NCBI GenBank assembly: GCA_035699205.1
Contig: DASSBA010000153.1
Location: 4,096-68,095 of the forward strand
Length of the DNA stretch: 64,000 nt
Source of the DNA: Gemmatimonadales bacterium
GTDB taxonomy: Bacteria; Gemmatimonadota; Gemmatimonadetes; Gemmatimonadales; GWC2-71-9
Direction: 5' to 3'
A model generated the notes under the pieces. That model was not told where the DNA came from. It made no database searches and saw only the letters and a program-made list of their open reading frames with translations. Both the position numbers and the translations under genes were made by a program. Positions 1-64,000 of this stretch are shown here, one piece after another (position 1 is the first letter of the stretch; every line of letters starts with the position of its first letter).

Positions 1-1219
1 GTCAGCACCGCCACGATGTCGTTCACGGTGGCGCCGTCCTTCTTGCCGATCCCCACGTAGACGCGTGCGGTGGCCGGGATGTCGGGGATTGCGGCCGGGG
101 CCGTGGCGCCGGCCGCCGTGGTCCAGAGCTCGAACAGCGCGGCGGCCACGGTCGAGGGGTCGTGCCGCTCGAACAACGGTGCCAGGGTGAGGAGCGCCCG
201 CTCGGGTGCCCCGGTCTCGAGGGCGCGCACGATCGCGGCGCGACGGGCCGCGGCCACCGTGGTGGCCGCGTCCAGGGCGCCGGGGAGCCGGAGCGGGCGC
301 CGCGGCGAGGCGACGCGCTCGACGTAGCCTTGCGTGCCGGGGGGCACGAGCAGGACGACCTCTCCCGCGCCGGCGAGCTGCCGCAGGCGCGCGGCGTCGG
401 GCAGGTCGAACGCGATCACCACCTGGGCCTTCGGTGCGTCGCCGGTCACGACCACGCCTTCCGGTTCCCGGAGCGCCGCCGCGGCGCCGATGGCCTCGTG
501 CGAGCCCCGGTCCACCGTCCACACCGCCACCGAGCCCGGATCGAGCAACTCCATCAGGTCCGGCAGGGCGGCCACCCGGCGGCCCCAGGGCACGCTCACC
601 GTGCGCACCGGACCGACCGGCTCGCCGTCGAGCGCGTTCGCCCCCAGCATGAGCGCGCGGCGCGCGTACCGCTCCACCAGCGCGGCGCCCCGCTCCGGCA
701 GCGATGTCAGCACCACCCGCTGCGCTTCCTTGTCCAGATCCTGCATGACCGGACTCAGGCTCTCCTCCTCCTCCCATGCTTCCGGCCAGGCCAGCAGCAC
801 CCAGCTCAGCGCGTCCGCGCGAAGCGCCGAGCGGCGCTGGAGCGCCACTGCGGTTTCGGGCGTGGCGATGAGGAGATCGACCGCGTCGTCCCGAAGGCGC
901 CGGGTGGCGCGGGCGGTCCCATGCGCCGCCTGCACCCGGAGCCCCGCGTCACCCGTCAGCCGATGGACCACGCGCCCCCACTCGTCGAGCTGTCCGGCGG
1001 GCGCCAGCAGCAGGCCGCGCGCACCTCCCCCCAGCCGCCCCAGCAGGCCCGCGAGCGCGGGCGTCGCCGCCGCCGGCGATGGGGGCAGCACCAGCACGAG
1101 GTTGTGCCCTCGCGCCGCGGTCGGTGCCGCCTCCCGCAGCAGCGGGTCGTCGGCGTGCCAGCCGAGGCGCGCCAGCGCGGCGGCGATCGGCGGGGTCAGG
1201 TGCAGTTCTTCGAACGTCA
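1..1219 (-). CDS. DEAD-box helicase-like protein with DbpA-type C-terminal RNA-binding domain and degenerate catalytic motifs (C-terminus runs off the window)
   Basis: My own minus-strand translation from GTG at 1219-1217 gives VTFEELHLTPPIAAALARLGWHADDP. Further in come LLLAPAGQL, LIATPETA, VLLAWPEAW (where DEAD is expected) and VVLTSLPE (where SAT is expected). It ends at the window edge with YVGIGKKDGATVNDIVAVLT, which is DbpA RBD-like. It is absent from the ORF track because no stop lies inside the window. Confidence 0.6.
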
Positions 1220-1314
1220 CGGGGCCTCATGGGAGAGCGGAACGGCCCCGCCAACCTAAGAGGGCACGACCCGGGGGGCAACGCCGCTTGCACACGCACC
1301 GCTTGGCTCAGGAC

Positions 1315-1346
1315 GCGCCTGAGCGCCTGACCGCCTGACCGCCTGA
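1315..1346. repeat. Four tandem copies of an 8-nt unit (G/C)CGCCTGA in the divergent intergenic region
   Basis: Direct reading: gcgcctga gcgcctga ccgcctga ccgcctga, immediately upstream of the aminotransferase gene. Confidence 0.8.
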
Positions 1347-1430
1347 TCGGCCGCCCCGTTGACATCGCCCGGCCGGGACCTGAGCTTTCCCCGGAAATTC
1401 CGCACCGACCCTTTTGATCCGGACCAGTGC

Positions 1431-2642
1431 ATGCCCGACCCGCTCTCGACCAACGTGCACCAGCTCAAGGCATCCGAAACCGTCGCCATCAGCAATGAAG
1501 CCAAGCGGCGAAAGGCCGCGGGCGAGGACGTGCTCGATCTCGGCGTGGGGGAGCCGGACTTCGATACGCCGGCGCCCGCCGCGCAGGCCGGAATCCAGGC
1601 CATCCAGAAAGGACTGACTCGCTACCCGCCCAACGTGGGAATCCCGGAGCTGCGGAAGGCGATGGCGCAGAACCTGAGCCGGATGTCCGGCGGGCGCGCG
1701 GTCGATCCCGACCGGATCATCGTGAGCTCCGGCTCCAAGCAGTCGATCTTCAATGCCTGCTTCACGCTGTTCGGCCCCAAGGATCGCGTGCTGATTCCGG
1801 CGCCCGCCTGGGTGTCGTATCCGCAGATCGTGCATCTCGCCCGTGCCGAGCCGGTGCTGGTGCCCGGCGATCTCGAGTGGGGCCTCAAGGTGAGCGCGCG
1901 CGATCTGGACCGGGCCAGCAACAAGCTGACCCGCGGCCTGATCCTCTGCTCGCCGTGCAATCCGACGGGCGCGGTGTACACCCTCGCCGAGCTGCGGTCG
2001 ATCGCCGAATGGGCCAGGGCCAACGACGTCTGGATCATCTCGGACGAGATCTACCGCCGGATCAATTACGGCCCCGGCCCCGCCCCCTCGCTGCTCGACC
2101 TGCCGGACGAGCTGCTCGAGCGCACCGTGATCATCTACGGCGCCAGCAAGGCGTACGCGATGACCGGCTGGCGCATCGGCGCAGCGCTCGCGCCGGCCCA
2201 CCTGACCAAGGCCATGGCGGCGCTCCAGTCGCACACCACGACGGGGGCCAACCAGCCCGCCATGTGGGCGGCCGCCGCCGCGTTCACCGACGAGAAGGTG
2301 GACGCCGAGGTGAGCCGCATGGTCTCCGCCTTCCGCCGCCGGCGCGACACGCTGGTGGAGCGGTTCCGGCGCGAGGCGCCGGGCGTGGAATTCGTCGAGC
2401 CTCACGGGGCGTTCTACTTCTTCTTCCGCGTGGATGGGATCCGTGACAAGGACCCGGTGACGGGGACCGTTTTCTGCGAGCAGCTCATGAAGCAGGAAGG
2501 CGTGGCCCTCGTTCCGGGCGGCGCCTTTGGCGACGACCGCTGGGTGCGCCTGAGCTATGCCGTGTCGGATGCCGAACTGGAGCGGGCCCTGGATCGGATC
2601 GTCGGATTGATCCATCGGCTCGCGTCCGCCCGTGCCGCCTGA
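1431..2642 (+). CDS. Pyridoxal-phosphate-dependent class I aminotransferase (aspartate aminotransferase-like)
   Basis: ORF 1359..2642. It contains LDLGVGEPDFDTP, GIPELRKA, LCSPCNPTG and SKAYAMTGWRIG (the PLP-lysine motif SKxxxMTGWR). I prefer ATG 1431 (MPDPLSTNVHQLKASETVAISNEA) over the TTG at 1359. Confidence 0.9.
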   Translation: MPDPLSTNVHQLKASETVAISNEAKRRKAAGEDVLDLGVGEPDFDTPAPAAQAGIQAIQKGLTRYPPNVGIPELRKAMAQNLSRMSGGRAVDPDRIIVSSGSKQSIFNACFTLFGPKDRVLIPAPAWVSYPQIVHLARAEPVLVPGDLEWGLKVSARDLDRASNKLTRGLILCSPCNPTGAVYTLAELRSIAEWARANDVWIISDEIYRRINYGPGPAPSLLDLPDELLERTVIIYGASKAYAMTGWRIGAALAPAHLTKAMAALQSHTTTGANQPAMWAAAAAFTDEKVDAEVSRMVSAFRRRRDTLVERFRREAPGVEFVEPHGAFYFFFRVDGIRDKDPVTGTVFCEQLMKQEGVALVPGGAFGDDRWVRLSYAVSDAELERALDRIVGLIHRLASARAA

Positions 2643-3165
2643 GGCCAAGCACGTGAATGTCGAAGCGCGGGTCGAGCCGCTGACCGGGAGTCTGCCCTCG
2701 ATCGGCTGGCGGTGGGACCCGGAGACGGACATCCTCTCGGGCGCCTTCAAGGGCAACCGGAAGAGCGGTGGGCTCACCGGCACGGTCGAGCTGACCGACG
2801 CGGAGGGCTCCGTGGCGGTGCTGGACGTGAACAACGGCGTCATCTGCGGGCTGGACGTCGTGGTCTGGCCGGAAGTCACCACCGCCGCCGCCCTGCAGAT
2901 CCCCGCACAACTGACGGACGGCCGGGTCGTGTTGCCCTCGCGGCCATCCCGTCCAGGGGTGGCATCGGTAGAGGTGGACACGACGCTCTCGGTCGAGACC
3001 AACTCGGCCGAGAGCGTCTTCCATCTGCGGATCGGCGCCCGCCGGCCGGTCGAGGTGGTCCGGGTGGCGGACAACTTCTACGTGGAAGTGGATCAGCAGG
3101 GCGGGCTGGCGGGGTTCTGGCTTGCCAACGTGCCGCCGTTTACGGCGTTCGAGGATGAGATGTAG
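2632..3165 (+). CDS. Hypothetical protein
   Basis: 177-aa ORF with non-repetitive, balanced composition, 11-nt overlap with the aminotransferase stop and same strand. No motif recognised. Confidence 0.5.
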   Translation: MPPEAKHVNVEARVEPLTGSLPSIGWRWDPETDILSGAFKGNRKSGGLTGTVELTDAEGSVAVLDVNNGVICGLDVVVWPEVTTAAALQIPAQLTDGRVVLPSRPSRPGVASVEVDTTLSVETNSAESVFHLRIGARRPVEVVRVADNFYVEVDQQGGLAGFWLANVPPFTAFEDEM

Positions 3166-3348
3166 GGAGGCGGAAAGGCGGAAAGGCGGAAAGGCGGAAA
3201 GTTGGAAAGGCGGAAAGTTGGAAGCTTCCGGAAGCGCGTCGGCCAGGTCCCTCGGTCGCTAGCGCTCGCTCGGGATTAGGTGAGCTTCGGCTAGCCGCCT
3301 TTCCGCCTTTCCGCCTTTCCGCCTTTCCGCCTTTCCGCCTTTCCGGCT
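3166..3348. repeat. Inverted array of tandem octamers: (GGCGGAAA)n left arm and (TTTCCGCC)n right arm around a ~70-nt spacer, a possible bidirectional terminator or cruciform
   Basis: Left arm 3169-3224 has 4 perfect GGCGGAAA units plus GTTGGAAA, GGCGGAAA and GTTGGAAg. Right arm 3295-3347 has 5 perfect TTTCCGCC units plus TTTCCGGC. The structure fills the whole gap between convergent stops at 3165 and 3352. Confidence 0.85.
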
Positions 3349-3351
3349 CCC

Positions 3352-5121
3352 TCACGCCGCCCGCGGCGACTCCGGCTCCCCCAGAAATCCGAGCCGCTGC
3401 CGGTCCACCACCGACCCGTAGTACCCTCCCCGCGCACACAGCTCGTCATGCGAGCCCACTTCCACGATCCGCCCGCGGTCGATTACCACGATCCGATCGG
3501 CGTCGCGCACCGTGGACAGCCGATGCGCAACGACGAAGGCGGTGCGGCCCCGCAGCAGATGCCGCAGTGCGAGCTGGATCAGGTGCTCGGACTCGCCATC
3601 CAGCGCCGATGTGGCCTCGTCGAGCACCAGAATCGGCGGGTCCTTGAGCAGCGCGCGCGCGATCGCGATGCGCTGTCGCTGGCCCCCGGACAGACGGCTC
3701 CCGCGCTCGTGCACCACCGTGTCGTAGCCTTCGGGCAGCGCCTGGATGAACTCGTGCGCCTGCGCCGCGCGTGCGGCCGCCTCGATCTGTCCCGGGGTCG
3801 CGTCCGGCCGTCCGTAGGCGATGTTCGCCCGGACCGTGTCGTTGAACAGATGCGGATCCTGGAACACGACCCCGATCTGCCCGCGGAGCGACTGCTGGGT
3901 CATCGAACGGATGTCGATCCCGTCGATCAGGATGGTTCCAGCCGAGACCGGGTGCAGCCGCTGGAGCAGGGTGACCAGCGTGGACTTCCCGCTCCCGCTG
4001 GGACCGACCAGGGCCACGGTTTCGCCGGGGCGGACGGTCAGGTCGATGCCATGGAGCACCGGCGCCCCGGGGCGGTAGGCGAACTCGACCTCCCTGAACT
4101 GCACCTCCCCGCGGAGCGGGGAGACGTTCGCCGCGTCGGGGCCGTCGGCCACGGTATCTTCGGCGTCGAGAATGCCGTAGATCGTCTCCAGCGAAACCGT
4201 CGCCTTGCGCAGCGTCTGGTACGTGTTGGTGAGCCCCTGCACCGGGCCGAACAGCCCGCCGATGTAGCCCAGGAAGGCCACCAGCGTGCCCAGCCCCATC
4301 TGGCCCTGAAACGCCAGATACCCGCCGAGCGCCAGGGCGGCCAGCCGGGCGGAGGTGGCGGCCAGGCTCCGGAACGCGCCGTTCGCGCCGTCCGTGCGGA
4401 CGCCGCGCCGGACGACCTCATTGCCCTCTCGTACGCCGTCCAGGAACCGCCGCTTTTCGACGTCCTCCATGCCGAAGCCCTTCACGGTCATCATTCCGGC
4501 CAGCACCTCGTTGAGCCGCCCGTAAATCGAGCTCCACCGCTCGACCAGCCGGCGCTCCCGCATGATCTGCTCGGGCGCGGCGCGCGCCCCGATCAGGCCG
4601 GGGAGGGGAGTGAAGACGATCACCACCGAGGCCAGCCGCCAGTCGAGGCGGAACATCGCCCCGACGGACAGGCCGAGATACAGGATCGTCGGGAGGAGGT
4701 TGAACGCGAGATCGCTGCAGGCGGCGACGTAGCCGGTGATCCCCTGGTTGATCCGGTTGATGGTCCCGCCGACCCCCTCCCGCTCGTGAAAGGTCAGCGG
4801 CAGGGTATTGAGCTTGCCCACCACGCGCTCCCGCAGGGTGTACTCCACCCCGAGCCGCACGTCCCAGCTCCGGATCCCGAGCCACCACTGGAGCACGGCG
4901 CGCAACGCCTCGAGCCCGAGCAGGGCCGCGATCGCCATCGCGAAGCCGTGCGCCCCGCCCGCGCGGCCGAGCTGGTCGAAGAGGTACTTCATGACCAGCG
5001 GATCGAGCGCGCTCAGCGCGGAGAGGGTGAGGGCGAGCGTGAGCACGGTGCCGAGAGGCCGGCGGAAGGGCCGGACGAATTCGAGCGACCGGAGAGCCAG
5101 CGTGGCACGCAGCGATTGCAT
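3352..5121 (-). CDS. ABC exporter, fused permease/ATPase (MsbA-like)
   Basis: 589 aa with an N-terminal TM domain. Walker A GPSGSGKST, signature [15 protein letters not shown], Walker B ILVLDEATSALD, H-loop VVAHRLS. Confidence 0.92.
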   Translation of the reverse strand: MQSLRATLALRSLEFVRPFRRPLGTVLTLALTLSALSALDPLVMKYLFDQLGRAGGAHGFAMAIAALLGLEALRAVLQWWLGIRSWDVRLGVEYTLRERVVGKLNTLPLTFHEREGVGGTINRINQGITGYVAACSDLAFNLLPTILYLGLSVGAMFRLDWRLASVVIVFTPLPGLIGARAAPEQIMRERRLVERWSSIYGRLNEVLAGMMTVKGFGMEDVEKRRFLDGVREGNEVVRRGVRTDGANGAFRSLAATSARLAALALGGYLAFQGQMGLGTLVAFLGYIGGLFGPVQGLTNTYQTLRKATVSLETIYGILDAEDTVADGPDAANVSPLRGEVQFREVEFAYRPGAPVLHGIDLTVRPGETVALVGPSGSGKSTLVTLLQRLHPVSAGTILIDGIDIRSMTQQSLRGQIGVVFQDPHLFNDTVRANIAYGRPDATPGQIEAAARAAQAHEFIQALPEGYDTVVHERGSRLSGGQRQRIAIARALLKDPPILVLDEATSALDGESEHLIQLALRHLLRGRTAFVVAHRLSTVRDADRIVVIDRGRIVEVGSHDELCARGGYYGSVVDRQRLGFLGEPESPRAA

Positions 5122-5281
5122 CGGTGATCGTTGAGGGGTTGCCCGGGCGGTGGGGACGCGCCTCGGTGATCGGCGCTCGTTCCAGCAAGTTCAATGCCCG
5201 TAAGCGTATCCGGTACCGGCCCGCACCCCGCCGCCGATCCGCCTCAAGCGGCAAGACGGGCCGCATCCTGCACGGGGCGAT

Positions 5282-5896
5282 TCAGCCCCGCCAGGGCGGC
5301 CTTCCCACCGTCCAGTTCACCGCAAGAACGCGAGGCGCCGGCTCGGACAGGTAGGCGACGCTCACCGATGCCGGTGCCACGTCCAGTCGATGCACCCGGT
5401 GCAGGGGCAACCCCAGGCAGTGGAGCAGTACGCCGCGGATCACGTCCCCATGGCTCACCGCGGCCACGAGCCCGTCGGGATGCTCGCGCCGGAAGCGGAC
5501 CAGCTCCGCCATGGCCCGGGCCACGGCGTCGCTCATCAGCTCTCCACCGGGAATCCGCGTAGTGTCCCGGGCTTCGTTGAAGGCCCGCCACCCCGGCTCG
5601 GCCGCGAGCGAGTCGAGTGAGCGCCCGGTCCAGTCCCCGAAATCGAGCTCGTCCAGTCCCGGCGCGGCCACCACCGGAAGCGCCAGCCGTTCGGCCAGCG
5701 GGGCGGCGGTCTCCGACGCCCGCTCGAGCGGCGCGCTGTACACCGCCGCAACCGGCAGTCCACCGAGCGCTTCGGCCAGCGCTGCGGCCTCCGCCCGACC
5801 CTGCGCGTTCAGATGGACTCCCGGCGAGCGGCCGGCGATCCGGCGGCCCACGTGGTCGCACGTGGCATGTCGGACGAGCAGCACGGTGACGGTCAT
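5282..5896 (-). CDS. Histidine phosphatase family protein (phosphoglycerate mutase-like)
   Basis: MTVTVLLVRHA (RHG-type motif), YSAPLERASETA, AVSHGDVIR. Start taken at ATG 5896 inside ORF 5282..5926. Confidence 0.85.
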   Translation of the reverse strand: MTVTVLLVRHATCDHVGRRIAGRSPGVHLNAQGRAEAAALAEALGGLPVAAVYSAPLERASETAAPLAERLALPVVAAPGLDELDFGDWTGRSLDSLAAEPGWRAFNEARDTTRIPGGELMSDAVARAMAELVRFRREHPDGLVAAVSHGDVIRGVLLHCLGLPLHRVHRLDVAPASVSVAYLSEPAPRVLAVNWTVGRPPWRG

Positions 5897-5979
5897 GATT
5901 CCAGTCGGCCCGGTCACACCGCACACCCGCAGCGTGATGTGGCGCCTTCCTCTGGCACCGGCGAAAGTGAAGGTTGAAA

Positions 5980-5993
5980 AACGTAAGTACGTT
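5980..5993. promoter_or_regulatory. Palindrome AACGTA-AG-TACGTT in a relatively AT-rich divergent intergenic region (candidate operator)
   Basis: Read directly. It lies between the phosphatase start (5896, minus) and the CgeB-like start (6022, plus). Confidence 0.25.
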
Positions 5994-6021
5994 CGCCGTC
6001 AACCGCAGTCGCACGGTCGCG

Positions 6022-7098
6022 ATGAAGCTGGTCGTCTTCGGTCTTTCCGTCAGCTCCTCCTGGGGCAACGGACACGCTACGCTCTGGCGCGGTCTGATCA
6101 AGGCGCTCAACGCCCTCGGACATTCCGTCGTGTTCTTCGAGCGGGACGCGCCGTACTACGCCGCCCACCGGGACGTGGCCGAGTTGCCCGGCGGACGGCT
6201 GGTACTCTATCCGGAGTGGGATTCGGTCCTCCCGGTGGCGCGCGCCGAGCTTGCCGGGGCCGAGGTGGCCGTGGTCACCTCCTACTGCCCCGACGGGGTG
6301 GCGGCGGCGCGGGAGGTGATCGACGCGCCGGTGGAGCTGCGGGTGTTCTACGATCTCGACACCCCCGTTACCCTCGACCGCCTGCGCGCCGGTGCGACCG
6401 TACCCTACATCGGCCCGCGCGGGCTGGCGGACTTCGACCTGGTTCTGAGCTATACCGGTGGGACCGCGCTCGACGCGCTGCGCGACCTGCTCGGCGCCCG
6501 CCGGGTAGCGCCGCTCTACGGGAGCGTCGATCCGGACATCCATTACCCCGTGTCCCCGGTCGAGCGCTACCGCGCGGACCTCTCGTATCTGGGCACCTAC
6601 GCGGAAGACCGCCAGCAGGCACTGGTCACGCTCTTCGTGGAACCGGCGCGCCGGCTTCCCGCCCGCCGCTTCCTCATTGGCGGAGCCAAGTACCCGACGG
6701 AGTTCCCCTGGACCGACAACATCTACTTCGTCCGCCACCTTGCTCCCGCGGAGCACGCCGCGTTCTACTCGTCCTCGCGCCTGACGCTCAACGTCACCCG
6801 GGCGCCGATGGCGGGGATGGGATACTGCCCCTCCGGCCGGCTGTTCGAAGCCGCCGCGTGCGGCGCACCCATTCTGAGCGACGCCTGGCCCGGCCTCGAG
6901 AAGTTCTTCACTCCCGGCTCGGAGATCCTCGTCGCCGAGTCCAGTGACGCGAGCATCGAGGCCGCGGGCAGAGGTGACGCGGAGCTCGCCCGCCTCGGCG
7001 GCGCGGCCCGGGAGCGTGCGCTGGCCGACCACACGGCGTTCCGGCGTGCCGGCGAGCTGGTCGCGCTGCTCGAGGGCTCGGTCCGCGTGGGGACCTGA
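6022..7098 (+). CDS. CgeB-like GT-B glycosyltransferase, paralogue 1 (Glyco_trans_1_2-type C-terminus)
   Basis: MKLVVFGLSVSSSWGNGHATLWRGL at the N-terminus and RLFEAAACGAPILSDAWPGLEKFFTPGSEILVA near the C-terminus. It is collinear with three paralogues at 11821-15136. ATG 6022 is preferred over the TTG at 5974 by alignment to those paralogues. Confidence 0.8.
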   Translation: MKLVVFGLSVSSSWGNGHATLWRGLIKALNALGHSVVFFERDAPYYAAHRDVAELPGGRLVLYPEWDSVLPVARAELAGAEVAVVTSYCPDGVAAAREVIDAPVELRVFYDLDTPVTLDRLRAGATVPYIGPRGLADFDLVLSYTGGTALDALRDLLGARRVAPLYGSVDPDIHYPVSPVERYRADLSYLGTYAEDRQQALVTLFVEPARRLPARRFLIGGAKYPTEFPWTDNIYFVRHLAPAEHAAFYSSSRLTLNVTRAPMAGMGYCPSGRLFEAAACGAPILSDAWPGLEKFFTPGSEILVAESSDASIEAAGRGDAELARLGGAARERALADHTAFRRAGELVALLEGSVRVGT

Positions 7099-7101
7099 CC
7101 G

Positions 7102-7845
7102 GTGTGGGGCATCGTCCCGGCGGCCGGCGCCGGCACGCGGATACAGCCGCTCGCCTTCTCCAAGGAGCTCCTGCCGGTCGGCAGTTGGCAGGATGGTTCG
7201 TCCGAGCGGCCGCGGGCGGTGAGCGAGTATCTGGTGGAACGCATGATCCTGGCCGGCGCCGACCGGATCTGCTTCGTCATCGCGCCGGGCAAGTCGGACA
7301 TCCTGGAGTACTACGGCGCGCGGGGGCTCCCGGCGCGGGTCTGCTACACCGTTCAGCCCCGGCCGGCGGGGCTCTGCGACGCCATCTTCCAGGCCCTGCC
7401 GTTCATCGCGGCCGACGAGTTCGTGATCGTGGGACTGCCGGACACGATCTGGTTTCCCGAGGACGCCCTGCGCGCGCTCGGCGAGGATCCGCTCTCGTTC
7501 CTGCTGTTTCCGGTGGATGCGCCTGAGCGGTTCGATGCCGTGCTGACCGATGCCGCGGGGCGGGTGCGCGAGATCCGGGTGAAGCAGGCGGATCCGGGGT
7601 CGCACTGGATCTGGGGTGCGTTCAAGCTCTCGGGCCGGACGCTGCAGGCATTGCACGAGCTCTGGGAGTCGCGGGAGCGCCGGGACGAATATATCGGCAC
7701 GCTGGTGAACGCCTGGCTCGCCGGAGGCGGACAGGCGGTCGGCGTCCGGGCCGGGGAGACCTACGTCGACGTCGGAACGCTGCATGGCTACCGGGAGGCG
7801 ATCGGCGTGTTGAGCGCCCGCACTTCGGTCGAGGCGGCGCGATGA
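7102..7845 (+). CDS. Sugar-phosphate nucleotidyltransferase (NTP_transferase family)
   Basis: VPAAGAGTRIQPLAFSKELLPVG (GxGTRxxPxT-type motif), 247 aa, GTG start 4 nt after the upstream stop. Confidence 0.85.
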   Translation: MWGIVPAAGAGTRIQPLAFSKELLPVGSWQDGSSERPRAVSEYLVERMILAGADRICFVIAPGKSDILEYYGARGLPARVCYTVQPRPAGLCDAIFQALPFIAADEFVIVGLPDTIWFPEDALRALGEDPLSFLLFPVDAPERFDAVLTDAAGRVREIRVKQADPGSHWIWGAFKLSGRTLQALHELWESRERRDEYIGTLVNAWLAGGGQAVGVRAGETYVDVGTLHGYREAIGVLSARTSVEAAR

Positions 7846-8729
7846 TCGAAGCGGTAAAAATCTGGAATGAGCCCAACAACCTTTCGCACTGGGATTTCGA
7901 GATCGACCCCGGCTGGCGCATCTTCGCCGAGACGGTCCGCGCCGCGGGGGCCGCGGTGCATGCCGAGCGACCGGGCCTGCCGCGCGTGCTGGGCGGGCTC
8001 TCGCCCATCGATCCCGCCTTCCTGCGCAACATGGCGGAGCAGGGGGTGCTCGAGGCGGTCGATGTCGTGGCGGTGCACGGATTCCCGCTCGACTGGAACC
8101 ACTGGACGATTCATGAGTGGCCCGCCAAGCTGTGCGAGATCGAGGCCGTGACCAGCCTTCCCGTGTGGGTTACCGAAGTCGGTGTCTCCACGTTCGGCGC
8201 CGAGGAGGTGCAGGAGTTCGGGCTGCGGCGCACCGCCGAGCTGCTCCTGGACCGGGTGCCGCGGGTCCACTGGTACAGCTTGTACGATCTCCCGCGCGCC
8301 TGGCCCGCGACCACGCGCCACCGTGAGGCCGAAGGTTCCTCTTATTACCGGCACTTCTACCTCGGTCTGGTCCGGGAGGACGGCACGCCGAAGCCCGCGC
8401 TGGCGCGATTCCCCCAATACGCGCCCGCGATGGGCATCTGCCAGTGGTTCCACTTCGAGGACCACCGGCTCGACGACGCCGTCCGCTGGCTCCGGAAGCT
8501 CGGCGTGCGCCACCTCCGGACCGGCCTGAGCTGGGCGGACAGCCACCGACCCGGCGCCGAAGCCTGGTTCGACCGGCAGATGCGCGCGCTGGAGCCGTTC
8601 GACGTGACGCTCACGTTCTGCTTCACCCCGGAGTCTTGCGGAGTGCGTCCGCACCACACCAGTCCCCCGCGCGATGTGGAGGAATTCGCCGACTTCTGCG
8701 GCCGGATGGTGCGGCGCTACGCCTGCTGA
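7842..8729 (+). CDS. Clan GH-A-like glycoside hydrolase with apparently permuted segment order
   Basis: It starts at MIEAVKIWNEPN (NEP acid/base-type motif at aa 9-11) and has PVWVTEVG about 100 aa later (nucleophile-type TE). GLVREDGTPKPAL is a typical barrel end. It is followed by about 90 aa (LGVRHLRTGLSWAD...EEFADFCGRMVRRY) that resemble the N-terminal strands of such barrels. ATGA overlap with the upstream gene. Confidence 0.6.
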   Translation: MIEAVKIWNEPNNLSHWDFEIDPGWRIFAETVRAAGAAVHAERPGLPRVLGGLSPIDPAFLRNMAEQGVLEAVDVVAVHGFPLDWNHWTIHEWPAKLCEIEAVTSLPVWVTEVGVSTFGAEEVQEFGLRRTAELLLDRVPRVHWYSLYDLPRAWPATTRHREAEGSSYYRHFYLGLVREDGTPKPALARFPQYAPAMGICQWFHFEDHRLDDAVRWLRKLGVRHLRTGLSWADSHRPGAEAWFDRQMRALEPFDVTLTFCFTPESCGVRPHHTSPPRDVEEFADFCGRMVRRYAC

Positions 8730-9226
8730 GGCCATCCGAAGAGCTCCCGCGCCTCGAGGAAGTCCACGCCCGCGGCGGCGGCGGCGCTCCGGTCGGCTTC
8801 GCTGTCGCCCACGAACACCGTTTCCCGCCGGCCGACGCCGTAGAATGCCATGATCCGGATCAGCATCCGCGGCGCCGGCTTGCGGCAGTCGCAGGCGACT
8901 CCCATGGCGTGCGGGCAGAGCTGGAGGGCCGGGTCGGGAGGCGCATGGCCGATGGCGGCGAGCGCCAGCTCGCGCAGCAGGTCACGCGCGGCCCGCCTGG
9001 TGAAAAACCCGGCGCCGATCTGGTCCTGGTTCGATGCCAGGCCGAAATACGGTCCGCCGGCGCGCTGCCATGGCATGCCCGCCAGCCGCTCGCGTACGCC
9101 GGGCAGCAGCTCCCACTCCCCCGGCCCCCTCGGGCACGGTTGCCCGGGTACCGTCGTCCGGCGGAGCGTGTCATCCGCGTCGAAGATGCACAGCCGGTAG
9201 CCGGCCAGCGGCTCCGCCTCACGCAT
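8717..9226 (-). CDS. HAD-IIIA family phosphatase (GmhB / histidinol-phosphatase-like)
   Basis: Internal ATG 9226 of ORF 8717..9655 gives MREAEPLAGYRLCIFDADDTL (DxDxT motif), then GLASNQD, CDCRKPAPRM and FVGDSEADRSAA. The upstream part of the ORF is low-complexity. Confidence 0.85.
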   Translation of the reverse strand: MREAEPLAGYRLCIFDADDTLRRTTVPGQPCPRGPGEWELLPGVRERLAGMPWQRAGGPYFGLASNQDQIGAGFFTRRAARDLLRELALAAIGHAPPDPALQLCPHAMGVACDCRKPAPRMLIRIMAFYGVGRRETVFVGDSEADRSAAAAAGVDFLEARELFGWPQQA

Positions 9227-10982
9227 GCCATTGCGCCGCGGCGCCGGGGGCGAGCTCGGCCTCGAGCAGCCGCCGGTAGCGGACGATCTGGCGCCGGAAC
9301 CTCGCGCCGTCCGGGATGTCACCGAGCGACTCGGCGGCCAGGCTGACGTAGCCGAATCGGAACGCGAGGTACGCGAGCGCGTGGAAGGGGAGGCGTCCGG
9401 CGATGTCCCCATCGCCGCTCGCCCGCCGATAGAGCTCGAGGAATCCGCGCCTCGCGGCGCCGTCCAGCCCGAACTCCAGACAGGTTCCCGCGACGTCCCA
9501 GGCGATGTCCTGCGGACCGGGGAAGAAGTGGTCGTCGTGGTGGTCCACCGCATCCGCCTTGAGATACCCGCGGTTGGTCCGCAGCCATTCATGGCGCAGC
9601 ATGCGGCCGTCGAGGGCGGTGGGCGGCTCCCGGGGCGCCGCGCGCCGGGAAGCAAGCCGCGTCGCCAACGGCCCGGCCGCGGCCTCGCCGAGTGCCTCGA
9701 TGACGTTGGCCGCCACCATCTCGCTGAGATCGGGAGCGCTCGACGGCTCGGCCGGAAACGCCCGGCGGAGGTGCGCCAGATACCGGGCCATCGTGCCGGC
9801 CAGTTCGGCGGTCGGCTCTTCCGCGGTCACGGGCGTTCCGGGTCGGAATTCCTGGATCAGGAAGCCGTGCTCGAGCCCCACCGGCCGTGGCGTGAACCCG
9901 GCCTCCCCCAATGCTCGCGCCCGGCACAGCTTGGCATCGCCGTGGCCACCCAGCCCCGCGAAGCGCAGCAGCAGGTCGGGCCGCTCGGACGTCCCGGAGG
10001 CCGGCCGCGCGAGCAGCTTTCGCCGTTCGTGCTGCGGCTGCACCGGCGGGTACTCGGCCGGATCGGACAGCAGCAGCGGGCGCCAGCCACCGGCCGACAG
10101 GTCGCACAGCGAGCTGCCCGGCACCAGGTCCGCGAGCCGACCCGTCTCGACCCAGACTTCCTCGAACGTGGCGGTGAACTGCGGATGGCGTCCCCAGCGC
10201 GCCCGCGCATCCTCCGACCTGAGCGAGCCGCCGTCGGTTCGCCAGCTCGGCAGGAGCACGATCCGCTCGTCGGGTACGCCGAGCTCCGAGAGCGCCCGCG
10301 CCGTCCCCGCGAATGACGACCCGCTGAGGCCCGGCCCCTCGTCCACCAGGAGGAACGGCGCGGCGGCGTGCCGGCGCAAAAGCGCCTGAAGCGAGGACGT
10401 GAACCGGGCACGCCGATCGAAGGGATGCCCGTGCGGACGCACGGTGAGTGAAAGGACCTGGACGCCGAGCTCCTCCAGGGCCGCGGTCACCACCGCCGAA
10501 AGGCTGGTACCGATGCTCCGGACCCCGAGGCAGACGGCCCGCTCCATCCGGAGCGCGCGGGCGCACCGCACCGCCGCCGCCAGGTAGGTCTCCGGAAACA
10601 GGCCGTAGTGGGCGTACCCCTCCGGCACGCGGCTCTCGATCCCGGCGGGCAGCGCGGCCGCCTCGATTGACGCCAGCGCCGCCCGCGCCCGCGCCGCCCA
10701 GGGTCTCAGCGATTCGCGGTTGCCGTGCCACGCGTGCCAGAGCAGGTGGCCGGCGGCGATGCTCGCGCGCCGGAGCGCGCCGGTGACGGGGTGCAGGGTG
10801 TCGACCTCGCCGTGGATGGCATCCGCCATCCCCGCCTCGAGCGCACCGGCGGCCAGGAGCACCCGCACGATCCGGTCGTGCACGTCGGCCTGGTCGGGGG
10901 CAAGATCCTCGAGGCCCTCACGCAGGGAAGTCAGCAGGCGGAGCGGATCCTCGCGGCTCCGCTGTTCGCGATATACCAGCAT
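9219..10982 (-). CDS. Large conserved-looking hypothetical protein (possible PRTase-like middle region and kinase-like C-terminal region)
   Basis: 587 aa with balanced composition, ATG start, and an 8-nt overlap with the downstream HAD gene. FLLVDEGPGLSGSSFAGTARAL resembles a PRTase loop. The C-terminal AVDHHDDHFFPGPQDIAWDVAG weakly resembles a phosphotransferase motif. Function not assignable by eye. Confidence 0.7.
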   Translation of the reverse strand: MLVYREQRSREDPLRLLTSLREGLEDLAPDQADVHDRIVRVLLAAGALEAGMADAIHGEVDTLHPVTGALRRASIAAGHLLWHAWHGNRESLRPWAARARAALASIEAAALPAGIESRVPEGYAHYGLFPETYLAAAVRCARALRMERAVCLGVRSIGTSLSAVVTAALEELGVQVLSLTVRPHGHPFDRRARFTSSLQALLRRHAAAPFLLVDEGPGLSGSSFAGTARALSELGVPDERIVLLPSWRTDGGSLRSEDARARWGRHPQFTATFEEVWVETGRLADLVPGSSLCDLSAGGWRPLLLSDPAEYPPVQPQHERRKLLARPASGTSERPDLLLRFAGLGGHGDAKLCRARALGEAGFTPRPVGLEHGFLIQEFRPGTPVTAEEPTAELAGTMARYLAHLRRAFPAEPSSAPDLSEMVAANVIEALGEAAAGPLATRLASRRAAPREPPTALDGRMLRHEWLRTNRGYLKADAVDHHDDHFFPGPQDIAWDVAGTCLEFGLDGAARRGFLELYRRASGDGDIAGRLPFHALAYLAFRFGYVSLAAESLGDIPDGARFRRQIVRYRRLLEAELAPGAAAQWHA

Positions 10983-10994
10983 CCGTCCGTGTCC

Positions 10995-11807
10995 TCACGC
11001 CCGCGCGCGGCCGGTCGCGGCCAGGAGCTCCGGCGTGAAATCGTAGGGGGCGCGATCGGGTGCGTCGGCGGCGAGCGGTTCGCAGATGTAGAACTCGTGC
11101 CCGGGATGGGACCGGACCCGGAGGCCGCTCGAGCGGAGCATCGCCATGACGGCCGCATGGTTGGGTACCCACCAGTTCGTGGGGTCGCCGGCGAAGCGGT
11201 CCTCGATGAACGCCATCCGCGGCCACCCGGGTTCCCGCAGCGCGGCGCGCTCGTCCAGCGGGCGATCGCCGGTGTCGGACTGCACCTCCATCTCCTCCGT
11301 CGTGAGCGTCTGAAAGGCCATCAGCCGGCGGGCGCGGCGCGCGACGATGTCGAGTCCGAGGAGCGGGTAGCGCAGATGGTAGAAGACGCCGAGGAAGAGC
11401 ACGAGATCGAACTGCCCGTCCGCGCGGGCCAGATCGTACACCTGCATCCGGCGGAACTCGATCCTGGACGCGAGCCCGAACTCGCGCGCCGCCCAGCGCG
11501 CCTGGTCGAGGTAGTGTCCGTCCACGTCGATCGCGGTGACCCGGGCGCCGCGCTTCGCCAGCTCGAAGGTATAGAAGCCGGCGTTGGCGCCGATGTCGAG
11601 CGCGGTCCAGCCCTCCAGCCGCTGCGGCAGGTGCGGCCCGAGAACACGCCACTTGTACCGTGGGAAGTCGCCCAGCGGGTGGTCCGGCGCCGTCTGGCTG
11701 CCGTCCGGCAGGTGAAGGTTGTGGAACCAGGGGCCGAGCCGTTCGATGTCCCGCCGCCGCCGCTCGGCCGCCGGGGACTGCGGCTCCTGGGATACCGGCC
11801 GAGTCAT
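10995..11807 (-). CDS. SAM-dependent methyltransferase, DUF1698/CmoB-like (resembles the TIGR04290-type family)
   Basis: LGPWFHNLHLPDG near the N-terminus, SAM motif I LDIGANAGFYTFELAKRGA, and FDLVLFLGVFYHLRYPL. 270 aa. Confidence 0.85.
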   Translation of the reverse strand: MTRPVSQEPQSPAAERRRRDIERLGPWFHNLHLPDGSQTAPDHPLGDFPRYKWRVLGPHLPQRLEGWTALDIGANAGFYTFELAKRGARVTAIDVDGHYLDQARWAAREFGLASRIEFRRMQVYDLARADGQFDLVLFLGVFYHLRYPLLGLDIVARRARRLMAFQTLTTEEMEVQSDTGDRPLDERAALREPGWPRMAFIEDRFAGDPTNWWVPNHAAVMAMLRSSGLRVRSHPGHEFYICEPLAADAPDRAPYDFTPELLAATGRARA

Positions 11808-11820
11808 GACGGCGACCTCC

Positions 11821-12912
11821 TCAGCTGGATGTCTGTCGCGCGGTGAGTCCGAGGACGTGCCCCTCGAGCTCTTCGGCGCGGTGCGCGGCGGTATGTTCCG
11901 CCAGGATACGTGCCCGCGCGCGGGCGCCGATCGCGAGCCGGTCGTCCTCCGGGAGGTCGCGGACGTAGCCGAGCACGTCGGCGGCCGAGCGCGCCAGCAG
12001 CACCTCGCTGCCCGGCGTGAGCACCGTTTCGATGCCGTTCCAGGCGTCGCTGACGATCGGCGTGCCGCACGCCGCCGCCTCGAACAGGCGCACGCTCGGG
12101 GAGAACCCGGCGGCGATCATGTCCGCGCGGGTCAGGTTCAGGGTGAACCGCTGCGCGTTGTAGAACCCGCGGTGCCGGGCGGGCGGCAGGTGGTCGACGC
12201 GGCGCACATTGGCCGGCCAGCGGATCGAGGCGGGATACTGCGGCCCCGCCACCACGAACCGGCCCTCCCACCAGCGTCGCGCCGGGTCCATCAGCAGATG
12301 CGTCAGGCCGCGCTGCCGGTCCGCGCTGAAGGTGCCCATGTAGCCCAGATCCCAGCGGAGCGTCGCCGGCTCGGGCTGATAGATCGCCGGATCGACCGAG
12401 CAGTAGAGCGCGCGCGCCGCCTGCGCGCCGTAGGTGCGCTCCAGCCGCTCGAGCGTCGGGCCGCCGGTGAACGAGAGATACAGGTGGTACCGGGGAATGA
12501 GGGCCCTGGTCAGGTACTCCACCTCGCCCCGGGCGAGCCGCGCCAGCGTGACGGGTGTGTCGATGTCGTAGAACGCCGTGACTCCCTGCGCGGTCCGGGT
12601 GACCCACTCCCCCACCTTGGCCCCCTCGGGCACGTACGAGCCGACGATGACCAGGTCGGCCTCCCCCACCGGCGCGGTGAACCGGCGCTTGAGCTCACCC
12701 AGGTTGTGGTAGAGCACCGTCCGGCCGTGCGGGGGGCGCGGAAGGTCGCGGTTGGCGGCGTACCACTCGACGTCCCGCTCCAGGAAGAGCACCTCGTGAC
12801 CTCGCGCCGTCAGCTCCCGTACGAGCCCGCGGTAGGTGGTGGCATGACCGTTCCCCCACGACGACGTGATCGACAAACCGAGGATGACGATGCGGAGCTC
12901 GGGCGCGCTCAT
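11821..12912 (-). CDS. CgeB-like GT-B glycosyltransferase, paralogue 2
   Basis: Internal ATG 12912 gives MSAPELRIVILGLSITSSWGNGHATTYRGL. Also RLFEAAACGTPIVSDAWNGIETVLTPGSEVLLA. ATGA overlap with the upstream stop at 12909. Confidence 0.85.
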   Translation of the reverse strand: MSAPELRIVILGLSITSSWGNGHATTYRGLVRELTARGHEVLFLERDVEWYAANRDLPRPPHGRTVLYHNLGELKRRFTAPVGEADLVIVGSYVPEGAKVGEWVTRTAQGVTAFYDIDTPVTLARLARGEVEYLTRALIPRYHLYLSFTGGPTLERLERTYGAQAARALYCSVDPAIYQPEPATLRWDLGYMGTFSADRQRGLTHLLMDPARRWWEGRFVVAGPQYPASIRWPANVRRVDHLPPARHRGFYNAQRFTLNLTRADMIAAGFSPSVRLFEAAACGTPIVSDAWNGIETVLTPGSEVLLARSAADVLGYVRDLPEDDRLAIGARARARILAEHTAAHRAEELEGHVLGLTARQTSS

Positions 12913-14012
12913 CGGGCCGCCTCCCGCGCCGGGCGGGCCGCGCCGAGGAGCGCCTCCACCTGCGCGGCCCGGTGCGCGTAGGTGTGCTCGGCGAGGAGCC
13001 GCCGTCGTGCCGCGCGGCCAATCGCGGCGGCGCTGGGCGGCGTGAGCCGCTCCAGGTGACCGGCCACGGCAGCCCCGTCCACCGCGACCAGCACCTCGCT
13101 GCCTGGCTCGAGGAAGAGCTCGATCCCGTCCCACTCGTCCGTGATCAGACAGCCGCCCGCGCCGGCCGCCTCGAACACGCGGGTGGGCGGCGAGAAGCCG
13201 TATCGCGCCATGCTCTCCCGGTTCACGTTGAGCACCGCGCGCGGCGTGACGTTCAGCGCGTTGTGGTCCCGGGTGTAGACGTGACCCAGGTAGTGGACGT
13301 TGGCCGGCAGCGGCTTGTCGCCCCAGCCGCTGCCGCCGAGCAGGAAGCGGCGCCGGGGCAGCCGCTCGGCCGCCGTCAGGAAGAAGTCCTCCACCCGCGC
13401 CTCGCGGTCGGGCAGCCGGTTGCCCAGGAAGGCCAGGTCGCCGTCGAAGCGGGGATCGCGCGGCACCGGATGGTGGGTGTCGGGGTCGAGCGCGTTGTAG
13501 ACCGGCACGCACTGACGGGCGCCCGCTCGCTCATAGGCCTGCACTACCGGCTCGCCGCCGCCGTACGTGAGGACGAGGTCGAACTGAGGCACCAGCGGGT
13601 GAAACGGATCGTCGGCGTCGCGCTCCAGCCGATCCAGCGTGGCCGGCGCGTCCACGTCCCAGAACGCCACCAGGGTCGTGGGTCCCTGCAGATCGAGCAC
13701 CGCGCGCTCCAGGAGCTCGTCGAAGACGCCGACGCCGCTCGCCTTCACGACCAGATCCGCGCCCCGCGCGTGCTCGAGCGCCCGCAGCACGCCGGCCTCG
13801 CCCTCCCCTGGGTAGACCACCACGCGCGCCCAATCGGGGTTCTCGAGATCGCGGTGCTGCTGGCGGCCGAAGGCGTCGGGTTCGTAGAAGGTCACCCGGT
13901 GGCCGCGGCCGGCGAGCGCCCGGATGATGCCGCGGTAGTAGGTCGCCGCGCCGTTCCAGTAGGCCGACACGAGGCTCGAGCCGAAGAAGGCGATATCGAG
14001 TCCGTACCGCAT
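12909..14012 (-). CDS. CgeB-like GT-B glycosyltransferase, paralogue 3
   Basis: Internal ATG 14012 gives MRYGLDIAFFGSSLVSAYWNGAATYYRG. Also RVFEAAGAGGCLITDEWDGIELFLEPGSEVLVA. 1-nt TGATG overlap with the upstream stop. Confidence 0.85.
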   Translation of the reverse strand: MRYGLDIAFFGSSLVSAYWNGAATYYRGIIRALAGRGHRVTFYEPDAFGRQQHRDLENPDWARVVVYPGEGEAGVLRALEHARGADLVVKASGVGVFDELLERAVLDLQGPTTLVAFWDVDAPATLDRLERDADDPFHPLVPQFDLVLTYGGGEPVVQAYERAGARQCVPVYNALDPDTHHPVPRDPRFDGDLAFLGNRLPDREARVEDFFLTAAERLPRRRFLLGGSGWGDKPLPANVHYLGHVYTRDHNALNVTPRAVLNVNRESMARYGFSPPTRVFEAAGAGGCLITDEWDGIELFLEPGSEVLVAVDGAAVAGHLERLTPPSAAAIGRAARRRLLAEHTYAHRAAQVEALLGAARPAREAAR

Positions 14013-15136
14013 CACGCCGCTCCATGCAGGGACGATCGGGCGCCGGCCGGCCGGAGCGAGGCGGTGATCGTGAGCAGCTCGTCCACCCGGTGGGCGCAGG
14101 TGTGGCGCGCCAGGATCGTGCGCAGCCCCCGCGCCGCCATGGCACGGGCCGCGACCTCGTCCGCCCGCAGGGCCGACAGGTGGCACTCCATCTCGGCGCC
14201 CGAGCGGGCGACCAGATAATCCATCCCCGGTTCGAACAGTCCCTCCGCGTCGTCCCACGGCGCGCAGACGAGCGGGATCCCGCAGGCGAGCGCCTCGAAG
14301 ACGCGAATGGTCGGGATGCCCGGCAGCGCCTGCACGTAGGGCTGCCGGGGAATGTGCACCGTTGCCCCGAACCGGCCGAGCACCCCGGGCACGGCGTGGT
14401 TGGGCAGCCAGCCGCCGTAGATGATCCGGGCGCGCGCGAGCCGCTCGAGCGCCTCGGGCGGATAGCGGACCCCGTGGACCCGGGCCCTGAGCCCCAGCCG
14501 CTCGACCGGTCGGATGAGGAACTCCTCCAGCTCGGCGCTACGCTCCTCGTCGCCCCAGTTGCCGATCCAGACGAGGTCCCCCTCGCGGAAGGCGTCGGGA
14601 ACCGGCTGGAACACCCGCACATCGGCCGCTTCGTGCCAGGTCCACACCCGGTCCGCCCAGTGCTCGTCCAGATAGCGTTGTCGCACTACCTCGCCGAACG
14701 CCAGGACACCGTCGTACCAGCGGAGGTCGTACGCGGCCATCTCGGCGGGGGCACTCACGGAACGGTGGTGAGTGTCGTGGAACAGCAGGTGATAGCCCCC
14801 GGTCAGCCGCCGGTGCTCTCCGATGGCCTGGACCAGCCACGGGTCGTTCCACTCGTGGACCAGTACCAGATCGGCGCCCGCGAGCAGCCGGTCGAGGTCG
14901 GGTGTGGCGGGTTCGTATGTCGTGCTGGTGAGCTGCGGGTACGCTGCCTGGTAGCTCTCCAGCGCCTCGGCGCCCTGCTCCCGCACCAGTTGGGTGCGGC
15001 TCCAGCCCCGCGCGGGCTCCAGCACCGCCACCTCGTGCCCACGGCACTGCAGCTCCGTCGCGACGCCCCGGAGGAAGTGCGCGTTGCCGTGGTTCCAGTC
15101 CGAGGCGAGCGAGTGGTAGAACATCACGACGCGCAT
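14012..15136 (-). CDS. CgeB-like GT-B glycosyltransferase, paralogue 4 (most divergent)
   Basis: Internal ATG 15136 gives MRVVMFYHSLASDWNHGNAHFLRGV. Also RVFEALACGIPLVCAPWDDAEGLFEPGMDYLVA. 13-nt overlap with the upstream gene. Confidence 0.8.
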   Translation of the reverse strand: MRVVMFYHSLASDWNHGNAHFLRGVATELQCRGHEVAVLEPARGWSRTQLVREQGAEALESYQAAYPQLTSTTYEPATPDLDRLLAGADLVLVHEWNDPWLVQAIGEHRRLTGGYHLLFHDTHHRSVSAPAEMAAYDLRWYDGVLAFGEVVRQRYLDEHWADRVWTWHEAADVRVFQPVPDAFREGDLVWIGNWGDEERSAELEEFLIRPVERLGLRARVHGVRYPPEALERLARARIIYGGWLPNHAVPGVLGRFGATVHIPRQPYVQALPGIPTIRVFEALACGIPLVCAPWDDAEGLFEPGMDYLVARSGAEMECHLSALRADEVAARAMAARGLRTILARHTCAHRVDELLTITASLRPAGARSSLHGAA

Positions 15137-16266
15137 GTCGGCACCTCCTCGCTCGCCGCCTCGGCGCGGCCGGAGAGCACCCGGGCGTAGATGTCGAGAT
15201 AGCCCGCGACCATCCGGGCCGGCGAGAAGCCGAGCGCCCGCCGGCGCGCCCGCATGGCCAGCGTCTGGCGAAGTCCCTGGTCCTGGACCAGCGCGTCGAG
15301 TGCGGCGCGCAGCGTGTCCGGCTCGTCGGGTGGTACGAAGATGGCCACCCCGTCCCACAGCTCGCGCAGGCTGGGAATGTCGCCGAGCACGAGCGCGCAG
15401 CCGGCCAGCGCCGCCTCGAGGACCGACAGTCCGAACGGCTCGTATCGCGCGGGCAGCGCGTAGATCGCGGCGCGCGCGAGCCGTTCGGCCATCGCGTCCG
15501 GTTCGAGCGGGCCGAGCAGGTGAACGCAGCCCGTGATGGGGACCCCGGCTCCGTCCGGCGGGGTGAGCGCGCCGGCCGCCTGCACTGGCCACGGCAGCGA
15601 CGCCGCCACCTCGGTGAGCAGCGCCAGGTTCTTCCCGGGGTCCCAGAGGCGACCGGCGGTGAGGATGACGGGCTCCTTGGGCGCGGGCGCGTAGCGGCCG
15701 CCATCCCGGCCGTTCGGCACCACGCTCCCGCCGCGTACGCCGTAGTGGCGGCGGATCGCCGCCAGCATCGCCCGGGAAGGAGCGGCGACCGCGTCGGCGG
15801 AGAGAAACCCGGCTGTCATGGCCGCGCGGTACCGGTCCCACTCCGGCGGCGCGCTCTCCTTGCGCACGTCCGCGTACCACGACAGCACGCAGGAGTGCCC
15901 CACGGCCAGCGTGGGAATGCCCCACGGCAGTGCCGCGAACACCGGCTCGCTCAGGTGCGCGACGTCGCAACCGGCGGAGCCCGCGAGCTCGCGCAGCCAG
16001 TCACCCGCGCGCGCGACGTCGTCCCACGGATCGTCCATCCACGGGAGCCTGTACGCCGCGGCGTGGAAGACGAGGCCCTCGATGGCGCCGGCGTCGCGCT
16101 CCTGGCTCGGGGTCGGCCGGCGTCCCATCGCCGCCAGGACTACGTCGATTCCGCTGGCGTGGAGCGCGCGCGCCAGCTCGAGCGCGTGCGACCAGACCCC
16201 GCCGATCGTATCGGCGGTCACGAGGACGCGGCGCGGGCGCGCGCGGGGAGCGGGCCGGTCCATCAT
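15124..16266 (-). CDS. Glycosyltransferase family 4 (GT-B, group 1)
   Basis: RVLVTADTIGGVWSHALELARAL at the N-terminus and ARYEPFGLSVLEAALAGCALVLGDIPSLRELW (the EX7E-type region). 380 aa. Confidence 0.85.
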   Translation of the reverse strand: MMDRPAPRARPRRVLVTADTIGGVWSHALELARALHASGIDVVLAAMGRRPTPSQERDAGAIEGLVFHAAAYRLPWMDDPWDDVARAGDWLRELAGSAGCDVAHLSEPVFAALPWGIPTLAVGHSCVLSWYADVRKESAPPEWDRYRAAMTAGFLSADAVAAPSRAMLAAIRRHYGVRGGSVVPNGRDGGRYAPAPKEPVILTAGRLWDPGKNLALLTEVAASLPWPVQAAGALTPPDGAGVPITGCVHLLGPLEPDAMAERLARAAIYALPARYEPFGLSVLEAALAGCALVLGDIPSLRELWDGVAIFVPPDEPDTLRAALDALVQDQGLRQTLAMRARRRALGFSPARMVAGYLDIYARVLSGRAEAASEEVPTCAS

Positions 16267-17294
16267 GCCGTCGGCACCATTGCCCGCCGGCCGTAGATGG
16301 CGTCGACCGCCGCGGCCAGCTCCACCAGCCGCTCGGCACCATCATCGTAGCCGGGGTGCCTGGCCAGCCGCCGTGCCCAGGCCACCGCTGCCCGGCCGCC
16401 CCACGCGTCCGGCGGCCGGGCGATCGTCGCCTCACTGGTGCCATGAGCGCATGTGGCCGTGAAGTCGAAGAACGAGCCGTCTACGTTCCGGAGCGCGGCG
16501 CTTCCCCGGGTCCCGAAGAACTCCGCGCCGATCACCGCGTCGCGGCCGGCCGACAGATTCCACGAGCAGGCCAGCCGTGCCACCGCGCCGCCCTCGAGGT
16601 CGAGCGTGGCCACCGCGTAGTCCTCGACCACGTCGGTCCGGCCGTCGAGCGGCATGCCGCCGGCGAAGAGCCGGGCGCTCGCCCCCGAGACGGCGGGATG
16701 GCCGAGCGTCCAGAGCGCGAGGTCTACCAGGTGGATGCCGAGATCGATCACACAGCCCCCGCCGGAGAGGGTCGGATCGTAGAACCACGGCTTGTCGGGG
16801 CCGTAGGCGTTGTGAAATACGAGCTCGGCGGCGAATACGTCGCCCAGCTCTCCGCTCGACACCAGCTCGCGCACGCGGCGCGCCGCTGCCACGTGACGAT
16901 AGGAGAGGTCGACGCCGAGCAGCCGGTCCGCGCCGCGCGCGGCCTCCACCACCCGGGCCGTCTCCTCCGCGGACCGCCCCAGCGGCTTCTGGCAGAACAC
17001 CGCCAGTCCCCGCTCGAGCGCCGCCACCGCCTGCTCCGCGTGGAGCGCGCTCGGGGTGGCGATGACGACGCCGTCCAGGCCCGCATCCAGCAGCTCATCC
17101 AGCGACCCCGTCACTCTGGCGTCGGGCGCGAGTGACCGCGCCGCATCCGCGCTGGCCGCCACCGGGTCGGCGATGGCGGCGATCTCGGCGGCGCCGCTCG
17201 CCGCCACCGCCTCCAGCCGGTGGCGGCCGATCCACCCCGTGCCAAGGAATCCGAGGCGCGGTGGGCGCACCGCGCGCGGCGTCGGGGCGCTCAC
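16263..17294 (-). CDS. Gfo/Idh/MocA family oxidoreductase
   Basis: GTG 17294 gives VSAPTPRAVRPPRLGFLGTGWIGRHRL (Rossmann GxGxxG). Also VVIATPSALHAEQAVAALERGLAVFCQKPL. GTGA overlap with the upstream stop. Confidence 0.85.
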   Translation of the reverse strand: MSAPTPRAVRPPRLGFLGTGWIGRHRLEAVAASGAAEIAAIADPVAASADAARSLAPDARVTGSLDELLDAGLDGVVIATPSALHAEQAVAALERGLAVFCQKPLGRSAEETARVVEAARGADRLLGVDLSYRHVAAARRVRELVSSGELGDVFAAELVFHNAYGPDKPWFYDPTLSGGGCVIDLGIHLVDLALWTLGHPAVSGASARLFAGGMPLDGRTDVVEDYAVATLDLEGGAVARLACSWNLSAGRDAVIGAEFFGTRGSAALRNVDGSFFDFTATCAHGTSEATIARPPDAWGGRAAVAWARRLARHPGYDDGAERLVELAAAVDAIYGRRAMVPTA

Positions 17295-18244
17295 GTGACG
17301 ACCAGTGCCTTGAGGAATCCGTCCGGACGCCGCCGCATCGTGTCCAGCGCCTCGCCGAGCCGCGCGAGCTCGAACCGGTGCGTGTACAGCGGGGCGGGAT
17401 CGAGGGTCCCGTCGGTCACCGCCTGGATCGCGCCCCGCATTCCGTCGAGTGCGATCCCCGGGTCGCGCTCGTGCGCGTTGATGACGTCGATGCCGCGCCA
17501 GTTCCACAGTTGCATGTTCACCTGCCGCGATCCGTCCTGGTGATAGCCCGCCACGATCAGCCGGCCGCGCACCCGGGTGAGCTGCCCGGCGAGGTCGAGC
17601 GGCTCCTGCAGCCCGACCGCCTCGATGACGCGGTCGGCGCCCGCCCCGCCGGTGAGCCGCTCGACCTCCTGCACGACCCGGCCATGGTCGGCCAGTAGCA
17701 GTACGATCTCGGCGCCCTGGCTGCGTGCGACCTCCAGAGCGAACGGCCTCCGCGAGACGGCAACGACGCGCGCGCCCGCACGGCTGGCCAGGCGGGTGAC
17801 GACGGCTCCGAGAAAACCGATTCCGATGACCACGACCGTGTCATCCGGACCGATCTCGGCGCGGCGGAACACGTTCATCGCGCAGCCGAGCGGCTCGCCG
17901 GGGACGGGCTGGCCGGCGAGCGCGGCGGGGAGCGGGACCACGGCGTCCGCCGCGGCGAGGTCGTACTCGGCGAAGGCCCGGGAGGAGAGCGCCGCGACCC
18001 GGTCGCCGAGCGCGAGGCCTTCGACGCCGGGGCCCAGGGCGTCGATCGTGCCCCACCCCTCGTGACCGGGCGCGCCGGCCTCGAGCGGATAATCGAACCA
18101 CGGGCGACCCTCCCACACCGGGAGATTGGAACCGCACACGCCGCAGCCCTCGAGCCGGAGCCGGATCTCGCCCCGACCGGGCCCGGGGAGGGCCATCCGG
18201 TCGATGCGCGCATTCCCCGGGCCGGTGATCACGCCGGCACGCAT
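17291..18244 (-). CDS. Zinc-dependent medium-chain dehydrogenase/reductase
   Basis: LEGCGVCGSNLPVWEG, GAPGHEGWG, and VVIGIGFLGAVVTRLA (the NAD fold). ATG 18244 (MRAGVITG) is preferred. The alternative start at 18334 would overlap the upstream gene by 56 nt. Confidence 0.8.
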   Translation of the reverse strand: MRAGVITGPGNARIDRMALPGPGRGEIRLRLEGCGVCGSNLPVWEGRPWFDYPLEAGAPGHEGWGTIDALGPGVEGLALGDRVAALSSRAFAEYDLAAADAVVPLPAALAGQPVPGEPLGCAMNVFRRAEIGPDDTVVVIGIGFLGAVVTRLASRAGARVVAVSRRPFALEVARSQGAEIVLLLADHGRVVQEVERLTGGAGADRVIEAVGLQEPLDLAGQLTRVRGRLIVAGYHQDGSRQVNMQLWNWRGIDVINAHERDPGIALDGMRGAIQAVTDGTLDPAPLYTHRFELARLGEALDTMRRRPDGFLKALVVT

Positions 18245-18278
18245 GGTGGCCACGCCGGGCTCGGCGGCGGCCCGCACC

Positions 18279-19337
18279 TCAGCGGCCCGCACCGGTCCCG
18301 TCACCGGCCAGCGCCGGGAGCCGCCCGGCTTCATGGAGCCACCCCGCCAGCCGGGTGAGCCCCTCGTGCAGGCCCACCGACGGCCGCCACCCGGTGGCCC
18401 GGGCGAACTTGCCGGTGTCGCTCACGTACCAGCGCTGGTCACCGACCCGCCACCGGTCGTACGCCACCTCCGGCGGTCGGTCGTTGAGCTCGCCGATCTC
18501 CTGGAGCAGCCCGAGCAGGCTGATCGCGTTGTCCGGCCCACCACCGATATTGAACACCTCGCCCGACTCGACAGACATGTGCCGCTGGGCCAGCAGCAGC
18601 GCGTCCACCAGATCCTCCACGAACAGGACATCGCGCACCTGTCGGCCGTCGCCATACAGGGTGATCGGCTTGCCCTCGAGGGCGCGGATCAGGAAATGCG
18701 CGACCCAGCCCTGGTCCTCGGTCCCGTGCTGATGCGGTCCGTAGATGCAGCTCATCCGGAACACGATCGTGGGAAGACCGTAGCTCCGCGCGTAGTCGCG
18801 CACGTACTGGTCCGCGCAGCCTTTCGAGCAGCCGTACGGGCTGTGGAAGTCGAGCGGGCGCAGCTCGCTCACCCCGCGACCGGCCACCGCGGGCTCCACC
18901 GGTTCGTAGGTCAGCGTCCGCCGCCGGAGCGCCACGTCCTCCAGCGCGCCGTACACCTTGTTGGTGGAGGTGTAGACGAGCGGCGGCGGCACGCGCTGGG
19001 CACGGATCGCCTCCAGCAGGATCAGCGTGCCGTGGGCGTTGACCTCGAAGTCGTCCAGGGGATCGCCGAGACTGGTCGTTACCGCGACCTGCGCGGCGAA
19101 GTGGAACACCTCGCCGGCCTGGTGAACGGCGCGCCGCACCGCGTCGGCGTCGCGCGTGTCCGCCACCTCGACCGCCAGCCGGCTGCCGTGCAGGTCCCGC
19201 AGCCAGCGCAGGTTCCGCTCGACGCCCGGGCGGGCGAGGCTGTCGAGCACGAGCACCGGCCGGCCGCTGGAGAGCAGCCGATGCGCGAGGTTGGTGCCGA
19301 TGAACCCGGCGCCCCCGGTAATGAGGACCGGCTTCAT
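18279..19337 (-). CDS. NAD-dependent epimerase/dehydratase (CDP-paratose 2-epimerase-like)
   Basis: Internal ATG 19337 gives MKPVLITGGAGFIGTNLAHRLL. Also YGCSKGCADQY (the YxxxK catalytic motif). ATGA overlap with the upstream stop. Confidence 0.85.
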   Translation of the reverse strand: MKPVLITGGAGFIGTNLAHRLLSSGRPVLVLDSLARPGVERNLRWLRDLHGSRLAVEVADTRDADAVRRAVHQAGEVFHFAAQVAVTTSLGDPLDDFEVNAHGTLILLEAIRAQRVPPPLVYTSTNKVYGALEDVALRRRTLTYEPVEPAVAGRGVSELRPLDFHSPYGCSKGCADQYVRDYARSYGLPTIVFRMSCIYGPHQHGTEDQGWVAHFLIRALEGKPITLYGDGRQVRDVLFVEDLVDALLLAQRHMSVESGEVFNIGGGPDNAISLLGLLQEIGELNDRPPEVAYDRWRVGDQRWYVSDTGKFARATGWRPSVGLHEGLTRLAGWLHEAGRLPALAGDGTGAGR

Positions 19338-20452
19338 ACGGTGAGTCCCCGCGCGGCCAGCTCCGCGCCCGCTTCCTCCGCACGGTCGATCGCCTCCTGC
19401 GTCTTCAGCCAGTCCGCCAGCTCGGCGAGGCCGGCGTCCAGCGCCACGGTCGGCTCGTAGCCGAGCACCGTCCGGGCGCGGGTGATGTCGGCGAAGCAGT
19501 GGCGGATATCGCCCACGCGGTACTTGCACGTGACTTCGGGGCGAAGCTCCGGTCGCCCGGTGGCGGCCGCCACCCGCTCGGCGATCTCCCGGATCGAGAA
19601 CGAGCGGCCGCCGCCCACGTTCAGCACCATGTCCGCCGACTGCGGCCGCTCGATGGCCAGCCGGCACGCCGCGGCCACGTCCACCACGCTCACGAAGTCA
19701 CGCCGTTGCAGGCCATCTTCGTACACCATGGGCGTGTTTCCGTTGAGCAGCCGCGCCGCGAAGATGGCGAGCACTCCCGTGTAGGGGTTCGAGAGCGCCT
19801 GCCGGGGACCGTACACGTTGAAGAAGCGGAGCGCCGTGGTCGGAACGCCGTACGCGCGTCCGACCATGAGACACATCCGCTCCTGGTCGTATTTCGACAA
19901 CGCGTACACCGAGGCCAGCGACGCCGGCTTGGTCTCCGGGGTCGGCACCGGGAGGAGCGGCTCGCCTTCGGGGCCGCGGAGCTCCCATTCACCCGCCTTC
20001 AACTGCGCCAGCGACCGCTCCTCGGCCGTGCAGAGCGCGCCGTCCACCCGCCGGTACAGCCCCTCCCCGTACACGCTCATGCTGGACGCCACGATCAGCC
20101 GCGCCACCGGCCGCGCGCTCAGCGCCTCCAGCAGCACCGCGGTGCCCAGATTGTTCACGGCCGTGTAGTGCGCGATCTCGTACATGCTCTGCCCGACGCC
20201 GACGGCGGCGGCAAGGTGGACCACCACGTCCACCCCGGCCAGCGCGCGGCGGACGGCCTCGGGGTCCCGCACATCCCCCACGATCAGCTGGACATCGGGA
20301 TCGAGATACTCAGGGCGGCGCCCCTCCTCCCCGTGCACCTGCGCGGCGAGGCTGTCCAGCGCCCGCACGCGGTGGCCGCGGGCCAGCAGCGCATCCGCCA
20401 GGTGAGACCCGATGAAACCCGCGCCGCCGGTGATGAGGATGTGACTGCCCAT
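19334..20452 (-). CDS. NAD-dependent epimerase/dehydratase (UDP-glucose 4-epimerase-like)
   Basis: Internal ATG 20452 gives MGSHILITGGAGFIGSHLADALL. Also YALSKYDQE (YxxxK). Confidence 0.85.
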   Translation of the reverse strand: MGSHILITGGAGFIGSHLADALLARGHRVRALDSLAAQVHGEEGRRPEYLDPDVQLIVGDVRDPEAVRRALAGVDVVVHLAAAVGVGQSMYEIAHYTAVNNLGTAVLLEALSARPVARLIVASSMSVYGEGLYRRVDGALCTAEERSLAQLKAGEWELRGPEGEPLLPVPTPETKPASLASVYALSKYDQERMCLMVGRAYGVPTTALRFFNVYGPRQALSNPYTGVLAIFAARLLNGNTPMVYEDGLQRRDFVSVVDVAAACRLAIERPQSADMVLNVGGGRSFSIREIAERVAAATGRPELRPEVTCKYRVGDIRHCFADITRARTVLGYEPTVALDAGLAELADWLKTQEAIDRAEEAGAELAARGLTV

Positions 20453-20466
20453 GGAGGGCTCCCCTG

Positions 20467-20756
20467 CTAGAATCCCTGGTGATCGGTCCAGTTGCCCGCC
20501 CGGCAGGGGATCTCCGGCTCTCGCCCGCAGCAGGCGGCGATCTCCTCGGCCAATTGGCGGATCGAGAACTCGTCGGGGTTGCCGAGATTGACCGGGTCGT
20601 GCAGCGCGTCGGCGTCCATCAGCCGGACCAGCCCCTCGACGAGGTCGTCCAGCTGGAACGGCGGGTAGTCCAGCAGGTGCCGGAGGTTCTCCCGGCCAGA
20701 CGCTCGCAAAGATGCGAACCTGTGAAGCCCGCCCCACCCGTCACCAGAACCTTCAT
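20467..20756 (-). pseudogene. Remnant of a UDP-glucuronate decarboxylase (UXS)-like SDR gene with a large internal deletion plus frameshift
   Basis: ATG at 20756 reads MKVLVTGGAGFTGSHLCERL. A different frame (ORF 20467..20775) then continues GRENLRHLLDYPPFQL followed directly by DDLVEGLVRLMDAD..PVNLGNPDEFSIRQLAEEI. This joins the N-terminal roughly 50 aa and the C-terminal roughly 60 aa of a protein that is normally about 310 aa. Confidence 0.6.
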
Positions 20757-20858
20757 TGCCTTCATTCGCTGTCACCGCGCTGACGATTGTAGCCCGCCGC
20801 CCGGCCCGGCACCGTCGCGATGGGTAAGTTCGCTCGCAGTGTGCCGACCGAGGTACTT

Positions 20859-20875
20859 ACCTGTCTGTGACAGGT
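20859..20875. promoter_or_regulatory. Perfect 7-3-7 palindrome ACCTGTC-TGT-GACAGGT in a divergent intergenic region (candidate operator or hairpin)
   Basis: Read directly. It is flanked by a second inverted pair, GGTAAGT (20823-20829) and ACTTACC (20854-20860). Confidence 0.25.
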
Positions 20876-20981
20876 CTCACGCAGGGGGTATGGACGGAAC
20901 GGCCTGATCAGCGGCGTCGCAGCCTCGCGGCGGCGGGGCGGGGTTCACGGCACTCTCTGCGTTCGATGCTAGGTTTGCACC

Positions 20982-21914
20982 ATGCTCAATTTGGCCCATC
21001 TGCGACAAGTTCTTGCGGTGAGGGGGCTCACGCCGGCGAGCGTGGTCCCCGAATCGAGCGGAGGACGCGTCGAGGAAGCCCGCGTCCGCCCGGCCCACCT
21101 GGAGGAGGACTCGGCGCTGGCCTGGCACGCCGTGGGGGCGCCGGAGCCCTGGCCGGGTACGCTCGCCTTCCTCGACGGCGTCCAGACATCGGTGCTCCTG
21201 GCCTATGCCGGCTCCGCACCGATCGTGGTCGGGGAGGTGGCCGCCGCCGTGCGGGAGCGCTGTGACCGCGGCCTGGTGACGGTGCTGGCCGAGCGGCGCG
21301 TGCTCGCGATCGGCCGGCCGGCGGCACTCGCCGCGGCCGGCGATCTGCCCGCCGACTTCCGCACGGTGGCCCTGCCGGTGGACGAGCCGCCACACCCCGT
21401 CCGCGATCTGGCCAACGTTGCCCGCGCGCTCGACCAGGCGCGCGGCGCGCTCGAGCGGTCGGTGGGCGACCAGTACCGGCGCCGGTCGGACGGCTGGCTG
21501 GTGATCGACGGTTCACTGACCGAAAGTCCGGCTTGGGCGGCCGACCCGCGCATGGTGGGGATCTCGAAGAGCCATGCCACCCTGCCGTTCGAGGGGCCGG
21601 ACCTCGATCGCTACCTTCGGCTGCCCTGCGGGCACCGCTCGTCCATCTACGCGCCCGAGACCCGCAGCCTGACGCCCGTCCGCCAATGGGCGCTCCGGCT
21701 GTGGCCGTGGGAGGGGAAAGACGTCTTTCACGGACTGGTCCGGGTCGACGTCGCGCCGGCCAACGGCCAGCCGGAAATGGCCGACCTGCTCTCACGCCGC
21801 CTGCTCGCGGAGCGTGCGCCGCTCAGCACTCCTGACCACCGGTGGGATCGGCTGCTGTACGGGATCCACTCCGTCGAGACCTACCTTCGGGCCGGAGGGC
21901 GTTCGTTCGGCTGA
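20982..21914 (+). CDS. nurA: NurA-like nuclease domain protein
   Basis: 310 aa with LAFLDGVQ near the N-terminus, WLVIDGSLTES and MVGISKSH. These match the DGS and SK-type motifs I associate with NurA. Assignment rests on motif memory only. Confidence 0.5.
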   Translation: MLNLAHLRQVLAVRGLTPASVVPESSGGRVEEARVRPAHLEEDSALAWHAVGAPEPWPGTLAFLDGVQTSVLLAYAGSAPIVVGEVAAAVRERCDRGLVTVLAERRVLAIGRPAALAAAGDLPADFRTVALPVDEPPHPVRDLANVARALDQARGALERSVGDQYRRRSDGWLVIDGSLTESPAWAADPRMVGISKSHATLPFEGPDLDRYLRLPCGHRSSIYAPETRSLTPVRQWALRLWPWEGKDVFHGLVRVDVAPANGQPEMADLLSRRLLAERAPLSTPDHRWDRLLYGIHSVETYLRAGGRSFG

Positions 21915-21958
21915 CCAGGACAGGGCAGGGCGCAGCCTGCCGGCGCCGAGCGGCGGTT

Positions 21959-23017
21959 TCATCCGGCGAACACCCGCACATGGGCCGCGGAGACGTATAC
22001 CCGCCCGCCCCGGGCCAGTGCCAGGCGTTCGAACCGGTCCCGTGGAATGTGGGCCTCGATCGTCCTCCCGTCCTGGACGAGGTCGAGCTCGAGCCGGACC
22101 ACCGGTCCGAAGGCGCGCACGTGACGGATCCGCGCTTCCAGCGACGAGTTGCCGTTGGGAGACGGCGCGAGCTCCACGTCGTACGTGCGCACATAGGCGA
22201 TCCCGGCCTGGTCCCGCGCGTCCGCCCACTCCGGGGCGTCCAGCTCGCTCTCCCCGATGCGCACCCGGCCGCGGTGGATGCGGCCGTGGAACAGGTTCAC
22301 GTCGCCCAGGAACCCGTACACGAACGACGTGGCCGGGCGCTCGTACACTTCCTCCGGCGTTCCGCTCTGCTCGACCCGCCCCTCGTTCATGATCACGACC
22401 CGGTCGGAGACCTCCAGCGCTTCCTCCTGGTCGTGGGTAACGAACACAGTGGTGACGTGGACCTCCTCGTGCAGCCGGCGGAGCCAGCGGCGGAGCTCCT
22501 TCCGCACCTTGGCGTCCAGCGCCCCGAACGGCTCGTCGAGCAGGAGGACCCGGGGCTTGACCGCGAGGGCCCGGGCGAGCGCCACCCGCTGGCGCTGGCC
22601 GCCGGAGAGCTCCGACGGCCGCCGCCCGGCCAGCACGTCGAGCTGGACCAGGTGGAGGAGGCCCAGCACCGTCTCGCGGATCTCCGCCTCGGCCGGCCGC
22701 AGGTGCCGGGGCCGGACCCGGAGGCCGAAGGCGACGTTCTCGAACACGCTCATGTGCCGGAACAGCGCGTAGTGCTGGAACACGAACCCGACCTGGCGCT
22801 CGCGGACCGGCTGGGCGGTCGCGTCTTCGCCGTGGAAGCGGATGGTCCCGTGGTCCGCCGGCTCCAGGCCGGCGATGATCCGGAGCAGCGTGGTCTTCCC
22901 CGAGCCCGACGGACCGAGCAGTGCCACCAGCTCGCCGCCGGGGACCTCGAGGCTCACGTCATCCAGCGCGACGAAGCCGCCGAACGCCTTGCGCAGGTTG
23001 CGGACCTCGATACTCAT
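21959..23017 (-). CDS. cysA: Sulfate/thiosulfate ABC transporter ATP-binding protein
   Basis: Internal ATG 23017 gives [15 protein letters not shown]. Also [35 protein letters not shown], and a C-terminal TOBE-like tail. ATGA overlap with cysW. Confidence 0.9.
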
Positions 23018-23874
23018 GCCGCGATCCTTTCGAGAGAGGAGTCGGTGCCGGGCTGCTCGGTCGGCATCCGCCGCTGCTGCCACTCGACCGCCGTCTTGAG
23101 GGCCAGGGTCACCAGCGCGAGCAGCGTGAGCACGGACGCCACCGCGAAGCTGGCGGCGAAGGCGTACTCGTTGTACAGGATCTCCACGTGCAGCGGCAGC
23201 GTATTGGTCTCGCCCCGGATGTGGCCGGAGACCACCGACACCGCGCCGAACTCGCCCATCGCCCGGGCGTTGCAGAGAATGAGGCCGTACAGCAGACCCC
23301 ATTTGATGTTGGGCAGGGTGACCCGCCGAAACGTCTGCCAGCCGTTCGCCCCCAGCACGATGGCCGCCTCTTCCTCCTCGCTGCCCTGCTCCTGCATCAG
23401 CGGGATGAGCTCGCGCGCGATGAAGGGGGCGGTCACGAACGTCGTCGCGAGTACCATTCCGGGTACGGCGAAGATGATCCTGATGTCGTGTTCGAGCAGC
23501 CACGGCCCGAGCCAGCCGTGCGCGCCGAAGAGCAGCACGAAGATCATCCCCGCGATCACCGGCGACACCGCGAATGGCAGGTCGATGAGGGTGACCAGAA
23601 GATTCCTGCCCGGGAAGTCGAACTTGGAAATGCACCAGGCCGCGGCGACGCCGAAGACCAGGTTGATCGGCACCGCGATGCCGGCGATCAGCAGCGTCAG
23701 CCTTGCGGCACTCAGGGCGTCGGGTTCGGTGATCGCGGTCCAGTACGCAGCCAGGCCTTTGGAGCAGGCCTGGTGGAAGACCAGCGCCAGCGGAAGCGCC
23801 AGGGTGAGCGCGAGGAACACCAGCGCGAGGGCGGTCAGGGACCAGCGCACCGCCCGGGACTCGCCGGTCGCCAT
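23014..23874 (-). CDS. cysW: Sulfate ABC transporter permease
   Basis: 286 aa, polytopic, with the EAA-type loop [27 protein letters not shown]. Adjacent to cysT and cysA. Confidence 0.88.
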
Positions 23875-23877
23875 GGC

Positions 23878-24705
23878 TCAGGCCTCCGTGCGGCGCCGCG
23901 CCGCCCCTTGCAGCAGGTTGATCGAGAGCAGCAGCACGAACGACGCGACCAGCATCACCACGGCCACAGCGGTGGCGCCGGCATAGTCGAACTGCTCGAG
24001 TTTGGTGATGATCAGCAGCGGCGCGATCTCGGTCTGCATCGGCATGTTGCCGGCGATGAAGACCACCGACCCGTACTCCCCGATCGCGCGGGCAAACGCC
24101 AGCGCGAATCCGGTGAGCAGTGCCGGCGCCACGGTCGGGAACACCACCCGCGAGAACGTCTGCCAGCGTCCCGCGCCGAGGCTGGCGGCAGCTTCCTCGA
24201 CCTCGAGCTCGAGGTCGTCCAGCACCGGCTGCACGGTCCGCACGACGAACGGCAGGCCGATGAAGACCAGCGCCACGGTGATGCCAAGCCAGGTGTAGGC
24301 TACCTTGACGCCGAACGGCTCGAGGTAGCCCCCGATCCAGCCGTTGGGCGCGTACAGGGTGGTCAGCGCGATGCCGGCCACTGCCGTGGGCAGGGCGAAC
24401 GGGAGGTCCACCATGGCGTCGACCAGGCGCCGTCCGGGGAACCGGTACCGGACCAGCACCCAGGCCACGAGCAGGCCGAAGACCGTGTTCACCACCGCGG
24501 CCAGAAAGGACGCCCCGAACGTCACCCGGTAGGAGGCCACGACACGTGGGTTCGTGACGATGGCCCAGAAGCCGGCCCAGGTGAGCTCGGCCGACCGCGT
24601 GAACACGGTCGCGAGCGGCAGCAGCACCAGGAGGCTCAGGTAGGTACCGGTGATTCCCAGGGAGAGGCCGAACCCCGGAAGCACCCTCCGCGCCGCGCGT
24701 CGCAT
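23878..24705 (-). CDS. cysT: Sulfate ABC transporter permease
   Basis: Contains [26 protein letters not shown] 24705 ([14 protein letters not shown]) is preferred and lies 1 nt downstream of the sbp stop codon. Confidence 0.88.
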
Positions 24706-24706
24706 G

Positions 24707-25735
24707 TCAGCGCCCCGGCTGGTAGATCTGATCGAACGTCGCACCATCGGCGAAGTGGGCGGCGTTCGCCTGCTTCCATCCGCCGAACACCTCGTCCACG
24801 GTGACCAGGGAGACTTCGGGAAACTGGCTCGCGTACTTCGCGGCCACGGATGCCAGGCGCGGACGGTAGAAATGTCTCGCCGCGATTTCCTGTCCGGCCG
24901 GCGTGTACAGATACTCGAGGTAGGCCCGGGCCACCGCCTTCGTTCCGCGCTTCGACGCGACCTTGTCCACCACCGCCACCGGCGGCTCCGCCAGGATGCT
25001 GAGCGACGGGGCGACGATCTCGAATTTGCCCGGCCCCAGTTCCTCGATGGCGAGCAGCGCCTCGTTTTCCCAGGCGATCAGCACGTCCCCGATGCCCCGC
25101 TCCACGAAGGTGGTCGTGGCGCCGCGGGCGCCGGCATCGAGCACCGGGACGTTCCGGTAGAGTTTGGTGACGAACGCCTTGGCTGACGCGTCGTTCCCGC
25201 CCGGCTGCCGCAGCGCCCAGGCCCAGGCCGCCAGGTAGTTCCAGCGCGCCCCGCCGGAGGTCTTCGGATTCGGCGTGACCACCGATACCCCGGGCTTCGC
25301 CAGGTCGCCCCAGTCCTTGATGCGCTTGGGGTTTCCCTTCCGGACCAGCAGCACCATCGTCGAGGTGTAGGGCGAGCTGTTGTCGGGCAGGCGGCTCTGC
25401 CAGTCGGCCGGCAGCAGCCCGCCCTGCTCGGCGATCTGGTCGATGTCGTACGCCAGCGCCAGGGTGACCACGTCGGCCTGGAGGCCGTCGATGACCGATC
25501 GCGCCTGCTTGCCCGAGCCGCCGTGCGACTGCCGGATGGTCACCGCCTGGCCGGTCCGCTGCTTCCAGTACGCGGCGAAGTGCTGATTGAAGTCCTCGTA
25601 CAGCTCCCGCGTCGGATCGTACGACACGTTGAGCAGGGTGACGGGCTTGGCGGTGCTCTGGGCCGCGCCGGTACCGGTACTCAGCGCGAGCGCGAGCAGG
25701 GCGAGCGAGCCGGGGATCTCGAGTCGGGTGCGCAT
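24707..25735 (-). CDS. sbp: Periplasmic sulfate-binding protein
   Basis: Signal peptide [26 protein letters not shown], then [13 protein letters not shown] and [33 protein letters not shown], typical of Sbp/CysP. Confidence 0.88.
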
Positions 25736-25792
25736 GTCGTCAGCGTGCCTCACTATGGAGTTCGAAGCCGGGAGCTCGGAATCGCGGCGAGT

Positions 25793-27178
25793 TCAGAACG
25801 CGTGCTGGAACCGGGTGACCACGAAGTCTTCCGCCTGCCGGTCGCCGGTGGCCGCGCCGCCCGCGAAGGTGGTGTGCTCGTAGTTGACCAGGACCTTGAT
25901 CGCGTTGTTGAGGTACCAGTTGACCCCGAACCCGGCGCCTCTGGCCTTGCCCGCGGCGCTGGCCGGGTCGGCGAACAGCGGGAAGGCGTCCGCGTCGATG
26001 TCGATCTCGCCGTAGCGTGCTGCTAGCTCGAGCGCGCCGAAGGTGCCGGCCTTGAGGTCGAAGGGCTTGCGGGGCGCTGGACTCCTGAAGCCGGCCCTCT
26101 CACCCGTCAGGAAATACGATCCGCTGGCCTGCCAGGCGTGGTGCTCCAGTCGGGCCGTCGATCCGCCCGACTGCACGTCCTGCCGCGATACGGCGTACTC
26201 CGCGAGCACGCCCAGCGAGCCCACCGCGAGGAACGCCTGCGGGTAGAGTCGCGTGCGGCGGCCGGCCGCGAGGACGGTGTTGGCGGGGGCGGCAGTGCTG
26301 GTGCGGTAGCGGAAGAACGTCTGCTGCGATGGGGTCCGGTACCCGGGCAACCCGGTGGCGGCGGCGCTTCCCTGCTCGTTCCCGCTGCTGCCGGCGATCC
26401 CGACGCCCGAGCCCCGCAGCGCGCCGCGCCGGAATGGCCGGACGAACACCCGGGCGACGAGATCCTTGGAGTCGCTCAGATCGGCATCGACGTTGCCGAG
26501 GTCGGCCGCCCCATCGAAGACACCGACTTGATAGGAGAAGACTCCGTCCGCCATGTCGCCGGCGATCTGGAGGCCGATGTCCCGATTCGGGGCGAGGTTG
26601 CTCGGGAAGCCCCGCTCCGCGAAGGTGACGTCGGTCGCCGACCGCAGGCGCTCGAGGCTGATCGGGGACTTGAATTTTCCGGCGCGCACCGTGAAGGCGG
26701 GGTCGAACTTTCCCTCCCAGTACGCGTCGAAGAGCAGGGTCTGGCCCTGGGCGAAGTCGGGCATGATGCGGAAATCGAAATACCGGCCGACCGTTGCCTC
26801 GATGATCGGGCGGGCCCGCCGAAGCAGGAACGAGTTGGTGAACATGCCGGCATCGTCTCCGGGGACGAGCCGGGCATCGGCCTGGGCGTACCCGCGGAGC
26901 CTGAGGACGTACCTGCCGTCGGCGGATTGGAGGCTGAACCCATCCCTGGCGTTCGCGGTCGCCGACTGGCGCTCCTTCGCCGCCGACTCGGCGCTGTCCG
27001 CCGCCAGCTCGCGGAGCCGCTGCAGCACCCGGATCTGCTGGTCGAGCGCATCGACCCTGGCGACGAGCGACGGGGGCCCGCTGTCCGTCGCCGCCTGCTG
27101 CGCTACAGCCTGTGGTACGCCAACCACACTCCCGATCGTCAACATGACGCCGCTGAACCGCTGCCGGACCACGCGCAT
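25793..27178 (-). CDS. Outer-membrane anion porin of the OprO/OprP (porin O_P) family, first gene of the sulfate uptake operon
   Basis: FDAYWEGKFDPAFTVRAGKFKSPISLERLRSATDVTFAERGFPSNLAPNRDIGLQ, ending in the beta-barrel terminus VVTRFQHAF. ATG 27178 (MRVVRQRFSGVMLTIGS) is preferred over 27286 because a promoter-like element overlaps the longer start. Confidence 0.8.
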   Translation of the reverse strand: MRVVRQRFSGVMLTIGSVVGVPQAVAQQAATDSGPPSLVARVDALDQQIRVLQRLRELAADSAESAAKERQSATANARDGFSLQSADGRYVLRLRGYAQADARLVPGDDAGMFTNSFLLRRARPIIEATVGRYFDFRIMPDFAQGQTLLFDAYWEGKFDPAFTVRAGKFKSPISLERLRSATDVTFAERGFPSNLAPNRDIGLQIAGDMADGVFSYQVGVFDGAADLGNVDADLSDSKDLVARVFVRPFRRGALRGSGVGIAGSSGNEQGSAAATGLPGYRTPSQQTFFRYRTSTAAPANTVLAAGRRTRLYPQAFLAVGSLGVLAEYAVSRQDVQSGGSTARLEHHAWQASGSYFLTGERAGFRSPAPRKPFDLKAGTFGALELAARYGEIDIDADAFPLFADPASAAGKARGAGFGVNWYLNNAIKVLVNYEHTTFAGGAATGDRQAEDFVVTRFQHAF

Positions 27179-27291
27179 TCGAGGCTCTCCCGTCAGGCCG
27201 AGGGGTGGACTTCCATCATGGATCGTCAACTCGATCGCTCCACACCGGCTCGCCCGGAGCGCGGGCACCGAGCGGCGGTTGACCATGAGCC

Positions 27292-27320
27292 GATATACTC
27301 GATCTACTAGATAGAGTAAA
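27292..27320 (-). promoter_or_regulatory. Candidate sigma70-type promoter for the porin-sbp-cysTWA operon, with a small palindrome in the spacer
   Basis: Minus strand reads TTTACT (27320-27315), a 17-nt spacer, then TATATC (27297-27292). The spacer contains ATCTA-N-TAGAT. This is the only AT-rich patch between the Rrf2 stop and the porin gene. Confidence 0.3.
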
Positions 27321-27371
27321 TAGGCAAAGCTCGTGCCAACGACTCGGGTCAGCCGCTCCGGCGCGTTGAAG

Positions 27372-27818
27372 TCAGCGAGAACTGTCGAGCAGGGAGGCCC
27401 GCTTCACCTTGCCACGCAACGAGGCCAGGTTGGTGCCGTCGAGAATCTTGGCTGTGGCGTCCCGCACTTCCTTCATGGCGAGGCGGACGCCGCAGACCGC
27501 CTCGTCGCGGCAGTCGGCGCAGGGGACATAGGCGGTCTGGCTGGCGCAGGGCACCGGCGCCAGGGGGCCGTCGAACATGCGGACGATCTGGCCGAGATAG
27601 ATGTCTTTCGGGTCGCGCGCGAGCAGATAGCCGCCGCCCTTGCCCTTCCGGCTGCGCAGGATCCCCTGGTTCCGGAGCCCGAGCAGGATGAGCTCGAGAA
27701 ACTTCGGCGGGATCTGCTCCATGCGCGCGAGGTCGGCGATCCGCATCGGCTCGTCGGCATCGCGCTCGGCGAGCGCGAGGAGCGCCTTGATGGCGTACTT
27801 GGCCTTCTTCGAAAGCAT
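27372..27818 (-). CDS. Rrf2 family transcriptional regulator (Cys-containing, possibly Fe-S binding)
   Basis: Internal ATG 27818 gives MLSKKAKYAIKALLALAERDADEPMRIADLARMEQIPPKFLELILLGLRNQGILRSRKGKGGGYLLA. Cysteines occur at aa 91, 100, 103 and 109. 148 aa. Confidence 0.9.
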   Translation of the reverse strand: MLSKKAKYAIKALLALAERDADEPMRIADLARMEQIPPKFLELILLGLRNQGILRSRKGKGGGYLLARDPKDIYLGQIVRMFDGPLAPVPCASQTAYVPCADCRDEAVCGVRLAMKEVRDATAKILDGTNLASLRGKVKRASLLDSSR

Positions 27819-27930
27819 CGCGGACTCGGTCGGTGAAGTGTCGAATATAGCCCGATGTCGGCGCAGGCCGCCGGACGGACCGGCGCCGAAATTGCAAAGC
27901 ATTGCCCCCTTCACTCTTAACGAGCAGGAA

Positions 27931-29622
27931 ATGCGAAGAGATCTTTCGACTCTCGCCGCCGGCGAGTTCGATCTGGTCGTTGTCGGCGGCGGAATCTGCG
28001 GCGCCGCGGTGGCGTGGGACGCGGCCCAGCGTGGACTGACTGTGGCCCTCCTCGAGCGCGGCGACTTTGGCGGCGCCACGTCCGCCGATTCGCTCAAGGT
28101 GGTCCACGGCGGAATCCGCTACCTCCAGCACCTGGACGTGGTCCGCGTCCGCGAGTCCGCCCGCGAGCGATCGGCGCTGCTTCGCATCGCGCCTCATCTG
28201 GTGCACCCCTTGCCCATCGTCGTGCCCGCGTACGGTCACGGGCTGAGTGGCAGGGGGCCGCTCGCCGCCGCGTTCCGCCTGCTCGGCGCGCTCACCGCCG
28301 GCCGCAACCGCGGCATCGTCGACCCGGAGCGGCACATTCCGCCCGCCCGCCTGGTCTCCCGCCGGGACGCGCTCGAGTGGTTTCCGGACCTCGATCCGCG
28401 GGGCCTCACCGGGGCCGGGGTCTTCTGGGATGGGCAGATGTACAACCCTCCCCGGCTGGTCTGGGCGTTCGTCCGCTCGGCGGCGCGGGCCGGTGCGGTG
28501 GTCGCCAACTACTGCGAGGTGACTTCGGTGCTCCGCCGCGGAGGCCGGGCGATCGGCGCGCGCGTGGAGGACCGGCTGGGCGGCAGCCGGTTCGAGGTCC
28601 GTGGCCGAGCCGTCATCAACGCCACCGGGCCGTTCACCGGCCCGCTCCTCGTCCGTTCGGGTCTAACGCCCCGCCGCCCGGTACACTTCTCCCGCGACAT
28701 GGCGCTGGTCATTCACCGGCCCCTTGTCGCGTCGCGCGGATTGGCCCTCCAGACCCGGTACCGCGACCCCGACGCGCTCGTGAGCCGCGGTAACCGGCAT
28801 CTGTTCCTGCTGCCGTGGCGCGGACGGACGCTGGTGGGCGTGAACAGCGTCATCTGGCGCGAGGATCCCGACGCGCTCGGCGTGACCGACGAGGAGGTGG
28901 CCGGGTTCCTCGCGGAGATCAACGAGGCGGCACCGCACTTCCGCCTGACCGGGGCGGACGTGGCGCTGGTGCTCTCCGGACTCCTGCCGGTGGCCCGGGG
29001 GGAGCTGGTGGGGCGGGACGTGAGCTTCGGCAAGCGTCCGCTCGTCGTCGATCATGCCGCGGACGGGTGCGCCGGGCTGCTCAGCGCCATCACGAACCGC
29101 TACACCGTGGCCCGGGGGGTGGCGGAGCTGGCCGTCGGGCTCGCCTGCCGAAGTCTGGGACGCACGCCACCGCCGTGCCGCACTCGGACCACGCCGCTTC
29201 ACGGCGGCGAAATCCCGTCGTTCTCCGGGCTGGTCCGGGAGATCGCCCGCTCGGCGGCGGTGGAGCCCGCGGTCGCGGAGCGCCTCGCGCATGACCACGG
29301 GACCGGCTACCCGGAGGTGCTCCGGATCGCCGCGGAGCAGCCGGACTGGGGCCGCCCCATCGGCGCGACACCGTTCCTGTCCGCGGAGGTGGTGCATGCG
29401 GCGCGGAGCGAGATGGCCTGCCGTCTGGGTGACATCGTGTTCCGTCGCACCGGACTGGCCACCGCCGGCCATCCGGGTGAGGACGCGCTCGAGCGGGCGG
29501 CCTCGCTGGCCGCCCGGGAGCTCGGATGGGATGCGGACCGTCGGAGCGACGAGCTGGCGGACGTGCGTGCCCGGCTCACGCGCGGCGCCCCTACTGGTTT
29601 CCAGGCCGGCGCGCCACATTGA
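27931..29622 (+). CDS. glpD: FAD-dependent glycerol-3-phosphate dehydrogenase/oxidase-like oxidoreductase
   Basis: Internal ATG 27931 gives MRRDLSTLAAGEFDLVVVGGGICGAAVAWDAAQRGLTVALLERGDFGGATSADSLKVVHGGIRYLQ. Confidence 0.8.
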   Translation: MRRDLSTLAAGEFDLVVVGGGICGAAVAWDAAQRGLTVALLERGDFGGATSADSLKVVHGGIRYLQHLDVVRVRESARERSALLRIAPHLVHPLPIVVPAYGHGLSGRGPLAAAFRLLGALTAGRNRGIVDPERHIPPARLVSRRDALEWFPDLDPRGLTGAGVFWDGQMYNPPRLVWAFVRSAARAGAVVANYCEVTSVLRRGGRAIGARVEDRLGGSRFEVRGRAVINATGPFTGPLLVRSGLTPRRPVHFSRDMALVIHRPLVASRGLALQTRYRDPDALVSRGNRHLFLLPWRGRTLVGVNSVIWREDPDALGVTDEEVAGFLAEINEAAPHFRLTGADVALVLSGLLPVARGELVGRDVSFGKRPLVVDHAADGCAGLLSAITNRYTVARGVAELAVGLACRSLGRTPPPCRTRTTPLHGGEIPSFSGLVREIARSAAVEPAVAERLAHDHGTGYPEVLRIAAEQPDWGRPIGATPFLSAEVVHAARSEMACRLGDIVFRRTGLATAGHPGEDALERAASLAARELGWDADRRSDELADVRARLTRGAPTGFQAGAPH

Positions 29623-29626
29623 TGGC

Positions 29627-31570
29627 ATGCCATCACAGCTGCCTCCACTCGGGCGTGTCGTCGCCACCGAGCTCAAGCCCTCCACGCCGCATCAATTCCA
29701 CTTCTGGACCGCTCGCGAGAATCCCATCGGCATCGGCGCGATCGTGCGCGTCGAGGACCTGGGACGGCAGGTGTTCGGGGTGGTGACCGACGGATTCGCG
29801 TACTCGGACCTGGTCACCCCGATGCATGCGGTGATCGGGGCCGACGGCGATCCGGTCGCCGCGGGACTCGAGCCGAGCCGGCGCGCCGAGATCCGGCTCT
29901 TCACCGCCGCCGTCCTGCGACAGATTCCCGAGGAGCCGCTGCAGCCGGTGCCGCTCGGGCCCGTCTGGCTCGCCACCGACGCGGACGTCGCGCTCGCGCT
30001 CCGCATGGATGCCTACCTCGCGGGCCAGCGGCCGACCGGCATTCCCGTGGGGCTCTACGCCGCCGGCGGGCTCGAGTCACCCGTCTACCTCGATTGCGAC
30101 TTCCTCCTCGGTCCCGAGGCGGCGCACCTCAACATCACCGGCGTCTCGGGCCTGGCCACCAAGACCAGCGCCGTGGAGTTCCTGCTCGGCAGCATCTTCC
30201 AGACGTTCCCACGGCACAAGGGCTCGGTGGCGGCGCTCTGCTTCAACGTGAAGGGGCCCGACCTGTGCTTCCTCGACCAGCCGACCCCGCTGGCCGAGGA
30301 GGACCGGCGGCAGTATGACCGGCTCGGCCTCCGGCCGGTACCGTTCGCCGACGTGTGCTACTACGCCCCGTTCAAGGCCGACGGCGTCAATCTGAACACC
30401 CTTCGCAGCAACGAGGCGCTCGCGGCCAACACCCACCCGCTCGTCTGGGGGCTGCGCGAGGTGCTGGATTATGCCGAAGTGGTGCTCAACCGGGACGATG
30501 TGGACGCGAAGGCCGGCGGGTTCATCGATTTCCTGGCGGAACGGGTCGTCGGGCACGAGTACCAGGACGAGATGCTGCGGGGAAAGCCGTTCCGGGTGCA
30601 GAGCTTCGCCGATCTGGAGGAGTTCTTCCGCGCGATCTTCGATTTCATGGAGGTCCTCGGGAAGGGCGGCGAGGTATGGAAGACCCATCATCTCGCGACG
30701 ATCCGGAAGGTGCGCAACCGGCTCAGCAACATCTCCACGCGCTCCAAGGGCCTGGTGACCGATGACGGGGCCGCCCACGACCTCCCGTGGGGCGAGTTCG
30801 CCGACCGGAGCGTGCACGTGGTGGACGTCGCGGGCCTCGATCCCCTGGCCCAGGACCTGGTCTTCGCACGCATCGTGTCCAAGCTGCGGGAGCACCTCGA
30901 GCGGCGCGACCTCGGCGTGGACCACGTGGTGGTGTTCGTGGACGAGCTCAACAAATATGCCCCGGCGGACGGGGCGGACACCTACGTGCGGAAGATGCTG
31001 CTCGACCTGTCCGAGCGGGGACGGTACCTGGGCCTCGTGCTGTTCTCCGCCCAGCAGTTCCGTTCGCAAGTGCAACGCCGGGTCGTGGGCAATGCCGGGA
31101 CCGCCGTGTTCGGCCGCATGGACATGGACGAGCTCTCGACCCCCGGCTACGCCACCCTCTCGCCCGCTACCCGGATCAAGCTGGCCACGCTCCCCAAGGG
31201 CGAGCTCATGGTGCGCCACCCCCACTTCACGCAGCCGATCTTCGTGAAGTTCCCGCGCCCCGCCGTGCTCGGCGGCCGCGAGGGGATCGAGCGATTTCCC
31301 CCGTGCGCCGAGCTCGCCTTTCCTGATGCGGTGATCCGCCAGCTTCGCGGCCTCGACCGGCGGGTCTCGGCCGATGCGGTGCGCGCGCTGATCGATGGAC
31401 GGCGGGAGGACGACGTGCGACGGGCGCTCGGCGCCACCAGGCGGGAGCGCCCGGACGACGCCCTGGCATTCTTCACCGCCTGCCTGGGACGCCGGGTCAA
31501 CGGCGAGGTGCTCGCCGCGCGCCGCGGCATCCCGGCCGTCAAGCGAAGTGACGACGGCTACGGCTTCTGA
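29627..31570 (+). CDS. herA: HerA-like (DUF87/FtsK-HerA superfamily) ATPase with an N-terminal HAS-barrel-like domain
   Basis: ATG 29627 lies 4 nt after the glpD-like stop. The N-terminus is LGRVVATELKPSTPHQFHFWTAREN..GAIVRVED. The P-loop region reads NITGVSGLATKTSAVEFLL, which is deviant. Walker B-like segment is HVVVFVDELNKYAP. 647 aa. Confidence 0.65.
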   Translation: MPSQLPPLGRVVATELKPSTPHQFHFWTARENPIGIGAIVRVEDLGRQVFGVVTDGFAYSDLVTPMHAVIGADGDPVAAGLEPSRRAEIRLFTAAVLRQIPEEPLQPVPLGPVWLATDADVALALRMDAYLAGQRPTGIPVGLYAAGGLESPVYLDCDFLLGPEAAHLNITGVSGLATKTSAVEFLLGSIFQTFPRHKGSVAALCFNVKGPDLCFLDQPTPLAEEDRRQYDRLGLRPVPFADVCYYAPFKADGVNLNTLRSNEALAANTHPLVWGLREVLDYAEVVLNRDDVDAKAGGFIDFLAERVVGHEYQDEMLRGKPFRVQSFADLEEFFRAIFDFMEVLGKGGEVWKTHHLATIRKVRNRLSNISTRSKGLVTDDGAAHDLPWGEFADRSVHVVDVAGLDPLAQDLVFARIVSKLREHLERRDLGVDHVVVFVDELNKYAPADGADTYVRKMLLDLSERGRYLGLVLFSAQQFRSQVQRRVVGNAGTAVFGRMDMDELSTPGYATLSPATRIKLATLPKGELMVRHPHFTQPIFVKFPRPAVLGGREGIERFPPCAELAFPDAVIRQLRGLDRRVSADAVRALIDGRREDDVRRALGATRRERPDDALAFFTACLGRRVNGEVLAARRGIPAVKRSDDGYGF

Positions 31571-31653
31571 CGGCCGCGCGCCGGCGGCCACGATCCGTGT
31601 GGTCTGGCTCATAGTCCCCCTCGCGCCGATCGGCTAGCCTGGATACTGATTCC

Positions 31654-31687
31654 GGCCGCCCGGAGTCTCCTGTCAGACCGGGCGGTC
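31654..31687 (+). terminator. GC-rich hairpin between herA-like and the histidine kinase gene (candidate terminator or attenuator)
   Basis: GGCCGCCCGG (31654-31663), a 14-nt loop, then CCGGGCGGTC (31678-31687). No U-tract. Confidence 0.3.
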
Positions 31688-31715
31688 GAACTCTCAGTCC
31701 TCCCGGCGAGGTGCC

Positions 31716-33662
31716 ATGCCCCGCTCCAGGCTCGACCCCGTCCCGCTCCCACCGCTCGGCGAAGACGGCTGGCGCCTGCTGGTCGAGCAGGTCAAGGACT
31801 ACGCCATCTTCATGATGGACACCGCGGGCCGGAACGCATCCTGGAACGAAGGTGTCGCCCGGGTCCTCGGGTTCGGCGAGGCCGAATTCCTGGGCCGGTC
31901 GCTGCGGGAGATCTTCACGCCCGAGGACCGCGCGGCCGGCGTTCCCGAGCAGGAGCTCGCGACCGCCGCGCGGGAGGGGAGCGCGAACGACGACCGCTGG
32001 ATGATGCGCAGGGACGGGAGCCGGTTCTGGGCCACCGGGATCACGACCGCGCTGCGGGGCGATGACGGCGAGCTGCTGGGATTCACCAAGGTGCTCCGGG
32101 ATCACACCGAGGAGAAGCGCCTCGACGAGGAGCGCAGGACCAGCGAGCACCGGCTGCTCACCGCCCTCGCCGCCGCCCGCATGGGCACCTGGGAATGGGA
32201 GATCGCGACCAACGGGGAGCGGTTCGACGACGGCCTGTGCCGGCTTTTCGGCGTGGAGCCGGGGGAGATCACGACGTTGGACGACGTGCTGGTCCGGGTC
32301 CACCCCGACGACCGGGCGGCAGTGGCCGTCGCCTACCGGCAGTCCGCGGAGAGCGGGGCCGATCTGGACGTCGAGTTTCGGATCGTCCGGCCCGACAGCA
32401 GCGTGCGCTGGCTTCGCAGTCACGGCAAGGTGCTCTACGATCGCGGCGGCGATCCCGTCGTCATGACCGGCGCCTGCGTGGACGTCACCGAGCGGCGGCA
32501 GATGGAGGAGCAGCTCGGGCAGGTGCAGCGGATGGACGCGGTCGGCCGCCTGGCGGGCGGGGTGGCGCACGAGGTCAACAACATGATGACCGCCATCCTG
32601 GGCTTCACCGACCTGCTGCTCGACCCGACGCGCCCGGGTGACCCGCGCCGCGCCGACCTCCTCCAGATTCGCAAAGCCGCCGGCCGTGCCGCCACGGTCA
32701 CCGCCCAGCTGCTGGCCTTCAGCCGTCGCCAGCTGCTCCAGCCGCGCGTCGTCGACCTGAATCTGGTTCTGACCGATCTTCATCCGATGCTGCTCCGCCT
32801 GCTCGGCGAGGACAAGCGCGTCACCGTCCGGCTCGAGCCGGACCTGTGGCCGGTCCACGCCGATCGGGGCCAGCTGGAGCAGGCCGTGATCAACCTCGCG
32901 CTCAACGCCCGCGACGCGATGCCGCGCGGCGGGCACTTCAGCATCGAGAGCGCCAACGTCCAGCTCGACGAGCCCTACCTGTCGCGGCATCCCGCCACTG
33001 CCATCGCTCCGGGCTCCTATGTCCGGCTGGTCGTCGGCGACACCGGCGGCGGCATTCCGCCCGACGTACAGCCCCGGATCTTCGAGCCGTTCTTCACCAC
33101 CAAGCCGGTGGGGCGGGGGACCGGGCTGGGTCTGTCCATGGTCTACGGAATCGTGAAGCAGAGTGGCGGATTCGTCTGGGTCTACAGCGAGCCCGGCCAC
33201 GGCACGGTGTTCAAGCTGTACCTGCCCCGGGTGGGCCAGTTGCCGGAGGCCCGTGGCCCGCTGGCCGGCGGCACGATTCCCCGCGGCGACGAGACGGTTC
33301 TGGTGGTGGAGGACGACGAGATGGTGCGCCTGCTGACCGCGCGGTTGCTCGCGTCGCAGGGCTACACCCCGATCGAGGCGCGGGACGGCCGCGAGGCGCT
33401 GGAGCTGGTGGCTGCCCATCCGGGACAGGTCCAGCTGGTGCTTTCCGATGTGGTGATGCCCGAGCTCGGCGGCATCGAGTTCGCGCGGCGTCTGGCCGAG
33501 TTTCGGCCGGACCTGCCGATCCTGTTCATGTCCGGCTTCACCGACGATGAAGTGGTGCGCCGCGGGCTGCTCGACCCCGACGCGCCCTATCTGCAGAAGC
33601 CGTTCGACGCCGCGGCGCTCGGACGCCGGGTGCGCGAGCTGCTGGACGCGCGAGCGGTCTGA
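31716..33662 (+). CDS. Hybrid sensor histidine kinase (two PAS domains, HisKA, HATPase_c, receiver)
   Basis: [19 protein letters not shown] is PAS-like. The H-box is [20 protein letters not shown] boxes are [11 protein letters not shown] and [13 protein letters not shown]. The receiver region is [11 protein letters not shown]...[12 protein letters not shown]...KPF. Confidence 0.9.
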
Positions 33663-33667
33663 CCGGC

Positions 33668-34657
33668 TTGACCCGAGGACCATCCCCGGCAATTTTGCGT
33701 CGCCGGCACGGCCGCGAAGCACCTTACGCCCATCACGAGGACGCCCGATCCTTGGCCGCAATTCCCAACTTCTTCATCGTCGGCGCTCCCAAATGCGGCA
33801 CCACGGCCCTGTACGAATATCTTCGACCGCACGCCAACATCTACATGTCGGCGGTCAAGGAGCCGCACTTTTTCGCGGATGATCTCGGCAGATACCCGCT
33901 GATCAAGACGCCACAGGAGTATGCGCGGTTGTTCGAGGCCAGCACCGCGAATCATCTCGCGGTGGGAGAAGCGTCGGTCTACTATCTTCGCTCACTGGCC
34001 GCCATTCCGAACATCCGCGGGTTCAACCCGGATGCGAAGCTCATCGCCATGTTCCGGAACCCCGCGGACGTGGTGTATTCGCTGCACTCGCAGTTGCTCT
34101 ATTGGTCGGAGGAAACCGTCGAGGACTTCGAAGCTGCCTGGCGCCTCCAGGAGCGGCGCGCCCGTGGCCTCGATGTGCCGCCGACCTGCCGCGAGCCGTT
34201 CCTGCTTCAATACCGGGAGATCGGCCGCTTCGGCACCCAGACCGAGCGGCTGCTCGCCCATTTCCCGCGGGCGCGAGTGAAATTGATCGTCTACGAGGAC
34301 TTCGCCGCCTCGCCCCGCAAGCTGTACGAGGAGGTGCTCGAGTTCCTGGGAGTCCCTGACGACAACCGCACCGAATTTCCCCCGGTCAACGAGAATAAGC
34401 GGGCGGAGGTGACCTGGTTGCGGGACTTCATGCGCAAACCGCCGCCCCGGCTGCGCCATGCGTACCGCCGGCTCAAGCGTACCGTGGGGCCGCAGCGGAT
34501 GAGCACCCTGACCCGAAAGCTGCTCGAACTCAACACCGTCAAGGCGCGGCGTCCGCCGCTGTCACCCGAGCTCCGGGCGGAGCTGGTGGACACCTTTCGC
34601 GAGGAGGTCGCCAGACTTGCGCTCATTCTGGACCGCGATCTGAGCCATTGGCGCTGA
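33668..34657 (+). CDS. PAPS-dependent sulfotransferase (Sulfotransfer_1-like)
   Basis: The 5-prime PSB motif is FFIVGAPKCGTTAL and the 3-prime PB motif is FRNPADVVYSLHS. The start is uncertain: TTG 33668 is the track start and TTG 33752 (giving MAAIPNFF) is an alternative. Confidence 0.8.
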   Translation: MTRGPSPAILRRRHGREAPYAHHEDARSLAAIPNFFIVGAPKCGTTALYEYLRPHANIYMSAVKEPHFFADDLGRYPLIKTPQEYARLFEASTANHLAVGEASVYYLRSLAAIPNIRGFNPDAKLIAMFRNPADVVYSLHSQLLYWSEETVEDFEAAWRLQERRARGLDVPPTCREPFLLQYREIGRFGTQTERLLAHFPRARVKLIVYEDFAASPRKLYEEVLEFLGVPDDNRTEFPPVNENKRAEVTWLRDFMRKPPPRLRHAYRRLKRTVGPQRMSTLTRKLLELNTVKARRPPLSPELRAELVDTFREEVARLALILDRDLSHWR

Positions 34658-34669
34658 AGCGCTGAGCGC

Positions 34670-35389
34670 TCACTTGAGTGTGGCGTAGGTGCATCCGGGA
34701 ACCAGCACGTCGGCCACGAATTTCGTCGGGGGCCCGAGCTGGATGACTCGCAAGGCCAGCCGATAGGCGCCACCTCCTTCGAACGGCTGGCGCAGATCCC
34801 AGCGATCGTAGATGGCATGGCGAAAGCCGGCTTCGCGAAGCATTCGCCGGGCCTTGCCCGGGGTGAACCAGTTGATCGCGGGCGCGTCGGTGTGGCCGAT
34901 GAGGTGGGGCTTGTGCTGCTTCGTCCAGGCCATGACGCGTCGCTTCAAGGCGTCAGGGTACCAGCCGAACATCGGAAAGCCGTTGATTTCCTTCTGCCGT
35001 GGCGAACGGCTGCTCGCGGTGCAGAACCAGAAGATCCCCCCCGGCTTGAGAATCCGGTACATCTCGTGGAACGCGGCCTGCGCGTCGGTGACGTGCTCCA
35101 TCACGCTGGAGCAGATCACGACGTCGAACTGCTCCGAGGGGAGCCCGGTGGCCTCCGCGCTGCCGGGAAGGACCTCGATCTCGAGCCCGGCGAGGGCCGC
35201 AAGCTGGGGCGCCTTCTCACGCGCGGGCGCCCACGGCTCGATGCCCATGGCGCGATAACCCAGACGCCGGCAGCCGATGACGAATCGGCCCTGGGCGGCG
35301 CCGACGTCCAGGATCGTGGTGGAGTCCGGAGGGAGTGGTCGGATGGTCTCCAATCTGGCCAGGATCTTTCTGACATATGCCTCGGACAT
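34670..35389 (-). CDS. Class I SAM-dependent methyltransferase
   Basis: ILDVGAAQGRF (motif I), FDVVICSSVMEHV and LKPGGIFWF. ATG 35389 is chosen inside ORF 34670..35578, but the true start could be further upstream. Confidence 0.75.
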   Translation of the reverse strand: MSEAYVRKILARLETIRPLPPDSTTILDVGAAQGRFVIGCRRLGYRAMGIEPWAPAREKAPQLAALAGLEIEVLPGSAEATGLPSEQFDVVICSSVMEHVTDAQAAFHEMYRILKPGGIFWFCTASSRSPRQKEINGFPMFGWYPDALKRRVMAWTKQHKPHLIGHTDAPAINWFTPGKARRMLREAGFRHAIYDRWDLRQPFEGGGAYRLALRVIQLGPPTKFVADVLVPGCTYATLK

Positions 35390-35662
35390 GGGCAGCCGTT
35401 CGAAGGCGGCCTCCAGTGACAGTTGTTCGGTGGCGTGGCGGGCAGCGGGCACGGAACCGGTTCTCCTGTTGGGGACATGACGAGACGCCGCCGCTGCCGG
35501 CGCGAGCGCCAGACGATCCTGGATGGCTGATTCACGCGAGCTTGATCCGACACCGCAGGATACCGGGACCGCGGGCATCGGCGCAATCGTTCGAGAACCC
35601 GCCGGCGGATCAGCCGCGGCCCTCGCGCGCCGGGTGCCCGAGCGGCGGCAGGCGCGGAAGGG

Positions 35663-37519
35663 CTAGACCGGGGGGCGGTCCGTCCGGCGCCCGAGCACTC
35701 GCTTGACCTTGAGCCTGAGACGGCGGGTGCGGTGCGAGAGCCAGCCGGCCTCGCGCACCTGCTCCTCCTCCAGCAGTTGCTGCCAGGCCATCGCGATGCC
35801 GGTCCGGCCGAGATATCCGATCAGCTTGCGGGGGTCGTCGCGTGCCACCACCGGCAGCCGGCCGACTCCCCGGCGCACCATCTTGTCCACCGCCTCCTCC
35901 AGCATCTCATCGGGATAGGTCACGGCCGGCGAGGAGGTGCCCGCCTGCAGCACGGTGTGCGCCCCATCCTCCGCGCCCTCCAGGATCTGGAGCAGGTCGC
36001 CCCGGGTGACGAGGCCGACAAGCGCACCCTCCGCGTCCACCAGCGGCCACGCCTGGCGCCGGCCCAGGACCGGATCGTGGGCGGTCAGCATCCGGAGCAC
36101 CCGATCGACCTGCATGTCCGCGGGAATCGTCGGCACGTCGCGCTCCATCACATCTTCCACCCGGACCCGGGCGAGCGGGTTCACGATGTACTCCCGCATG
36201 ACGTGATAGCCCCGCCGGGCCACCTTCTCGGTGAGAATCGAGCGCCGCATGATCAACACGGTGACCATGTGGGCGGCGGCGCAGGCGACCAGCAGCCCGG
36301 GCAGCACCAGGATGTCGTCGGTCAGCTCCAGCATGAAGGCGACGGCCGTGAGCGGGGAGCGCATCGTGCCGCCCATGACCGCCGCCATGCTGATCATCGC
36401 CCAGAGCGCCGGATCGCCCAGCCGGATCCAGTGGGCCTCGAGCGCGCCGAGCGCCCCGCCCATGATGAGCAGCGGCGCGAGCACGCCCCCGGAGGTACCC
36501 GACCCCAGCGCTACGGCCCAGATCACGGCCTTCGTCAGCATCAGCCCGAACAGGGAGCTGCCGACCAGGCGGCCGTTGAGCAGGTCGGCGATCGTATCGT
36601 AGCCGACGCCGAGCGTGCGCGGATAGAGCAGCCCGCCCAGTCCGACGACCAGTCCTCCGATCACCGGCCACCACATGTAATGGAACGGGAGCTTGGTGAA
36701 GCCGTCCTCGCAGGTGTATACCAGCCAGGTCAAGAACCCCGAGCCGAATCCCGCCGCCACGCCGACGCCGAGCGAGATGAGCAGCTCCGGCCACGGAAGC
36801 GCGGGGTGCGGAGGCACCGCGAAGATCGGTCCTTGCCCCAGCAACGGGACCCGGAGCGCCGCGGCCACGGCGGCGGCCGCCGCCACCGGGATGAAGCTGC
36901 GGGGCTTCCACTCGAACAGGAGCAGCTCGACCGCGAGGAGGACCGCCGCGAGCGGCGTCGCGAAGATGGCGGCCATTCCCGCGGCGGCACCGGCGACGAG
37001 CAGCGTCTTCCGCTCGGCCGCGGAAAGATGGAACGCCTGGGCGAACAGCGATCCGAGTGCGCCGCCGGTCATGATGATCGGACCCTCGGCGCCGAACGGG
37101 CCGCCGGTGCCGATCGAGATTGCCGAAGAGATCGGCTTGAGGACGGCGACCTTCGCGCTCATCCGGCTGCGGCCGATGAGAATCGCCTCCATCGCCTCGG
37201 GGATCCCGTGGCCCCGGATGCGTTCGGAACCGTAGCGCGCCATGAGGCCGACGATCAGACCGCCGACCACGGGCACCAGCACCGCCGCCACCCCGAGCTG
37301 ATTGGTGGCCGGCGACACCAGCGCGGAGTCCAGACGGTGATAGTAGACGAGGTTGGTGATGGAGCCGATGAGCCAGACCAGCACGAAGGCCACCAGCGCG
37401 CCGAGAATGCCGACCACGGCGGCCATCGGCGTGAGAATCAGCAGGCGGGCGTCCGCGGTGAAGTCGCCCAGGCGGTCCTTGCCCCGGCGGGTGGCGCGCC
37501 GCTCCGGCGCTGCGGGCAT
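35663..37519 (-). CDS. ClC family voltage-gated anion channel/antiporter with C-terminal CBS pair
   Basis: Internal ATG 37519 gives MPAAPERRATRRGK. Motifs are RGHGIPEAM, GTGGPFGAEGP and GSGTSGGVLAP. The C-terminal CBS-like segments are VMERDVPTI and VDAEGALVGLVTRGDLL. The first 657 aa of track ORF 35663..39490 are out-of-frame read-through across the next gene. Confidence 0.88.
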   Translation of the reverse strand: MPAAPERRATRRGKDRLGDFTADARLLILTPMAAVVGILGALVAFVLVWLIGSITNLVYYHRLDSALVSPATNQLGVAAVLVPVVGGLIVGLMARYGSERIRGHGIPEAMEAILIGRSRMSAKVAVLKPISSAISIGTGGPFGAEGPIIMTGGALGSLFAQAFHLSAAERKTLLVAGAAAGMAAIFATPLAAVLLAVELLLFEWKPRSFIPVAAAAAVAAALRVPLLGQGPIFAVPPHPALPWPELLISLGVGVAAGFGSGFLTWLVYTCEDGFTKLPFHYMWWPVIGGLVVGLGGLLYPRTLGVGYDTIADLLNGRLVGSSLFGLMLTKAVIWAVALGSGTSGGVLAPLLIMGGALGALEAHWIRLGDPALWAMISMAAVMGGTMRSPLTAVAFMLELTDDILVLPGLLVACAAAHMVTVLIMRRSILTEKVARRGYHVMREYIVNPLARVRVEDVMERDVPTIPADMQVDRVLRMLTAHDPVLGRRQAWPLVDAEGALVGLVTRGDLLQILEGAEDGAHTVLQAGTSSPAVTYPDEMLEEAVDKMVRRGVGRLPVVARDDPRKLIGYLGRTGIAMAWQQLLEEEQVREAGWLSHRTRRLRLKVKRVLGRRTDRPPV

Positions 37520-37521
37520 GG

Positions 37522-39315
37522 TCAGCTCGGGGTCTTGGTCACGGGCGCGTCCTGCCACGGCATCAGGATGCTCCGTTCCGCCAGCGCGGAATCCTCCAGC
37601 CGGGACTGGTGAGCTTCGAGCAGATCGCTTCGGGTGATGATCCCGATCACTTTCGGCGGGCCCGCGCGGTGGATCACCGGCAGGCGGCCGACTTTCTCGT
37701 GGACCATGTGATCGGCGGCGTCCCGCAGTGTGTTGTCCGGGTAGATGACGACGGGCGGACGCTTGAGAACGGCCCCCACCCTCAGGTGGCGCGGCGCCTT
37801 GGGGTCGTCCAGGTCCCGGCGGGTCACGACCCCGACCAGCGTGCCGTCCGGGTTGACGACTGGAAAACCGTTGTGCGTCTTGCCGGCCACCGCGCCGGAT
37901 ACCCGTTCCAGTGCCGACTCGAGAGTCTCGTCCGCCTGGATCGTCACCACGTCGGCCGAGGCGTAGTCCCGCACCTGCAGCTGGTCCAGGTAGTCCACCG
38001 TATACTCGGTCGGGACCGGGGTGCCCCGGCGCGCCAACCGCTCGGTCATGATGGAGTGCCGCATGAGGAGGATCGACACCAGGTAGGCGGCGCTGCAGCC
38101 GCCAAGCAGGGGGAGCAGCCCCAGCGGCTGCCGGGTCGTCTCGAAGGCGAAGATGATCGAGGTGAGCAGCGCGTGAGAGGCACCGGAGAACATCGCGGCC
38201 ATGCCCACCAGCCCGGCGACCCGGATGTCGAACTGGAAGCCGGGAAACACCAGCATGCCCGCGGCCCCGAGCATGGAGCCGAGGCCGCCCCCGATGGTGA
38301 AGAGCGGCGCGAGCGTGCCGCCCGAGGTGCCGCTCCCCAGCGCCACCGACCAGGACACCAGCTTGAGCACGACCAGCCCCATCAACGTGTAGCCGATCAC
38401 CGAGCCCGAGAGGATCTGCTCGATGTTGTCGTACCCCACACCCAGCGTCCGGGGGTCGAAGAAGCCGACGATCCCGACGACCACCGCCCCCAGGGCCGGC
38501 CACCACATCCAGTGGATCGGCAGCCGCTCGAAGGCGTCCTCGATGGCGTAGACGGCGCGGGTGATGTAGACCGAGGCGAGCCCGACGATCGCGCCGAGCA
38601 GGACGTACGAGGCGAGCGCGGTGCCCGAGGGGCGGGCCAGATCGGGCATCTGGAAAATGGGCGCGGAGCCGTGAAAGCTCATCCGCACCGCCGCCGCGAC
38701 GGTGCTGGCCAGCGCGATCGGGATCAGCGACCGGGGCCGATACTCGAACACCAGCAGCTCGATGGCCAGCAGGATCGCCGAGACCGGACTTCCGAACGTG
38801 GCCGCCATGCCGGCGGCGGCTCCCGCGGCCAGCAGCACCTTGCGCTCGTCCGCCGTGATCTCCAGAAACTGGCCGATCAGGGAGCCCAGCGCCCCGCCGG
38901 TCGCGATGATGGGACCCTCGGCGCCGAACGGGCCGCCGGTGCCGATCGAGATCGCGGCCGAGAGCGGCTTGAGCAGGGTGACCCTGGCCGAAATCCGGGA
39001 CTGATTGTAGAGCACCCGCTCCATTGCCTCCGGAATGCCGTGGCCCCGGATGGCGGGCGAGCCGTATCGGGCCATGACGCCCACGACCAGCGCCCCCAGC
39101 ACCGGGATCACGATCACGGCGGCCCCGAGGGCATTGTCTCTCGGGGAGGTGAAGGCAAACGAGAACCGGCCGTAGAATCCGAGATTGGTGATCAGCCCGA
39201 TGAGCGCGATGAGCGCTTCCGCCGCGAGCGCGGCGAAGAACGCGATGGCGATCGCGATGGCGCTGATGACGATGATCCGGTGGCGGTCGCCCTCGTCCTG
39301 GCGGGGGACCCGCAT
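37522..39315 (-). CDS. ClC family anion channel/antiporter with C-terminal CBS pair (tandem paralogue)
   Basis: Internal ATG 39315 gives MRVPRQDEGDRH. Motifs are RGHGIPEAM, GTGGPFGAEGP and GSGTSGGTLAP, with CBS-like VNPDGTLVGVVTRRDL. A GTG about 80 nt upstream is an alternative start. The stop lies 2 nt upstream of the start codon of the downstream paralogue (35663-37519). Confidence 0.85.
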   Translation of the reverse strand: MRVPRQDEGDRHRIIVISAIAIAIAFFAALAAEALIALIGLITNLGFYGRFSFAFTSPRDNALGAAVIVIPVLGALVVGVMARYGSPAIRGHGIPEAMERVLYNQSRISARVTLLKPLSAAISIGTGGPFGAEGPIIATGGALGSLIGQFLEITADERKVLLAAGAAAGMAATFGSPVSAILLAIELLVFEYRPRSLIPIALASTVAAAVRMSFHGSAPIFQMPDLARPSGTALASYVLLGAIVGLASVYITRAVYAIEDAFERLPIHWMWWPALGAVVVGIVGFFDPRTLGVGYDNIEQILSGSVIGYTLMGLVVLKLVSWSVALGSGTSGGTLAPLFTIGGGLGSMLGAAGMLVFPGFQFDIRVAGLVGMAAMFSGASHALLTSIIFAFETTRQPLGLLPLLGGCSAAYLVSILLMRHSIMTERLARRGTPVPTEYTVDYLDQLQVRDYASADVVTIQADETLESALERVSGAVAGKTHNGFPVVNPDGTLVGVVTRRDLDDPKAPRHLRVGAVLKRPPVVIYPDNTLRDAADHMVHEKVGRLPVIHRAGPPKVIGIITRSDLLEAHQSRLEDSALAERSILMPWQDAPVTKTPS

Positions 39316-39519
39316 CGACTGGAGCGTCGGTCCGAGGGAAGGGGAGACCGGCAGCCCTTCGGTCGTCGACGCCCGCGAGGTTTCGTGATCGGTCACGGCA
39401 CCAACGTACTCTGTTCTCCGCGGCAGGGGCAAGCCGCCGGGCGCCGAACCCCGTCCGGCTGCCCGGCTGAGGGCAGTTAACTCCTTGCAATTCCGGTCCT
39501 TTAGCTCCATTCTCCAGCC

Positions 39520-40698
39520 GTGAAACTGGCCCACATCGCCGACCCGCATCTTGGCATCCGGCAGTACCACCGGCAGACCGCCAGCGGCATCAATCAGCGC
39601 GAAGCCGATGTCGCCCAGGCGTTCCGCGCGGCGGTGGACGGCGTGCTGGAAGCGCGCCCGGACGCGGTCGTCGTGGCCGGCGACCTGTTCCACTCGGTCC
39701 GCCCCACCAACGCGGCCATCGTCTTCGCCTTCCGGCAGTTCCAGCGCCTGCGCGAGGCGCTCCCGGGAGCGCCGATCGTGCTCATCGCGGGCAATCACGA
39801 CACCCCCCGGTCCACCGAGACCGGCTCCATCCTCCGCCTGTTCGAGGAGCTGGGGGTGGACGTCGCCGTGGACGAGGCGCGGCGGCTGGTCTACCCGGCA
39901 CTCGATCTGGCCGTGCTGGCGGTGCCGCACCAGGCGCTCGTGAGCGGTGCGCGTCCGTCGCTCCGGCCCGAGGGTGGTGAACGGCATCGGGTGATGGTGC
40001 TCCACGGCGAGGTCGAGGGCGTCTTCCCCGCGGACCGAAGCGCGGCCGAGTATGGTGGCGCGCTCCTCGGGCTGGAGGAGATGGCGCCCGCGGAGTGGAG
40101 CTACGTGGCCCTGGGCCACTACCACGTCCAGCACGAGGTGGTGCCGCGGGTCTGGTACGCCGGCTCGCTGGAGTACGTGAGCCCCAACCTCTGGGGTGAG
40201 CTGGTGGAGGAGGCGGAGCACGGATCGCCCGGCAAGGGGTGGCTGCTGGCGGATCTCGAACGCGGCACCACGGAGCGCCGGTCGATCCCGCTCGTCCGGC
40301 CGATCCTGGACCTCGAGCCGATCGAAGCCGAGGGGCTCTCCCCGGCGGCGGTCGACGGCCTCATCGCCGGGCGGGCGGGTGCCATCCCGGGCGGTGTCCA
40401 CGACAAGATCGTCCGGCTCCGGGTGTGGAATATTCCCCGCCACGTGGGCCGGGAGCTCGACCACTCGGCCATCCGCGCCCTCAAGTCGGCGGCCCTCCAC
40501 TTCCACCTCGACTTGCGCCGGCCGGACATCCACCGCACCGTGGGCATGGGCGCGCCCGGGCGGAGGCAGACGCTTCCGGAGCTGGTGCGCGCGTACCTCG
40601 AGCGTCGACCCCTGCCGGCCGAGCTCGACCGGGAGGCGTTCGTCCGTCTGGGCGAGACGCTCATCGACGGCGTCGAACGCGACCTGGCGGGCACCTGA
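39520..40698 (+). CDS. sbcD: DNA repair exonuclease SbcD (Mre11-type calcineurin-like phosphoesterase)
   Basis: GTG start gives MKLAHIADPHLG. Also VVVAGDLFH, LIAGNHD, VLHGEVEG and ALGHYH. Confidence 0.88.
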   Translation: MKLAHIADPHLGIRQYHRQTASGINQREADVAQAFRAAVDGVLEARPDAVVVAGDLFHSVRPTNAAIVFAFRQFQRLREALPGAPIVLIAGNHDTPRSTETGSILRLFEELGVDVAVDEARRLVYPALDLAVLAVPHQALVSGARPSLRPEGGERHRVMVLHGEVEGVFPADRSAAEYGGALLGLEEMAPAEWSYVALGHYHVQHEVVPRVWYAGSLEYVSPNLWGELVEEAEHGSPGKGWLLADLERGTTERRSIPLVRPILDLEPIEAEGLSPAAVDGLIAGRAGAIPGGVHDKIVRLRVWNIPRHVGRELDHSAIRALKSAALHFHLDLRRPDIHRTVGMGAPGRRQTLPELVRAYLERRPLPAELDREAFVRLGETLIDGVERDLAGT

Positions 40699-43118
40699 TG
40701 CAGATCAACCGGCTCCGCCTCTGCAATTTCCGCCAGCACGAGAACACCGACCTCGAGCTCGGCGCGGGGCTGACGGGCATCATCGGGCCGAATGGTGCCG
40801 GGAAGACCACGCTGCTCGAGGCGATCGCCTGGGCGATGTACGGCATGCCCGCCGCGCGCGGCAGCCGTGATACGATCCGGCGACGCGGAGCGCCGCCGCG
40901 CTCGCGGGTGGAGGTCGAGCTGGAGTTCAGCCTCGGGGCGCATCAGTACCGCATTCTGCGGACGCTCAACAACGCCGAGCTCTACCAGGACGGCGACCCG
41001 GCGCCGATCGCGAACTCCATCGGCGCCGTGACCGAGCGGGTCACCCGCCTGCTCGGCATGACGCGCGACGAGTTCTTCAATACGTACTTTACGGGGCAGA
41101 AGGAGCTCGCCGTCATGGCCGCCATGTCGGCGCCCGAGCGCGCGCAATTCCTTTCCCGTGTGCTCGGCTACGAGCGCATCCGGGCGGCGCAGGACCGCCT
41201 GAAGGAGCGCCGATCCGCCCTGCGCGCGCGCCACGATGCCCTCCGGGCCGGGCTCGGCGACCTGGCGGAGATCGAGGCCGCCGAGACCCGCGCGCGCGAG
41301 CGCGTGGCCGCCGCCGGAGCCGCGGAATCGGCGGCGGCGGACGCGGCTTCCGTCGCCGAGCGGCGGCTGGGCGAGGTGCGCCCCCGCTGGGAACAGCTCC
41401 AACAGCTCCGCGACACGGCGCGCGCCCTCGAGGGCGAGCTCCGGCTGGCTCAGCACCAGTTGGCCGCGGCCACGGAACGCGCGGCACGGCTGCGGAGCCA
41501 GGCGGAGGAGGCCGCCGGCGCCGAACGGAAGCTCGAGGAGGTGGGACGGCGGCTCGCGCCGCTCCAGGCACTCCGTGAGGAGGCCGGCGCGCTGGAGCGG
41601 CAGGCGGAGGCCCACGCGCAGCGTCAGGGCGTGCTGGCACAGCTCGAGGACGTGCGCCGCCACCTGGGCTCGCTGGAGGGGCGGCTGGCCCGGCTCCCCG
41701 AAGCGCCCCGGCTCGAGGGCGCGCGCGTGCGGGTCAATGACCTGCGCGCCTCGATCACGACCGTGACCCTGGACGGCGAGACGCTGCGCTCCGCCTGGGT
41801 GCGCGACGCGCAGGATGCCAGGACCAAACGCCAGGGGCTGCTCGACCAGTACCAGGAGCTGAAGGAGCAGCGCCAGCGCATCGTGGAGGCGGGCCCCGAG
41901 GGGCAGTGTCCCACCTGCGCGCGGCCGCTCGGGACCGAATACGCCAAGGTGCTCGAGCTGCTCGACCGCCAGATGGGGGAGGTCGTCGCCAACGGCAATT
42001 TTTACAAGCAGCGCATCGAGCAGCTCCAGATCGAGCCGAAGGAGCTCGACGAAGCGGACCGCCTGCGGCTCGCGCTCGAGGCGGAGCTCGCGGCGGCAAT
42101 GAGCGAGCTGGGCCGGCTCGACGCGCAGGCACAGGAGGGCGGGGTGCTCGAGGGCGAGCGCCAGCGGCTGCTTCCCCGGCTCCAGGAGCTGGAAGCGGCA
42201 CTCGAGCGGCTGCGCGGCGCCTACGATCAGGGTCGCCACCGGGCGGTCGCGGCCGGCATCCGCGAGCTCGAGCCGCTCGCGCTCCAGGCCGAGCGGCTGC
42301 GCGCGGTGGCCGACCGGGGCGCCGGCGTGTCGGCCGAGCTCGCGGCCGCGGAGGCCGAGCGCGCCGTCGCGGCGGGACGGGACGCGGAGTTCGCGGCCCG
42401 TCTCGGCGAGCTCGGGTATACCGAGCAGGTCTACCACGAGGCCCGCGATGCGGCGGCGGCGGCCGAGCGGGCGCGTGGGGAGGCCGAGCTCGCGCTCGTG
42501 CGCGCCCGGGGCGAGTCGGCGGCGGCGGCGGAGGCGGTGGCCGCCGCGGCGCGGCGCCGGGCCGAACGGGCGGAGCGCGAGCGGGAAGCGAAGGCCGCCG
42601 GCGCCGAGCTCGCCCTGCATCAGGAGCTCGACCGCGCCCTCACCGATCTCCGGACTGATCTGAACGCGACGCTCCGCCCGGACCTGTCGGAGCTCGCCTC
42701 CGGGTTCCTGCGCGACCTGACCAACGGCCGGTACACGGACCTGGAGCTCGACGAGGACTACGGTGCCACGCTCCTCGATGACGGCGACCCGAAGGCGGTC
42801 ATCTCCGGCGGCGAGGAGGACGTTGCCAACCTCGCGCTCCGGCTGGCCATCAGCCAGATGATCGCCGAGCGGGCGGGGCAGCCGCTCTCGCTCCTCATCC
42901 TGGACGAGATCTTCGGCTCGCTGGACGAGGACCGCCGCGCCGCCGTGGTGGATCTGCTGAGGAGCCTGGCCGACCGGTTCCCGCAGGTCATCCTCATCAC
43001 CCACATCGACTCGGTGCGCGAGGGCTTCGATCGCGTGGTGCGCGTGGGCTACGATCTGGCGCGGGGCGTGGCTATGGTGAGCGACGAGCCAGCGGGAGGC
43101 CACGATGTGGCGGCCTGA
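40698..43118 (+). CDS. sbcC: DNA repair ATPase SbcC (Rad50-type SMC-like with zinc hook)
   Basis: ATG 40698 overlaps the sbcD TGA by 1 nt and gives MQINRLRLCNFRQH. Walker A is GPNGAGKTT. Long Ala/Glu/Arg coiled coils flank the CxxC hook EGQCPTCARPL. Signature ISGGEEDVANLALRLA, Walker B LLILDEIFGSLD. Confidence 0.88.
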   Translation: MQINRLRLCNFRQHENTDLELGAGLTGIIGPNGAGKTTLLEAIAWAMYGMPAARGSRDTIRRRGAPPRSRVEVELEFSLGAHQYRILRTLNNAELYQDGDPAPIANSIGAVTERVTRLLGMTRDEFFNTYFTGQKELAVMAAMSAPERAQFLSRVLGYERIRAAQDRLKERRSALRARHDALRAGLGDLAEIEAAETRARERVAAAGAAESAAADAASVAERRLGEVRPRWEQLQQLRDTARALEGELRLAQHQLAAATERAARLRSQAEEAAGAERKLEEVGRRLAPLQALREEAGALERQAEAHAQRQGVLAQLEDVRRHLGSLEGRLARLPEAPRLEGARVRVNDLRASITTVTLDGETLRSAWVRDAQDARTKRQGLLDQYQELKEQRQRIVEAGPEGQCPTCARPLGTEYAKVLELLDRQMGEVVANGNFYKQRIEQLQIEPKELDEADRLRLALEAELAAAMSELGRLDAQAQEGGVLEGERQRLLPRLQELEAALERLRGAYDQGRHRAVAAGIRELEPLALQAERLRAVADRGAGVSAELAAAEAERAVAAGRDAEFAARLGELGYTEQVYHEARDAAAAAERARGEAELALVRARGESAAAAEAVAAAARRRAERAEREREAKAAGAELALHQELDRALTDLRTDLNATLRPDLSELASGFLRDLTNGRYTDLELDEDYGATLLDDGDPKAVISGGEEDVANLALRLAISQMIAERAGQPLSLLILDEIFGSLDEDRRAAVVDLLRSLADRFPQVILITHIDSVREGFDRVVRVGYDLARGVAMVSDEPAGGHDVAA

Positions 43119-44061
43119 CCGCAGTCTGCGCGGCCCCGAGCGGCCGACCCTCCGGGATATCGAGCCGCTCAATCGGGTGTTCGCGGACGCGTTCACCGAC
43201 CGCTACGGCCGGGACGGTCTCGTCGGCGTGCGGGTGCCGCACCTCAACACCCTCGTGTGGCGCTACGCCCTGGAGGACGCGGGCGACGGCGCGATGATCT
43301 GGCGGGACGCGGAGGGGCGGCTCGTGGCATTCAACATGGTCCATCGTTCCGGCACCGAGGGCTGGATGGGCCCGCTCGCCGTCCGCCCCGACCGGCAGGG
43401 CGAGGGGCTCGGCTCCACGATGGTGCGGATCGGCATCGACTGGCTCAAGGGCCAGGGCGCCGGCACGATCGGCCTGGAGACGATGCCCCGCACGGTCGAA
43501 AACATCGGCTTCTACAGCCGGCTCGGCCTCGTGCCCGGCCGGCTCACGGTGACGCTGGTGCACGATGTGCCGCGCCGGTTGGCCGGTGCGCCCGAGCTTC
43601 TGTCCGCCGCCGGCCATCAGCTCTCGCGGCGGCTGGAGGAGTGCCGGCGGCTGACGCACGAGCTCGCGCCTGGCGTGGATTTCTCGCGCGAGATCACCCT
43701 CACCCGCGACCTCGGTATCGGCGACACCACGCTGGTGCGCGACGGCGGCGAACTCCTCGGGTTCGCTCTCTGGCACTCGACGCCCCTCGCGGCGGGCCGG
43801 GGCAAGGACGAGGTACGGGTGCTCAAGCTCGTCGCCCGGGATGCCGCCGGCTTCGAGCGCCTGCTCGATGCACTGCACGGCGCGGCCGCAGGGGAGCGGG
43901 TCGGCCGGATCGCGATCCGCTGCCAGACCGAGTACGCGGAGGCCTACCTCCGCCTCATCGCGGCGGGGTATCGGGTGCACTGGACCGACCTGCGGATGCT
44001 CCTGCAGGGGTTTCCGCCGAGCGCCCGGGAAGGGATCGTGCTGTCGAACTGGGAGATCTGA
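43105..44061 (+). CDS. GNAT family N-acetyltransferase (two-domain)
   Basis: GPLAVRPDRQGEGLGSTMVRIGIDWLKGQGA is the acetyl-CoA motif A (Q/RxxGxG/A). It overlaps the sbcC end by 14 nt. Confidence 0.8.
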   Translation: MWRPDRSLRGPERPTLRDIEPLNRVFADAFTDRYGRDGLVGVRVPHLNTLVWRYALEDAGDGAMIWRDAEGRLVAFNMVHRSGTEGWMGPLAVRPDRQGEGLGSTMVRIGIDWLKGQGAGTIGLETMPRTVENIGFYSRLGLVPGRLTVTLVHDVPRRLAGAPELLSAAGHQLSRRLEECRRLTHELAPGVDFSREITLTRDLGIGDTTLVRDGGELLGFALWHSTPLAAGRGKDEVRVLKLVARDAAGFERLLDALHGAAAGERVGRIAIRCQTEYAEAYLRLIAAGYRVHWTDLRMLLQGFPPSAREGIVLSNWEI

Positions 44062-44064
44062 GCC

Positions 44065-45216
44065 TCAGCCGGCGCTCGCGCCCCGGTAGTCGAGCGCGGC
44101 CGCCTCGGGTCGCCTGGTGGCGGCCAGCACGTCGTGGTAAACCGCCAGCGTTTTCGCCACGCTGTGGCCCAGGGTGAAGAGCTCTTCGTAGCGGGTGCGG
44201 CCGTTGGCTCCCAATCGGGCCCGCAGCGCGGGATCCGCGAGCAGGCGCCCCAGGCGGTCGCGGAGCGATTCCGCGTCCCGGCGGGGCACGAGATAGCCGG
44301 TTTCGCCCTCCTGAATGGCCTCCGACACTCCGCCGACCGACGAAGCCACCACCGGCAAGCCCGCCCGCATCGCCTCGAGGATGCTCAACGGAAATCCTTC
44401 CCAGTTGGTCGCCAGCAGGGCCACTTGTGCCTCGGCCAGAAGCTGCCCCACATCCATCCGCTGCCCCAGGAGGCGCACGCGGGATGCGAGCCCGAGTGAG
44501 CCCGCCAGCGCCTTCATCTGACCGACGAGCGGCCCATCCCCGATGAGGTCCAGCTCCCAGGGCTGGTCCTGGAGGCCCGCGAGTGCCCGAAGCAGCGTCG
44601 GATGATCCTTCTGGGCACCGAAGCGAGCAACCATCACGAGCCGGGGCGGCGTGCGGCTCGGAACGGCCCGCAGATCCGGGGATACGTCGGCGATGCCGTT
44701 GTGCACCGTGATCAGACGATCCGGGCCGGCGATTCGGGCATCCAGTGCGAGCTGGCGGTCGAACTCCGATACGGTGATGATCTTGCCGGCGAGCGGTGCG
44801 ACCGAGCGCTCGAGGCGACGGTACACCGCGGCCTGCCATGCCGGGATGCCGGGCGTGAAGGTCCAGCCGTGGGCCGTATACACCACGGGGATGCGCAGCG
44901 CCCGGCCGACCAGGCGGGCCAGGATGCCCGCCTTCGCGGAATGCGCGTGGATCAGGTCGGGGCGCGACTCCGCAACCACCGCATGAATCTCCCGCAATGC
45001 CAGCAGATCACCTATCGGCGCGATCGGGACGGTGAGGTGCCGCAGGACCCTTGTCGGCACTCCCTGCTCGCGCAACTGATCGACGAAGGGCCCGTCGCCA
45101 CCGGTGAGCACGGTGGCCGAATGGTCTCCCGCGCGAACCGAGACGGCGAGATCCCGCACGTGGATCTGGGCGCCCCCGATGGGGTCCGCGCGCGTTACGA
45201 CGTAGCAGATCCTCAC
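44065..45216 (-). CDS. Glycosyltransferase family 4
   Basis: GTG 45216 gives VRICYVVTRADPIGGAQIHVRDLA. Also IHAHSAKAGILARL and NWEGFPLSILEAMRAGLPVVASSVGGVSEAI. An alternative GTG lies at 45231. Confidence 0.85.
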   Translation of the reverse strand: MRICYVVTRADPIGGAQIHVRDLAVSVRAGDHSATVLTGGDGPFVDQLREQGVPTRVLRHLTVPIAPIGDLLALREIHAVVAESRPDLIHAHSAKAGILARLVGRALRIPVVYTAHGWTFTPGIPAWQAAVYRRLERSVAPLAGKIITVSEFDRQLALDARIAGPDRLITVHNGIADVSPDLRAVPSRTPPRLVMVARFGAQKDHPTLLRALAGLQDQPWELDLIGDGPLVGQMKALAGSLGLASRVRLLGQRMDVGQLLAEAQVALLATNWEGFPLSILEAMRAGLPVVASSVGGVSEAIQEGETGYLVPRRDAESLRDRLGRLLADPALRARLGANGRTRYEELFTLGHSVAKTLAVYHDVLAATRRPEAAALDYRGASAG

Positions 45217-45394
45217 GTCATCCACCTCCACTGGTCGGGGCCACGGACTCCGTCGGATTCGGGAGCAGCCGGGGCTCGACCGGCGAGAATAATACCACGG
45301 GCTGCCCAGCCCCCGGACCGGGACGGCCCCAAGCAGTGTAACGGGACTGTCCGATGTCAGAAAATGTACGGCACCGACATTTGGGGCTGGCGGC

Positions 45395-45480
45395 TTGACA
45401 GTCGTAATTGCATAAACATCAACATGATACAAAATCCATCCGATGTAATCCGACAAGCAAACGTTCGATTATTGCGCATT
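45395..45480. promoter_or_regulatory. AT-rich patch in the divergent intergenic region (candidate promoters for GT4 and the EPS operon)
   Basis: The local sequence cttgacagtcgtaattgcataaacatcaacatgatacaaaatccatccgatgtaatccgacaagcaaacgttcgattattgcgcatt is far below the window GC. It contains TTGACA at 45395-45400. I could not pair it with a convincing -10. Confidence 0.3.
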
Positions 45481-45585
45481 GCACCGGGTCCCGGAATTCC
45501 CTAGATACCAACTGCCCAAGGGTGGCGGCGGAGCTGGGGAACGGTTGGGCGTCACCGCAGATCCAGTGACGAAAGGGCCGGAGCA

Positions 45586-47385
45586 ATGACGTACACCTTC
45601 AAGCTTGCGCGCAGACTGGCGGTCTCGCGACACTTCAGCGTGCTCACCACCCTCGTGTTGTTGGCAGCGTGCGCGGGAGAGACCACGGCGCCCGATGCCG
45701 GCTCTTCCGCCCCTGCGACGTCCCCCATAGCCCTCCAGGTGTTGCCCCGCTCGGTAGTGATCGAGACCAATCAGCGCGTGCGATTCTGGGGCCAGACGCG
45801 CACATCGAGGGGCGACCGCACCCCGCTTCCGGTTGCGTGGCACGCGACCGGCGGCACCATCAATCCCGATGGCAGCTTCCTCTCGACCACCTCCGGCACG
45901 TTCAAAGTGATCGGGCGCGGCCGCGGGCTGAACCAGATCGACACGTCCGTCGTGACGGTGGTCTCGCCGCCGACGAATCTGGCACGAATCGAAGTCACCC
46001 CCGATTCCACCACGCTGAATCCGGGCGCCACCCGGACCTTCGGCGTGATCGGCTATCGAAAGAACGGCTCGACGGTGAGCGTCGGCGTGAACTGGTCGGC
46101 CACCGGCGGCGACGTGGATGCGGCCGGTGACTACACGGCGGATTCGGCCACCGGCAGTTACCGCGTCATCGCCACCACTACGGGGGGCACGTTTGCCGAT
46201 ACTGCCATTGTCCGCATCAACCAGCCGGCGCCAACCCTCACGCAGCTCGTGATGTACCCGGCCAGCACGTCGCTCGAGGCGGGCGCCTCACAGCGGTTCG
46301 GCGCCTACGGACGCAACTCCGCGGGCGACAGCGTCGCCGTCGCCGTCAAGTTCAGCGCGACCGGTGGTACCATAAGCAGCACCGGGCTGTACACGGCCGG
46401 CCAGGCGTCGGGAACGTTCCGTGTCACGGCCGCGGTGGACGCCATTGCGGATTCGGCCACGGTCCTCGTGAAGGCGGTCGCCGCGGCCCCGACGCCTGCG
46501 CTCACGGGCTCGACCCTGGCCTTTGGCCCCTTCGGCCTGTTCAACACCGCGGGGCTCACCAATCCGGACGCCGCGTTCGCCACCCTGGGGCAGGACAGCT
46601 ACAACGCTTCGAACGTCGTCACCCGAATCGAGGCGGCCCGCGCGCGCGGCATTCACCTGATCCTCGCCCTGACCGGCGGCAAGCACGAGAACTACCTGAG
46701 CACGATCGACGGGGTGTACCAGTTCGACCGCGACAAGTGGGAGGCCAAGCTCCAGACCTTCAACACCACGAGCATCCGGCAGGCCATCGCCGCGGGTGTG
46801 GCCGATGGGACGATCATCGGCGCGAGTGTGATGGACGAGCCGAACGTCTCGGGCGCCGGCGACGGCAACACGTGGGGACCCCCGGGCACGATGACCAAGG
46901 CCCGGGTGGACTCGCTGTGCGGCGACTTCAAGGCCCTCTTCCCCACACTCCCGGCCGGGGTGGGACACCGCTGGGACGTCTTCGAGCCGACCAAGTCCTA
47001 CCGGGTCTGCGACTTCGTCACCTCACAGTATTCTACGCGGATCGGCAGTGTCACCAACTGGCGGGATGGTGGTCTTGCCATGGCCCGGCGCGACGGTCAC
47101 GAGATCATGTTCAGCATGAACCTTCTCAACGGCGGCACCCAGGACAGGGACGGGACGTGGGACTGCGCGGGAACCGGCGGTCGCGGGCTGCTGAGCCCCA
47201 ACTGCCGTATGACCGCCGCCCAGATTGCCGAGTATGGCCTGGCGCTCGGCCCCGCGGGATGTGGGGGGCTGTTGATGTGGGAGTATGACGACTCATTCAT
47301 GGCCAACGCCGATAATCAGAGGGCATTCAAGCAGATCGGCGACCGGCTGTCGACATTGCCGTCGAGACCCTGCCGAAGGCACTAG
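45586..47385 (+). CDS. Lipoprotein with three Big_2-like Ig repeats and a C-terminal putative glycanase-like domain
   Basis: GGAG lies 4 nt before the ATG. The lipobox is LVLLAAC. There are three roughly 85-aa repeats (V.P.S..L..G....F...G....G......V.WSATGG.I...G.YTA...GT.RV.A). The C-terminal half contains ASVMDEPN, an NEP-like motif. Confidence 0.8.
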   Translation: MTYTFKLARRLAVSRHFSVLTTLVLLAACAGETTAPDAGSSAPATSPIALQVLPRSVVIETNQRVRFWGQTRTSRGDRTPLPVAWHATGGTINPDGSFLSTTSGTFKVIGRGRGLNQIDTSVVTVVSPPTNLARIEVTPDSTTLNPGATRTFGVIGYRKNGSTVSVGVNWSATGGDVDAAGDYTADSATGSYRVIATTTGGTFADTAIVRINQPAPTLTQLVMYPASTSLEAGASQRFGAYGRNSAGDSVAVAVKFSATGGTISSTGLYTAGQASGTFRVTAAVDAIADSATVLVKAVAAAPTPALTGSTLAFGPFGLFNTAGLTNPDAAFATLGQDSYNASNVVTRIEAARARGIHLILALTGGKHENYLSTIDGVYQFDRDKWEAKLQTFNTTSIRQAIAAGVADGTIIGASVMDEPNVSGAGDGNTWGPPGTMTKARVDSLCGDFKALFPTLPAGVGHRWDVFEPTKSYRVCDFVTSQYSTRIGSVTNWRDGGLAMARRDGHEIMFSMNLLNGGTQDRDGTWDCAGTGGRGLLSPNCRMTAAQIAEYGLALGPAGCGGLLMWEYDDSFMANADNQRAFKQIGDRLSTLPSRPCRRH

Positions 47386-47402
47386 GCAGACCGGCGACCC
47401 GG

Positions 47403-47432
47403 CGACCGGGAGGGGTTCCCCCCTTCCGGTCG
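47403..47432 (+). terminator. GC-rich hairpin downstream of the lipoprotein gene (candidate intrinsic terminator)
   Basis: CGACCGGGAGGGG, loop TT, then a C-run plus CCCCTTCCGGTCG (one G-T pair). It starts 18 nt after the TAG at 47385. No clear U-tract. Confidence 0.4.
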
Positions 47433-47709
47433 CTTCGCATTCGCGGTGTGTCGGCCGTGCCACAGTGTTGCATCGTCAGCTTCCAACTCCAGGCCCCCTC
47501 ACGGCGCCGGCGAACCGCCGGCGCGCGCCATCGGGGCGCGCCGCGACCGCGATCCGAGGTGCCGTTCGGATCTTACTATGGTAAATTGTCTTACTCGGCC
47601 ACCCGGGCGAGTGAGTGGCCCGCTCGGGGCATGGATCGTGCTCCGAGGTTCCGGGATTTCGGCGAGGATCTGGATTCCTCGCTTCCACCTTCATCACGCC
47701 TCGAGGTGT

Positions 47710-48363
47710 ATGCGAGTTCTGGCTCCCGTTCCGCTGCTGGTCGCGTGTGTCCTGCATTGGTCTCCGGCCGTCGCTCAGCAGCAGCCTCGTGGGCAAGCGG
47801 AGCAGTGGGTGCTGACGCCTGGAGACTCGGTCCGGGTCGTGGTGTGGCGGAAGCCCGAGTTCAGCGGAGATTTCGTGGTGGCTCCGGACAACACCATCAC
47901 CCATCCCCTGTTTCGCGCGGTCAAGGTCGGCGGCATTCCGTTCGCCACCGCCGAGGCCAATCTCCGGGCCTTTCTTTCCCGCTTCGAGGAGAACCCCCAG
48001 TTCGTGCTGGAACCGCTCATCCGGGTGTCCGTGTCTGGTGAGGTGACCCGGCCGCAGGTGTTCGCCACGCGCCCGGAGACTACCATCGGCGAGGCCGTGG
48101 CGCGGGCCGGGGGCACGACCGAGGACGGCGCCCGCAACCGCGTCCGCGTGCTCCGTTTCGAGCCCGGCGGACAGCAGGACCAGGTCACGGTCAACCTTTC
48201 CGACCCCAACAGCACGAGTGCCACGCTGCCGGTGCGCTCGGGGGATCAGATCATCGTCGATCGCCGGAAGTCGTTCTTCAGGGACGTTCTCCAGCCCGCG
48301 CTGGTGGTCATCGGCTCGATCGCCTCCCTCGGCCTGCTCATCGACCGCGTGAGCCGAAGGTAG
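47710..48363 (+). CDS. wza: Polysaccharide export protein (Wza/EpsA-like, Poly_export plus SLBB)
   Basis: Internal ATG 47710 gives the signal peptide MRVLAPVPLLVACVLHWSPAVAQQ. Also LTPGDSVRVVVW, FVVAPDNTITHPL, VSVSGEVTRP and SGDQIIV. Confidence 0.8.
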   Translation: MRVLAPVPLLVACVLHWSPAVAQQQPRGQAEQWVLTPGDSVRVVVWRKPEFSGDFVVAPDNTITHPLFRAVKVGGIPFATAEANLRAFLSRFEENPQFVLEPLIRVSVSGEVTRPQVFATRPETTIGEAVARAGGTTEDGARNRVRVLRFEPGGQQDQVTVNLSDPNSTSATLPVRSGDQIIVDRRKSFFRDVLQPALVVIGSIASLGLLIDRVSRR

Positions 48364-50777
48364 TGACCATGCCGAATCCGACGCCCAACCATCGGCTGCT
48401 CGCCGGCAGCACCGAGCCTCCGATGCGGCCGATCGAGTCGGCCCCGGCCGAGGACTCCGTCTCCTTCCGCCAGATCCTGACCGTCCTGCGCCGGCGCTAC
48501 CAGTTGATCCTGGCGATGACGCTGATCGGCGCGAGCATCGGGCTGTTTCTGGCCTCGCGCTCGCCGGCGACGTATCGGGCGGCGGCGATGCTCAGGCTGG
48601 CGGGCGAGCGGCAGACCCTCACCGGGGACGAAGAGGAGGCGCCCGGGCTGGGGAAGACCGCCGACCCGCTCCTGTCCATCATCGAGCTCCTGAAGAGCCG
48701 GACCGTCGCCCGGGTGGTCGTGGATACGCTGGGCCTGCAGCTCCAGAGTCGGACCCCCGAGTTTCCGGTCTCGAGTCTCGCCCAGGTGCACGTGGATCCC
48801 CGGGCCGCCGGCGACTCCGTGCAGCTCGTCTTCCACCAGAACACCGTCGAGGCGCGTCGGGCCGACCGGACGGTGACCGCGCCGTATGGGCCGCTCATCA
48901 ACCTCGGCGTGGTGCAGTTTGCCGTGCGCGCCCGTCCCGCGGTCGATGCCGCCACCCTGGGCATCATCGGCCAGGAGCAGGCGATCGATGGACTCCTGGG
49001 GGGCCTGCTGGTGACCCGTCGGGAAATGACCGACGTCATCGACGTCGCGTATTTCTCGAGCGAGCCCGCCGCCGCTCAGCGCATCGTCAACGCGACGGTG
49101 CAGGCCTTCCAGTCGCTCAACGTTCAGTGGGCGCGCGAGCGTTCACGGCGCCGCCGCGAATTCCTCGCCGAGCAGCTCGCCCAGACGGACAGCATGCTCG
49201 AGCGGGCGCAGGCCGAGCTCAGCTCCTTCCGCAGCCGCCAGCAGCTGGCCAGCAGCCATGACAAGCTCGCGGCGGAGCAGTCGGCCGTGCTCGCGCTCGA
49301 TACCCGCTCGGCCGAGCTCGAGGCCGACCGCGAGACCTTCGGTGCCCTGCAGCAGCAGCTCAAGTCGGGCGACGACGCCGCCCGCGCGGAGGCGCTCCGG
49401 ACCCTGGCCACGTCCCCGGCGATGACCGACAATCCGGCGGTCGGCAGCCTCTACCATCAGCTCCTCGATTACCAGGACCGCCTCGACTCGATGACGACCG
49501 GACCCTGGAAGGCTGCGCCCACCAACCCGGACGTGATTCAGCTGAAGGCGCTGGCGAAATCCACCCAGGACAAGCTCGTCGGGGCCGTGAGTGGACACGT
49601 GAAGTCGATCGACGCCCGGATCGCGTCCCTGGGCACGCTCCGCCGCAAGACCGGCGCGTCCATGGAAGTCCTCCCCGCCATGGCCGAGGAGGAGATGCGG
49701 CTGAGCCGCCGGGCGGATGCGCTGGCCAGCATGGGCGACGAGCTTCGCAAGGACTTTCAGAAGGCCCGCATGGCGGAGGAAGTCGAGGCCGGCGATGTGG
49801 ACGTGGTCGATCTGGCGGACGTGCCCTACGCGCCGCTCCTGAGCGCCTCGGCGGTGAAGCTGGCCCTGGGTCTCGTGCTGGGGCTGATCCTCGGCCTGAT
49901 CCTCGCCTACGTGCTCGAGGCGCTCAATACCTCGATCCGCCGGCCGGAGGATCTCGAGGCGGTGCTGCACGTGCCCGGCCTGGCCGTCATCCCGAGAATC
50001 ACCGGCGGCTCGTCCAACGGACGCTCGCGGCTGCGGGCCCTGCTCGGGTCCCCCAAGCCCGTCCGCTCGGACACCGGGGCGCTCATGTCGGGCGGCCAGA
50101 CCTTCTCCATCGGCATCGAAGCCTTCCGCAATCTGCGGACGAGCCTGATCTGGTCGGACGGGGGGGAGGCGCTGAAGACCCTGGTGGTCACCAGCGCGGC
50201 GCCCGGGGAGGGCAAGACGCTCACCGCCGCCAACCTCGCGGTCACGCTGGCGTACGATGGCCTTCGCGTGCTGCTCGTCGACTGCGACATTCGCCGGCCC
50301 CGCGTGCACGGGCTCTTCCGCATGCCGCGCTCGCCGGGGTTGATGGAGTTGCTGACCACGGCGCTTCACCCGTCCGGTGATCCGGTCTCGTCACCGGACG
50401 CCATCCGGGAGAGCTCGATCGCGGGGCTCTCGGTACTACCCTGCGGCGCGCTGCCCTCCAACGCCGCCAACCTGCTCAGCAGCACCCGCATGCGGGTGCT
50501 GCTGCAGGAACTGCGGGAGCAGTACGACATCATCGTGCTCGACACCCCGCCGGTGCTCGCCACGGCCGATGCCGGTATCGTGGCCTCGCTGACCGACGGG
50601 GTGCTGCTCGTCGTGCGCGCCGGCACCACCGACCGGAACGCGGCGCAGCGCGCCTGCCAGCAACTGGCCAATGTCGGCGCCCGGGTGGTCGGGACCGTGC
50701 TGAACGATCCCGGCGGGCAGGTCGCCAAGGAAGGCGACTACTACTATCCGTACGACTACGCCGCCGAGGAGCAGTGA
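48363..50777 (+). CDS. wzc: Polysaccharide co-polymerase / BY-family tyrosine autokinase (Wzc/GumC-like fusion)
   Basis: N-terminal Wzz-like region with a coiled coil. P-loop VVTSAAPGEGKTLTAANLA. Also LLVDCDIRRP and IVLDTPP. The tyrosine-rich tail is EGDYYYPYDYAAEEQ. The start is GTG 48363 or ATG 48369. Confidence 0.88.
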   Translation: MTMPNPTPNHRLLAGSTEPPMRPIESAPAEDSVSFRQILTVLRRRYQLILAMTLIGASIGLFLASRSPATYRAAAMLRLAGERQTLTGDEEEAPGLGKTADPLLSIIELLKSRTVARVVVDTLGLQLQSRTPEFPVSSLAQVHVDPRAAGDSVQLVFHQNTVEARRADRTVTAPYGPLINLGVVQFAVRARPAVDAATLGIIGQEQAIDGLLGGLLVTRREMTDVIDVAYFSSEPAAAQRIVNATVQAFQSLNVQWARERSRRRREFLAEQLAQTDSMLERAQAELSSFRSRQQLASSHDKLAAEQSAVLALDTRSAELEADRETFGALQQQLKSGDDAARAEALRTLATSPAMTDNPAVGSLYHQLLDYQDRLDSMTTGPWKAAPTNPDVIQLKALAKSTQDKLVGAVSGHVKSIDARIASLGTLRRKTGASMEVLPAMAEEEMRLSRRADALASMGDELRKDFQKARMAEEVEAGDVDVVDLADVPYAPLLSASAVKLALGLVLGLILGLILAYVLEALNTSIRRPEDLEAVLHVPGLAVIPRITGGSSNGRSRLRALLGSPKPVRSDTGALMSGGQTFSIGIEAFRNLRTSLIWSDGGEALKTLVVTSAAPGEGKTLTAANLAVTLAYDGLRVLLVDCDIRRPRVHGLFRMPRSPGLMELLTTALHPSGDPVSSPDAIRESSIAGLSVLPCGALPSNAANLLSSTRMRVLLQELREQYDIIVLDTPPVLATADAGIVASLTDGVLLVVRAGTTDRNAAQRACQQLANVGARVVGTVLNDPGGQVAKEGDYYYPYDYAAEEQ

Positions 50778-50833
50778 GCCATCCTCCCGCGGCGCCGGCC
50801 GAACTCCCGTAGACCAGGTAGCGCGGTGCGCCA

Positions 50834-50864
50834 GGCAGCCCGGCCGCTCGAGGCGGCCGCTGCC
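50834..50864 (+). terminator. GC-rich hairpin after wzc-like (candidate terminator or processing site)
   Basis: GGCAGC-CC-GGCCGC, loop TCGAG, then GCGGCC-GCTGCC. This gives 12 bp with a 2-nt bulge. Confidence 0.35.
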
Positions 50865-50917
50865 CCGGCGCGACGCGTGAACTCTCGCTGACGCTCACGG
50901 AGGAACTTCCCGCCAGC

Positions 50918-52753
50918 ATGTCGACTTCCATCGCCCCTCCCGAACCGCACGTGGCCGCTCCGCCGGGTTCGCAGCGGATGAACATCGTCATCGTGGGCCA
51001 CGTGGACCACGGCAAGAGCACGGTCATCGGCCGGCTGCTGGCCGATACCCACTCGCTCCCCGACGGGAAGCTCGAGCAGGTCCGGGCCGACTGCGAGCTC
51101 AACTCCAAGCCGTTCGAGTACGCGTTTCTGCTCGACGCGCTCAAGGACGAGCAGGCTCAGGGCATCACCATCGACGCCGCCCGCGTGTTCTTCCGGAGCA
51201 GCCTGCGTCCGTATCTGATCCTCGACGCGCCCGGGCACATCGAGTTCCTGAAGAACATGATCACCGGCGCCGCCCGGGCGGAGGCGGCGCTGCTGGTGAT
51301 CGACGCGGCGGAGGGGGTGCAGGAGAACTCCCGGCGCCACGGCTACATGGTCTCGATGCTCGGCATCCACCAGCTGGCGGTCGTGGTGAACAAGATGGAC
51401 CTGGTGGGCTGGGACGAGGCGGTCTATGACCGCATCGTCCGCGAGTACAGCGCCTTCCTCGAGCAGGTCGGCATCCGGCCCTCGTGCTTCATCCCGGTAT
51501 CCGGCCGCGGGGGCGACAACATCGCCGATCGCTCGAGCAATCTCTCCTGGTACACGGGACCCACGGTCCTCGACGCGCTGGACGCCTTCCGGAGCGAGCC
51601 GGCCCCGGTCGAACAGCGGTTCCGGATGCCGGTCCAGGACGTCTACAAGTTCACCAAGCAGGGTGACGACCGGCGCATCGTCGCGGGCACGATCGATTCG
51701 GGCACGGTGCGGGTGGGCGACGACGTGATCTTCTACCCCTCGGGCAAGAAAAGCCGGGTCAAGAGCATCGAGGCGTTCAACCGGCCGGTCCACACCCGTG
51801 CGGAGGCGGGCTGGGCCGTGGGGTTCACGCTCCAGGAGCAGATCTACATCACCCGTGGCGAGATCGCCACGCTGGAGGCCGAGCCGCGCCCGCAGGTCAC
51901 CACCCGCCTGCGCGTCAGCCTCTTCTGGCTGGGCAGGGAGCCGATGGTCAAGCGGAAGGAGTACCTGCTCAAGCTGGGCACCGCACGGGTGACCGCCCGG
52001 CTCGAGGAAGTGCTCCGGGTCATGGACGCCTCGAGTCTCGAAACGGCGCAGCAGCGCAACGCCGTCCAGCGTCACGATGTAGCCGAGTGCGTGCTGAAGC
52101 TCGACCGCGCGATCGCCTGCGACCTCGCCGCGGACGTCCCGTCCACCAGCCGGTTCGTGATCGTCGACGACTTCGAGATCCGGGGCGGCGGCATCGTCCG
52201 CGAGGCGCTCCCCGACCGGCAGACCGCGGTGCGGGACCGGGTGCTGCTCCGGAACTACAAATGGGAGCCGAGCATCATCCAGCCGGAGCACCGGGCGGAG
52301 AAGTACAATCAGAAGGCCGCCCTCATCCTGGTCACCGGCGAGCACGAGAGCGACCGGAAGGGCATCGCCAAGGCGCTCGAGGGGAAGCTGTTCGAGGACG
52401 GCAAGGTGGTGTACTTCCTGGGCATCGGCAGCGTGCTCTACGGCGTGGATGCCGACATCGAACGCAAGCCGGAGAACCGGCTGGAACACATGCGCCGCCT
52501 GGCCGAGGTGGCGAACCTCATGCTCGATGCGGGCATCATCCTCGTGGTCGCGGCCGCGGAGCTCACCCAGGACGACCTCGAGGTCATCAAGACCGCCGTC
52601 CCGCCCGACTGGATCGAGACGATCTGGGCTGGCGACACCATCACCACCGATCTCGCCTGCGACCTGCAGCTCCCGGGGGGGGCCGTGCCCGAGGCGGTGG
52701 ACCGCCTCAAGGCCCACCTGCAGGACAAGGGGATCATCTTCCGCCCATGGTGA
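50918..52753 (+). CDS. cysN: Sulfate adenylyltransferase subunit 1 (CysN GTPase) fused to a C-terminal APS-kinase-like domain that lacks a P-loop
   Basis: GTPase motifs are [15 protein letters not shown] and NKMD. The C-terminal roughly 165 aa read [35 protein letters not shown]...[25 protein letters not shown], which is collinear with CysC. The expected GLSGSGKST is replaced by [10 protein letters not shown]. Confidence 0.85.
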
Positions 52754-53508
52754 CCGGCGAGCTGCGGTTGGCGGTCTGCAACCTCGCCCGCGAGGCCGGT
52801 CGCGCGACCATGACGTACTACGACGGCGCGGCGCCGGCCGAGGTGCGGGAGAAGGCGGACCACAGTCCCGTCACGCTCGCGGACGAGGCCGCGCACGCCA
52901 TCCTCCTCGAAGGGCTCCGCCGGCTCGATCCGGCCACGCCGGTCGTCTCCGAGGAGGCCGAGGCGGCCTCGTTCGAGACCCGGCGCACCTGGCACCGGTT
53001 CTGGCTGGTGGACCCCCTCGACGGCACCAAGGAGTTCATCAAGCGCCGGGCCGAGTTCACCGTGAACGTCGCCCTGATCGAGCAGGGCGAGCCGGTGTTC
53101 GGCGTAGTGCTCGCGCCGGCGCTCGACCTGCTCTATTGGGGGCTGAAGGGCGGGGGCGCCTGGCGGGAGGAGCGGGGCGGCCCCGCCGAGCGGGTCTACT
53201 CCACCGCCCCCGCGCCCGGGACGCCGCTCACGGTCGTCGAGAGCCTCTCCCACCCTTCGCAGGAGCTCGAGGAGTATCTCCGGACCATTCCGGTGGCCCG
53301 GCGGGTCAAGGCCGGCAGCTCCCTCAAGTTCTGCTGGGTGGCCGACGGACGCGCCGACGTCTATCCCCGGCTCGGCCCCACGATGGAGTGGGACGTCGCG
53401 GCGGGGGACTGCGTCTACCGGCAGTCCGGCCGGGACGGCGAGCGGCCCTCGCCGCTCACGTACAACAAACCCGACCTCCGCAACACCAGCTTCGTCATCG
53501 GACTGTGA
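52747..53508 (+). CDS. cysQ: 3'(2'),5'-bisphosphate nucleotidase (PAP phosphatase)
   Basis: Internal ATG 52747 overlaps the cysN stop. Motifs are [24 protein letters not shown] and WDVAAGD. Confidence 0.88.
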
Positions 53509-54019
53509 GTCCGGCACCCGTGTTATGGTTCACCGGGCTCTCGGGCTCAGGGAAGAGCACCATCGCCACCCGGGTGCACGGGGAGCTGGTCCGGCGCGGG
53601 GCGGAGGTGGAGTACATCGACGGTGATGCGCTGCGTGAGGTGTTTCCGAACACCGGCTTCACCCGGGCCGAGCGCGAGGAGCACCTGCGCCGGACGGGGT
53701 ACATGGCGGGCCGGCTGGCCGCCCACGGGGTGACCGTGGTGGCCTCGTTCGTCTCGCCCTACCGCGAGTCGCGCGAGTTCATCCGGCGGCTGTGCCCCCA
53801 CTTCGTCGAAATCTACGTCTCGACGCCGCTGGAGGAGTGCGAGCGCCGGGACGTCAAGGGGCTCTACGCCCGCGCGCGGCGCGGGGACATCCGCAACTTC
53901 ACGGGAATCGACGACCCGTACGAGCCGCCCGATCATCCCGAGCTCACACTCGATACCCGCGCCCTGAGCGTGGACGAGTGCGTCGCCAGGGTGCTCGAGC
54001 GATCTGGAGGGCACGACTG

Positions 54020-54020
<1 letters not shown>
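53505..54020 (+). CDS. cysC: Adenylylsulfate (APS) kinase
   Basis: GTG 53505 forms a GTGA overlap with cysQ and gives [21 protein letters not shown]. Also [16 protein letters not shown] and DVKGLY. Confidence 0.9.
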
Positions 54021-54913
<893 letters not shown>

Positions 54914-55015
54914 GCGTCCGCGCATCGCGATCGTGCGCGCGATGTTCGGCCGGGCCGCGTCACGGCCTCGCGCCCGATCGCACCCACGAAACCGCACGGG
55001 GAGTGGGCCCGGCCG

Positions 55016-55855
55016 ATGAAGAACGTCATGTCGGTGGACGTCGAGGACTGGTTCTGCGTCTACAACCTCAGCGGGCTGATCCCGTACGAGAGCTGGGACC
55101 GGTGCGAGTCCCGGGTGGAACGCAGCACGCTGCGGCTGCTCGAGCTGTTCGGACAGCACGGTGTGGAGGCGACATTCTTCGTGCTCGGCTGGGTGGCCGA
55201 GCGGTTTCCGGACCTGGTGCGGGAGATCGATCGCAGGGGACACGAGATCGCGACGCACGGATATTCGCACCGGCTGCTGACGTTCATGCGGCCCGCGGAG
55301 TTCCGTGATGATCTGCAGCGCTCGCTCGAGGTGCTGGCCAGGGCGACGACTCAGGAAGTGCGCGGCTTCCGCGCGCCCTCCTTCTCGCTGACGCGGAAGA
55401 CGGTCTGGGCCGTGGACATCCTCCGTGAAGCCGGCATGCAATACGATTCCTCGGTCTTCCCGGTCGGGTTCCATCCGGACTACGGCTTCGCGGGCGTGCA
55501 ACTCGCGCCCTATCGACTGGCCGAGGGCTTGACCGAGCTTCCCGTGGGAGTCGCGGAGGTGTTCGGGCAAAGAGTCCCGTGCAGCGGCGGCGGCTATTTT
55601 CGGCTGTTTCCCTATGCGGTGACGCGGCGCCTGATGCGGATGTGCAACGAGCAAGGGCGCCCGGTGATGTTCTACCTCCACCCGTGGGAGCTGGACCCGG
55701 GGCAGCCTCGCGTCCAACGACTGGGGTGGCTGAGACGATTCCGGCACTACACCAACCTCGCCAAGACGGAGGAGCGGCTGGAACGATTGCTGGCGGATTT
55801 TTCGTTCTACTCCGCGCGGCAGCTGATCGCGGGTCGGGAACCGCCAACCTCCTGA
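55016..55855 (+). CDS. Polysaccharide deacetylase (resembles the exosortase/PEP-CTERM-locus subfamily)
   Basis: MSVDVEDWF, ATFFVLGWVAERFPDLVREI, GHEIATHGYSH, GFRAPSFS and FYLHPWELD. Confidence 0.85.
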   Translation: MKNVMSVDVEDWFCVYNLSGLIPYESWDRCESRVERSTLRLLELFGQHGVEATFFVLGWVAERFPDLVREIDRRGHEIATHGYSHRLLTFMRPAEFRDDLQRSLEVLARATTQEVRGFRAPSFSLTRKTVWAVDILREAGMQYDSSVFPVGFHPDYGFAGVQLAPYRLAEGLTELPVGVAEVFGQRVPCSGGGYFRLFPYAVTRRLMRMCNEQGRPVMFYLHPWELDPGQPRVQRLGWLRRFRHYTNLAKTEERLERLLADFSFYSARQLIAGREPPTS

Positions 55856-55918
55856 AGGGTCGCGCCCGAAGGCGGCCGGCCCGATCTTTCTTTCCTCTTC
55901 CAGTGTGGAGATCCCCGA

Positions 55919-56164
55919 ATGAACGCCGACAGGCTCCGGGAGTGCTTCAGCCACGCTCTCGGCATACCGCGGGAGCGCGTTACCGACGACCTCGCCTACA
56001 ACACTCTCGAGGAGTGGGACTCGGTCGGGCACATGGCACTGGTGGCGGAGCTCGAGGGCGAGTTCGACGTCATGTTCGACACCGACGACATCATCGGAAT
56101 GAGCACGGTGGCCAAGGCCCGCGAAATCCTGAGCCGACTCGGGGTCGCTTTCGATGCTGCTTGA
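55919..56164 (+). CDS. Acyl carrier protein (phosphopantetheine-binding)
   Basis: 81 aa, with GGAG 9 nt upstream. LEEWDSVGHMALVAELEGEF contains the attachment Ser in a DS motif. Confidence 0.8.
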   Translation: MNADRLRECFSHALGIPRERVTDDLAYNTLEEWDSVGHMALVAELEGEFDVMFDTDDIIGMSTVAKAREILSRLGVAFDAA

Positions 56165-56891
56165 CGGCCGGATCGCGCTGGTGACGGGCGCGAGCCGCGG
56201 CATTGGCGCGGCCATCGCGCGCGGGTTCGCCGCCGAGGGGGCCACCGTACTGCTGACCGCCCGCGGTGAGGGGGTGGACGAGCTGGCCCGCGAGCTCGAC
56301 GTGCCGCCGCGCCGGGCGGGCGCGATGCGCGGGGACATCAGCGATCCCGCCTTCGCGCGCGAGCTGATCGCCTGGGTCCGGAAGGAGCACGGCCGGCTGG
56401 ACGTGCTGGTGAACAACGCCGGAGTCCTCCGGCGTGGGTTGATCGGCATGATGTCCGCCGACCACATGCGCGAGCTGCTGGATGTGAACGTGCTCGCGGT
56501 CATGCTGCTGACGCAGTACGCCACGCGGATCATGGACTCGCAGCGGTTCCCGAGCGTCGTGAATCTGACGTCCATTGCGGGTACGCAGGGCTCCGAAGGC
56601 CTCACGGCCTACGCGGCATCGAAGGCGGCGGTGGTGGGGTACACGCTGGCGAGCGCCAAGGAGCTCGCCCCGAAGGGCATCCGGGTGAACGCGATCGCGC
56701 CCGGCCTGATCGACACCGAGATGATGCGATGGGTCACGGACGACTGGCAGGAGCGCCGGCTGCCGGCCATCCGCATGGGCCGCGTGGGAACGCCCGAGGA
56801 CGTCGCGGGCGTAGCGGTGTTCCTGGCTTCCCGGCTGTCGCGCTACGTGACCGGCCAGGTGATCGGCGTCGACGGGGGCATGACGGCGTGA
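56154..56891 (+). CDS. Short-chain dehydrogenase/reductase (FabG-like 3-oxoacyl-ACP reductase)
   Basis: VTGASRGIGAAIA, NNAG and YAASKAAVVG (YxxxK). It overlaps the ACP gene by 11 nt. Confidence 0.88.
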   Translation: MLLDGRIALVTGASRGIGAAIARGFAAEGATVLLTARGEGVDELARELDVPPRRAGAMRGDISDPAFARELIAWVRKEHGRLDVLVNNAGVLRRGLIGMMSADHMRELLDVNVLAVMLLTQYATRIMDSQRFPSVVNLTSIAGTQGSEGLTAYAASKAAVVGYTLASAKELAPKGIRVNAIAPGLIDTEMMRWVTDDWQERRLPAIRMGRVGTPEDVAGVAVFLASRLSRYVTGQVIGVDGGMTA

Positions 56892-58300
56892 TCGAGGCGG
56901 CGCTGCGGCACTCCGGTGCACAGCCGGCCCTGATCGCGCCCGCACAGGGCGTCCGCCTCACGTACGCCGAGCTCCGGACGCAGGTGGACGATGTCGCGGC
57001 GCGCCTGCACGGACTCCTGCCGGAGCGCCGGTTGGTGTTCCTGGCACCCGGACCGGATGTCCAGGCGGTGCTGTTGTATCTCGGCTGTCTGCGTGCCGGC
57101 CTGCCCGTGTGCCTGGCCGAGCCGCTCCCCGATCCGTTGGCGCGCCTGTCCCGCACCTACGGGCCCGCACTCGTGCTGGGCCCCGAAACCATGCGGCTGC
57201 CCGAAGGCGGGACGGTTGTCGCCTCGCCCGTTCCGGGCTACGCCGCCGTGCTGGCCGACCCTGCCGGCGAGCAGGCGCTCCACCCGGAGCTGGCGCTGCT
57301 CCTGACCACTTCGGGCTCCACCGGGAGCCCCAAGCTGGTTCGCCTGACGGCGCGCAACCTGGAATCGAACGCCACCGCGATCGCCACCTACCTCGCACTG
57401 GGACCGGCGGAGCGGGCGGTGCAGAGTCTCCCGATGCACTACAGCTACGGACTCTCCGTCTTGAACTCGCATCTGGTGGCGGGGGGCTGCGTCGTGCTGA
57501 CGCCGCACTCGTTCATCCGGCCGGAGTTCTGGCGGGAGGTGGACGAGCAGCGAGCCACCTCGTTCGCCGGGGTGCCCTACATGTATGAGACGCTGCACCG
57601 CCTGCGGTTCGACCCGGCGCGCCATCCGTCGCTGCGGACGCTGACGCAGGCGGGCGGGGCGCTGCGCCGGGACTTGATCGCGCATTTTCACGCCGCGGCC
57701 ACCGCTGCCGGCGCCCGGCTCGTGGTCATGTACGGCCAGACCGAGGCCACCGCGCGCATCGCCTACGTGCCGCCGGAGCGACTGGGTGAGAAGCTGGGCG
57801 CGATCGGCGTCCCGATTCCGGGAGGCCGGTTGAGACTTGAACCGGCCGAGGGCGCTGGCGGCGGTGCGACGGAGCTCGTGTACGAGGGCGAAAACGTGAT
57901 GCTGGGCTACGCCGAGGGCCCGGCCGACCTGGCCCTCGGCGACGTCCAGCACCGACGGCTGCGCACCGGCGACCTCGGCACAATGGACGCGGATGGCTAC
58001 TTCAGCGTCGTCGGGCGCCTGAAGCGGTTCGCCAAGCTGTTCGGCCGGCGCGTGAGCCTGGAAGACGTCGAGCGGGAGCTGGAGTCGGTCTTCCCGGTGC
58101 GCGCCATCGCCACGGAAGCCGGCGGCCGCCTGCGACTGCACGTCGTGGTGGACGGCGTGCTCCGCGATGGCCTGCTCGTGGCCCACCTGGCGCGCTTTCT
58201 CGCCGTGCCCCCATCCGCGATCGGGATCCACCGCGTGGCCGAGCTGCCGCTCACCACCACCGGGAAGAAGGACTACAGGGCGGTGGAGGCTGCGCCGTGA
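56888..58300 (+). CDS. AMP-dependent synthetase/ligase (ANL superfamily acyl-CoA or acyl-ACP ligase)
   Basis: GTG 56888 forms a GTGA overlap and gives VIEAALRHSG. Also LLTTSGSTGSPKLV (the AMP motif), YGQTEA, TGDLG and a C-terminal GKKDY. Confidence 0.85.
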   Translation: MIEAALRHSGAQPALIAPAQGVRLTYAELRTQVDDVAARLHGLLPERRLVFLAPGPDVQAVLLYLGCLRAGLPVCLAEPLPDPLARLSRTYGPALVLGPETMRLPEGGTVVASPVPGYAAVLADPAGEQALHPELALLLTTSGSTGSPKLVRLTARNLESNATAIATYLALGPAERAVQSLPMHYSYGLSVLNSHLVAGGCVVLTPHSFIRPEFWREVDEQRATSFAGVPYMYETLHRLRFDPARHPSLRTLTQAGGALRRDLIAHFHAAATAAGARLVVMYGQTEATARIAYVPPERLGEKLGAIGVPIPGGRLRLEPAEGAGGGATELVYEGENVMLGYAEGPADLALGDVQHRRLRTGDLGTMDADGYFSVVGRLKRFAKLFGRRVSLEDVERELESVFPVRAIATEAGGRLRLHVVVDGVLRDGLLVAHLARFLAVPPSAIGIHRVAELPLTTTGKKDYRAVEAAP

Positions 58301-59388
58301 CGAGCCCGGCCCGCGCATTGATGGAGCTGCCGCCCTTCGGGCTGAGCCAGGCCGAGAAGCGGGCCCGGCTGCTGCCCATGCTGCGGGAGCTCACGGCTCA
58401 CCACGCCGCCCGCTGCGAGACCTATCGAAATGTCCTGGACCGCGTCTTCGGTGGCGCCGACCAGCTCCGGATCGAGCGGATCGAGGACGTCCCGTACCTG
58501 CCCGTGATGCTGTTCAAGTCGCATCCGCTGTCGAGCGTGCCGGATTCCGAGGTGGTCAAGGTGCTCACGTCCAGCGGCACCACGGGGCAGCAGCCGAGTC
58601 GGGTGTTCCTGGACGCCGAGACCGCGTCGGTCCAGTCAGCGGTGCTGGTGAAGGTGGCGCAGCACTTCCTGGGCAGGGAGCGGCTGCCGATGGTAATCGT
58701 GGACCACCCCGGGGCGGTCCGGGACCGGCGCCATCACTCGGCGCGCGGCGCGGGGATTCTGGGCATGATGCAGTTCGGCCATCGCCCGTTCTATGCATTG
58801 GGCGACGACATGAGTCTGAACGAGGACGGGCTGCGCGCATACCTGGAGGGCGCGGCGGGCCGGCGCACGCTGCTGTTCGGCTTCACCTTCATGGTGTGGC
58901 AGTATCTCGTACGCGCGCTGGAGCGTGCCGGGCGCCGGCTGGAGCTGCCGGGCGGAGTCCTGGTGCATTCGGGAGGCTGGAAGAAGCTGCAGGACGAGGC
59001 CGTGGATCCGGCCACGTTCCGCGACCGGGTGCGGGCCGCGACCGGCGTGGAGCAGGTGATCAACTTCTACGGCATGGTCGAACAGGTCGGCGGGGTGTAC
59101 TTCGAGAATCCGATCCATTACCTGCAGGCACCCATCTACTCCGAAGTGATCGTGCGCGACCCGGTGACCCTGGTGCCGGTCCCCGACGGGCAGCCGGGGC
59201 TCGTTCAGGTCCTGAGCTGCCTGCCGACCAGTTACCCGGGCCATTCGCTGCTGACCGAAGATCTGGGTGTGATCCGGGGCGCCGACGCGGAGGGCACCGG
59301 CATGGGCGGCCGGTACTTCGAGATCCTGGGTCGGGCGCCGAAGGCCGAGCTGCGCGGATGCAGCGACACGTTCGCGGCGAGGGTATGA
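58297..59388 (+). CDS. LuxE-like acyl-protein synthetase (PaaK/LuxE-type adenylating enzyme)
   Basis: GTGA overlap with the ligase gene. 363 aa. Motifs are YLPVMLFK, VLTSSGTTGQQPSRVFLD, LVHSGGWKKL and INFYGMVEQ. Its size and its pairing with a LuxC-like gene support the call. Confidence 0.7.
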   Translation: MTSPARALMELPPFGLSQAEKRARLLPMLRELTAHHAARCETYRNVLDRVFGGADQLRIERIEDVPYLPVMLFKSHPLSSVPDSEVVKVLTSSGTTGQQPSRVFLDAETASVQSAVLVKVAQHFLGRERLPMVIVDHPGAVRDRRHHSARGAGILGMMQFGHRPFYALGDDMSLNEDGLRAYLEGAAGRRTLLFGFTFMVWQYLVRALERAGRRLELPGGVLVHSGGWKKLQDEAVDPATFRDRVRAATGVEQVINFYGMVEQVGGVYFENPIHYLQAPIYSEVIVRDPVTLVPVPDGQPGLVQVLSCLPTSYPGHSLLTEDLGVIRGADAEGTGMGGRYFEILGRAPKAELRGCSDTFAARV

Positions 59389-60647
59389 AGGGCGAGCCGC
59401 GCCCCTGGAGCACCGTGGCCGGGCGGGTCCGCGTGCTGGCCCCGGTGGGGCACGCAGCCGATCTGGCGGCCTTTCTTGACGGCACGCGCGACGTCCACGC
59501 CGAGCCGTTTTCCATGGCCCGGATGGATGCTCTGGCGCGGCTCTCGGCGGCGTTGCTGGCCGACCCCGTCCTCCGACGGGACCCGGCCAGCGTGTCGGTG
59601 GCGTACTGGCTGCGCCGGGCCCGGCTCGCCCGGCTGGCCGAGGAGCACGCCCGCCGCACCGCGGCGGAGCCGGACGTGCTGCGGGTGCCCGTGGGCCGGG
59701 TGCTTCACATGGCGCCCTCCAACGTGGACACGCTGTTCGTGTACTCGTGGGCGCTGGCGTTCCTGTGCGGCAATGCCAGCGTGGTGCGCCTGTCCCAGGA
59801 GTCGAGCGTCGTGGTCGACGCCCTGCTGCGCGTCATCTGCTCGGTGGCCGCCGAGGACGGCGAGCTGGCTGCATCGAACCGGTTCGTGACCTACGGGCAC
59901 GACGATGCGATCACCGCGGCGCTGTCGGCCTGGTGCGCCCACCGGGTGATCTGGGGCGGCGATGATGCCGTCGCCGCCATCCGGCCGTTGCCGCTGCCGT
60001 CGCACGCCAGCGAGCGGGTGTTCGGCAGCAAGTACTCGTTCGCGGTGATCGACGCCGACCGCTACCACGCCGCGCCGGCCGACGAGCGGGAGCGGGTCGC
60101 GTCCGGCTTCTTCAACGACCTGTTCTGGTTCGATCAGATGGCGTGCTCGTCGCCGCACGTGGTATTCTGGATCGGCGCCCGCGAGGCAGCCGAGACCGCC
60201 GCGCACGAATTCGAGCGCGCCCTTCAGGCCGAGGTGTCGCGCCGTGGCTTCGCGCCCCCGGTCTCGAGCGCGGTGCACCGGCGCAACTTCGCGTTCGACC
60301 TGGCGGCTTCGGCGGACGTGCGCGTGGTGCTCGAGCACCCCGGCTTCGTGGGGATCCACGTCCGCGACCCGGCGGCCCTCGACAAGGACATCTGCGGCGG
60401 AGGTCTGTTCCGGCACGCCACGGTCACGCGGCTGTCGGATGTGCTGGCGTTCATCGACGAGCGCGACCAGACGCTCACCCACTGGGGGATCGCGGGCGAG
60501 GCCCTCCGCAGCTTCACGGCCGCCGCCGGCGCGCGCGGACTCGATCGGGTCGTGCCGATCGGCGAAGCGCTGGCCTTCGACGTCGTATGGGACGGCTTCC
60601 ACCTGATCGACGACGTGCTTCGCCGCGTGCGGGTGCGGTGCTCGTGA
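59385..60647 (+). CDS. LuxC-like acyl-CoA/acyl-protein reductase (ALDH superfamily)
   Basis: ATGA overlap with the LuxE-like gene. Motifs are HMAPSNVDTLFVYSWALAFLCGNASVVRLS and FDQMACSSPHVVFW, the candidate catalytic Cys region. Confidence 0.7.
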   Translation: MKGEPRPWSTVAGRVRVLAPVGHAADLAAFLDGTRDVHAEPFSMARMDALARLSAALLADPVLRRDPASVSVAYWLRRARLARLAEEHARRTAAEPDVLRVPVGRVLHMAPSNVDTLFVYSWALAFLCGNASVVRLSQESSVVVDALLRVICSVAAEDGELAASNRFVTYGHDDAITAALSAWCAHRVIWGGDDAVAAIRPLPLPSHASERVFGSKYSFAVIDADRYHAAPADERERVASGFFNDLFWFDQMACSSPHVVFWIGAREAAETAAHEFERALQAEVSRRGFAPPVSSAVHRRNFAFDLAASADVRVVLEHPGFVGIHVRDPAALDKDICGGGLFRHATVTRLSDVLAFIDERDQTLTHWGIAGEALRSFTAAAGARGLDRVVPIGEALAFDVVWDGFHLIDDVLRRVRVRCS

Positions 60648-60672
60648 TCCCCGGTGCCGCCGGGGCTCGCCG

Positions 60673-61530
60673 GTGAGACTTCGGCTCTCTCCCCTGTCGG
60701 CCGCGACCGGGGAGGCATTGCCGGAGATCGCCGGACTGCTCGAGCGCGTGTTCCCCCGCGCTCGACCGTGGGCCCCCGATCTGGAGTGGCAGTATCTGCG
60801 GAATCCGGCGGGCGTCACCCGCTACGTCAACGGCTACGCGGAAACGGGCGAACTCATCGCCCATTACGCGGTGCAGCCGATGGTGCCGCTGGCCGAGCCG
60901 CCGTTCGCGTTCGCGGGTACCTATTTCCCGCTGAACACGGCCGTGCATCCGGCTGCCCGGGTGCCCGGGCTGATGGTGGCGACCGCGCGGGCGCTGTTCC
61001 GGGAGCTGGAGCGGCTGGGCCCGGCCCTGGTGTTGGGAGTCGCCAACGAGAATTCGTTCCCGGCCTACGTGCGAATGCTGGGCTTTCGGTCATTGGGCAG
61101 GCTGTCGCTCACCCTGCATGCCCCGGGGACGCTCCCCGCCGTCGTGGTGCCCAGGGCGCTGGGACACGACGCGGCACACCTGGCCTGGCGCACTCGGCGG
61201 CCGGGCGTGGCCGCCTACGGCGAGCCCGGCAGGGGCGCGCTCACGGTCCGGCTGCGGCATCGCGGCGTGGGGCTCGATGCCGTGCTCTCGACGGGCCTGC
61301 CGGGGGACCTGATCGCCGGCCTCGGGCTGGCCCGGCCCGCCCGGTGGGCTCCGAGACTCTACGCCGCCTTCGGCGGGCGGGTCGGGGGAGGGCTGCCCGT
61401 GCCCGGACGACTGCGACCAAGCCCCCTCGAGTACGTCATGCGCGTGCTGGGCGACCCGGCCCTGGCCGAGCCGGTCGCCCGACACCTTGGGGCGCGCCGG
61501 TTCGAGTTCCTGGATTTCGACGTGGTATGA
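60673..61530 (+). CDS. GNAT/FemAB-like acyltransferase
   Basis: GTG start, 285 aa. Contains VHPAARVPGLMVATARALF and LVLGVANENSFPAYVRMLGFRSLG, which is GNAT-like. Confidence 0.6.
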   Translation: MRLRLSPLSAATGEALPEIAGLLERVFPRARPWAPDLEWQYLRNPAGVTRYVNGYAETGELIAHYAVQPMVPLAEPPFAFAGTYFPLNTAVHPAARVPGLMVATARALFRELERLGPALVLGVANENSFPAYVRMLGFRSLGRLSLTLHAPGTLPAVVVPRALGHDAAHLAWRTRRPGVAAYGEPGRGALTVRLRHRGVGLDAVLSTGLPGDLIAGLGLARPARWAPRLYAAFGGRVGGGLPVPGRLRPSPLEYVMRVLGDPALAEPVARHLGARRFEFLDFDVV

Positions 61531-61687
61531 GCCGGGCACGGAGGGCTGCCCTCCCGGGCTCGCGCTTTGGTAGATTGCCCGTTGCCGGCGGCCAGGTCAA
61601 TTGTGTGTGGAGGGCACGAATTGTGCACGCCGGTCGCGGGATCCCCAAACCCCGCCGGCGCCTCGAACCGGGAGCCATGAACCGCTG

Positions 61688-62602
61688 ATGCAGATCACCA
61701 GACCGCTCATCATCGTGGGCACCGGCCGGTGCGGGTCGACCGTCTTCCACCGACTGCTCGCCCAGCATCCGCGAGTCATGTGGCTGTCGGGCTTCGCTGA
61801 GCGCTATCCCGACAAACCGGCATGGAACCGGTGGGCGGTTACCGCGACGGGTACCCCGCTGCTTCACCCGCTGCTCGGCGAGAAGATCCGGCCCGCGGAG
61901 GCGTACAGCTTCTGGGACCGATACGCGTATGGGTTTTCCGAGCCGTGCCGCGACCTCGGCCGGGCCGACGTGACTCCTCGTGTCAAGCGGCAGCTGCGGA
62001 GCGCGATCGAGCGGATGCTCACCCGGGCGCGCGACCGTCTGCTCGTCAAGATCACCGGGTGGCCGCGGATCGGCTTCCTCAACGGGGTCTTCGAGGACGC
62101 CGGGTTCGTGCACATCATTCGCGACGGCCGCGCCGTCGCCAACTCGCTGCTGCACGTCAATTTCTGGCGTGGCTGGCAGGGGCCGCAGGGTTGGCGCGCG
62201 GGTCTCCTCTCGCCCGAAGACCAGGCCGCCTGGGAGGCCTACGACCGTTCGTTCGTCGCCCTCGCGGGGATCGAGTGGCGCATCCAGATGCGGGCGATCG
62301 AAGCCGCCCGGCGCGCGCTCGACCCCGGGCTCTTCCTCGAAATCCGATACGAGGAATTCTGCCAGGCGCCGCAGGAAACCTTCCGGCGCGTCCTGGAGTT
62401 CGCGGAGCTGCCCCGCTCCCCCGGCTTCGAACGGCGTATCGAGTCGGCGTCCATCAGAGACATGAGCAACCGGTGGCGCGACGATCTCACCCCCGAGCAG
62501 CAGGTCGTGCTGGACGATCTGTTGCGCGAGGATCTGCGGCGCTATGGCTATGAGCCGTCCGACAAGGACCAGAGAGTCGCGGAAGCCGCCGCCGCCAGAT
62601 GA
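61688..62602 (+). CDS. Sulfotransferase family protein (Sulfotransfer_3-like)
   Basis: Internal ATG 61688 gives MQITRPLIIVGTGRCGSTVFHRLL, a P-loop-like 5-prime PSB motif. Also VHIIRDGRAVANSLL (3-prime PB-like). Confidence 0.8.
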   Translation: MQITRPLIIVGTGRCGSTVFHRLLAQHPRVMWLSGFAERYPDKPAWNRWAVTATGTPLLHPLLGEKIRPAEAYSFWDRYAYGFSEPCRDLGRADVTPRVKRQLRSAIERMLTRARDRLLVKITGWPRIGFLNGVFEDAGFVHIIRDGRAVANSLLHVNFWRGWQGPQGWRAGLLSPEDQAAWEAYDRSFVALAGIEWRIQMRAIEAARRALDPGLFLEIRYEEFCQAPQETFRRVLEFAELPRSPGFERRIESASIRDMSNRWRDDLTPEQQVVLDDLLREDLRRYGYEPSDKDQRVAEAAAAR

Positions 62603-62734
62603 ATCCGCCGGACCTGCGTCGCGCCGAGGCGGGGAGCGGTGTCTCCCCGTCCCGAGGCTCGCTGCACCCCGTATGACTCCGACTCCCGCAGCGGGCAACG
62701 GATCCACCGTGACACCGGCCGCGGGGAGTATCCG

Positions 62735-64000
62735 GTGACGCCCGCGGAAGCACGCCCGAACTCGCCCCGCGGACTCACGCAGCGGGCGCTTGGAGGCATG
62801 CTCTGGACCTTCAGCGGGACGGGCGTGCAGGCCGTCGTTCAGCTGATCGTGCTGATGGCGCTGGGTCGGCTGCTCACCCCGGCGGACTTCGGGCTGATGG
62901 GCGCGGCCGCGGTCGTGATCGCGCTCTCTCAGATCGTCTCGCAGGTCGGGGTCGGGCCGGCGATCGTTCAGCGCAAGGAGCTGAACCTCAAGCACGTGCG
63001 CGTGGCCTTCACCATCTCCGGCGTCCTGGGGTTCGTTCTCGGGGCCGCGGTCTGGTTCAGTGCACCGGCGCTCGCTGCGTTCTACCGCATTCCGGCCGTC
63101 GAGCCCGTGCTTCGGGGGGTGGCGTTCCTGTTTCCCGTGGACGGCCTGAACACGGTGGGCGAGTCGCTCCTCACGCGACAGCTCCGTTTTCGCCTGTTCG
63201 TCGCGCTGGACCTCGGCAGCTACGTCCTGGGATATGCCTGCGTGGGCGTCGTAATGGCCTGGCAGGGATACGGCGTATGGGCGCTGGTCGGAGCCAGCCT
63301 GTCCCAGGTGGCGCTGCGCACGATCGCCATGTACCTCGCCACGCGGCACGCCGTGCGGCCGAGCCTGGACCTGCGAGCGAGCCGAGAGCTGCTCAGCTTC
63401 GGCTTCGGCCATTCGCTGGCCCAGGTCGGCTCGGTGCTCTCCCAGCAGGGCGACAATCTCGTGGTCGGGCGGTGGCTCGGCCCGACCGCGCTGGGTGTCT
63501 ACGGGCGGGCCTACGGCCTGATGGTCATGCCGGCGACCGTGTTCGGCCGAATCGTCAACCGGGTCCTGTTCCCGGTGATGTCGCAGGTCCAGGACGAGCG
63601 TCATCGGCTTGCCGGCGGATACGAACGCGCCCAGGCGATCGTGGCCCTGGTGGCGCTTCCAGTGAGCGCGTTCCTGTGGGTCGTGGCCCCGGAGTTCATC
63701 CCGGTGCTTCTCGGGCCCGCCTGGACCGCCGCCGTCCTGCCGTTCCGGCTGTTCACGATCAGCCTGCTGTTCAGGATGAGCAGCAAGATCAGCGACGCCT
63801 GCACCAAGGCCGCCGGGGCGGTGTACGCGCGGGCATTGTTGCAGGGCGCGTACGCCGCCCTCGTGCTGGTGGGAGCGATCATCGGGCAGCGCTGGGGTGT
63901 CGCCGGCGTCGCGGTGGCGGTCTCGATCGCGATGGGGATCAACTGGCTGACGATGGCCGAGTTGAGCCGTCGGGTGACCGGCCTGTCCTGGTCCCGCTTC
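62735..64000 (+). CDS. wzx: Polysaccharide flippase (Wzx / polysaccharide biosynthesis protein family); C-terminus runs off the window
   Basis: My own translation from GTG 62735 gives LWTFSGTGVQAVVQLIVLMALGRLLTPADFGLMGAAAVVIAL and later LLSFGFGHSLAQVGSVLSQQGDNLVVGRWLGPTALGVYGRAY. It is polytopic and open to position 64000 (422 codons). ATG 62798 is an alternative start. It is absent from the track because there is no stop inside the window. Confidence 0.75.
   Translation, partial: MTPAEARPNSPRGLTQRALGGMLWTFSGTGVQAVVQLIVLMALGRLLTPADFGLMGAAAVVIALSQIVSQVGVGPAIVQRKELNLKHVRVAFTISGVLGFVLGAAVWFSAPALAAFYRIPAVEPVLRGVAFLFPVDGLNTVGESLLTRQLRFRLFVALDLGSYVLGYACVGVVMAWQGYGVWALVGASLSQVALRTIAMYLATRHAVRPSLDLRASRELLSFGFGHSLAQVGSVLSQQGDNLVVGRWLGPTALGVYGRAYGLMVMPATVFGRIVNRVLFPVMSQVQDERHRLAGGYERAQAIVALVALPVSAFLWVVAPEFIPVLLGPAWTAAVLPFRLFTISLLFRMSSKISDACTKAAGAVYARALLQGAYAALVLVGAIIGQRWGVAGVAVAVSIAMGINWLTMAELSRRVTGLSWSRF

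Follow-up and report, generated by a model that had tools for sequence, protein, structure and literature searches.

To our knowledge, sulfated slimes and capsules are known from few bacteria. Extra or dedicated PAPS synthesis coupled to a specific sulfotransferase is found in rhizobia (NodP/NodQ/NodH), Xanthomonas (RaxP/RaxQ/RaxST) and mycobacteria (CysDNC with Stf); the CysN-CysC fusion of these systems is catalytically active, and sulfate goes to a lipo-chitooligosaccharide, to a peptide tyrosine, and to trehalose and lipids, respectively, not to an exported polymer. Sulfation has been chemically proven for the capsules of Vibrio sp. KMM 8419 and Cobetia marina KMM 1449. The Vibrio capsule cluster contains cysN, cysD and cysC, the Cobetia cluster contains cysN/C, cysD, cysQ and a sulfate permease, and the authors regard the joint presence of PAPS-synthesis genes and sulfotransferases as a "hallmark" of the synthesis of sulfated polysaccharides (PMC11641403, PMC11766843). 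Synechan is made by xss of Synechocystis PCC 6803, a Wzx/Wzy cluster with sulfotransferases (PMC8205485). The wps-1 cluster of Actinoplanes missouriensis carries two sulfotransferases, one of the heparan-sulfate type, and a methyltransferase, with sulfation predicted (PMC13390465).

Here we analysed a 64-kb window, meaning the whole stretch of DNA under study, from an uncultured soil Gemmatimonadales bacterium. Because a polysaccharide-export cluster is combined with its own activated-sulfate genes and several sugar-type sulfotransferases, the product is very probably a sulfated slime or capsule. The gene content suggests that the locus is likely to build a multiply sulfated exopolysaccharide or capsule by a Wzx/Wzy-dependent, Wza/Wzc-exported route with its own sulfate-donor supply.

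As in Vibrio and Cobetia, PAPS-synthesis genes and several sulfotransferases lie inside a polysaccharide cluster, with the product here predicted from the genes. Those capsules are Kps-type and ABC-transporter-dependent, belong to marine Gammaproteobacteria and are encoded by 70-80 genes in several regions, whereas the present locus combines Wzx/Wzy with Wza/Wzc in a soil Gemmatimonadales bacterium. Unlike them, it has the apparently translationally coupled order cysN-cysQ-cysC-cysD, and CysC is a separate gene; sulfate uptake is assigned to an ABC importer and a porin instead of a permease. Like the Nod, Rax and mycobacterial CysDNC/Stf systems, it couples CysD/CysN(C)-type PAPS synthesis to sulfotransferases, but the kinase domain of its CysN is predicted to be dead, in contrast to both their active CysN-CysC fusion and the capsule systems. 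It shares with xss a Wzx/Wzy-dependent EPS and in-cluster sulfotransferases of distinct subfamilies; xss, however, is plasmid-borne and under cyanobacteria-specific XssQ/R/S regulation, homologues of which were not noted here, and term searches found no mention of PAPS-synthesis genes in the xss papers (PMC8205485, PMC13125312). With wps-1 it has in common a soil host and a Wzx/Wzy cluster with sulfotransferases, whereas the wps-1 host is a Gram-positive actinomycete without Wza, and PAPS is unmentioned in that report (PMC13390465). The arrangement had originally been considered undescribed. Placing PAPS genes and sulfotransferases within a polysaccharide cluster is a principle already published for the Vibrio and Cobetia capsules (PMC11641403, PMC11766843), but gene order, pathway type and phylum differ, and the Gemmatimonadales locus is a variant of this principle in a new phylum rather than a new kind of system.

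Sulfate-activation genes in a polysaccharide-export gene string

Profile searches (Pfam, NCBIfam) found every element of the original prediction at or near its predicted coordinates; gene identities, motifs and conserved synteny were established directly here. The co-directional order is lipoprotein, Wza, Wzc, CysN, CysQ, CysC, CysD, deacetylase, ACP/SDR/AMP-ligase/LuxE/LuxC, tandem-GNAT, sulfotransferase and Wzx. The genes are tightly spaced, and no terminator-like sites were found between them across 45.6-64 kb. Score pairs below are NCBIfam bit scores against the curated cut-offs, which were passed by CysQ, CysC, CysD, the deacetylase, the BY-kinase domain and the sulfate ABC parts. The export genes and the adjoining glycosyltransferase are as follows.

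44065..45456, minus strand: GT4 glycosyltransferase, divergently transcribed, left edge of the locus (Pfam Glycos_transf_1, Glyco_trans_4_4)
45586..47385, plus strand: lipoprotein with three Ig-like domains and a C-terminal alpha/beta domain (lipobox LLAAC, Big_2 domain)
47710..48363, plus strand: Wza-like polysaccharide export protein of the outer membrane, a short form (~217 aa; Poly_export, SLBB)
48363..50777, plus strand: Wzc-type polysaccharide co-polymerase/BY tyrosine autokinase (Wzz, GNVR and AAA_31 (P-loop) domains)
62639..64000, plus strand: Wzx flippase, continuing beyond the window end (Polysacc_synt_3, 261 bits)

An orthologue of the GT4 gene lies upstream of wza in the related loci L016 and L021. 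The lipoprotein is possibly a periplasmic polysaccharide-processing protein. Its AlphaFold model (pLDDT 81) matched mainly Ig domains in Foldseek, the only long match being a weak one to an Ig-domain-containing GH10 xylanase, and the motif MDEP is invariant among its homologues. The Wza reading frame is open from 47446, and its probable start is the ATG at 47710, which gives a signal peptide with lipobox LLVAC; a C-terminal hydrophobic segment is present. Wzc scored 158 vs 108 with TIGR01007 and has the Tyr-rich C-terminal tail EGDYYYPYDY.

Between wzc and the deacetylase gene lies the sulfate-activation block.

50918..52753, plus strand: CysN, ATP sulfurylase GTPase subunit, fused to a degenerate APS-kinase-like domain (GTP_EFTU, partial APS_kinase match)
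52747..53508, plus strand: CysQ, 3'(2'),5'-bisphosphate nucleotidase removing PAP (TIGR01331, 275 vs 229)
53505..54020, plus strand: CysC, APS kinase with intact catalytic motifs (APS_kinase, 179 bits; TIGR00455, 188 vs 139)
54020..54913, plus strand: CysD, ATP sulfurylase small subunit (NF003587, 344 vs 195)

The predicted start/stop overlaps proved real when read from the sequence: ATGGTGA at 52747-52753, by which cysN and cysQ overlap over 7 nt, GTGA at 53505-53508 and TGATG at 54018-54022. The four genes are probably translationally coupled. CysN scored just below the cut-off of TIGR02034 (330 vs 336), and its APS-kinase-like domain (~52238-52753) is 92-96% identical in 10 loci. In an alignment to 3uie, the P-loop of this tail reads GEHESDRKG instead of the expected GLSGSGKST, and DGD is replaced by GIG. 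The tail would thus be catalytically dead and is probably a scaffold or regulator, whereas GLSGSGKST and DGD are both present in CysC.

An optional acyl-modification cassette

Seven genes follow the sulfate-activation block.

55016..55855, plus strand: polysaccharide deacetylase, first cassette gene (Polysacc_deac_1, DUF3473; TIGR03006, 346 vs 276)
55919..56164, plus strand: acyl carrier protein (PP-binding, 30 bits; cut-off 20.8)
56154..56891, plus strand: FabG-like short-chain dehydrogenase/reductase, SDR (adh_short_C2, 217 bits)
56888..58300, plus strand: AMP-forming acyl ligase (AMP-binding, 153 bits)
58297..59388, plus strand: LuxE-like acyl-protein synthetase (PF04443, 163 bits)
59385..60647, plus strand: LuxC-like acyl-CoA reductase (PF05893, 101 bits)
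60673..61530, plus strand: tandem-GNAT-fold acyltransferase (AlphaFold model, pLDDT 88; Foldseek)

The acyl carrier protein is an addition to the earlier gene list. The last protein had been called a GNAT; it had no match in Pfam or NCBIfam, but its modelled fold resembles tandem-GNAT acyltransferases, with Foldseek matches to Eis, N-myristoyltransferase and 2hv2 (E 3e-10, TM 0.55). It is probably the enzyme that passes on the acyl group made by the cassette. Together, the seven proteins would probably exchange the N-acetyl group of an amino sugar for another acyl group. The cassette is optional, being carried by only some related loci (L006, L007, L025-L027) and absent from most. With TIGR03006, the deacetylase model of XrtA systems, the deacetylase scores above the equivalog cut-off, and in this respect the locus resembles XrtA/PEP-CTERM EPS loci. 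In contrast to those loci, an exosortase was detected neither in the window nor in the ~10-kb flanks of relatives, and the remaining XrtA-associated models stay far under their cut-offs, GT4, Wza and Wzc giving sub-threshold matches.

Three sulfotransferases with conserved PAPS-binding motifs

Two sulfotransferase genes lie in the window.

61688..62602, plus strand: ST1, cytoplasmic sulfotransferase with TPST-like motifs (Sulfotransfer_3, PF13469, 80 bits)
33668..34657, plus strand: ST3, heparan-sulfate-sulfotransferase-like (Sulfotransfer_1, PF00685)

A third, the heparan-sulfate 3-O-sulfotransferase-like ST2, is encoded just past the window end on L001, a metagenome contig that is 99.97% identical to the window and extends the locus. 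The PAPS-binding motifs predicted for ST1 (GTGRCGST, RDGRAVANS) and ST3 (GAPKCGTT, RNPADVVYS) are intact, and such motifs are kept in all three proteins; among ST1 homologues, 118/120 retain both patterns (GTGRCGST or GSGRCGST; RDGR....S). Homologues bear JGI names that point to a menaquinone sulfotransferase. ST2 is clearly homologous (E 3e-28) to heparan-sulfate glucosamine 3-O- and N-sulfotransferases of animals, enzymes with carbohydrate acceptors. ST3 matched PDB 3rnl (E 1.5e-34) and HS 3-OST (E 4e-7), and its orthologues (58-69% identity) adjoin ST1 in most related loci covering that region. No membrane segments were found in any of the three, and soluble, motif-bearing sulfotransferases fit cytoplasmic sulfation of a lipid-linked repeat unit before Wzx flipping.

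It is very unlikely that some or all of these enzymes use non-glycan acceptors, such as protein tyrosine for ST1, or what the LuxC/LuxE cassette makes (a fatty alcohol or acyl product). The closest solved relative of ST1 is a protein-tyrosine sulfotransferase, its 3'-PB motif is of the RDGR type and the JGI names point to menaquinone; furthermore, LuxC-type reductases make aldehydes, which the SDR could reduce to a sulfatable alcohol. However, only a weak match (E 7e-5, 60 residues) links ST1 to the tyrosine sulfotransferase, the carbohydrate-sulfotransferase type of ST2 and ST3 is clear, and most related loci lack the acyl cassette, whereas sulfotransferases, Wzx, Wzy and glycosyltransferases are constant.

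Conserved synteny and a sulfate importer within the cluster

The search of other genomes for the cys block in such loci showed that it recurs in independent Gemmatimonadales MAGs, so that the arrangement is not a chance juxtaposition. The relatives are all uncultured MAGs. Genes of the cys block lie upstream of the sulfotransferase in 12/12 related loci reaching ~8 kb or more upstream of it, and wzc is directly upstream of cysN in seven related loci (gap of 11 nt in L003). The position of the block is kept despite only 56-76% identity in Wzc and 48-71% in Wzy, and relatives carry 3-4 or more sulfotransferases each.

The window also holds a sulfate uptake operon.

21959..27821, minus strand: Rrf2 regulator, O/P-type porin, Sbp, CysT, CysW and CysA (NCBIfam; Porin_O_P, Rrf2)

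All four ABC parts of the predicted operon were confirmed (Sbp 537 vs 288, CysT 431 vs 246, CysW 415 vs 329, CysA 380 vs 343), but it reaches ~27821 rather than 27178 because the porin and regulator genes lie upstream. The importer and ST3 are 17-27 kb away from the locus in this window. In related loci covering the importer, it is always inside the polysaccharide cluster and never apart (L005, L023, L025-L027; partly in L010, L019, L020), adjoining sulfotransferases in five or more relatives, and one 874-kb contig (L025 plus L019) carries every element as a single string. We therefore regard the sulfate operon and ST3 of the window as most likely pieces of one system that have become displaced.

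Ordinary sulfur assimilation, with the cys genes and importer serving a general PAPS pool or linked to the locus incidentally, appears unlikely. The importer's regulator, Rrf2 (CymR/IscR-like), is of a kind typical for general sulfur control, the 64-kb window showed no further cysDN or sat gene, and a survey of Gemmatimonadota MAGs classed cysNC, cysD and cysC as assimilatory (PMC10581226); the genes may also, or only, serve cysteine synthesis. On the other hand, the cys genes stay embedded in the cluster in all informative relatives despite much divergence and local rearrangement, as does the importer wherever covered, CysC and CysQ are required only for the PAPS route, and only 18.9% of the soil MAGs in the survey had the reductive pathway complete (PMC10581226). 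If the cys genes were the only copies, the neighbouring sulfotransferases would be fed by them all the same, and a "dedicated" supply would become a "shared" one with the product unchanged.

Completion of the pathway and the predicted product

On L001, Wzx has its full length of 552 aa and is followed by ST2, a GT4, Wzy (Wzy_C) and a GT2. Of the further components sought beyond the window end, Wzy was thus found; a priming transferase (Bac_transf, starting ~8-9 kb downstream of the wzx end) was present in relatives only, none being seen for this genome. Judged by sequence, Wzy, the further glycosyltransferases and the relatives' Bac_transf complete a Wzx/Wzy pathway. The original prediction, in which activated sulfate from the locus is used to modify an exported glycan, is supported by conserved synteny, the importer in the cluster, the homology of ST2 and this completion, and is thereby considerably stronger than the window by itself would make it.

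In the proposed pathway, where acceptor, timing of sulfation, co-expression and product are predicted, sulfate would enter through the porin and the Sbp-CysTWA importer, CysD and CysN would form APS, and the free-standing CysC would convert it to PAPS. From PAPS, the three sulfotransferases, all soluble and cytoplasmic (relatives have four or more), would then transfer sulfate to an undecaprenyl-diphosphate-linked repeat unit assembled by GT4 and GT2 enzymes, and CysQ would hydrolyse the inhibitory by-product PAP. The sulfated unit would be flipped by Wzx, polymerised by Wzy and exported by Wzc and Wza.

The sulfated product could instead be another glycoconjugate (O-antigen/LPS, a glycolipid or a protein-linked glycan), which we consider improbable. 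The Wzy_C domain (PF04932) is common to O-antigen polymerases and ligases, L003 has a PMT_2 glycosyltransferase at its right edge, and the ACP-SDR-AMP-LuxE-LuxC cassette also occurs in Aeromonas flagellin glycosylation islands (PMC7874193). A free exopolysaccharide or capsule is favoured by the proteins encoded directly at the head of the operon, Wza and the Tyr-tailed BY-kinase Wzc. This pair is characteristic of capsule and EPS export (group 1 capsule, EPS systems), not of O-antigen ligation.

Gene content and export genes of the locus

We consider it probable that the locus at 44-64 kb makes a multiply sulfated EPS or capsule through a Wzx/Wzy/Wza/Wzc pathway, with CysDN, CysC and CysQ borne on the cluster and, ancestrally, sulfate import as well. 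Genes were called by third-position GC and reading frame (the window is about 70% G+C), and their products were then tested against Pfam and NCBIfam. Every gene that the original prediction had listed for an EPS export locus with its own PAPS supply and sulfotransferase was recovered, together with an ACP gene that it had missed.

Genes of the locus at 44-64 kb
44065-45456, minus strand, GT4, divergent from the rest of the locus
45586-47385, plus strand, lipoprotein with Ig-like domains
47710 (probable start) to 48363, plus strand, Wza, short
48363-50777, plus strand, Wzc (Wzz, GNVR and BY-kinase domains; YYYPYDY tail)
50918-52753, plus strand, CysN
52747-53508, plus strand, CysQ
53505-54020, plus strand, CysC
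54020-54913, plus strand, CysD
55016-55855, plus strand, deacetylase, above the TIGR03006 cut-off
55919-56164, plus strand, ACP
56154-60647, plus strand, FabG-like SDR, AMP-ligase, LuxE and LuxC
60673-61530, plus strand, 285-aa protein
61688-62602, plus strand, Sulfotransfer_3 protein (ST1)
62639 onwards, plus strand, Wzx

A check of the sequence found the three start/stop overlaps of the cys block exactly as first described. The remaining junctions mostly overlap or are 25-160 nt apart, and the lipoprotein-Wza spacing reaches 324 nt with a Wza start at 47710. No terminator-like site was found between genes of the locus in a terminator scan, and nothing above chance came out when locus and window were scanned for terminators and promoters and against Rfam, with no riboswitch or leader found 5' of cysN or ST1.

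The MOP-family flippase Wzx scored 261 bits against a cut-off of 23 with Polysacc_synt_3. The PCP-2a co-polymerase Wzc combines Wzz, GNVR and a P-loop with a C-terminal tyrosine cluster (TIGR01007, 158 against 108), and the OPX protein Wza has Poly_export (49 bits), SLBB (48 bits) and a lipobox. No locus protein matched KpsM/T/E/D-type families in the Pfam and NCBIfam scans. The metagenome contig L001, which continues the window to the right, is 99.97% identical to it over 7.6 kb. On it Wzx is complete (552 aa) and is followed by another sulfotransferase gene, ST2, with a product of 286 aa, and by genes for a GT4, a Wzy_C polymerase and a GT2. The original prediction had proposed to extend the contig in search of Wzy, an exosortase and a priming transferase. 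Extension through L001 supplied Wzy, a 422-aa Wzy_C protein 1.6 kb past the window end; no exosortase was found, and a priming phosphoglycosyl transferase, absent from the window and L001, was seen in relatives only, a Bac_transf gene starting about 8-9 kb downstream of the wzx end in the related loci L003 and L005.

Wza (ORF 47446-48363) is unusually short, its approximately 217 aa comprising single Poly_export and SLBB domains plus a hydrophobic segment at the C terminus; Wza of E. coli has about 379 aa. The first gene of the export operon (45586-47385) encodes a 599-aa lipoprotein without family assignment, in which three Ig-like domains precede an alpha/beta domain of about 290 aa at the C terminus. 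An MDEP motif and several Cys residues are invariant in this last domain, and the invariant MDEP together with one weak GH10 match hints at a possible glycoside-hydrolase role. The lipoprotein may be a polysaccharide-processing enzyme. The idea that it serves a D4-less OPX as beta-barrel partner in a composite translocon was rejected, because its AlphaFold model consists of Ig-like and alpha/beta domains with no barrel, and it is also opposed by the hydrophobic C-terminal segment of the short Wza itself.

The PAPS block and a CysN pseudo-kinase domain

The ATP sulfurylase and APS kinase genes (CysN, CysC, CysD) come after wzc and before the modification genes, a placement conserved in relatives. 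CysDN and CysC would activate sulfate and CysQ would clear the by-product, with sulfate import ancestrally encoded in the cluster. CysQ, CysC and CysD scored above curated cut-offs; CysN has intact GTPase motifs and scored slightly under the cut-off of the CysN model. The C-terminal ~170 residues of CysN (52238-52753) are APS-kinase-like, with GEHESDRKG in place of the P-loop GLSGSGKST and GIG in place of DGD; the corresponding stretches, as aligned with 3uie, are [13 protein letters not shown] and LGIG. Lacking the catalytic P-loop (GxxGxGK[ST]) and DGD, the protein is not a NodQ-type bifunctional enzyme (NF004035, 430 against 715). As judged from these residues the domain cannot be a kinase, which explains the separate, fully canonical CysC.

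This dead domain is 92-96% identical among ten related loci and is thus under strong selection. Among representatives of 50%-identity clusters, both motifs were absent from 42 of 72 full-length CysN relatives. Most of the nearest of these representatives (43-64% identity) lacked both, and canonical bifunctional CysNC was found mainly among the more distant ones. Motif loss in most of the nearest representatives marks out a CysN-pseudokinase subfamily of its own, with CysC as a separate partner protein, in which the domain may be a scaffold or an allosteric domain.

The main uncertainty of the sulfated-polymer reading is that the cys genes may be shared with cysteine synthesis rather than dedicated. 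In a survey of more than 400 Gemmatimonadota MAGs, cysNC, cysD and cysC were counted among the assimilatory genes, and the complete reductive pathway occurred in only 18.9% of soil MAGs (PMC10581226). This is compatible with a role in sulfation and no proof of it.

Sulfotransferases

The PAPS-binding 5'-PSB and 3'-PB motifs are intact in all three sulfotransferases: GTGRCGST and RDGRAVANS in ST1, GAQRSGTT and RNPVDRALS in ST2, and GAPKCGTT and RNPADVVYS in ST3, which is encoded at 33668-34657. Both ST1 patterns are retained in 118 of 120 homologues. ST2 matched animal heparan-sulfate glucosamine 3-O-sulfotransferases (E 3e-28) and the NDST sulfotransferase domain (E 4e-21), and ST3 matched the bacterial sulfotransferase structure 3rnl (E 1.5e-34) as well as HS 3-OSTs; for ST1 there was only a weak match to a tyrosylprotein sulfotransferase. 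The fourth sulfotransferase of relatives (STx) is absent from the window. Since ST1, ST2 and ST3 have neither a membrane segment nor a signal peptide, they should act in the cytoplasm, the site of PAPS, and would modify the lipid-linked repeat unit before flipping, as expected for the Wzx/Wzy pathway. As lesser alternatives to a sulfated EPS or capsule, the product could be another glycoconjugate, or some of the sulfotransferases could use non-glycan acceptors.

Deacetylase, acyl cassette and tandem-GNAT protein

The five genes from ACP to LuxC (55919-60647) are flanked here by the deacetylase and a tandem-GNAT transferase. ACP, 3-oxoacyl-ACP reductase, AMP-synthetase, LuxE and LuxC genes occur in identical order in the flagellin glycosylation islands (polar flagellin) of Aeromonas (PMC7874193), so the cassette can be regarded as a recurrent module of glycan loci. 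The 285-aa protein had no family match, and a profile search against PDB sequences returned nothing, so its assignment comes from fold comparison: its confident AlphaFold model (pLDDT 88) has a tandem-GNAT fold of the Eis/N-myristoyltransferase type, which at fold level bears out the earlier label of GNAT. In the simplest reading, the cassette would swap the N-acetyl of an amino sugar for another acyl group. It is optional, because it is missing from most related loci.

Membership in the XrtA/PEP-CTERM system was rejected, because the deacetylase was the sole associated model above cut-off (TIGR03006, 346 against 276) and no exosortase was seen. Other XrtA-associated models stayed under their cut-offs (TIGR03027, 65 against 180; TIGR03018, 140 against 231; TIGR03007, 77 against 279; TIGR03098, 150 against 592; TIGR03088, 138 against 409), and gene calls for the window, L001, L003, L005 and L025-L027 (flanks of about 10 kb) included no exosortase domain.

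A bolder proposal joins the deacetylase to the sulfotransferases: the soil Gemmatimonadales as a whole would make a heavily sulfated glycosaminoglycan-like polymer, its glucosamine sulfated by the heparan-sulfate-type ST2 and ST3 and the deacetylase lending an NDST-like deacetylate-then-modify logic, and the phylum would be a major unrecognised biological source of soil ester-sulfate. We regard this as unlikely. If the glycosaminoglycan-like reading were true, an abundant, scarcely cultured phylum would be a natural bacterial chassis for heparin-like polysaccharides.

Comparison across Gemmatimonadales

A search with ST1 gave 2241 database matches at E <= 1e-5, and its best 120 clusters (at least 69% identity) came for the most part from collections of environmental metagenomes. 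Of the 19 matches in species-representative genomes, 17 were MAGs labelled Gemmatimonadales or Gemmatimonadaceae; of the other two, one was labelled Chloroflexota and one was a distant match in Polyangiaceae. All carriers found were uncultured MAGs. The Chloroflexota-labelled contig (L020, DASXTD010000589.1) has a Gemmatimonadales-type arrangement of porin, Sbp, CysTW and sulfotransferase, with an ST1 of 78% identity, and is probably mis-binned.

Window proteins were mapped onto 27 related loci, and gene calls of the relatives were added. The recurrent order begins with (GT4, minus strand)-Wza-Wzc-CysN-CysQ-CysC-CysD; optional inserts follow, first the deacetylase/ACP/SDR/AMP/LuxE/LuxC/GNAT cassette and then Rrf2/porin/Sbp/CysTWA, and the right part reads STx-ST3-like-ST1-Wzx-ST2-GT4-Wzy-GT2-GT4. 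Genes of the cys block were present in all 12 loci extending at least ~8 kb upstream of ST1, and wzc lay directly upstream of cysN in seven loci, with a gap of 11 nt in L003. The sulfate importer is within the cluster in L005, L023 and L025-L027. On an 874-kb contig (the overlapping L025 and L019), all elements, including acyl cassette and importer, form one ~34-kb string with just two short genes on the opposite strand. In L003 (3.7-Mb contig), a sulfite-oxidase-like molybdoenzyme (Oxidored_molyb and Mo-co_dimer, 6590-7699) lies between cysD and the sulfotransferases, in the slot where other loci have the acyl cassette or the sulfate importer.

The window carries its importer genes elsewhere.

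Sulfate uptake genes of the window
21959-27821, minus strand, Rrf2 regulator, O/P-type porin, Sbp, CysT, CysW and CysA (four transporter parts above NCBIfam cut-offs)

Importer and ST3 lie 17-27 kb to the left of the main locus, separated from it by unrelated genes (glycerol-3-phosphate-dehydrogenase-like, hybrid histidine kinase, two CLC channels, SbcCD and GNAT), and ST3 is 58-69% identical to the ST3-like gene adjoining ST1 in other loci. As importer and ST3-like gene are inside the cluster in relatives, the window is best read as a rearranged version. The methyltransferase at 34670-35578 was rejected as a co-mover because it is not orthologous to the methyltransferase beside the sulfotransferases of relatives; a joint move with ST3 is therefore not claimed.

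Relation to known systems and implications

Sulfated capsules have been proven chemically in Vibrio sp. KMM 8419 and Cobetia marina KMM 1449, whose clusters hold PAPS-synthesis genes and sulfotransferases: cysN, cysD and cysC in Vibrio, and cysN/C, cysD, cysQ and a sulfate permease in Cobetia (PMC11641403, PMC11766843). The present cluster resembles them in its ATP sulfurylase and APS kinase genes and motif-intact sulfotransferases, but export there is by a Kps-type ABC transporter, whereas here Wza, Wzc, Wzx and Wzy are present. Wzx/Wzy genes accompany sulfotransferases in the cyanobacterial synechan cluster (PMC8205485), and a sulfated product was predicted for an Actinoplanes Wzx/Wzy cluster in a 2026 paper (PMC13390465). 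The design principle is already published, and the locus is a solid, testable prediction, not a surprise in principle. A literature search for Gemmatimonadetes, sulfotransferase and polysaccharide returned nothing relevant, and the phylum, for which this search gave no paper tying sulfotransferases to polysaccharide synthesis, is new. Also new are the pairing of Wza/Wzc/Wzx/Wzy genes with both an ABC importer and a cysN-Q-C-D block that is translationally coupled, the presence of three to four or more sulfotransferases as a bank, heparan-sulfate types included, and the pseudo-kinase CysN.

Judged from the genes, the locus is conserved across Gemmatimonadales, and this conservation and the number of ST1 matches make sulfated EPS a possible standard trait of a soil phylum found worldwide. 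To our knowledge, chemistry and gene cluster have both been described for a few marine Gammaproteobacteria only. If sulfated EPS were such a trait, a microbial origin could be proposed for part of the ester-sulfate pool that soil holds as part of its organic sulfur, and, speculatively, a matrix of strong negative charge that binds water and cations might be one reason for the success of the phylum in dry soils. The cysNC, cysD and cysC genes that Gemmatimonadota surveys enter under 'assimilatory sulfate reduction' (PMC10581226) would then call for another interpretation. Bacterial sulfated polysaccharides are still called rare, or cyanobacteria-only, in recent papers (PMC8205485, PMC13390465). 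Metabolic engineers, whose engineered hosts are stated to be limited by poor PAPS supply (PMC13125312), would gain a compact natural design in which sulfate import, PAPS synthesis and PAP removal are combined with bacterial sulfotransferases of heparan-sulfate type and Wzx/Wzy.

Other features of the window

A second, separate glycan-synthesis cluster occupies 5974-20737. Besides the CgeB-like glycosyltransferases listed below, it contains an NTP-transferase, methyltransferases, a GFO/IDH/MocA oxidoreductase, a Zn-dehydrogenase and two NAD-dependent sugar epimerases/dehydratases.

Further genes of the window
3352-5121, ABC exporter
5974-7098, plus three or four within 11821-16266, CgeB-like Glyco_trans_1_2 glycosyltransferases (four or five in all)
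35663-39200, minus strand, tandem pair of genes for CLC-type anion channels that end in CBS pairs
39520-43118, SbcD/Mre11-like nuclease, then SbcC/Rad50-like ATPase

An 838-aa ORF with good coding statistics and no Pfam or NCBIfam match (29054-31570) precedes a gene for a hybrid histidine kinase with two PAS domains and a receiver domain (31716-33662), which ends directly upstream of ST3 and is a candidate regulator. The plus-strand 626-aa ORF at 35732-37612 was rejected as a gene, being merely an antisense shadow of the CLC genes, and the tRNA-Ser(GGA) called by ARAGORN at 39615-39708 is probably a false positive, as it lies inside the SbcD ORF and no Rfam tRNA reached the gathering threshold. 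In the SbcC region, the minus-strand ORF (40119-43196) and the plus-strand ORF (40239-43118) have equally good codon statistics, but domain matches were obtained for the plus-strand product only.

Follow-up and report, generated by a model that had tools for sequence, protein, structure and literature searches.

A carrier protein-SDR-ligase-LuxE-LuxC cassette in a sulfated-exopolysaccharide locus of a Gemmatimonadales bacterium, its pairing with a deacetylase and a putative tandem-GNAT transferase, and its possible role in amino-sugar acylation

The closest described counterparts of the gene cassette analyzed here come from two kinds of flagellin glycosylation island: the group II polar-flagellin islands of Aeromonas, with the set orf1-orf3/luxE/luxC, and the islands of enterobacteria, with Acp/FabG/CaiC/LuxE/LuxC genes (PMC7874193, PMC4875605). 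In Aeromonas piscicola AH-3, the five cassette genes lie directly 3' of pseH, and the flagellin carries a 376.14-Da Pse derivative together with an unexplained 102-Da unit (PMC7874193). The same logic, by architecture only, is displayed by RfbK-L-M-N-O of Vibrio cholerae O1 (WbeK-O; VC0248-VC0252), the tetronate (2,4-dihydroxybutanoyl) pathway for perosamine N-acylation, which has in common with our locus a carrier protein, an AMP-ligase, a LuxE/LuxC-type reductase, an alcohol-forming reductase, and an N-acyltransferase. In the Gene papers of 1995 and in the annotation of N16961, RfbN is reportedly of LuxE/LuxC type, RfbM an Fe-alcohol dehydrogenase, and RfbO a hexapeptide transferase. RfbL has been described as an enzyme that loads 2,4-dihydroxybutanoate onto CoA or onto the carrier RfbK (PMC12208996).

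According to our analysis, a cassette of this kind is embedded in a sulfated-exopolysaccharide locus of a soil Gemmatimonadales bacterium, within a 64-kb stretch of DNA (the window), with Wza/Wzc/PAPS genes on one side and sulfotransferase/Wzx genes on the other. On the plus strand, the genes encode a carrier protein (ACP; 55919-56164, 81 aa), a FabG-like SDR (56154-56891), an ANL ligase (56888-58300, 470 aa), a LuxE-like protein (58297-59388), and a LuxC-like protein (59385-60647), followed by a predicted tandem-GNAT protein (60673-61530, 285 aa). The first two genes overlap by 11 nt (ATGCTGCTTGA), the next three junctions are GTGA (SDR/ligase), GTGA (ligase/LuxE), and ATGA (LuxE/LuxC), and the tandem-GNAT gene begins with GTG after a 25-nt gap. 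All six genes, the overlaps, the gap, and the four motifs WDSVGH (ACP), TSGSTGSPK (ligase), SSGTTGQ (LuxE-like), and DQMACSSPH (LuxC-like) were found where an earlier note on this DNA had placed them. Two gene starts are uncertain: the LuxC-like gene may begin at 59385 or, by a composition-based gene caller, at 59358, and the ligase could also start from an in-frame ATG at 56729. GC3 is of coding type across the six ORFs (0.84-0.93). The evidence that bears on co-transcription consists of the overlapping stop and start codons and a single 202-nt metatranscriptome contig that spans the ligase/LuxE junction.

The gene order ACP, 3-oxoacyl-ACP reductase, AMP-dependent synthetase, LuxE, LuxC is that of the flagellin islands (Aeromonas was compared by its published description), and the loci of flagellin-island type in Rheinheimera, Marinobacter, Alteromonas, and Pantoea have all five genes, with LuxE 48-51% identical to that of the window. 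However, the cassette follows pseH in those islands, which are pseudaminic-acid and flagellin glycosylation loci, whereas no pse gene, flagellar gene, or sugar aminotransferase was present among the window genes scanned. In the window, the cassette is accompanied instead by a deacetylase (CE4/DUF3473) and by an orphan tandem GNAT, and it lies in a Wza/Wzc/Wzx EPS locus that has PAPS genes. Where V. cholerae has an Fe-alcohol dehydrogenase, a LuxE/LuxC fusion, and a hexapeptide-repeat transferase, the window has an SDR, two individual LuxE and LuxC genes, and a tandem GNAT, and its acceptor probably arises by deacetylation instead of through a perosamine synthase.

The assignment of the fourth and fifth genes to the LuxE and LuxC families, proposed in the earlier note, was borne out by the HMM comparisons. 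The LuxE-like protein matches PF04443 at 1.3e-47 (163 bits; gathering score, 24.9) and the LuxC-like protein matches PF05893 at 6.2e-29 (101.5 bits; gathering score, 21), while the competing models PaaK (5.5e-4) and Aldedh (5e-3) are far weaker. Their sole PDB matches are LuxE (7xc6_E, 4.4e-16) and LuxC (7xc6_A, 1.2e-5), both from the bioluminescence complex (7xc6; PMC9157457), the one solved relative that either protein has. Lys229, Arg346, and Cys355 of the LuxE-like protein align with Lys238, Arg355, and Cys364 of LuxE (PMC9157457) and are conserved in 80-81 of 81 loci; DQMACSS of the LuxC-like protein aligns with DQQACFS of 7xc6_A, and its active-site Cys254 is invariant among the 77 aligned homologues. 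The former is accordingly predicted, from its sequence, to be an acyl-protein synthetase which adenylates a carboxylate and holds the acyl group on the C-terminal Cys355, and the latter an acyl-thioester reductase acting through Cys254. Unlike the bioluminescence system, however, identity is low, the NCBIfam equivalog scores are 79 versus 550 bits for LuxE and 48 versus 750 for LuxC, neither luxAB (luciferase) nor luxD was present among the window genes scanned, and the two genes are accompanied by an ACP, a second ligase, and an SDR in a glycan-synthesis context.

The ACP matches PF00550 (PP-binding, 5.5e-7) and, weakly, ACPs in the PDB (4e-3). All 71 cassette ACPs retain Ser35 of the WDSVGH motif, the predicted phosphopantetheine site, and 69 of them retain Asp34. 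The SDR matches adh_short_C2 at 4.7e-64 in Pfam and the FabG equivalogs of NCBIfam at 236 bits, under their cutoffs, and its catalytic Ser140, Tyr153, and Lys157 are conserved in all 70 homologues. We propose that it reduces a carbonyl (aldehyde) on an ACP-bound intermediate, although reduction of a 3-oxo group is equally possible since the enzyme is FabG-like. The ligase (PF00501, AMP-binding, 1.6e-44), whose P-loop TSGSTGSPK is conserved among cassette homologues, is proposed to load an acid onto the ACP. Its top NCBIfam match is TIGR03098, but at 150 bits, where the cutoff is 592, membership of that family was rejected. Its closest relatives of solved structure are feruloyl-CoA synthetase, oxalate-CoA ligase, malonyl-CoA ligase, and DltA; ANL similarity is a poor guide to substrate.

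We surveyed 81 loci, which together represent more than ten phyla; the order ACP-SDR-ligase-LuxE-LuxC was intact in 49, and nine more differed only by an exchange of the ACP and SDR genes. Represented among the loci are Gemmatimonadota, Verrucomicrobiota, Planctomycetes, four proteobacterial classes, Bacillota, Bacteroidota, Acidobacteriota, Nostoc, Actinoplanes, and spirochaetes; the conserved and widespread unit is thus these five genes. Elsewhere, the fusions LuxE-LuxC, ligase-LuxE, LuxE-LuxC-ligase, and Fe-alcohol-dehydrogenase-LuxE are found, which indicates that the activities belong to one pathway and, from the last of them, that an alcohol-forming step lies beside LuxE. The idea in the earlier note of a carrier-bound acyl unit destined for a glycan gains support from gene context: among related loci with sufficient flank, 42 of 54 have pse genes, sugar aminotransferases, or sugar N-acyltransferases within six genes of the cassette. 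PseB, PseG, PseI, and PseF near related cassettes pass their NCBIfam cutoffs, and DegT aminotransferases are present in 36 loci. N-acyltransferases, PseH-like (19 loci in total) or PglD/NeuD-like (11 loci), directly adjoin the cassette in 25, and in a Deinococcus plasmid EPS locus the cassette is followed by an "acetyltransferase."

The module had been described in the earlier note as comprising six genes; its five-gene core is conserved, but the sixth gene is restricted to one lineage, and in Gemmatimonadales the block also takes in a deacetylase gene upstream. The four Gemmatimonadales relatives that we examined, and also L002, all have that gene (55016..55855, plus strand) directly 5' of the ACP gene, and in the relatives the tandem-GNAT gene invariably comes directly 3' of LuxC. 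The Gemmatimonadales unit therefore consists of seven genes, deacetylase, five-gene cassette, and a new putative tandem-GNAT transferase, a block that is invariant among the relatives examined whereas flanking genes vary. By its matches to TIGR03006 (346 bits; cutoff, 276), Polysacc_deac_1 (3e-23), and DUF3473 (8e-46), and with an HxxxH motif (HGYSH) and DVED in its translation, the deacetylase is classed as a CE4 enzyme with a C-terminal DUF3473 domain, of the XrtA-system deacetylase family. The tandem-GNAT protein has no sequence match in Pfam, NCBIfam, or the PDB, and the label "GNAT-like" given earlier agrees with its predicted fold. The AF2 model (pLDDT 90.6, pTM 0.87) finds tandem GNATs as best Foldseek matches in the PDB (probability 1.0, E 5e-10, TMq about 0.54), namely 2hv2, 2i00, Eis (3sxn), MAB_4324 (7q3a), the histidine N-acyltransferase 9emp, and NMT. 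We propose from this model, at a TM of about 0.54, that it has the tandem-GNAT fold seen in Eis and NMT and may serve as an acyl-ACP:amino-sugar N-acyltransferase. It has at least 120 homologues, all those listed being at least 68% identical; the few listed with a taxon name are all Gemmatimonadales MAGs, and a few bear the tags PF13527 or "RimI-like." Among the matches listed, it thus appears to be an orphan family limited to Gemmatimonadales.

XrtA/PEP-CTERM exopolysaccharide loci, which have a deacetylase (TIGR03006) and a ligase (TIGR03098), pair that deacetylase with a FemAB-like protein (TIGR03019). The deacetylase and double-GNAT-fold transferase of the window recall that pair, and the window deacetylase and ligase have matches to TIGR03006 and TIGR03098. 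However, the ligase falls far short of its model, the tandem GNAT does not match TIGR03019, no exosortase was found in the 64 kb, and the Wza- and Wzc-like genes score under the XrtA-specific cutoffs.

The first interpretation is thus partly supported, and the most probable function of the cassette is to make an acyl group, small and unusual, that is destined for an amino sugar; the literature searched holds no biochemical data on any cassette member. For a more specific reading, that the seven-gene unit swaps the N-acetyl group of an EPS amino sugar for a small reduced acyl group, we deem the chances about even. The ligase would adenylate a short di-acid of malate or succinate type, and one carboxyl would be thioesterified to the ACP phosphopantetheine. 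The remaining free carboxyl would be adenylated by LuxE, passed to Cys355 and then to Cys254 of LuxC, and reduced with NAD(P)H to an aldehyde, which the SDR would convert to an alcohol, giving an omega-hydroxyacyl-ACP such as 2,4-dihydroxybutanoyl- or 4-hydroxybutanoyl-ACP. The deacetylase would strip N-acetyl from a sugar of the growing glycan and expose an amine, to which the tandem GNAT would move the acyl group; with neither sugar aminotransferase nor pse genes seen, this origin of the acceptor amine is presumed. In this scheme, we infer the substrate, the sequence of reactions, what the SDR does, and the link between deacetylation and re-acylation. The presence of two carboxylate activators, the ANL ligase and LuxE, fits a substrate with two carboxyls, and the oxalate- and malonyl-CoA ligases among the ligase's relatives are consistent with a di-acid. 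A C4H6O3 acyl group would also fit the Aeromonas AH-3 glycan, since 316.127 - 42.011 + 102.032 = 376.148, against the 376.14 Da reported, an argument weakened by the fact that C4H6O3 is isomeric with O-methylglyceroyl as well.

Both papers that describe the cassette interpret it differently, as producing a "liposugar": LuxE and LuxC would use a long-chain fatty acid, and a fatty aldehyde or acyl-ACP would lipidate or anchor the glycan (PMC7874193, PMC4875605). In its favor are the match to the LuxE and LuxC families, with the catalytic residues intact, and the N-myristoyltransferase and N-myristoyl-histidine-forming enzyme among the tandem-GNAT structural relatives. Yet we consider it unlikely, since the bioluminescence equivalogs are far missed, LuxD and luciferase are absent from the genes scanned, a plain fatty acid needs neither an ACP nor a second activating enzyme, and the sole available glycan masses for a cassette bearer (376 and 102 Da; PMC7874193) are too small for a long chain. 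Just as unlikely, in our judgment, is a route from acetoacetate or a different 3-oxo acid, which would be loaded by the ligase and reduced by the SDR to 3-hydroxybutanoyl-ACP, LuxE and LuxC being accessory or recycling enzymes. The best-scoring models of the SDR are indeed FabG and acetoacetyl-CoA reductase, PseH-like acyltransferases adjoin the cassette, and 3-hydroxybutanoyl is the commonest non-acetyl N-acyl group on nonulosonic acids. However, such groups also occur in loci without a cassette of this kind, and LuxE and LuxC, which are the best conserved of the genes and are often fused, would be left with no role. Moreover, Pse5Ac7(3Hb) has a computed mass of 360 Da versus the 376 Da of AH-3 (PMC7874193).

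LuxC-family enzymes can directly reduce acyl-ACP and acyl-CoA thioesters, and one of them, TabE, frees aldehydes from acyl-thioesters without ATP (bioRxiv 10.1101/2025.08.11.669332), so the cassette could release its ACP- or LuxE-bound acyl group as an aldehyde and not pass it on, as the earlier note too had allowed. The aldehyde might form an imine with a deacetylated amine, reduced by the SDR that is present (N-alkylation), or an acetal, with the GNAT performing, e.g., ordinary acetylation. This is slightly less probable again, since no imine-reductase precedent was found and N-acyltransferases adjoin the cassette across phyla, in three unrelated folds (PseH-like GNAT, PglD-like LbH, and tandem GNAT), a recurrence that favors acyl transfer. 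That the genes serve to produce a lipid, a signal, or a secondary metabolite and are merely sited in the locus is very improbable: the link to a glycan in this host is one of gene context, but the genes lie on one strand with overlapping stop and start codons between the Wza/Wzc/PAPS and sulfotransferase/Wzx genes, are invariant together with a polysaccharide deacetylase, and have glycan context in most related loci.

Besides the proposed exchange of acyl groups, sulfate would be added to the same polymer through the adjacent PAPS genes and sulfotransferases, whose presence makes the sulfated product foreseen earlier plausible. The PAPS supply genes, CysN(-partial CysC), CysQ, CysC, and CysD, lie directly upstream on the plus strand (50978..54913) and were identified by Pfam (GTP_EFTU with partial APS_kinase, Inositol_P, APS_kinase, and PAPS_reduct); their order matches in L001 and L083, while L084 has a GT4 gene instead. 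Downstream, the sulfotransferase (61688..62602, plus strand; Sulfotransfer_3, 3.5e-22), with a start possibly at 61601, is a context gene outside the conserved block, and relatives have a sulfotransferase, an Rrf2 regulator, or a TylF methyltransferase at this position.

According to our ORF reading, six consecutive plus-strand genes occupy positions 55919 to 61530 of the window, which has a G+C content of about 70%, and a composition-based gene call recovered six of the six, with GC3 values of 0.84 to 0.93. The junctions, read directly, comprise an 11-nt overlap between the ACP stop and the SDR start, GTGA overlaps at SDR/ligase and ligase/LuxE, and an ATGA overlap at LuxE/LuxC; the sixth gene starts with GTG after a gap of 25 nt behind the LuxC-like gene. 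The arrangement described in the earlier note is therefore correct in its coordinates, overlaps, and gap. Judging from the names borne by near-identical proteins and from the sequencing runs in which the stretch is present, its source is an uncultured Gemmatimonadales bacterium of soil. From the overlaps of stop and start codons, a single transcript running from ACP to LuxC is predicted. A consensus promoter and terminator scan between 45 and 64 kb returned counts at or below chance and is thus uninformative, and in one soil metatranscriptome a related strain is represented by short contigs, one of which (202 nt) spans the ligase/LuxE junction, although DNA carry-over is a possible origin.

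In the Pfam analysis, the ACP matches PP-binding (5.5e-7), the SDR matches adh_short_C2 (4.7e-64), and the ligase matches AMP-binding (1.6e-44). The LuxE-like protein scores 163 bits against PF04443 (gathering score, 24.9; E value, 1.3e-47), compared with E values of 3e-3 for AMP-binding and 5.5e-4 for PaaK, and its sole match in the PDB is chain E of the Photobacterium LuxC-LuxE complex (7xc6_E, 4.4e-16). The LuxC-like protein scores 101.5 bits against PF05893 (gathering score, 21; E value, 6.2e-29), compared with 5e-3 for Aldedh, which is under the Aldedh cutoff, and its sole PDB match is chain A of the same complex (7xc6_A, 1.2e-5). The assignment of the two proteins to the LuxE and LuxC families, as opposed to a PaaK ligase and a generic aldehyde dehydrogenase, accordingly holds. 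In a residue-level alignment, Lys229, Arg346, and Cys355 of the window protein fall on LuxE Lys238, Arg355, and Cys364, of which the first two form the adenylation pair and the last is the acylated C-terminal Cys, as identified by cryo-EM (PMC9157457), and the DQMACSS stretch aligns with DQQACFS, the active-site stretch of LuxC in 7xc6_A. The bioluminescence equivalogs NF052244 and NF052251 are not reached (78.7 versus 550 bits for LuxE and 47.9 versus 750 bits for LuxC), and neither luciferase nor LuxD families were detected among the window genes scanned.

When the LuxE-like protein was searched against 1.84 billion representative proteins, 2247 relatives were obtained, the best 150 of which were inspected, and a scan with one genome per species yielded 80 loci in more than 10 phyla, with LuxE identities of 44 to 82%. 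The window proteins were then compared by tblastn with 81 loci, consisting of the 80 genome loci and one metagenome relative. The genes for ACP, SDR, ligase, LuxE, and LuxC, which we refer to as the cassette (55919 to 60647 in the window), were found in this order on a single strand in 49 of the 81 loci, 44 of them holding it within 5.6 kb; in nine further loci only ACP and SDR are exchanged, and the remainder are mostly truncated at contig ends. Within this set, ACP Ser35 is kept in 71 of 71 aligned sequences, LuxC Cys254 in 77 of 77, and the Ser-Tyr-Lys triad of the SDR in 70 of 70, and LuxE Lys229, Arg346, and Cys355 are kept in 80 to 81 of the 81 loci. By the same tblastn comparison, the sixth protein is found in only two loci, both from Gemmatimonadota, so that the conserved unit comprises five genes and not the six initially proposed. 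Natural fusions among the best 150 of the 2247 relatives join LuxE with LuxC, the ligase with LuxE, LuxE and LuxC with the ligase (1279 aa), and an iron alcohol dehydrogenase with LuxE. Taken together, these data show that the cassette is a single conserved, mobile unit spread across many phyla. Fusion proteins linking cassette enzymes are exemplified by the representatives P0241, P0258, P0298, and P0320/P0395. An Fe-alcohol dehydrogenase replacing the SDR was considered and rejected for this set of loci, since tblastn with the dehydrogenase part of the fusion P0395 found such genes only in two loci, both of which also carry the SDR. No match to the cassette was found in E. coli genomes by blastn with the Pantoea copy.

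To describe the surroundings of the cassette, 688 flanking ORFs were clustered, and the largest clusters were named by Pfam and NCBIfam. DegT-type sugar aminotransferases lie near the cassette in 36 loci, and PseI, PseG, PseB, and PseF, each over its equivalog cutoff, are present in the flanks. A PseH-like GNAT is found in 19 loci (78 bits, under the PseH cutoff of 93) and a PglD/NeuD-type hexapeptide N-acyltransferase in 11, and a PseH-like or PglD-like gene directly adjoins the cassette in 25. Flanks of 4 kb or more on each side are available for 54 loci, and in 42 of these a pse gene, a DegT gene, or a PseH-/PglD-like transferase lies at most six genes away. The other 12 lack all of these and include the Gemmatimonadota and two Acidobacteriaceae loci; four of these exceptions, namely the Gemmatimonadota and the two Acidobacteriaceae loci, have a DUF3473 deacetylase instead. 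The cassette is shown to be habitually accompanied by N-acyltransferases for amino sugars, which belong to three unrelated folds. On the Deinococcus sp. NW-56 plasmid NZ_CP026517.1 (positions 5383 to 10771), a gene for a 213-aa "acetyltransferase" follows the cassette; the surrounding EPS locus has no pse genes, and the RefSeq names of its parts are generic only. This plasmid copy lies beside IS elements and may indicate a way in which the cassette spreads horizontally. In two Acidobacteriaceae loci, the interval from LuxC to the DUF3473 deacetylase is occupied by a gene of about 303 aa (L021, 12295 to 13206; L028, 12291 to 13202), which lacks a family match and could encode a further transferase partner.

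The sixth gene of the window (60673 to 61530) encodes a protein of 285 aa that has no Pfam or NCBIfam match at E values up to 0.01 and no sequence match in the PDB. All 120 of the homologous matches listed are at least 68% identical to it; the few that carry a taxon name come from Gemmatimonadales MAGs, and a few bear a precomputed GNAT tag from their source (PF13527). An AlphaFold2 model built on 45 homologues (pLDDT, 90.6; pTM, 0.87) was compared with the PDB by Foldseek, and the top matches are all two-domain GNATs (probability, 1.0; E values down to 5e-10; TM score, about 0.54), among them 2hv2, 2i00, Eis, MAB_4324, N-myristoyltransferases, and a histidine N-acyltransferase crystallized with N-myristoyl-histidine. 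Since all of these fold matches are two-domain GNAT acyltransferases, the "GNAT-like" label applied earlier is right for the predicted fold, which comprises two tandem GNAT domains, and finds no counterpart in the sequence profiles. In the homologues, A95 and P98-G99-L100-M101 are invariant and V97 is nearly so; in our reading of the model, the RVPGLM stretch to which they belong would occupy the position of the GNAT pantetheine-binding loop. The sixth gene is thus deemed to represent an unrecognized family, GNAT by predicted fold. Two candidate homologues, the 303-aa Acidobacteriaceae gene in the LuxC/deacetylase interval of L021 and the other GNAT of the window (43105 to 44061), were rejected with hhalign probabilities below 1%.

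Immediately upstream of the cassette and on the same strand, a gene at 55016 to 55855 encodes a CE4 deacetylase with a DUF3473 domain. The order deacetylase-ACP-SDR-ligase-LuxE-LuxC-tandem GNAT is invariant in four further Gemmatimonadales contigs, the flanks of which vary, with PAPS genes or a GT4 gene upstream and a sulfotransferase, an Rrf2 regulator, or a TylF methyltransferase downstream. In the window, genes for a Wza-like exporter, a Wzc-like kinase, CysN, CysQ, CysC, and CysD also lie upstream on the same strand; a sulfotransferase gene and a Wzx flippase gene running off the window end follow downstream, and a second sulfotransferase, a sulfate ABC transporter, and sugar-nucleotide genes are located further away. 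Sulfation of the polymer is plausible in view of the PAPS genes and the sulfotransferases. Family scans of the window found no pse, NeuB, nonulosonic-acid, DegT, or other sugar aminotransferase genes. Compared with XrtA/PEP-CTERM EPS systems, the window deacetylase passes TIGR03006 (346 bits versus a cutoff of 276), whereas the ligase fails TIGR03098 (150 versus 592), Wza and Wzc fall under the XrtA-specific cutoffs, and TIGR03019 has no match. No exosortase was found within the window; as the window stops at 64000, one could lie beyond.

The five genes of the cassette, contiguous and on one strand, have the same order in the window as in the group II flagellar glycosylation islands (FGIs) of Aeromonas, where they lie directly downstream of pseH in the polar-flagellin islands of 98 strains (PMC7874193), and the same gene set is found in enterobacterial flagellin glycosylation islands (PMC4875605). 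Loci of this type typically set the cassette among pseudaminic-acid or amino-sugar genes, adjoining a PseH- or PglD-type N-acyltransferase, whereas its neighbors in the window are the DUF3473 deacetylase and the tandem GNAT. The sfmABCDE genes of Shewanella were excluded as the same cassette, since they encode PseI-like, FabG-like, methyltransferase, and ATP-grasp proteins and lack LuxE and LuxC (PMC3765264). A likeness to the tetronate pathway of V. cholerae O1 RfbKLMNO, drawn in the earlier note, would apply to the parts list (carrier protein, AMP-ligase, LuxE/LuxC-type reductase, alcohol-forming reductase, and N-acyltransferase): each of the five functions has a counterpart in the window, two of them from other families. 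RfbM, which is an iron alcohol dehydrogenase, and RfbO, which is a hexapeptide transferase, would correspond to the SDR and the tandem GNAT of the window, and RfbN is LuxE/LuxC-like. RfbL is described as the enzyme that loads 2,4-dihydroxybutanoate onto CoA or the carrier RfbK (PMC12208996). No V. cholerae sequences are among the 80 genome loci or the best 150 of the 2247 representatives.

As for the product, A. piscicola AH-3 has as its linking sugar a 376.14-Da derivative of pseudaminic acid, retained in mutants that keep the cassette, and the glycan terminates in an unexplained 102-Da unit (PMC7874193). By our arithmetic, Pse5Ac7Ac (316.127) minus acetyl (42.011) plus C4H6O3 (102.032) gives 376.148, so that a dihydroxybutanoyl group would fit both numbers, as would its isomer O-methylglyceroyl equally. 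The presence of two carboxylate-activating enzymes, a carbonyl reductase, and a neighboring N-acyltransferase makes a di-acid substrate the simplest account. One carboxyl would be tethered to the ACP by the ANL ligase paired with it; LuxE would activate the second for reduction by LuxC to an aldehyde, which the SDR would convert to an alcohol before the hydroxyacyl group is handed to a sugar amine. With no aminotransferase at hand and a fixed pairing with the CE4 deacetylase, the acceptor amine in the Gemmatimonadales may arise by N-acetyl removal, with re-acylation by the tandem GNAT. In a sulfated polymer, the sulfate could be carried by the sugar or by the new hydroxyl. The proposed route is compatible with, though not proven by, the alcohol dehydrogenase-LuxE fusion, the V. 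cholerae parts list, and the presence of oxalate- and malonyl-CoA ligases among the closest relatives of the ligase with solved structures.

A rival product is a long-chain lipid: published comments term these genes fatty-acid genes and propose, as conjecture only, a component of lipid nature (PMC7874193, PMC4875605), and in the literature searched we found no biochemical assignment of LuxC/LuxE-ACP-ligase sets. The AH-3 numbers would fit a C4 group. A second rival, 3-hydroxybutanoyl made by a FabG-like enzyme, draws on the best NCBIfam matches of the SDR, which are of FabG type and all under equivalog cutoffs. Reductive release of an aldehyde is a third, as LuxC relatives are able to reduce acyl-thioesters directly (bioRxiv 10.1101/2025.08.11.669332); the N-acyltransferases adjoining the cassette argue against it. 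A function unrelated to the glycan is the weakest, given the amino-sugar context of the 42 loci. That same context leaves the earlier proposal of a carrier-bound acyl unit for the glycan right in outline, with three corrections: the five-gene conserved core, the lineage-specific tandem GNAT, and the upstream deacetylase inside the block.

In its full extent, the di-acid reading is one that we hold tentatively and consider rather unlikely to be correct as a whole. It would make the cassette the general genetic basis by which the flagellin glycans, capsules, and EPS of more than 10 phyla acquire short hydroxylated N-acyl groups (dihydroxybutanoyl/4-hydroxybutanoyl type) on their amino sugars, pseudaminic acid included, the groups being formed via an ACP-tethered di-acid whose free carboxyl is reduced by LuxE/LuxC and the SDR. 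In Gemmatimonadales, it would be rewired to a deacetylate-then-re-acylate editing of a polymer sugar by the new tandem-GNAT family, and the adjacent sulfotransferases might act on the new omega-hydroxyl. In O-antigen and flagellin glycosylation loci, LuxC/LuxE-like genes accompanied by an ACP and a ligase have long been noted, and the cassette is a known kind of glycan-modification cassette; what is new here is the Gemmatimonadales version with a deacetylase and an unrecognized tandem-GNAT family. The conservation of the unit, its adjacency to N-acyltransferases, and the mass fit of a C4 dihydroxy-acyl group turn a vague annotation into a specific, cheaply testable hypothesis. The deacetylase and tandem GNAT suggest that the N-acyl groups of a sulfated soil EPS are edited after assembly, a point of relevance to matrix formation by the abundant, mostly uncultured bacteria of soil. 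The significance would be greater should the di-acid reduction route, and with it the connection to the 376-Da and 102-Da masses of Aeromonas, prove true.

Some further observations concern the sulfation genes and other parts of the window. CysN (50978 to 52753) carries a partial APS-kinase domain (profile positions 2 to 88 of 152), and a complete, separate CysC (53520 to 54020) lies two genes downstream, a layout shared by the related loci L001 and L083. In the window, some 30 kb separate the module from the sulfate ABC transporter and a PorinO_P gene (21959 to 27178, minus strand); in L001 and L083, these genes lie directly downstream of the module, after an Rrf2 regulator. The difference in position suggests a shuffled sulfation supply region. 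A TylF-type methyltransferase is encoded beside the tandem-GNAT gene in some Gemmatimonadota relatives, namely in L002 (12417 to 13097), where it sits between LuxC and the GNAT, and in L084 (10226 to 10906), and may serve O-methylation of the acyl group or of the sugar. Three large ORFs with good coding signal, at 29627 to 31570, 9219 to 10982, and 45586 to 47385 (647, 587, and 599 aa), have no family match or a weak Big_2 match only. Two adjoining genes on the minus strand (35663 to 37558 and 37522 to 40533) encode CLC chloride channels with CBS domains, the second with an N-terminal extension of about 470 aa without a family match. Finally, three paralogous Glyco_trans_1_2 genes are arranged in tandem at 11821 to 15136 on the minus strand, with a fourth copy at 5974 to 7098 on the plus strand.
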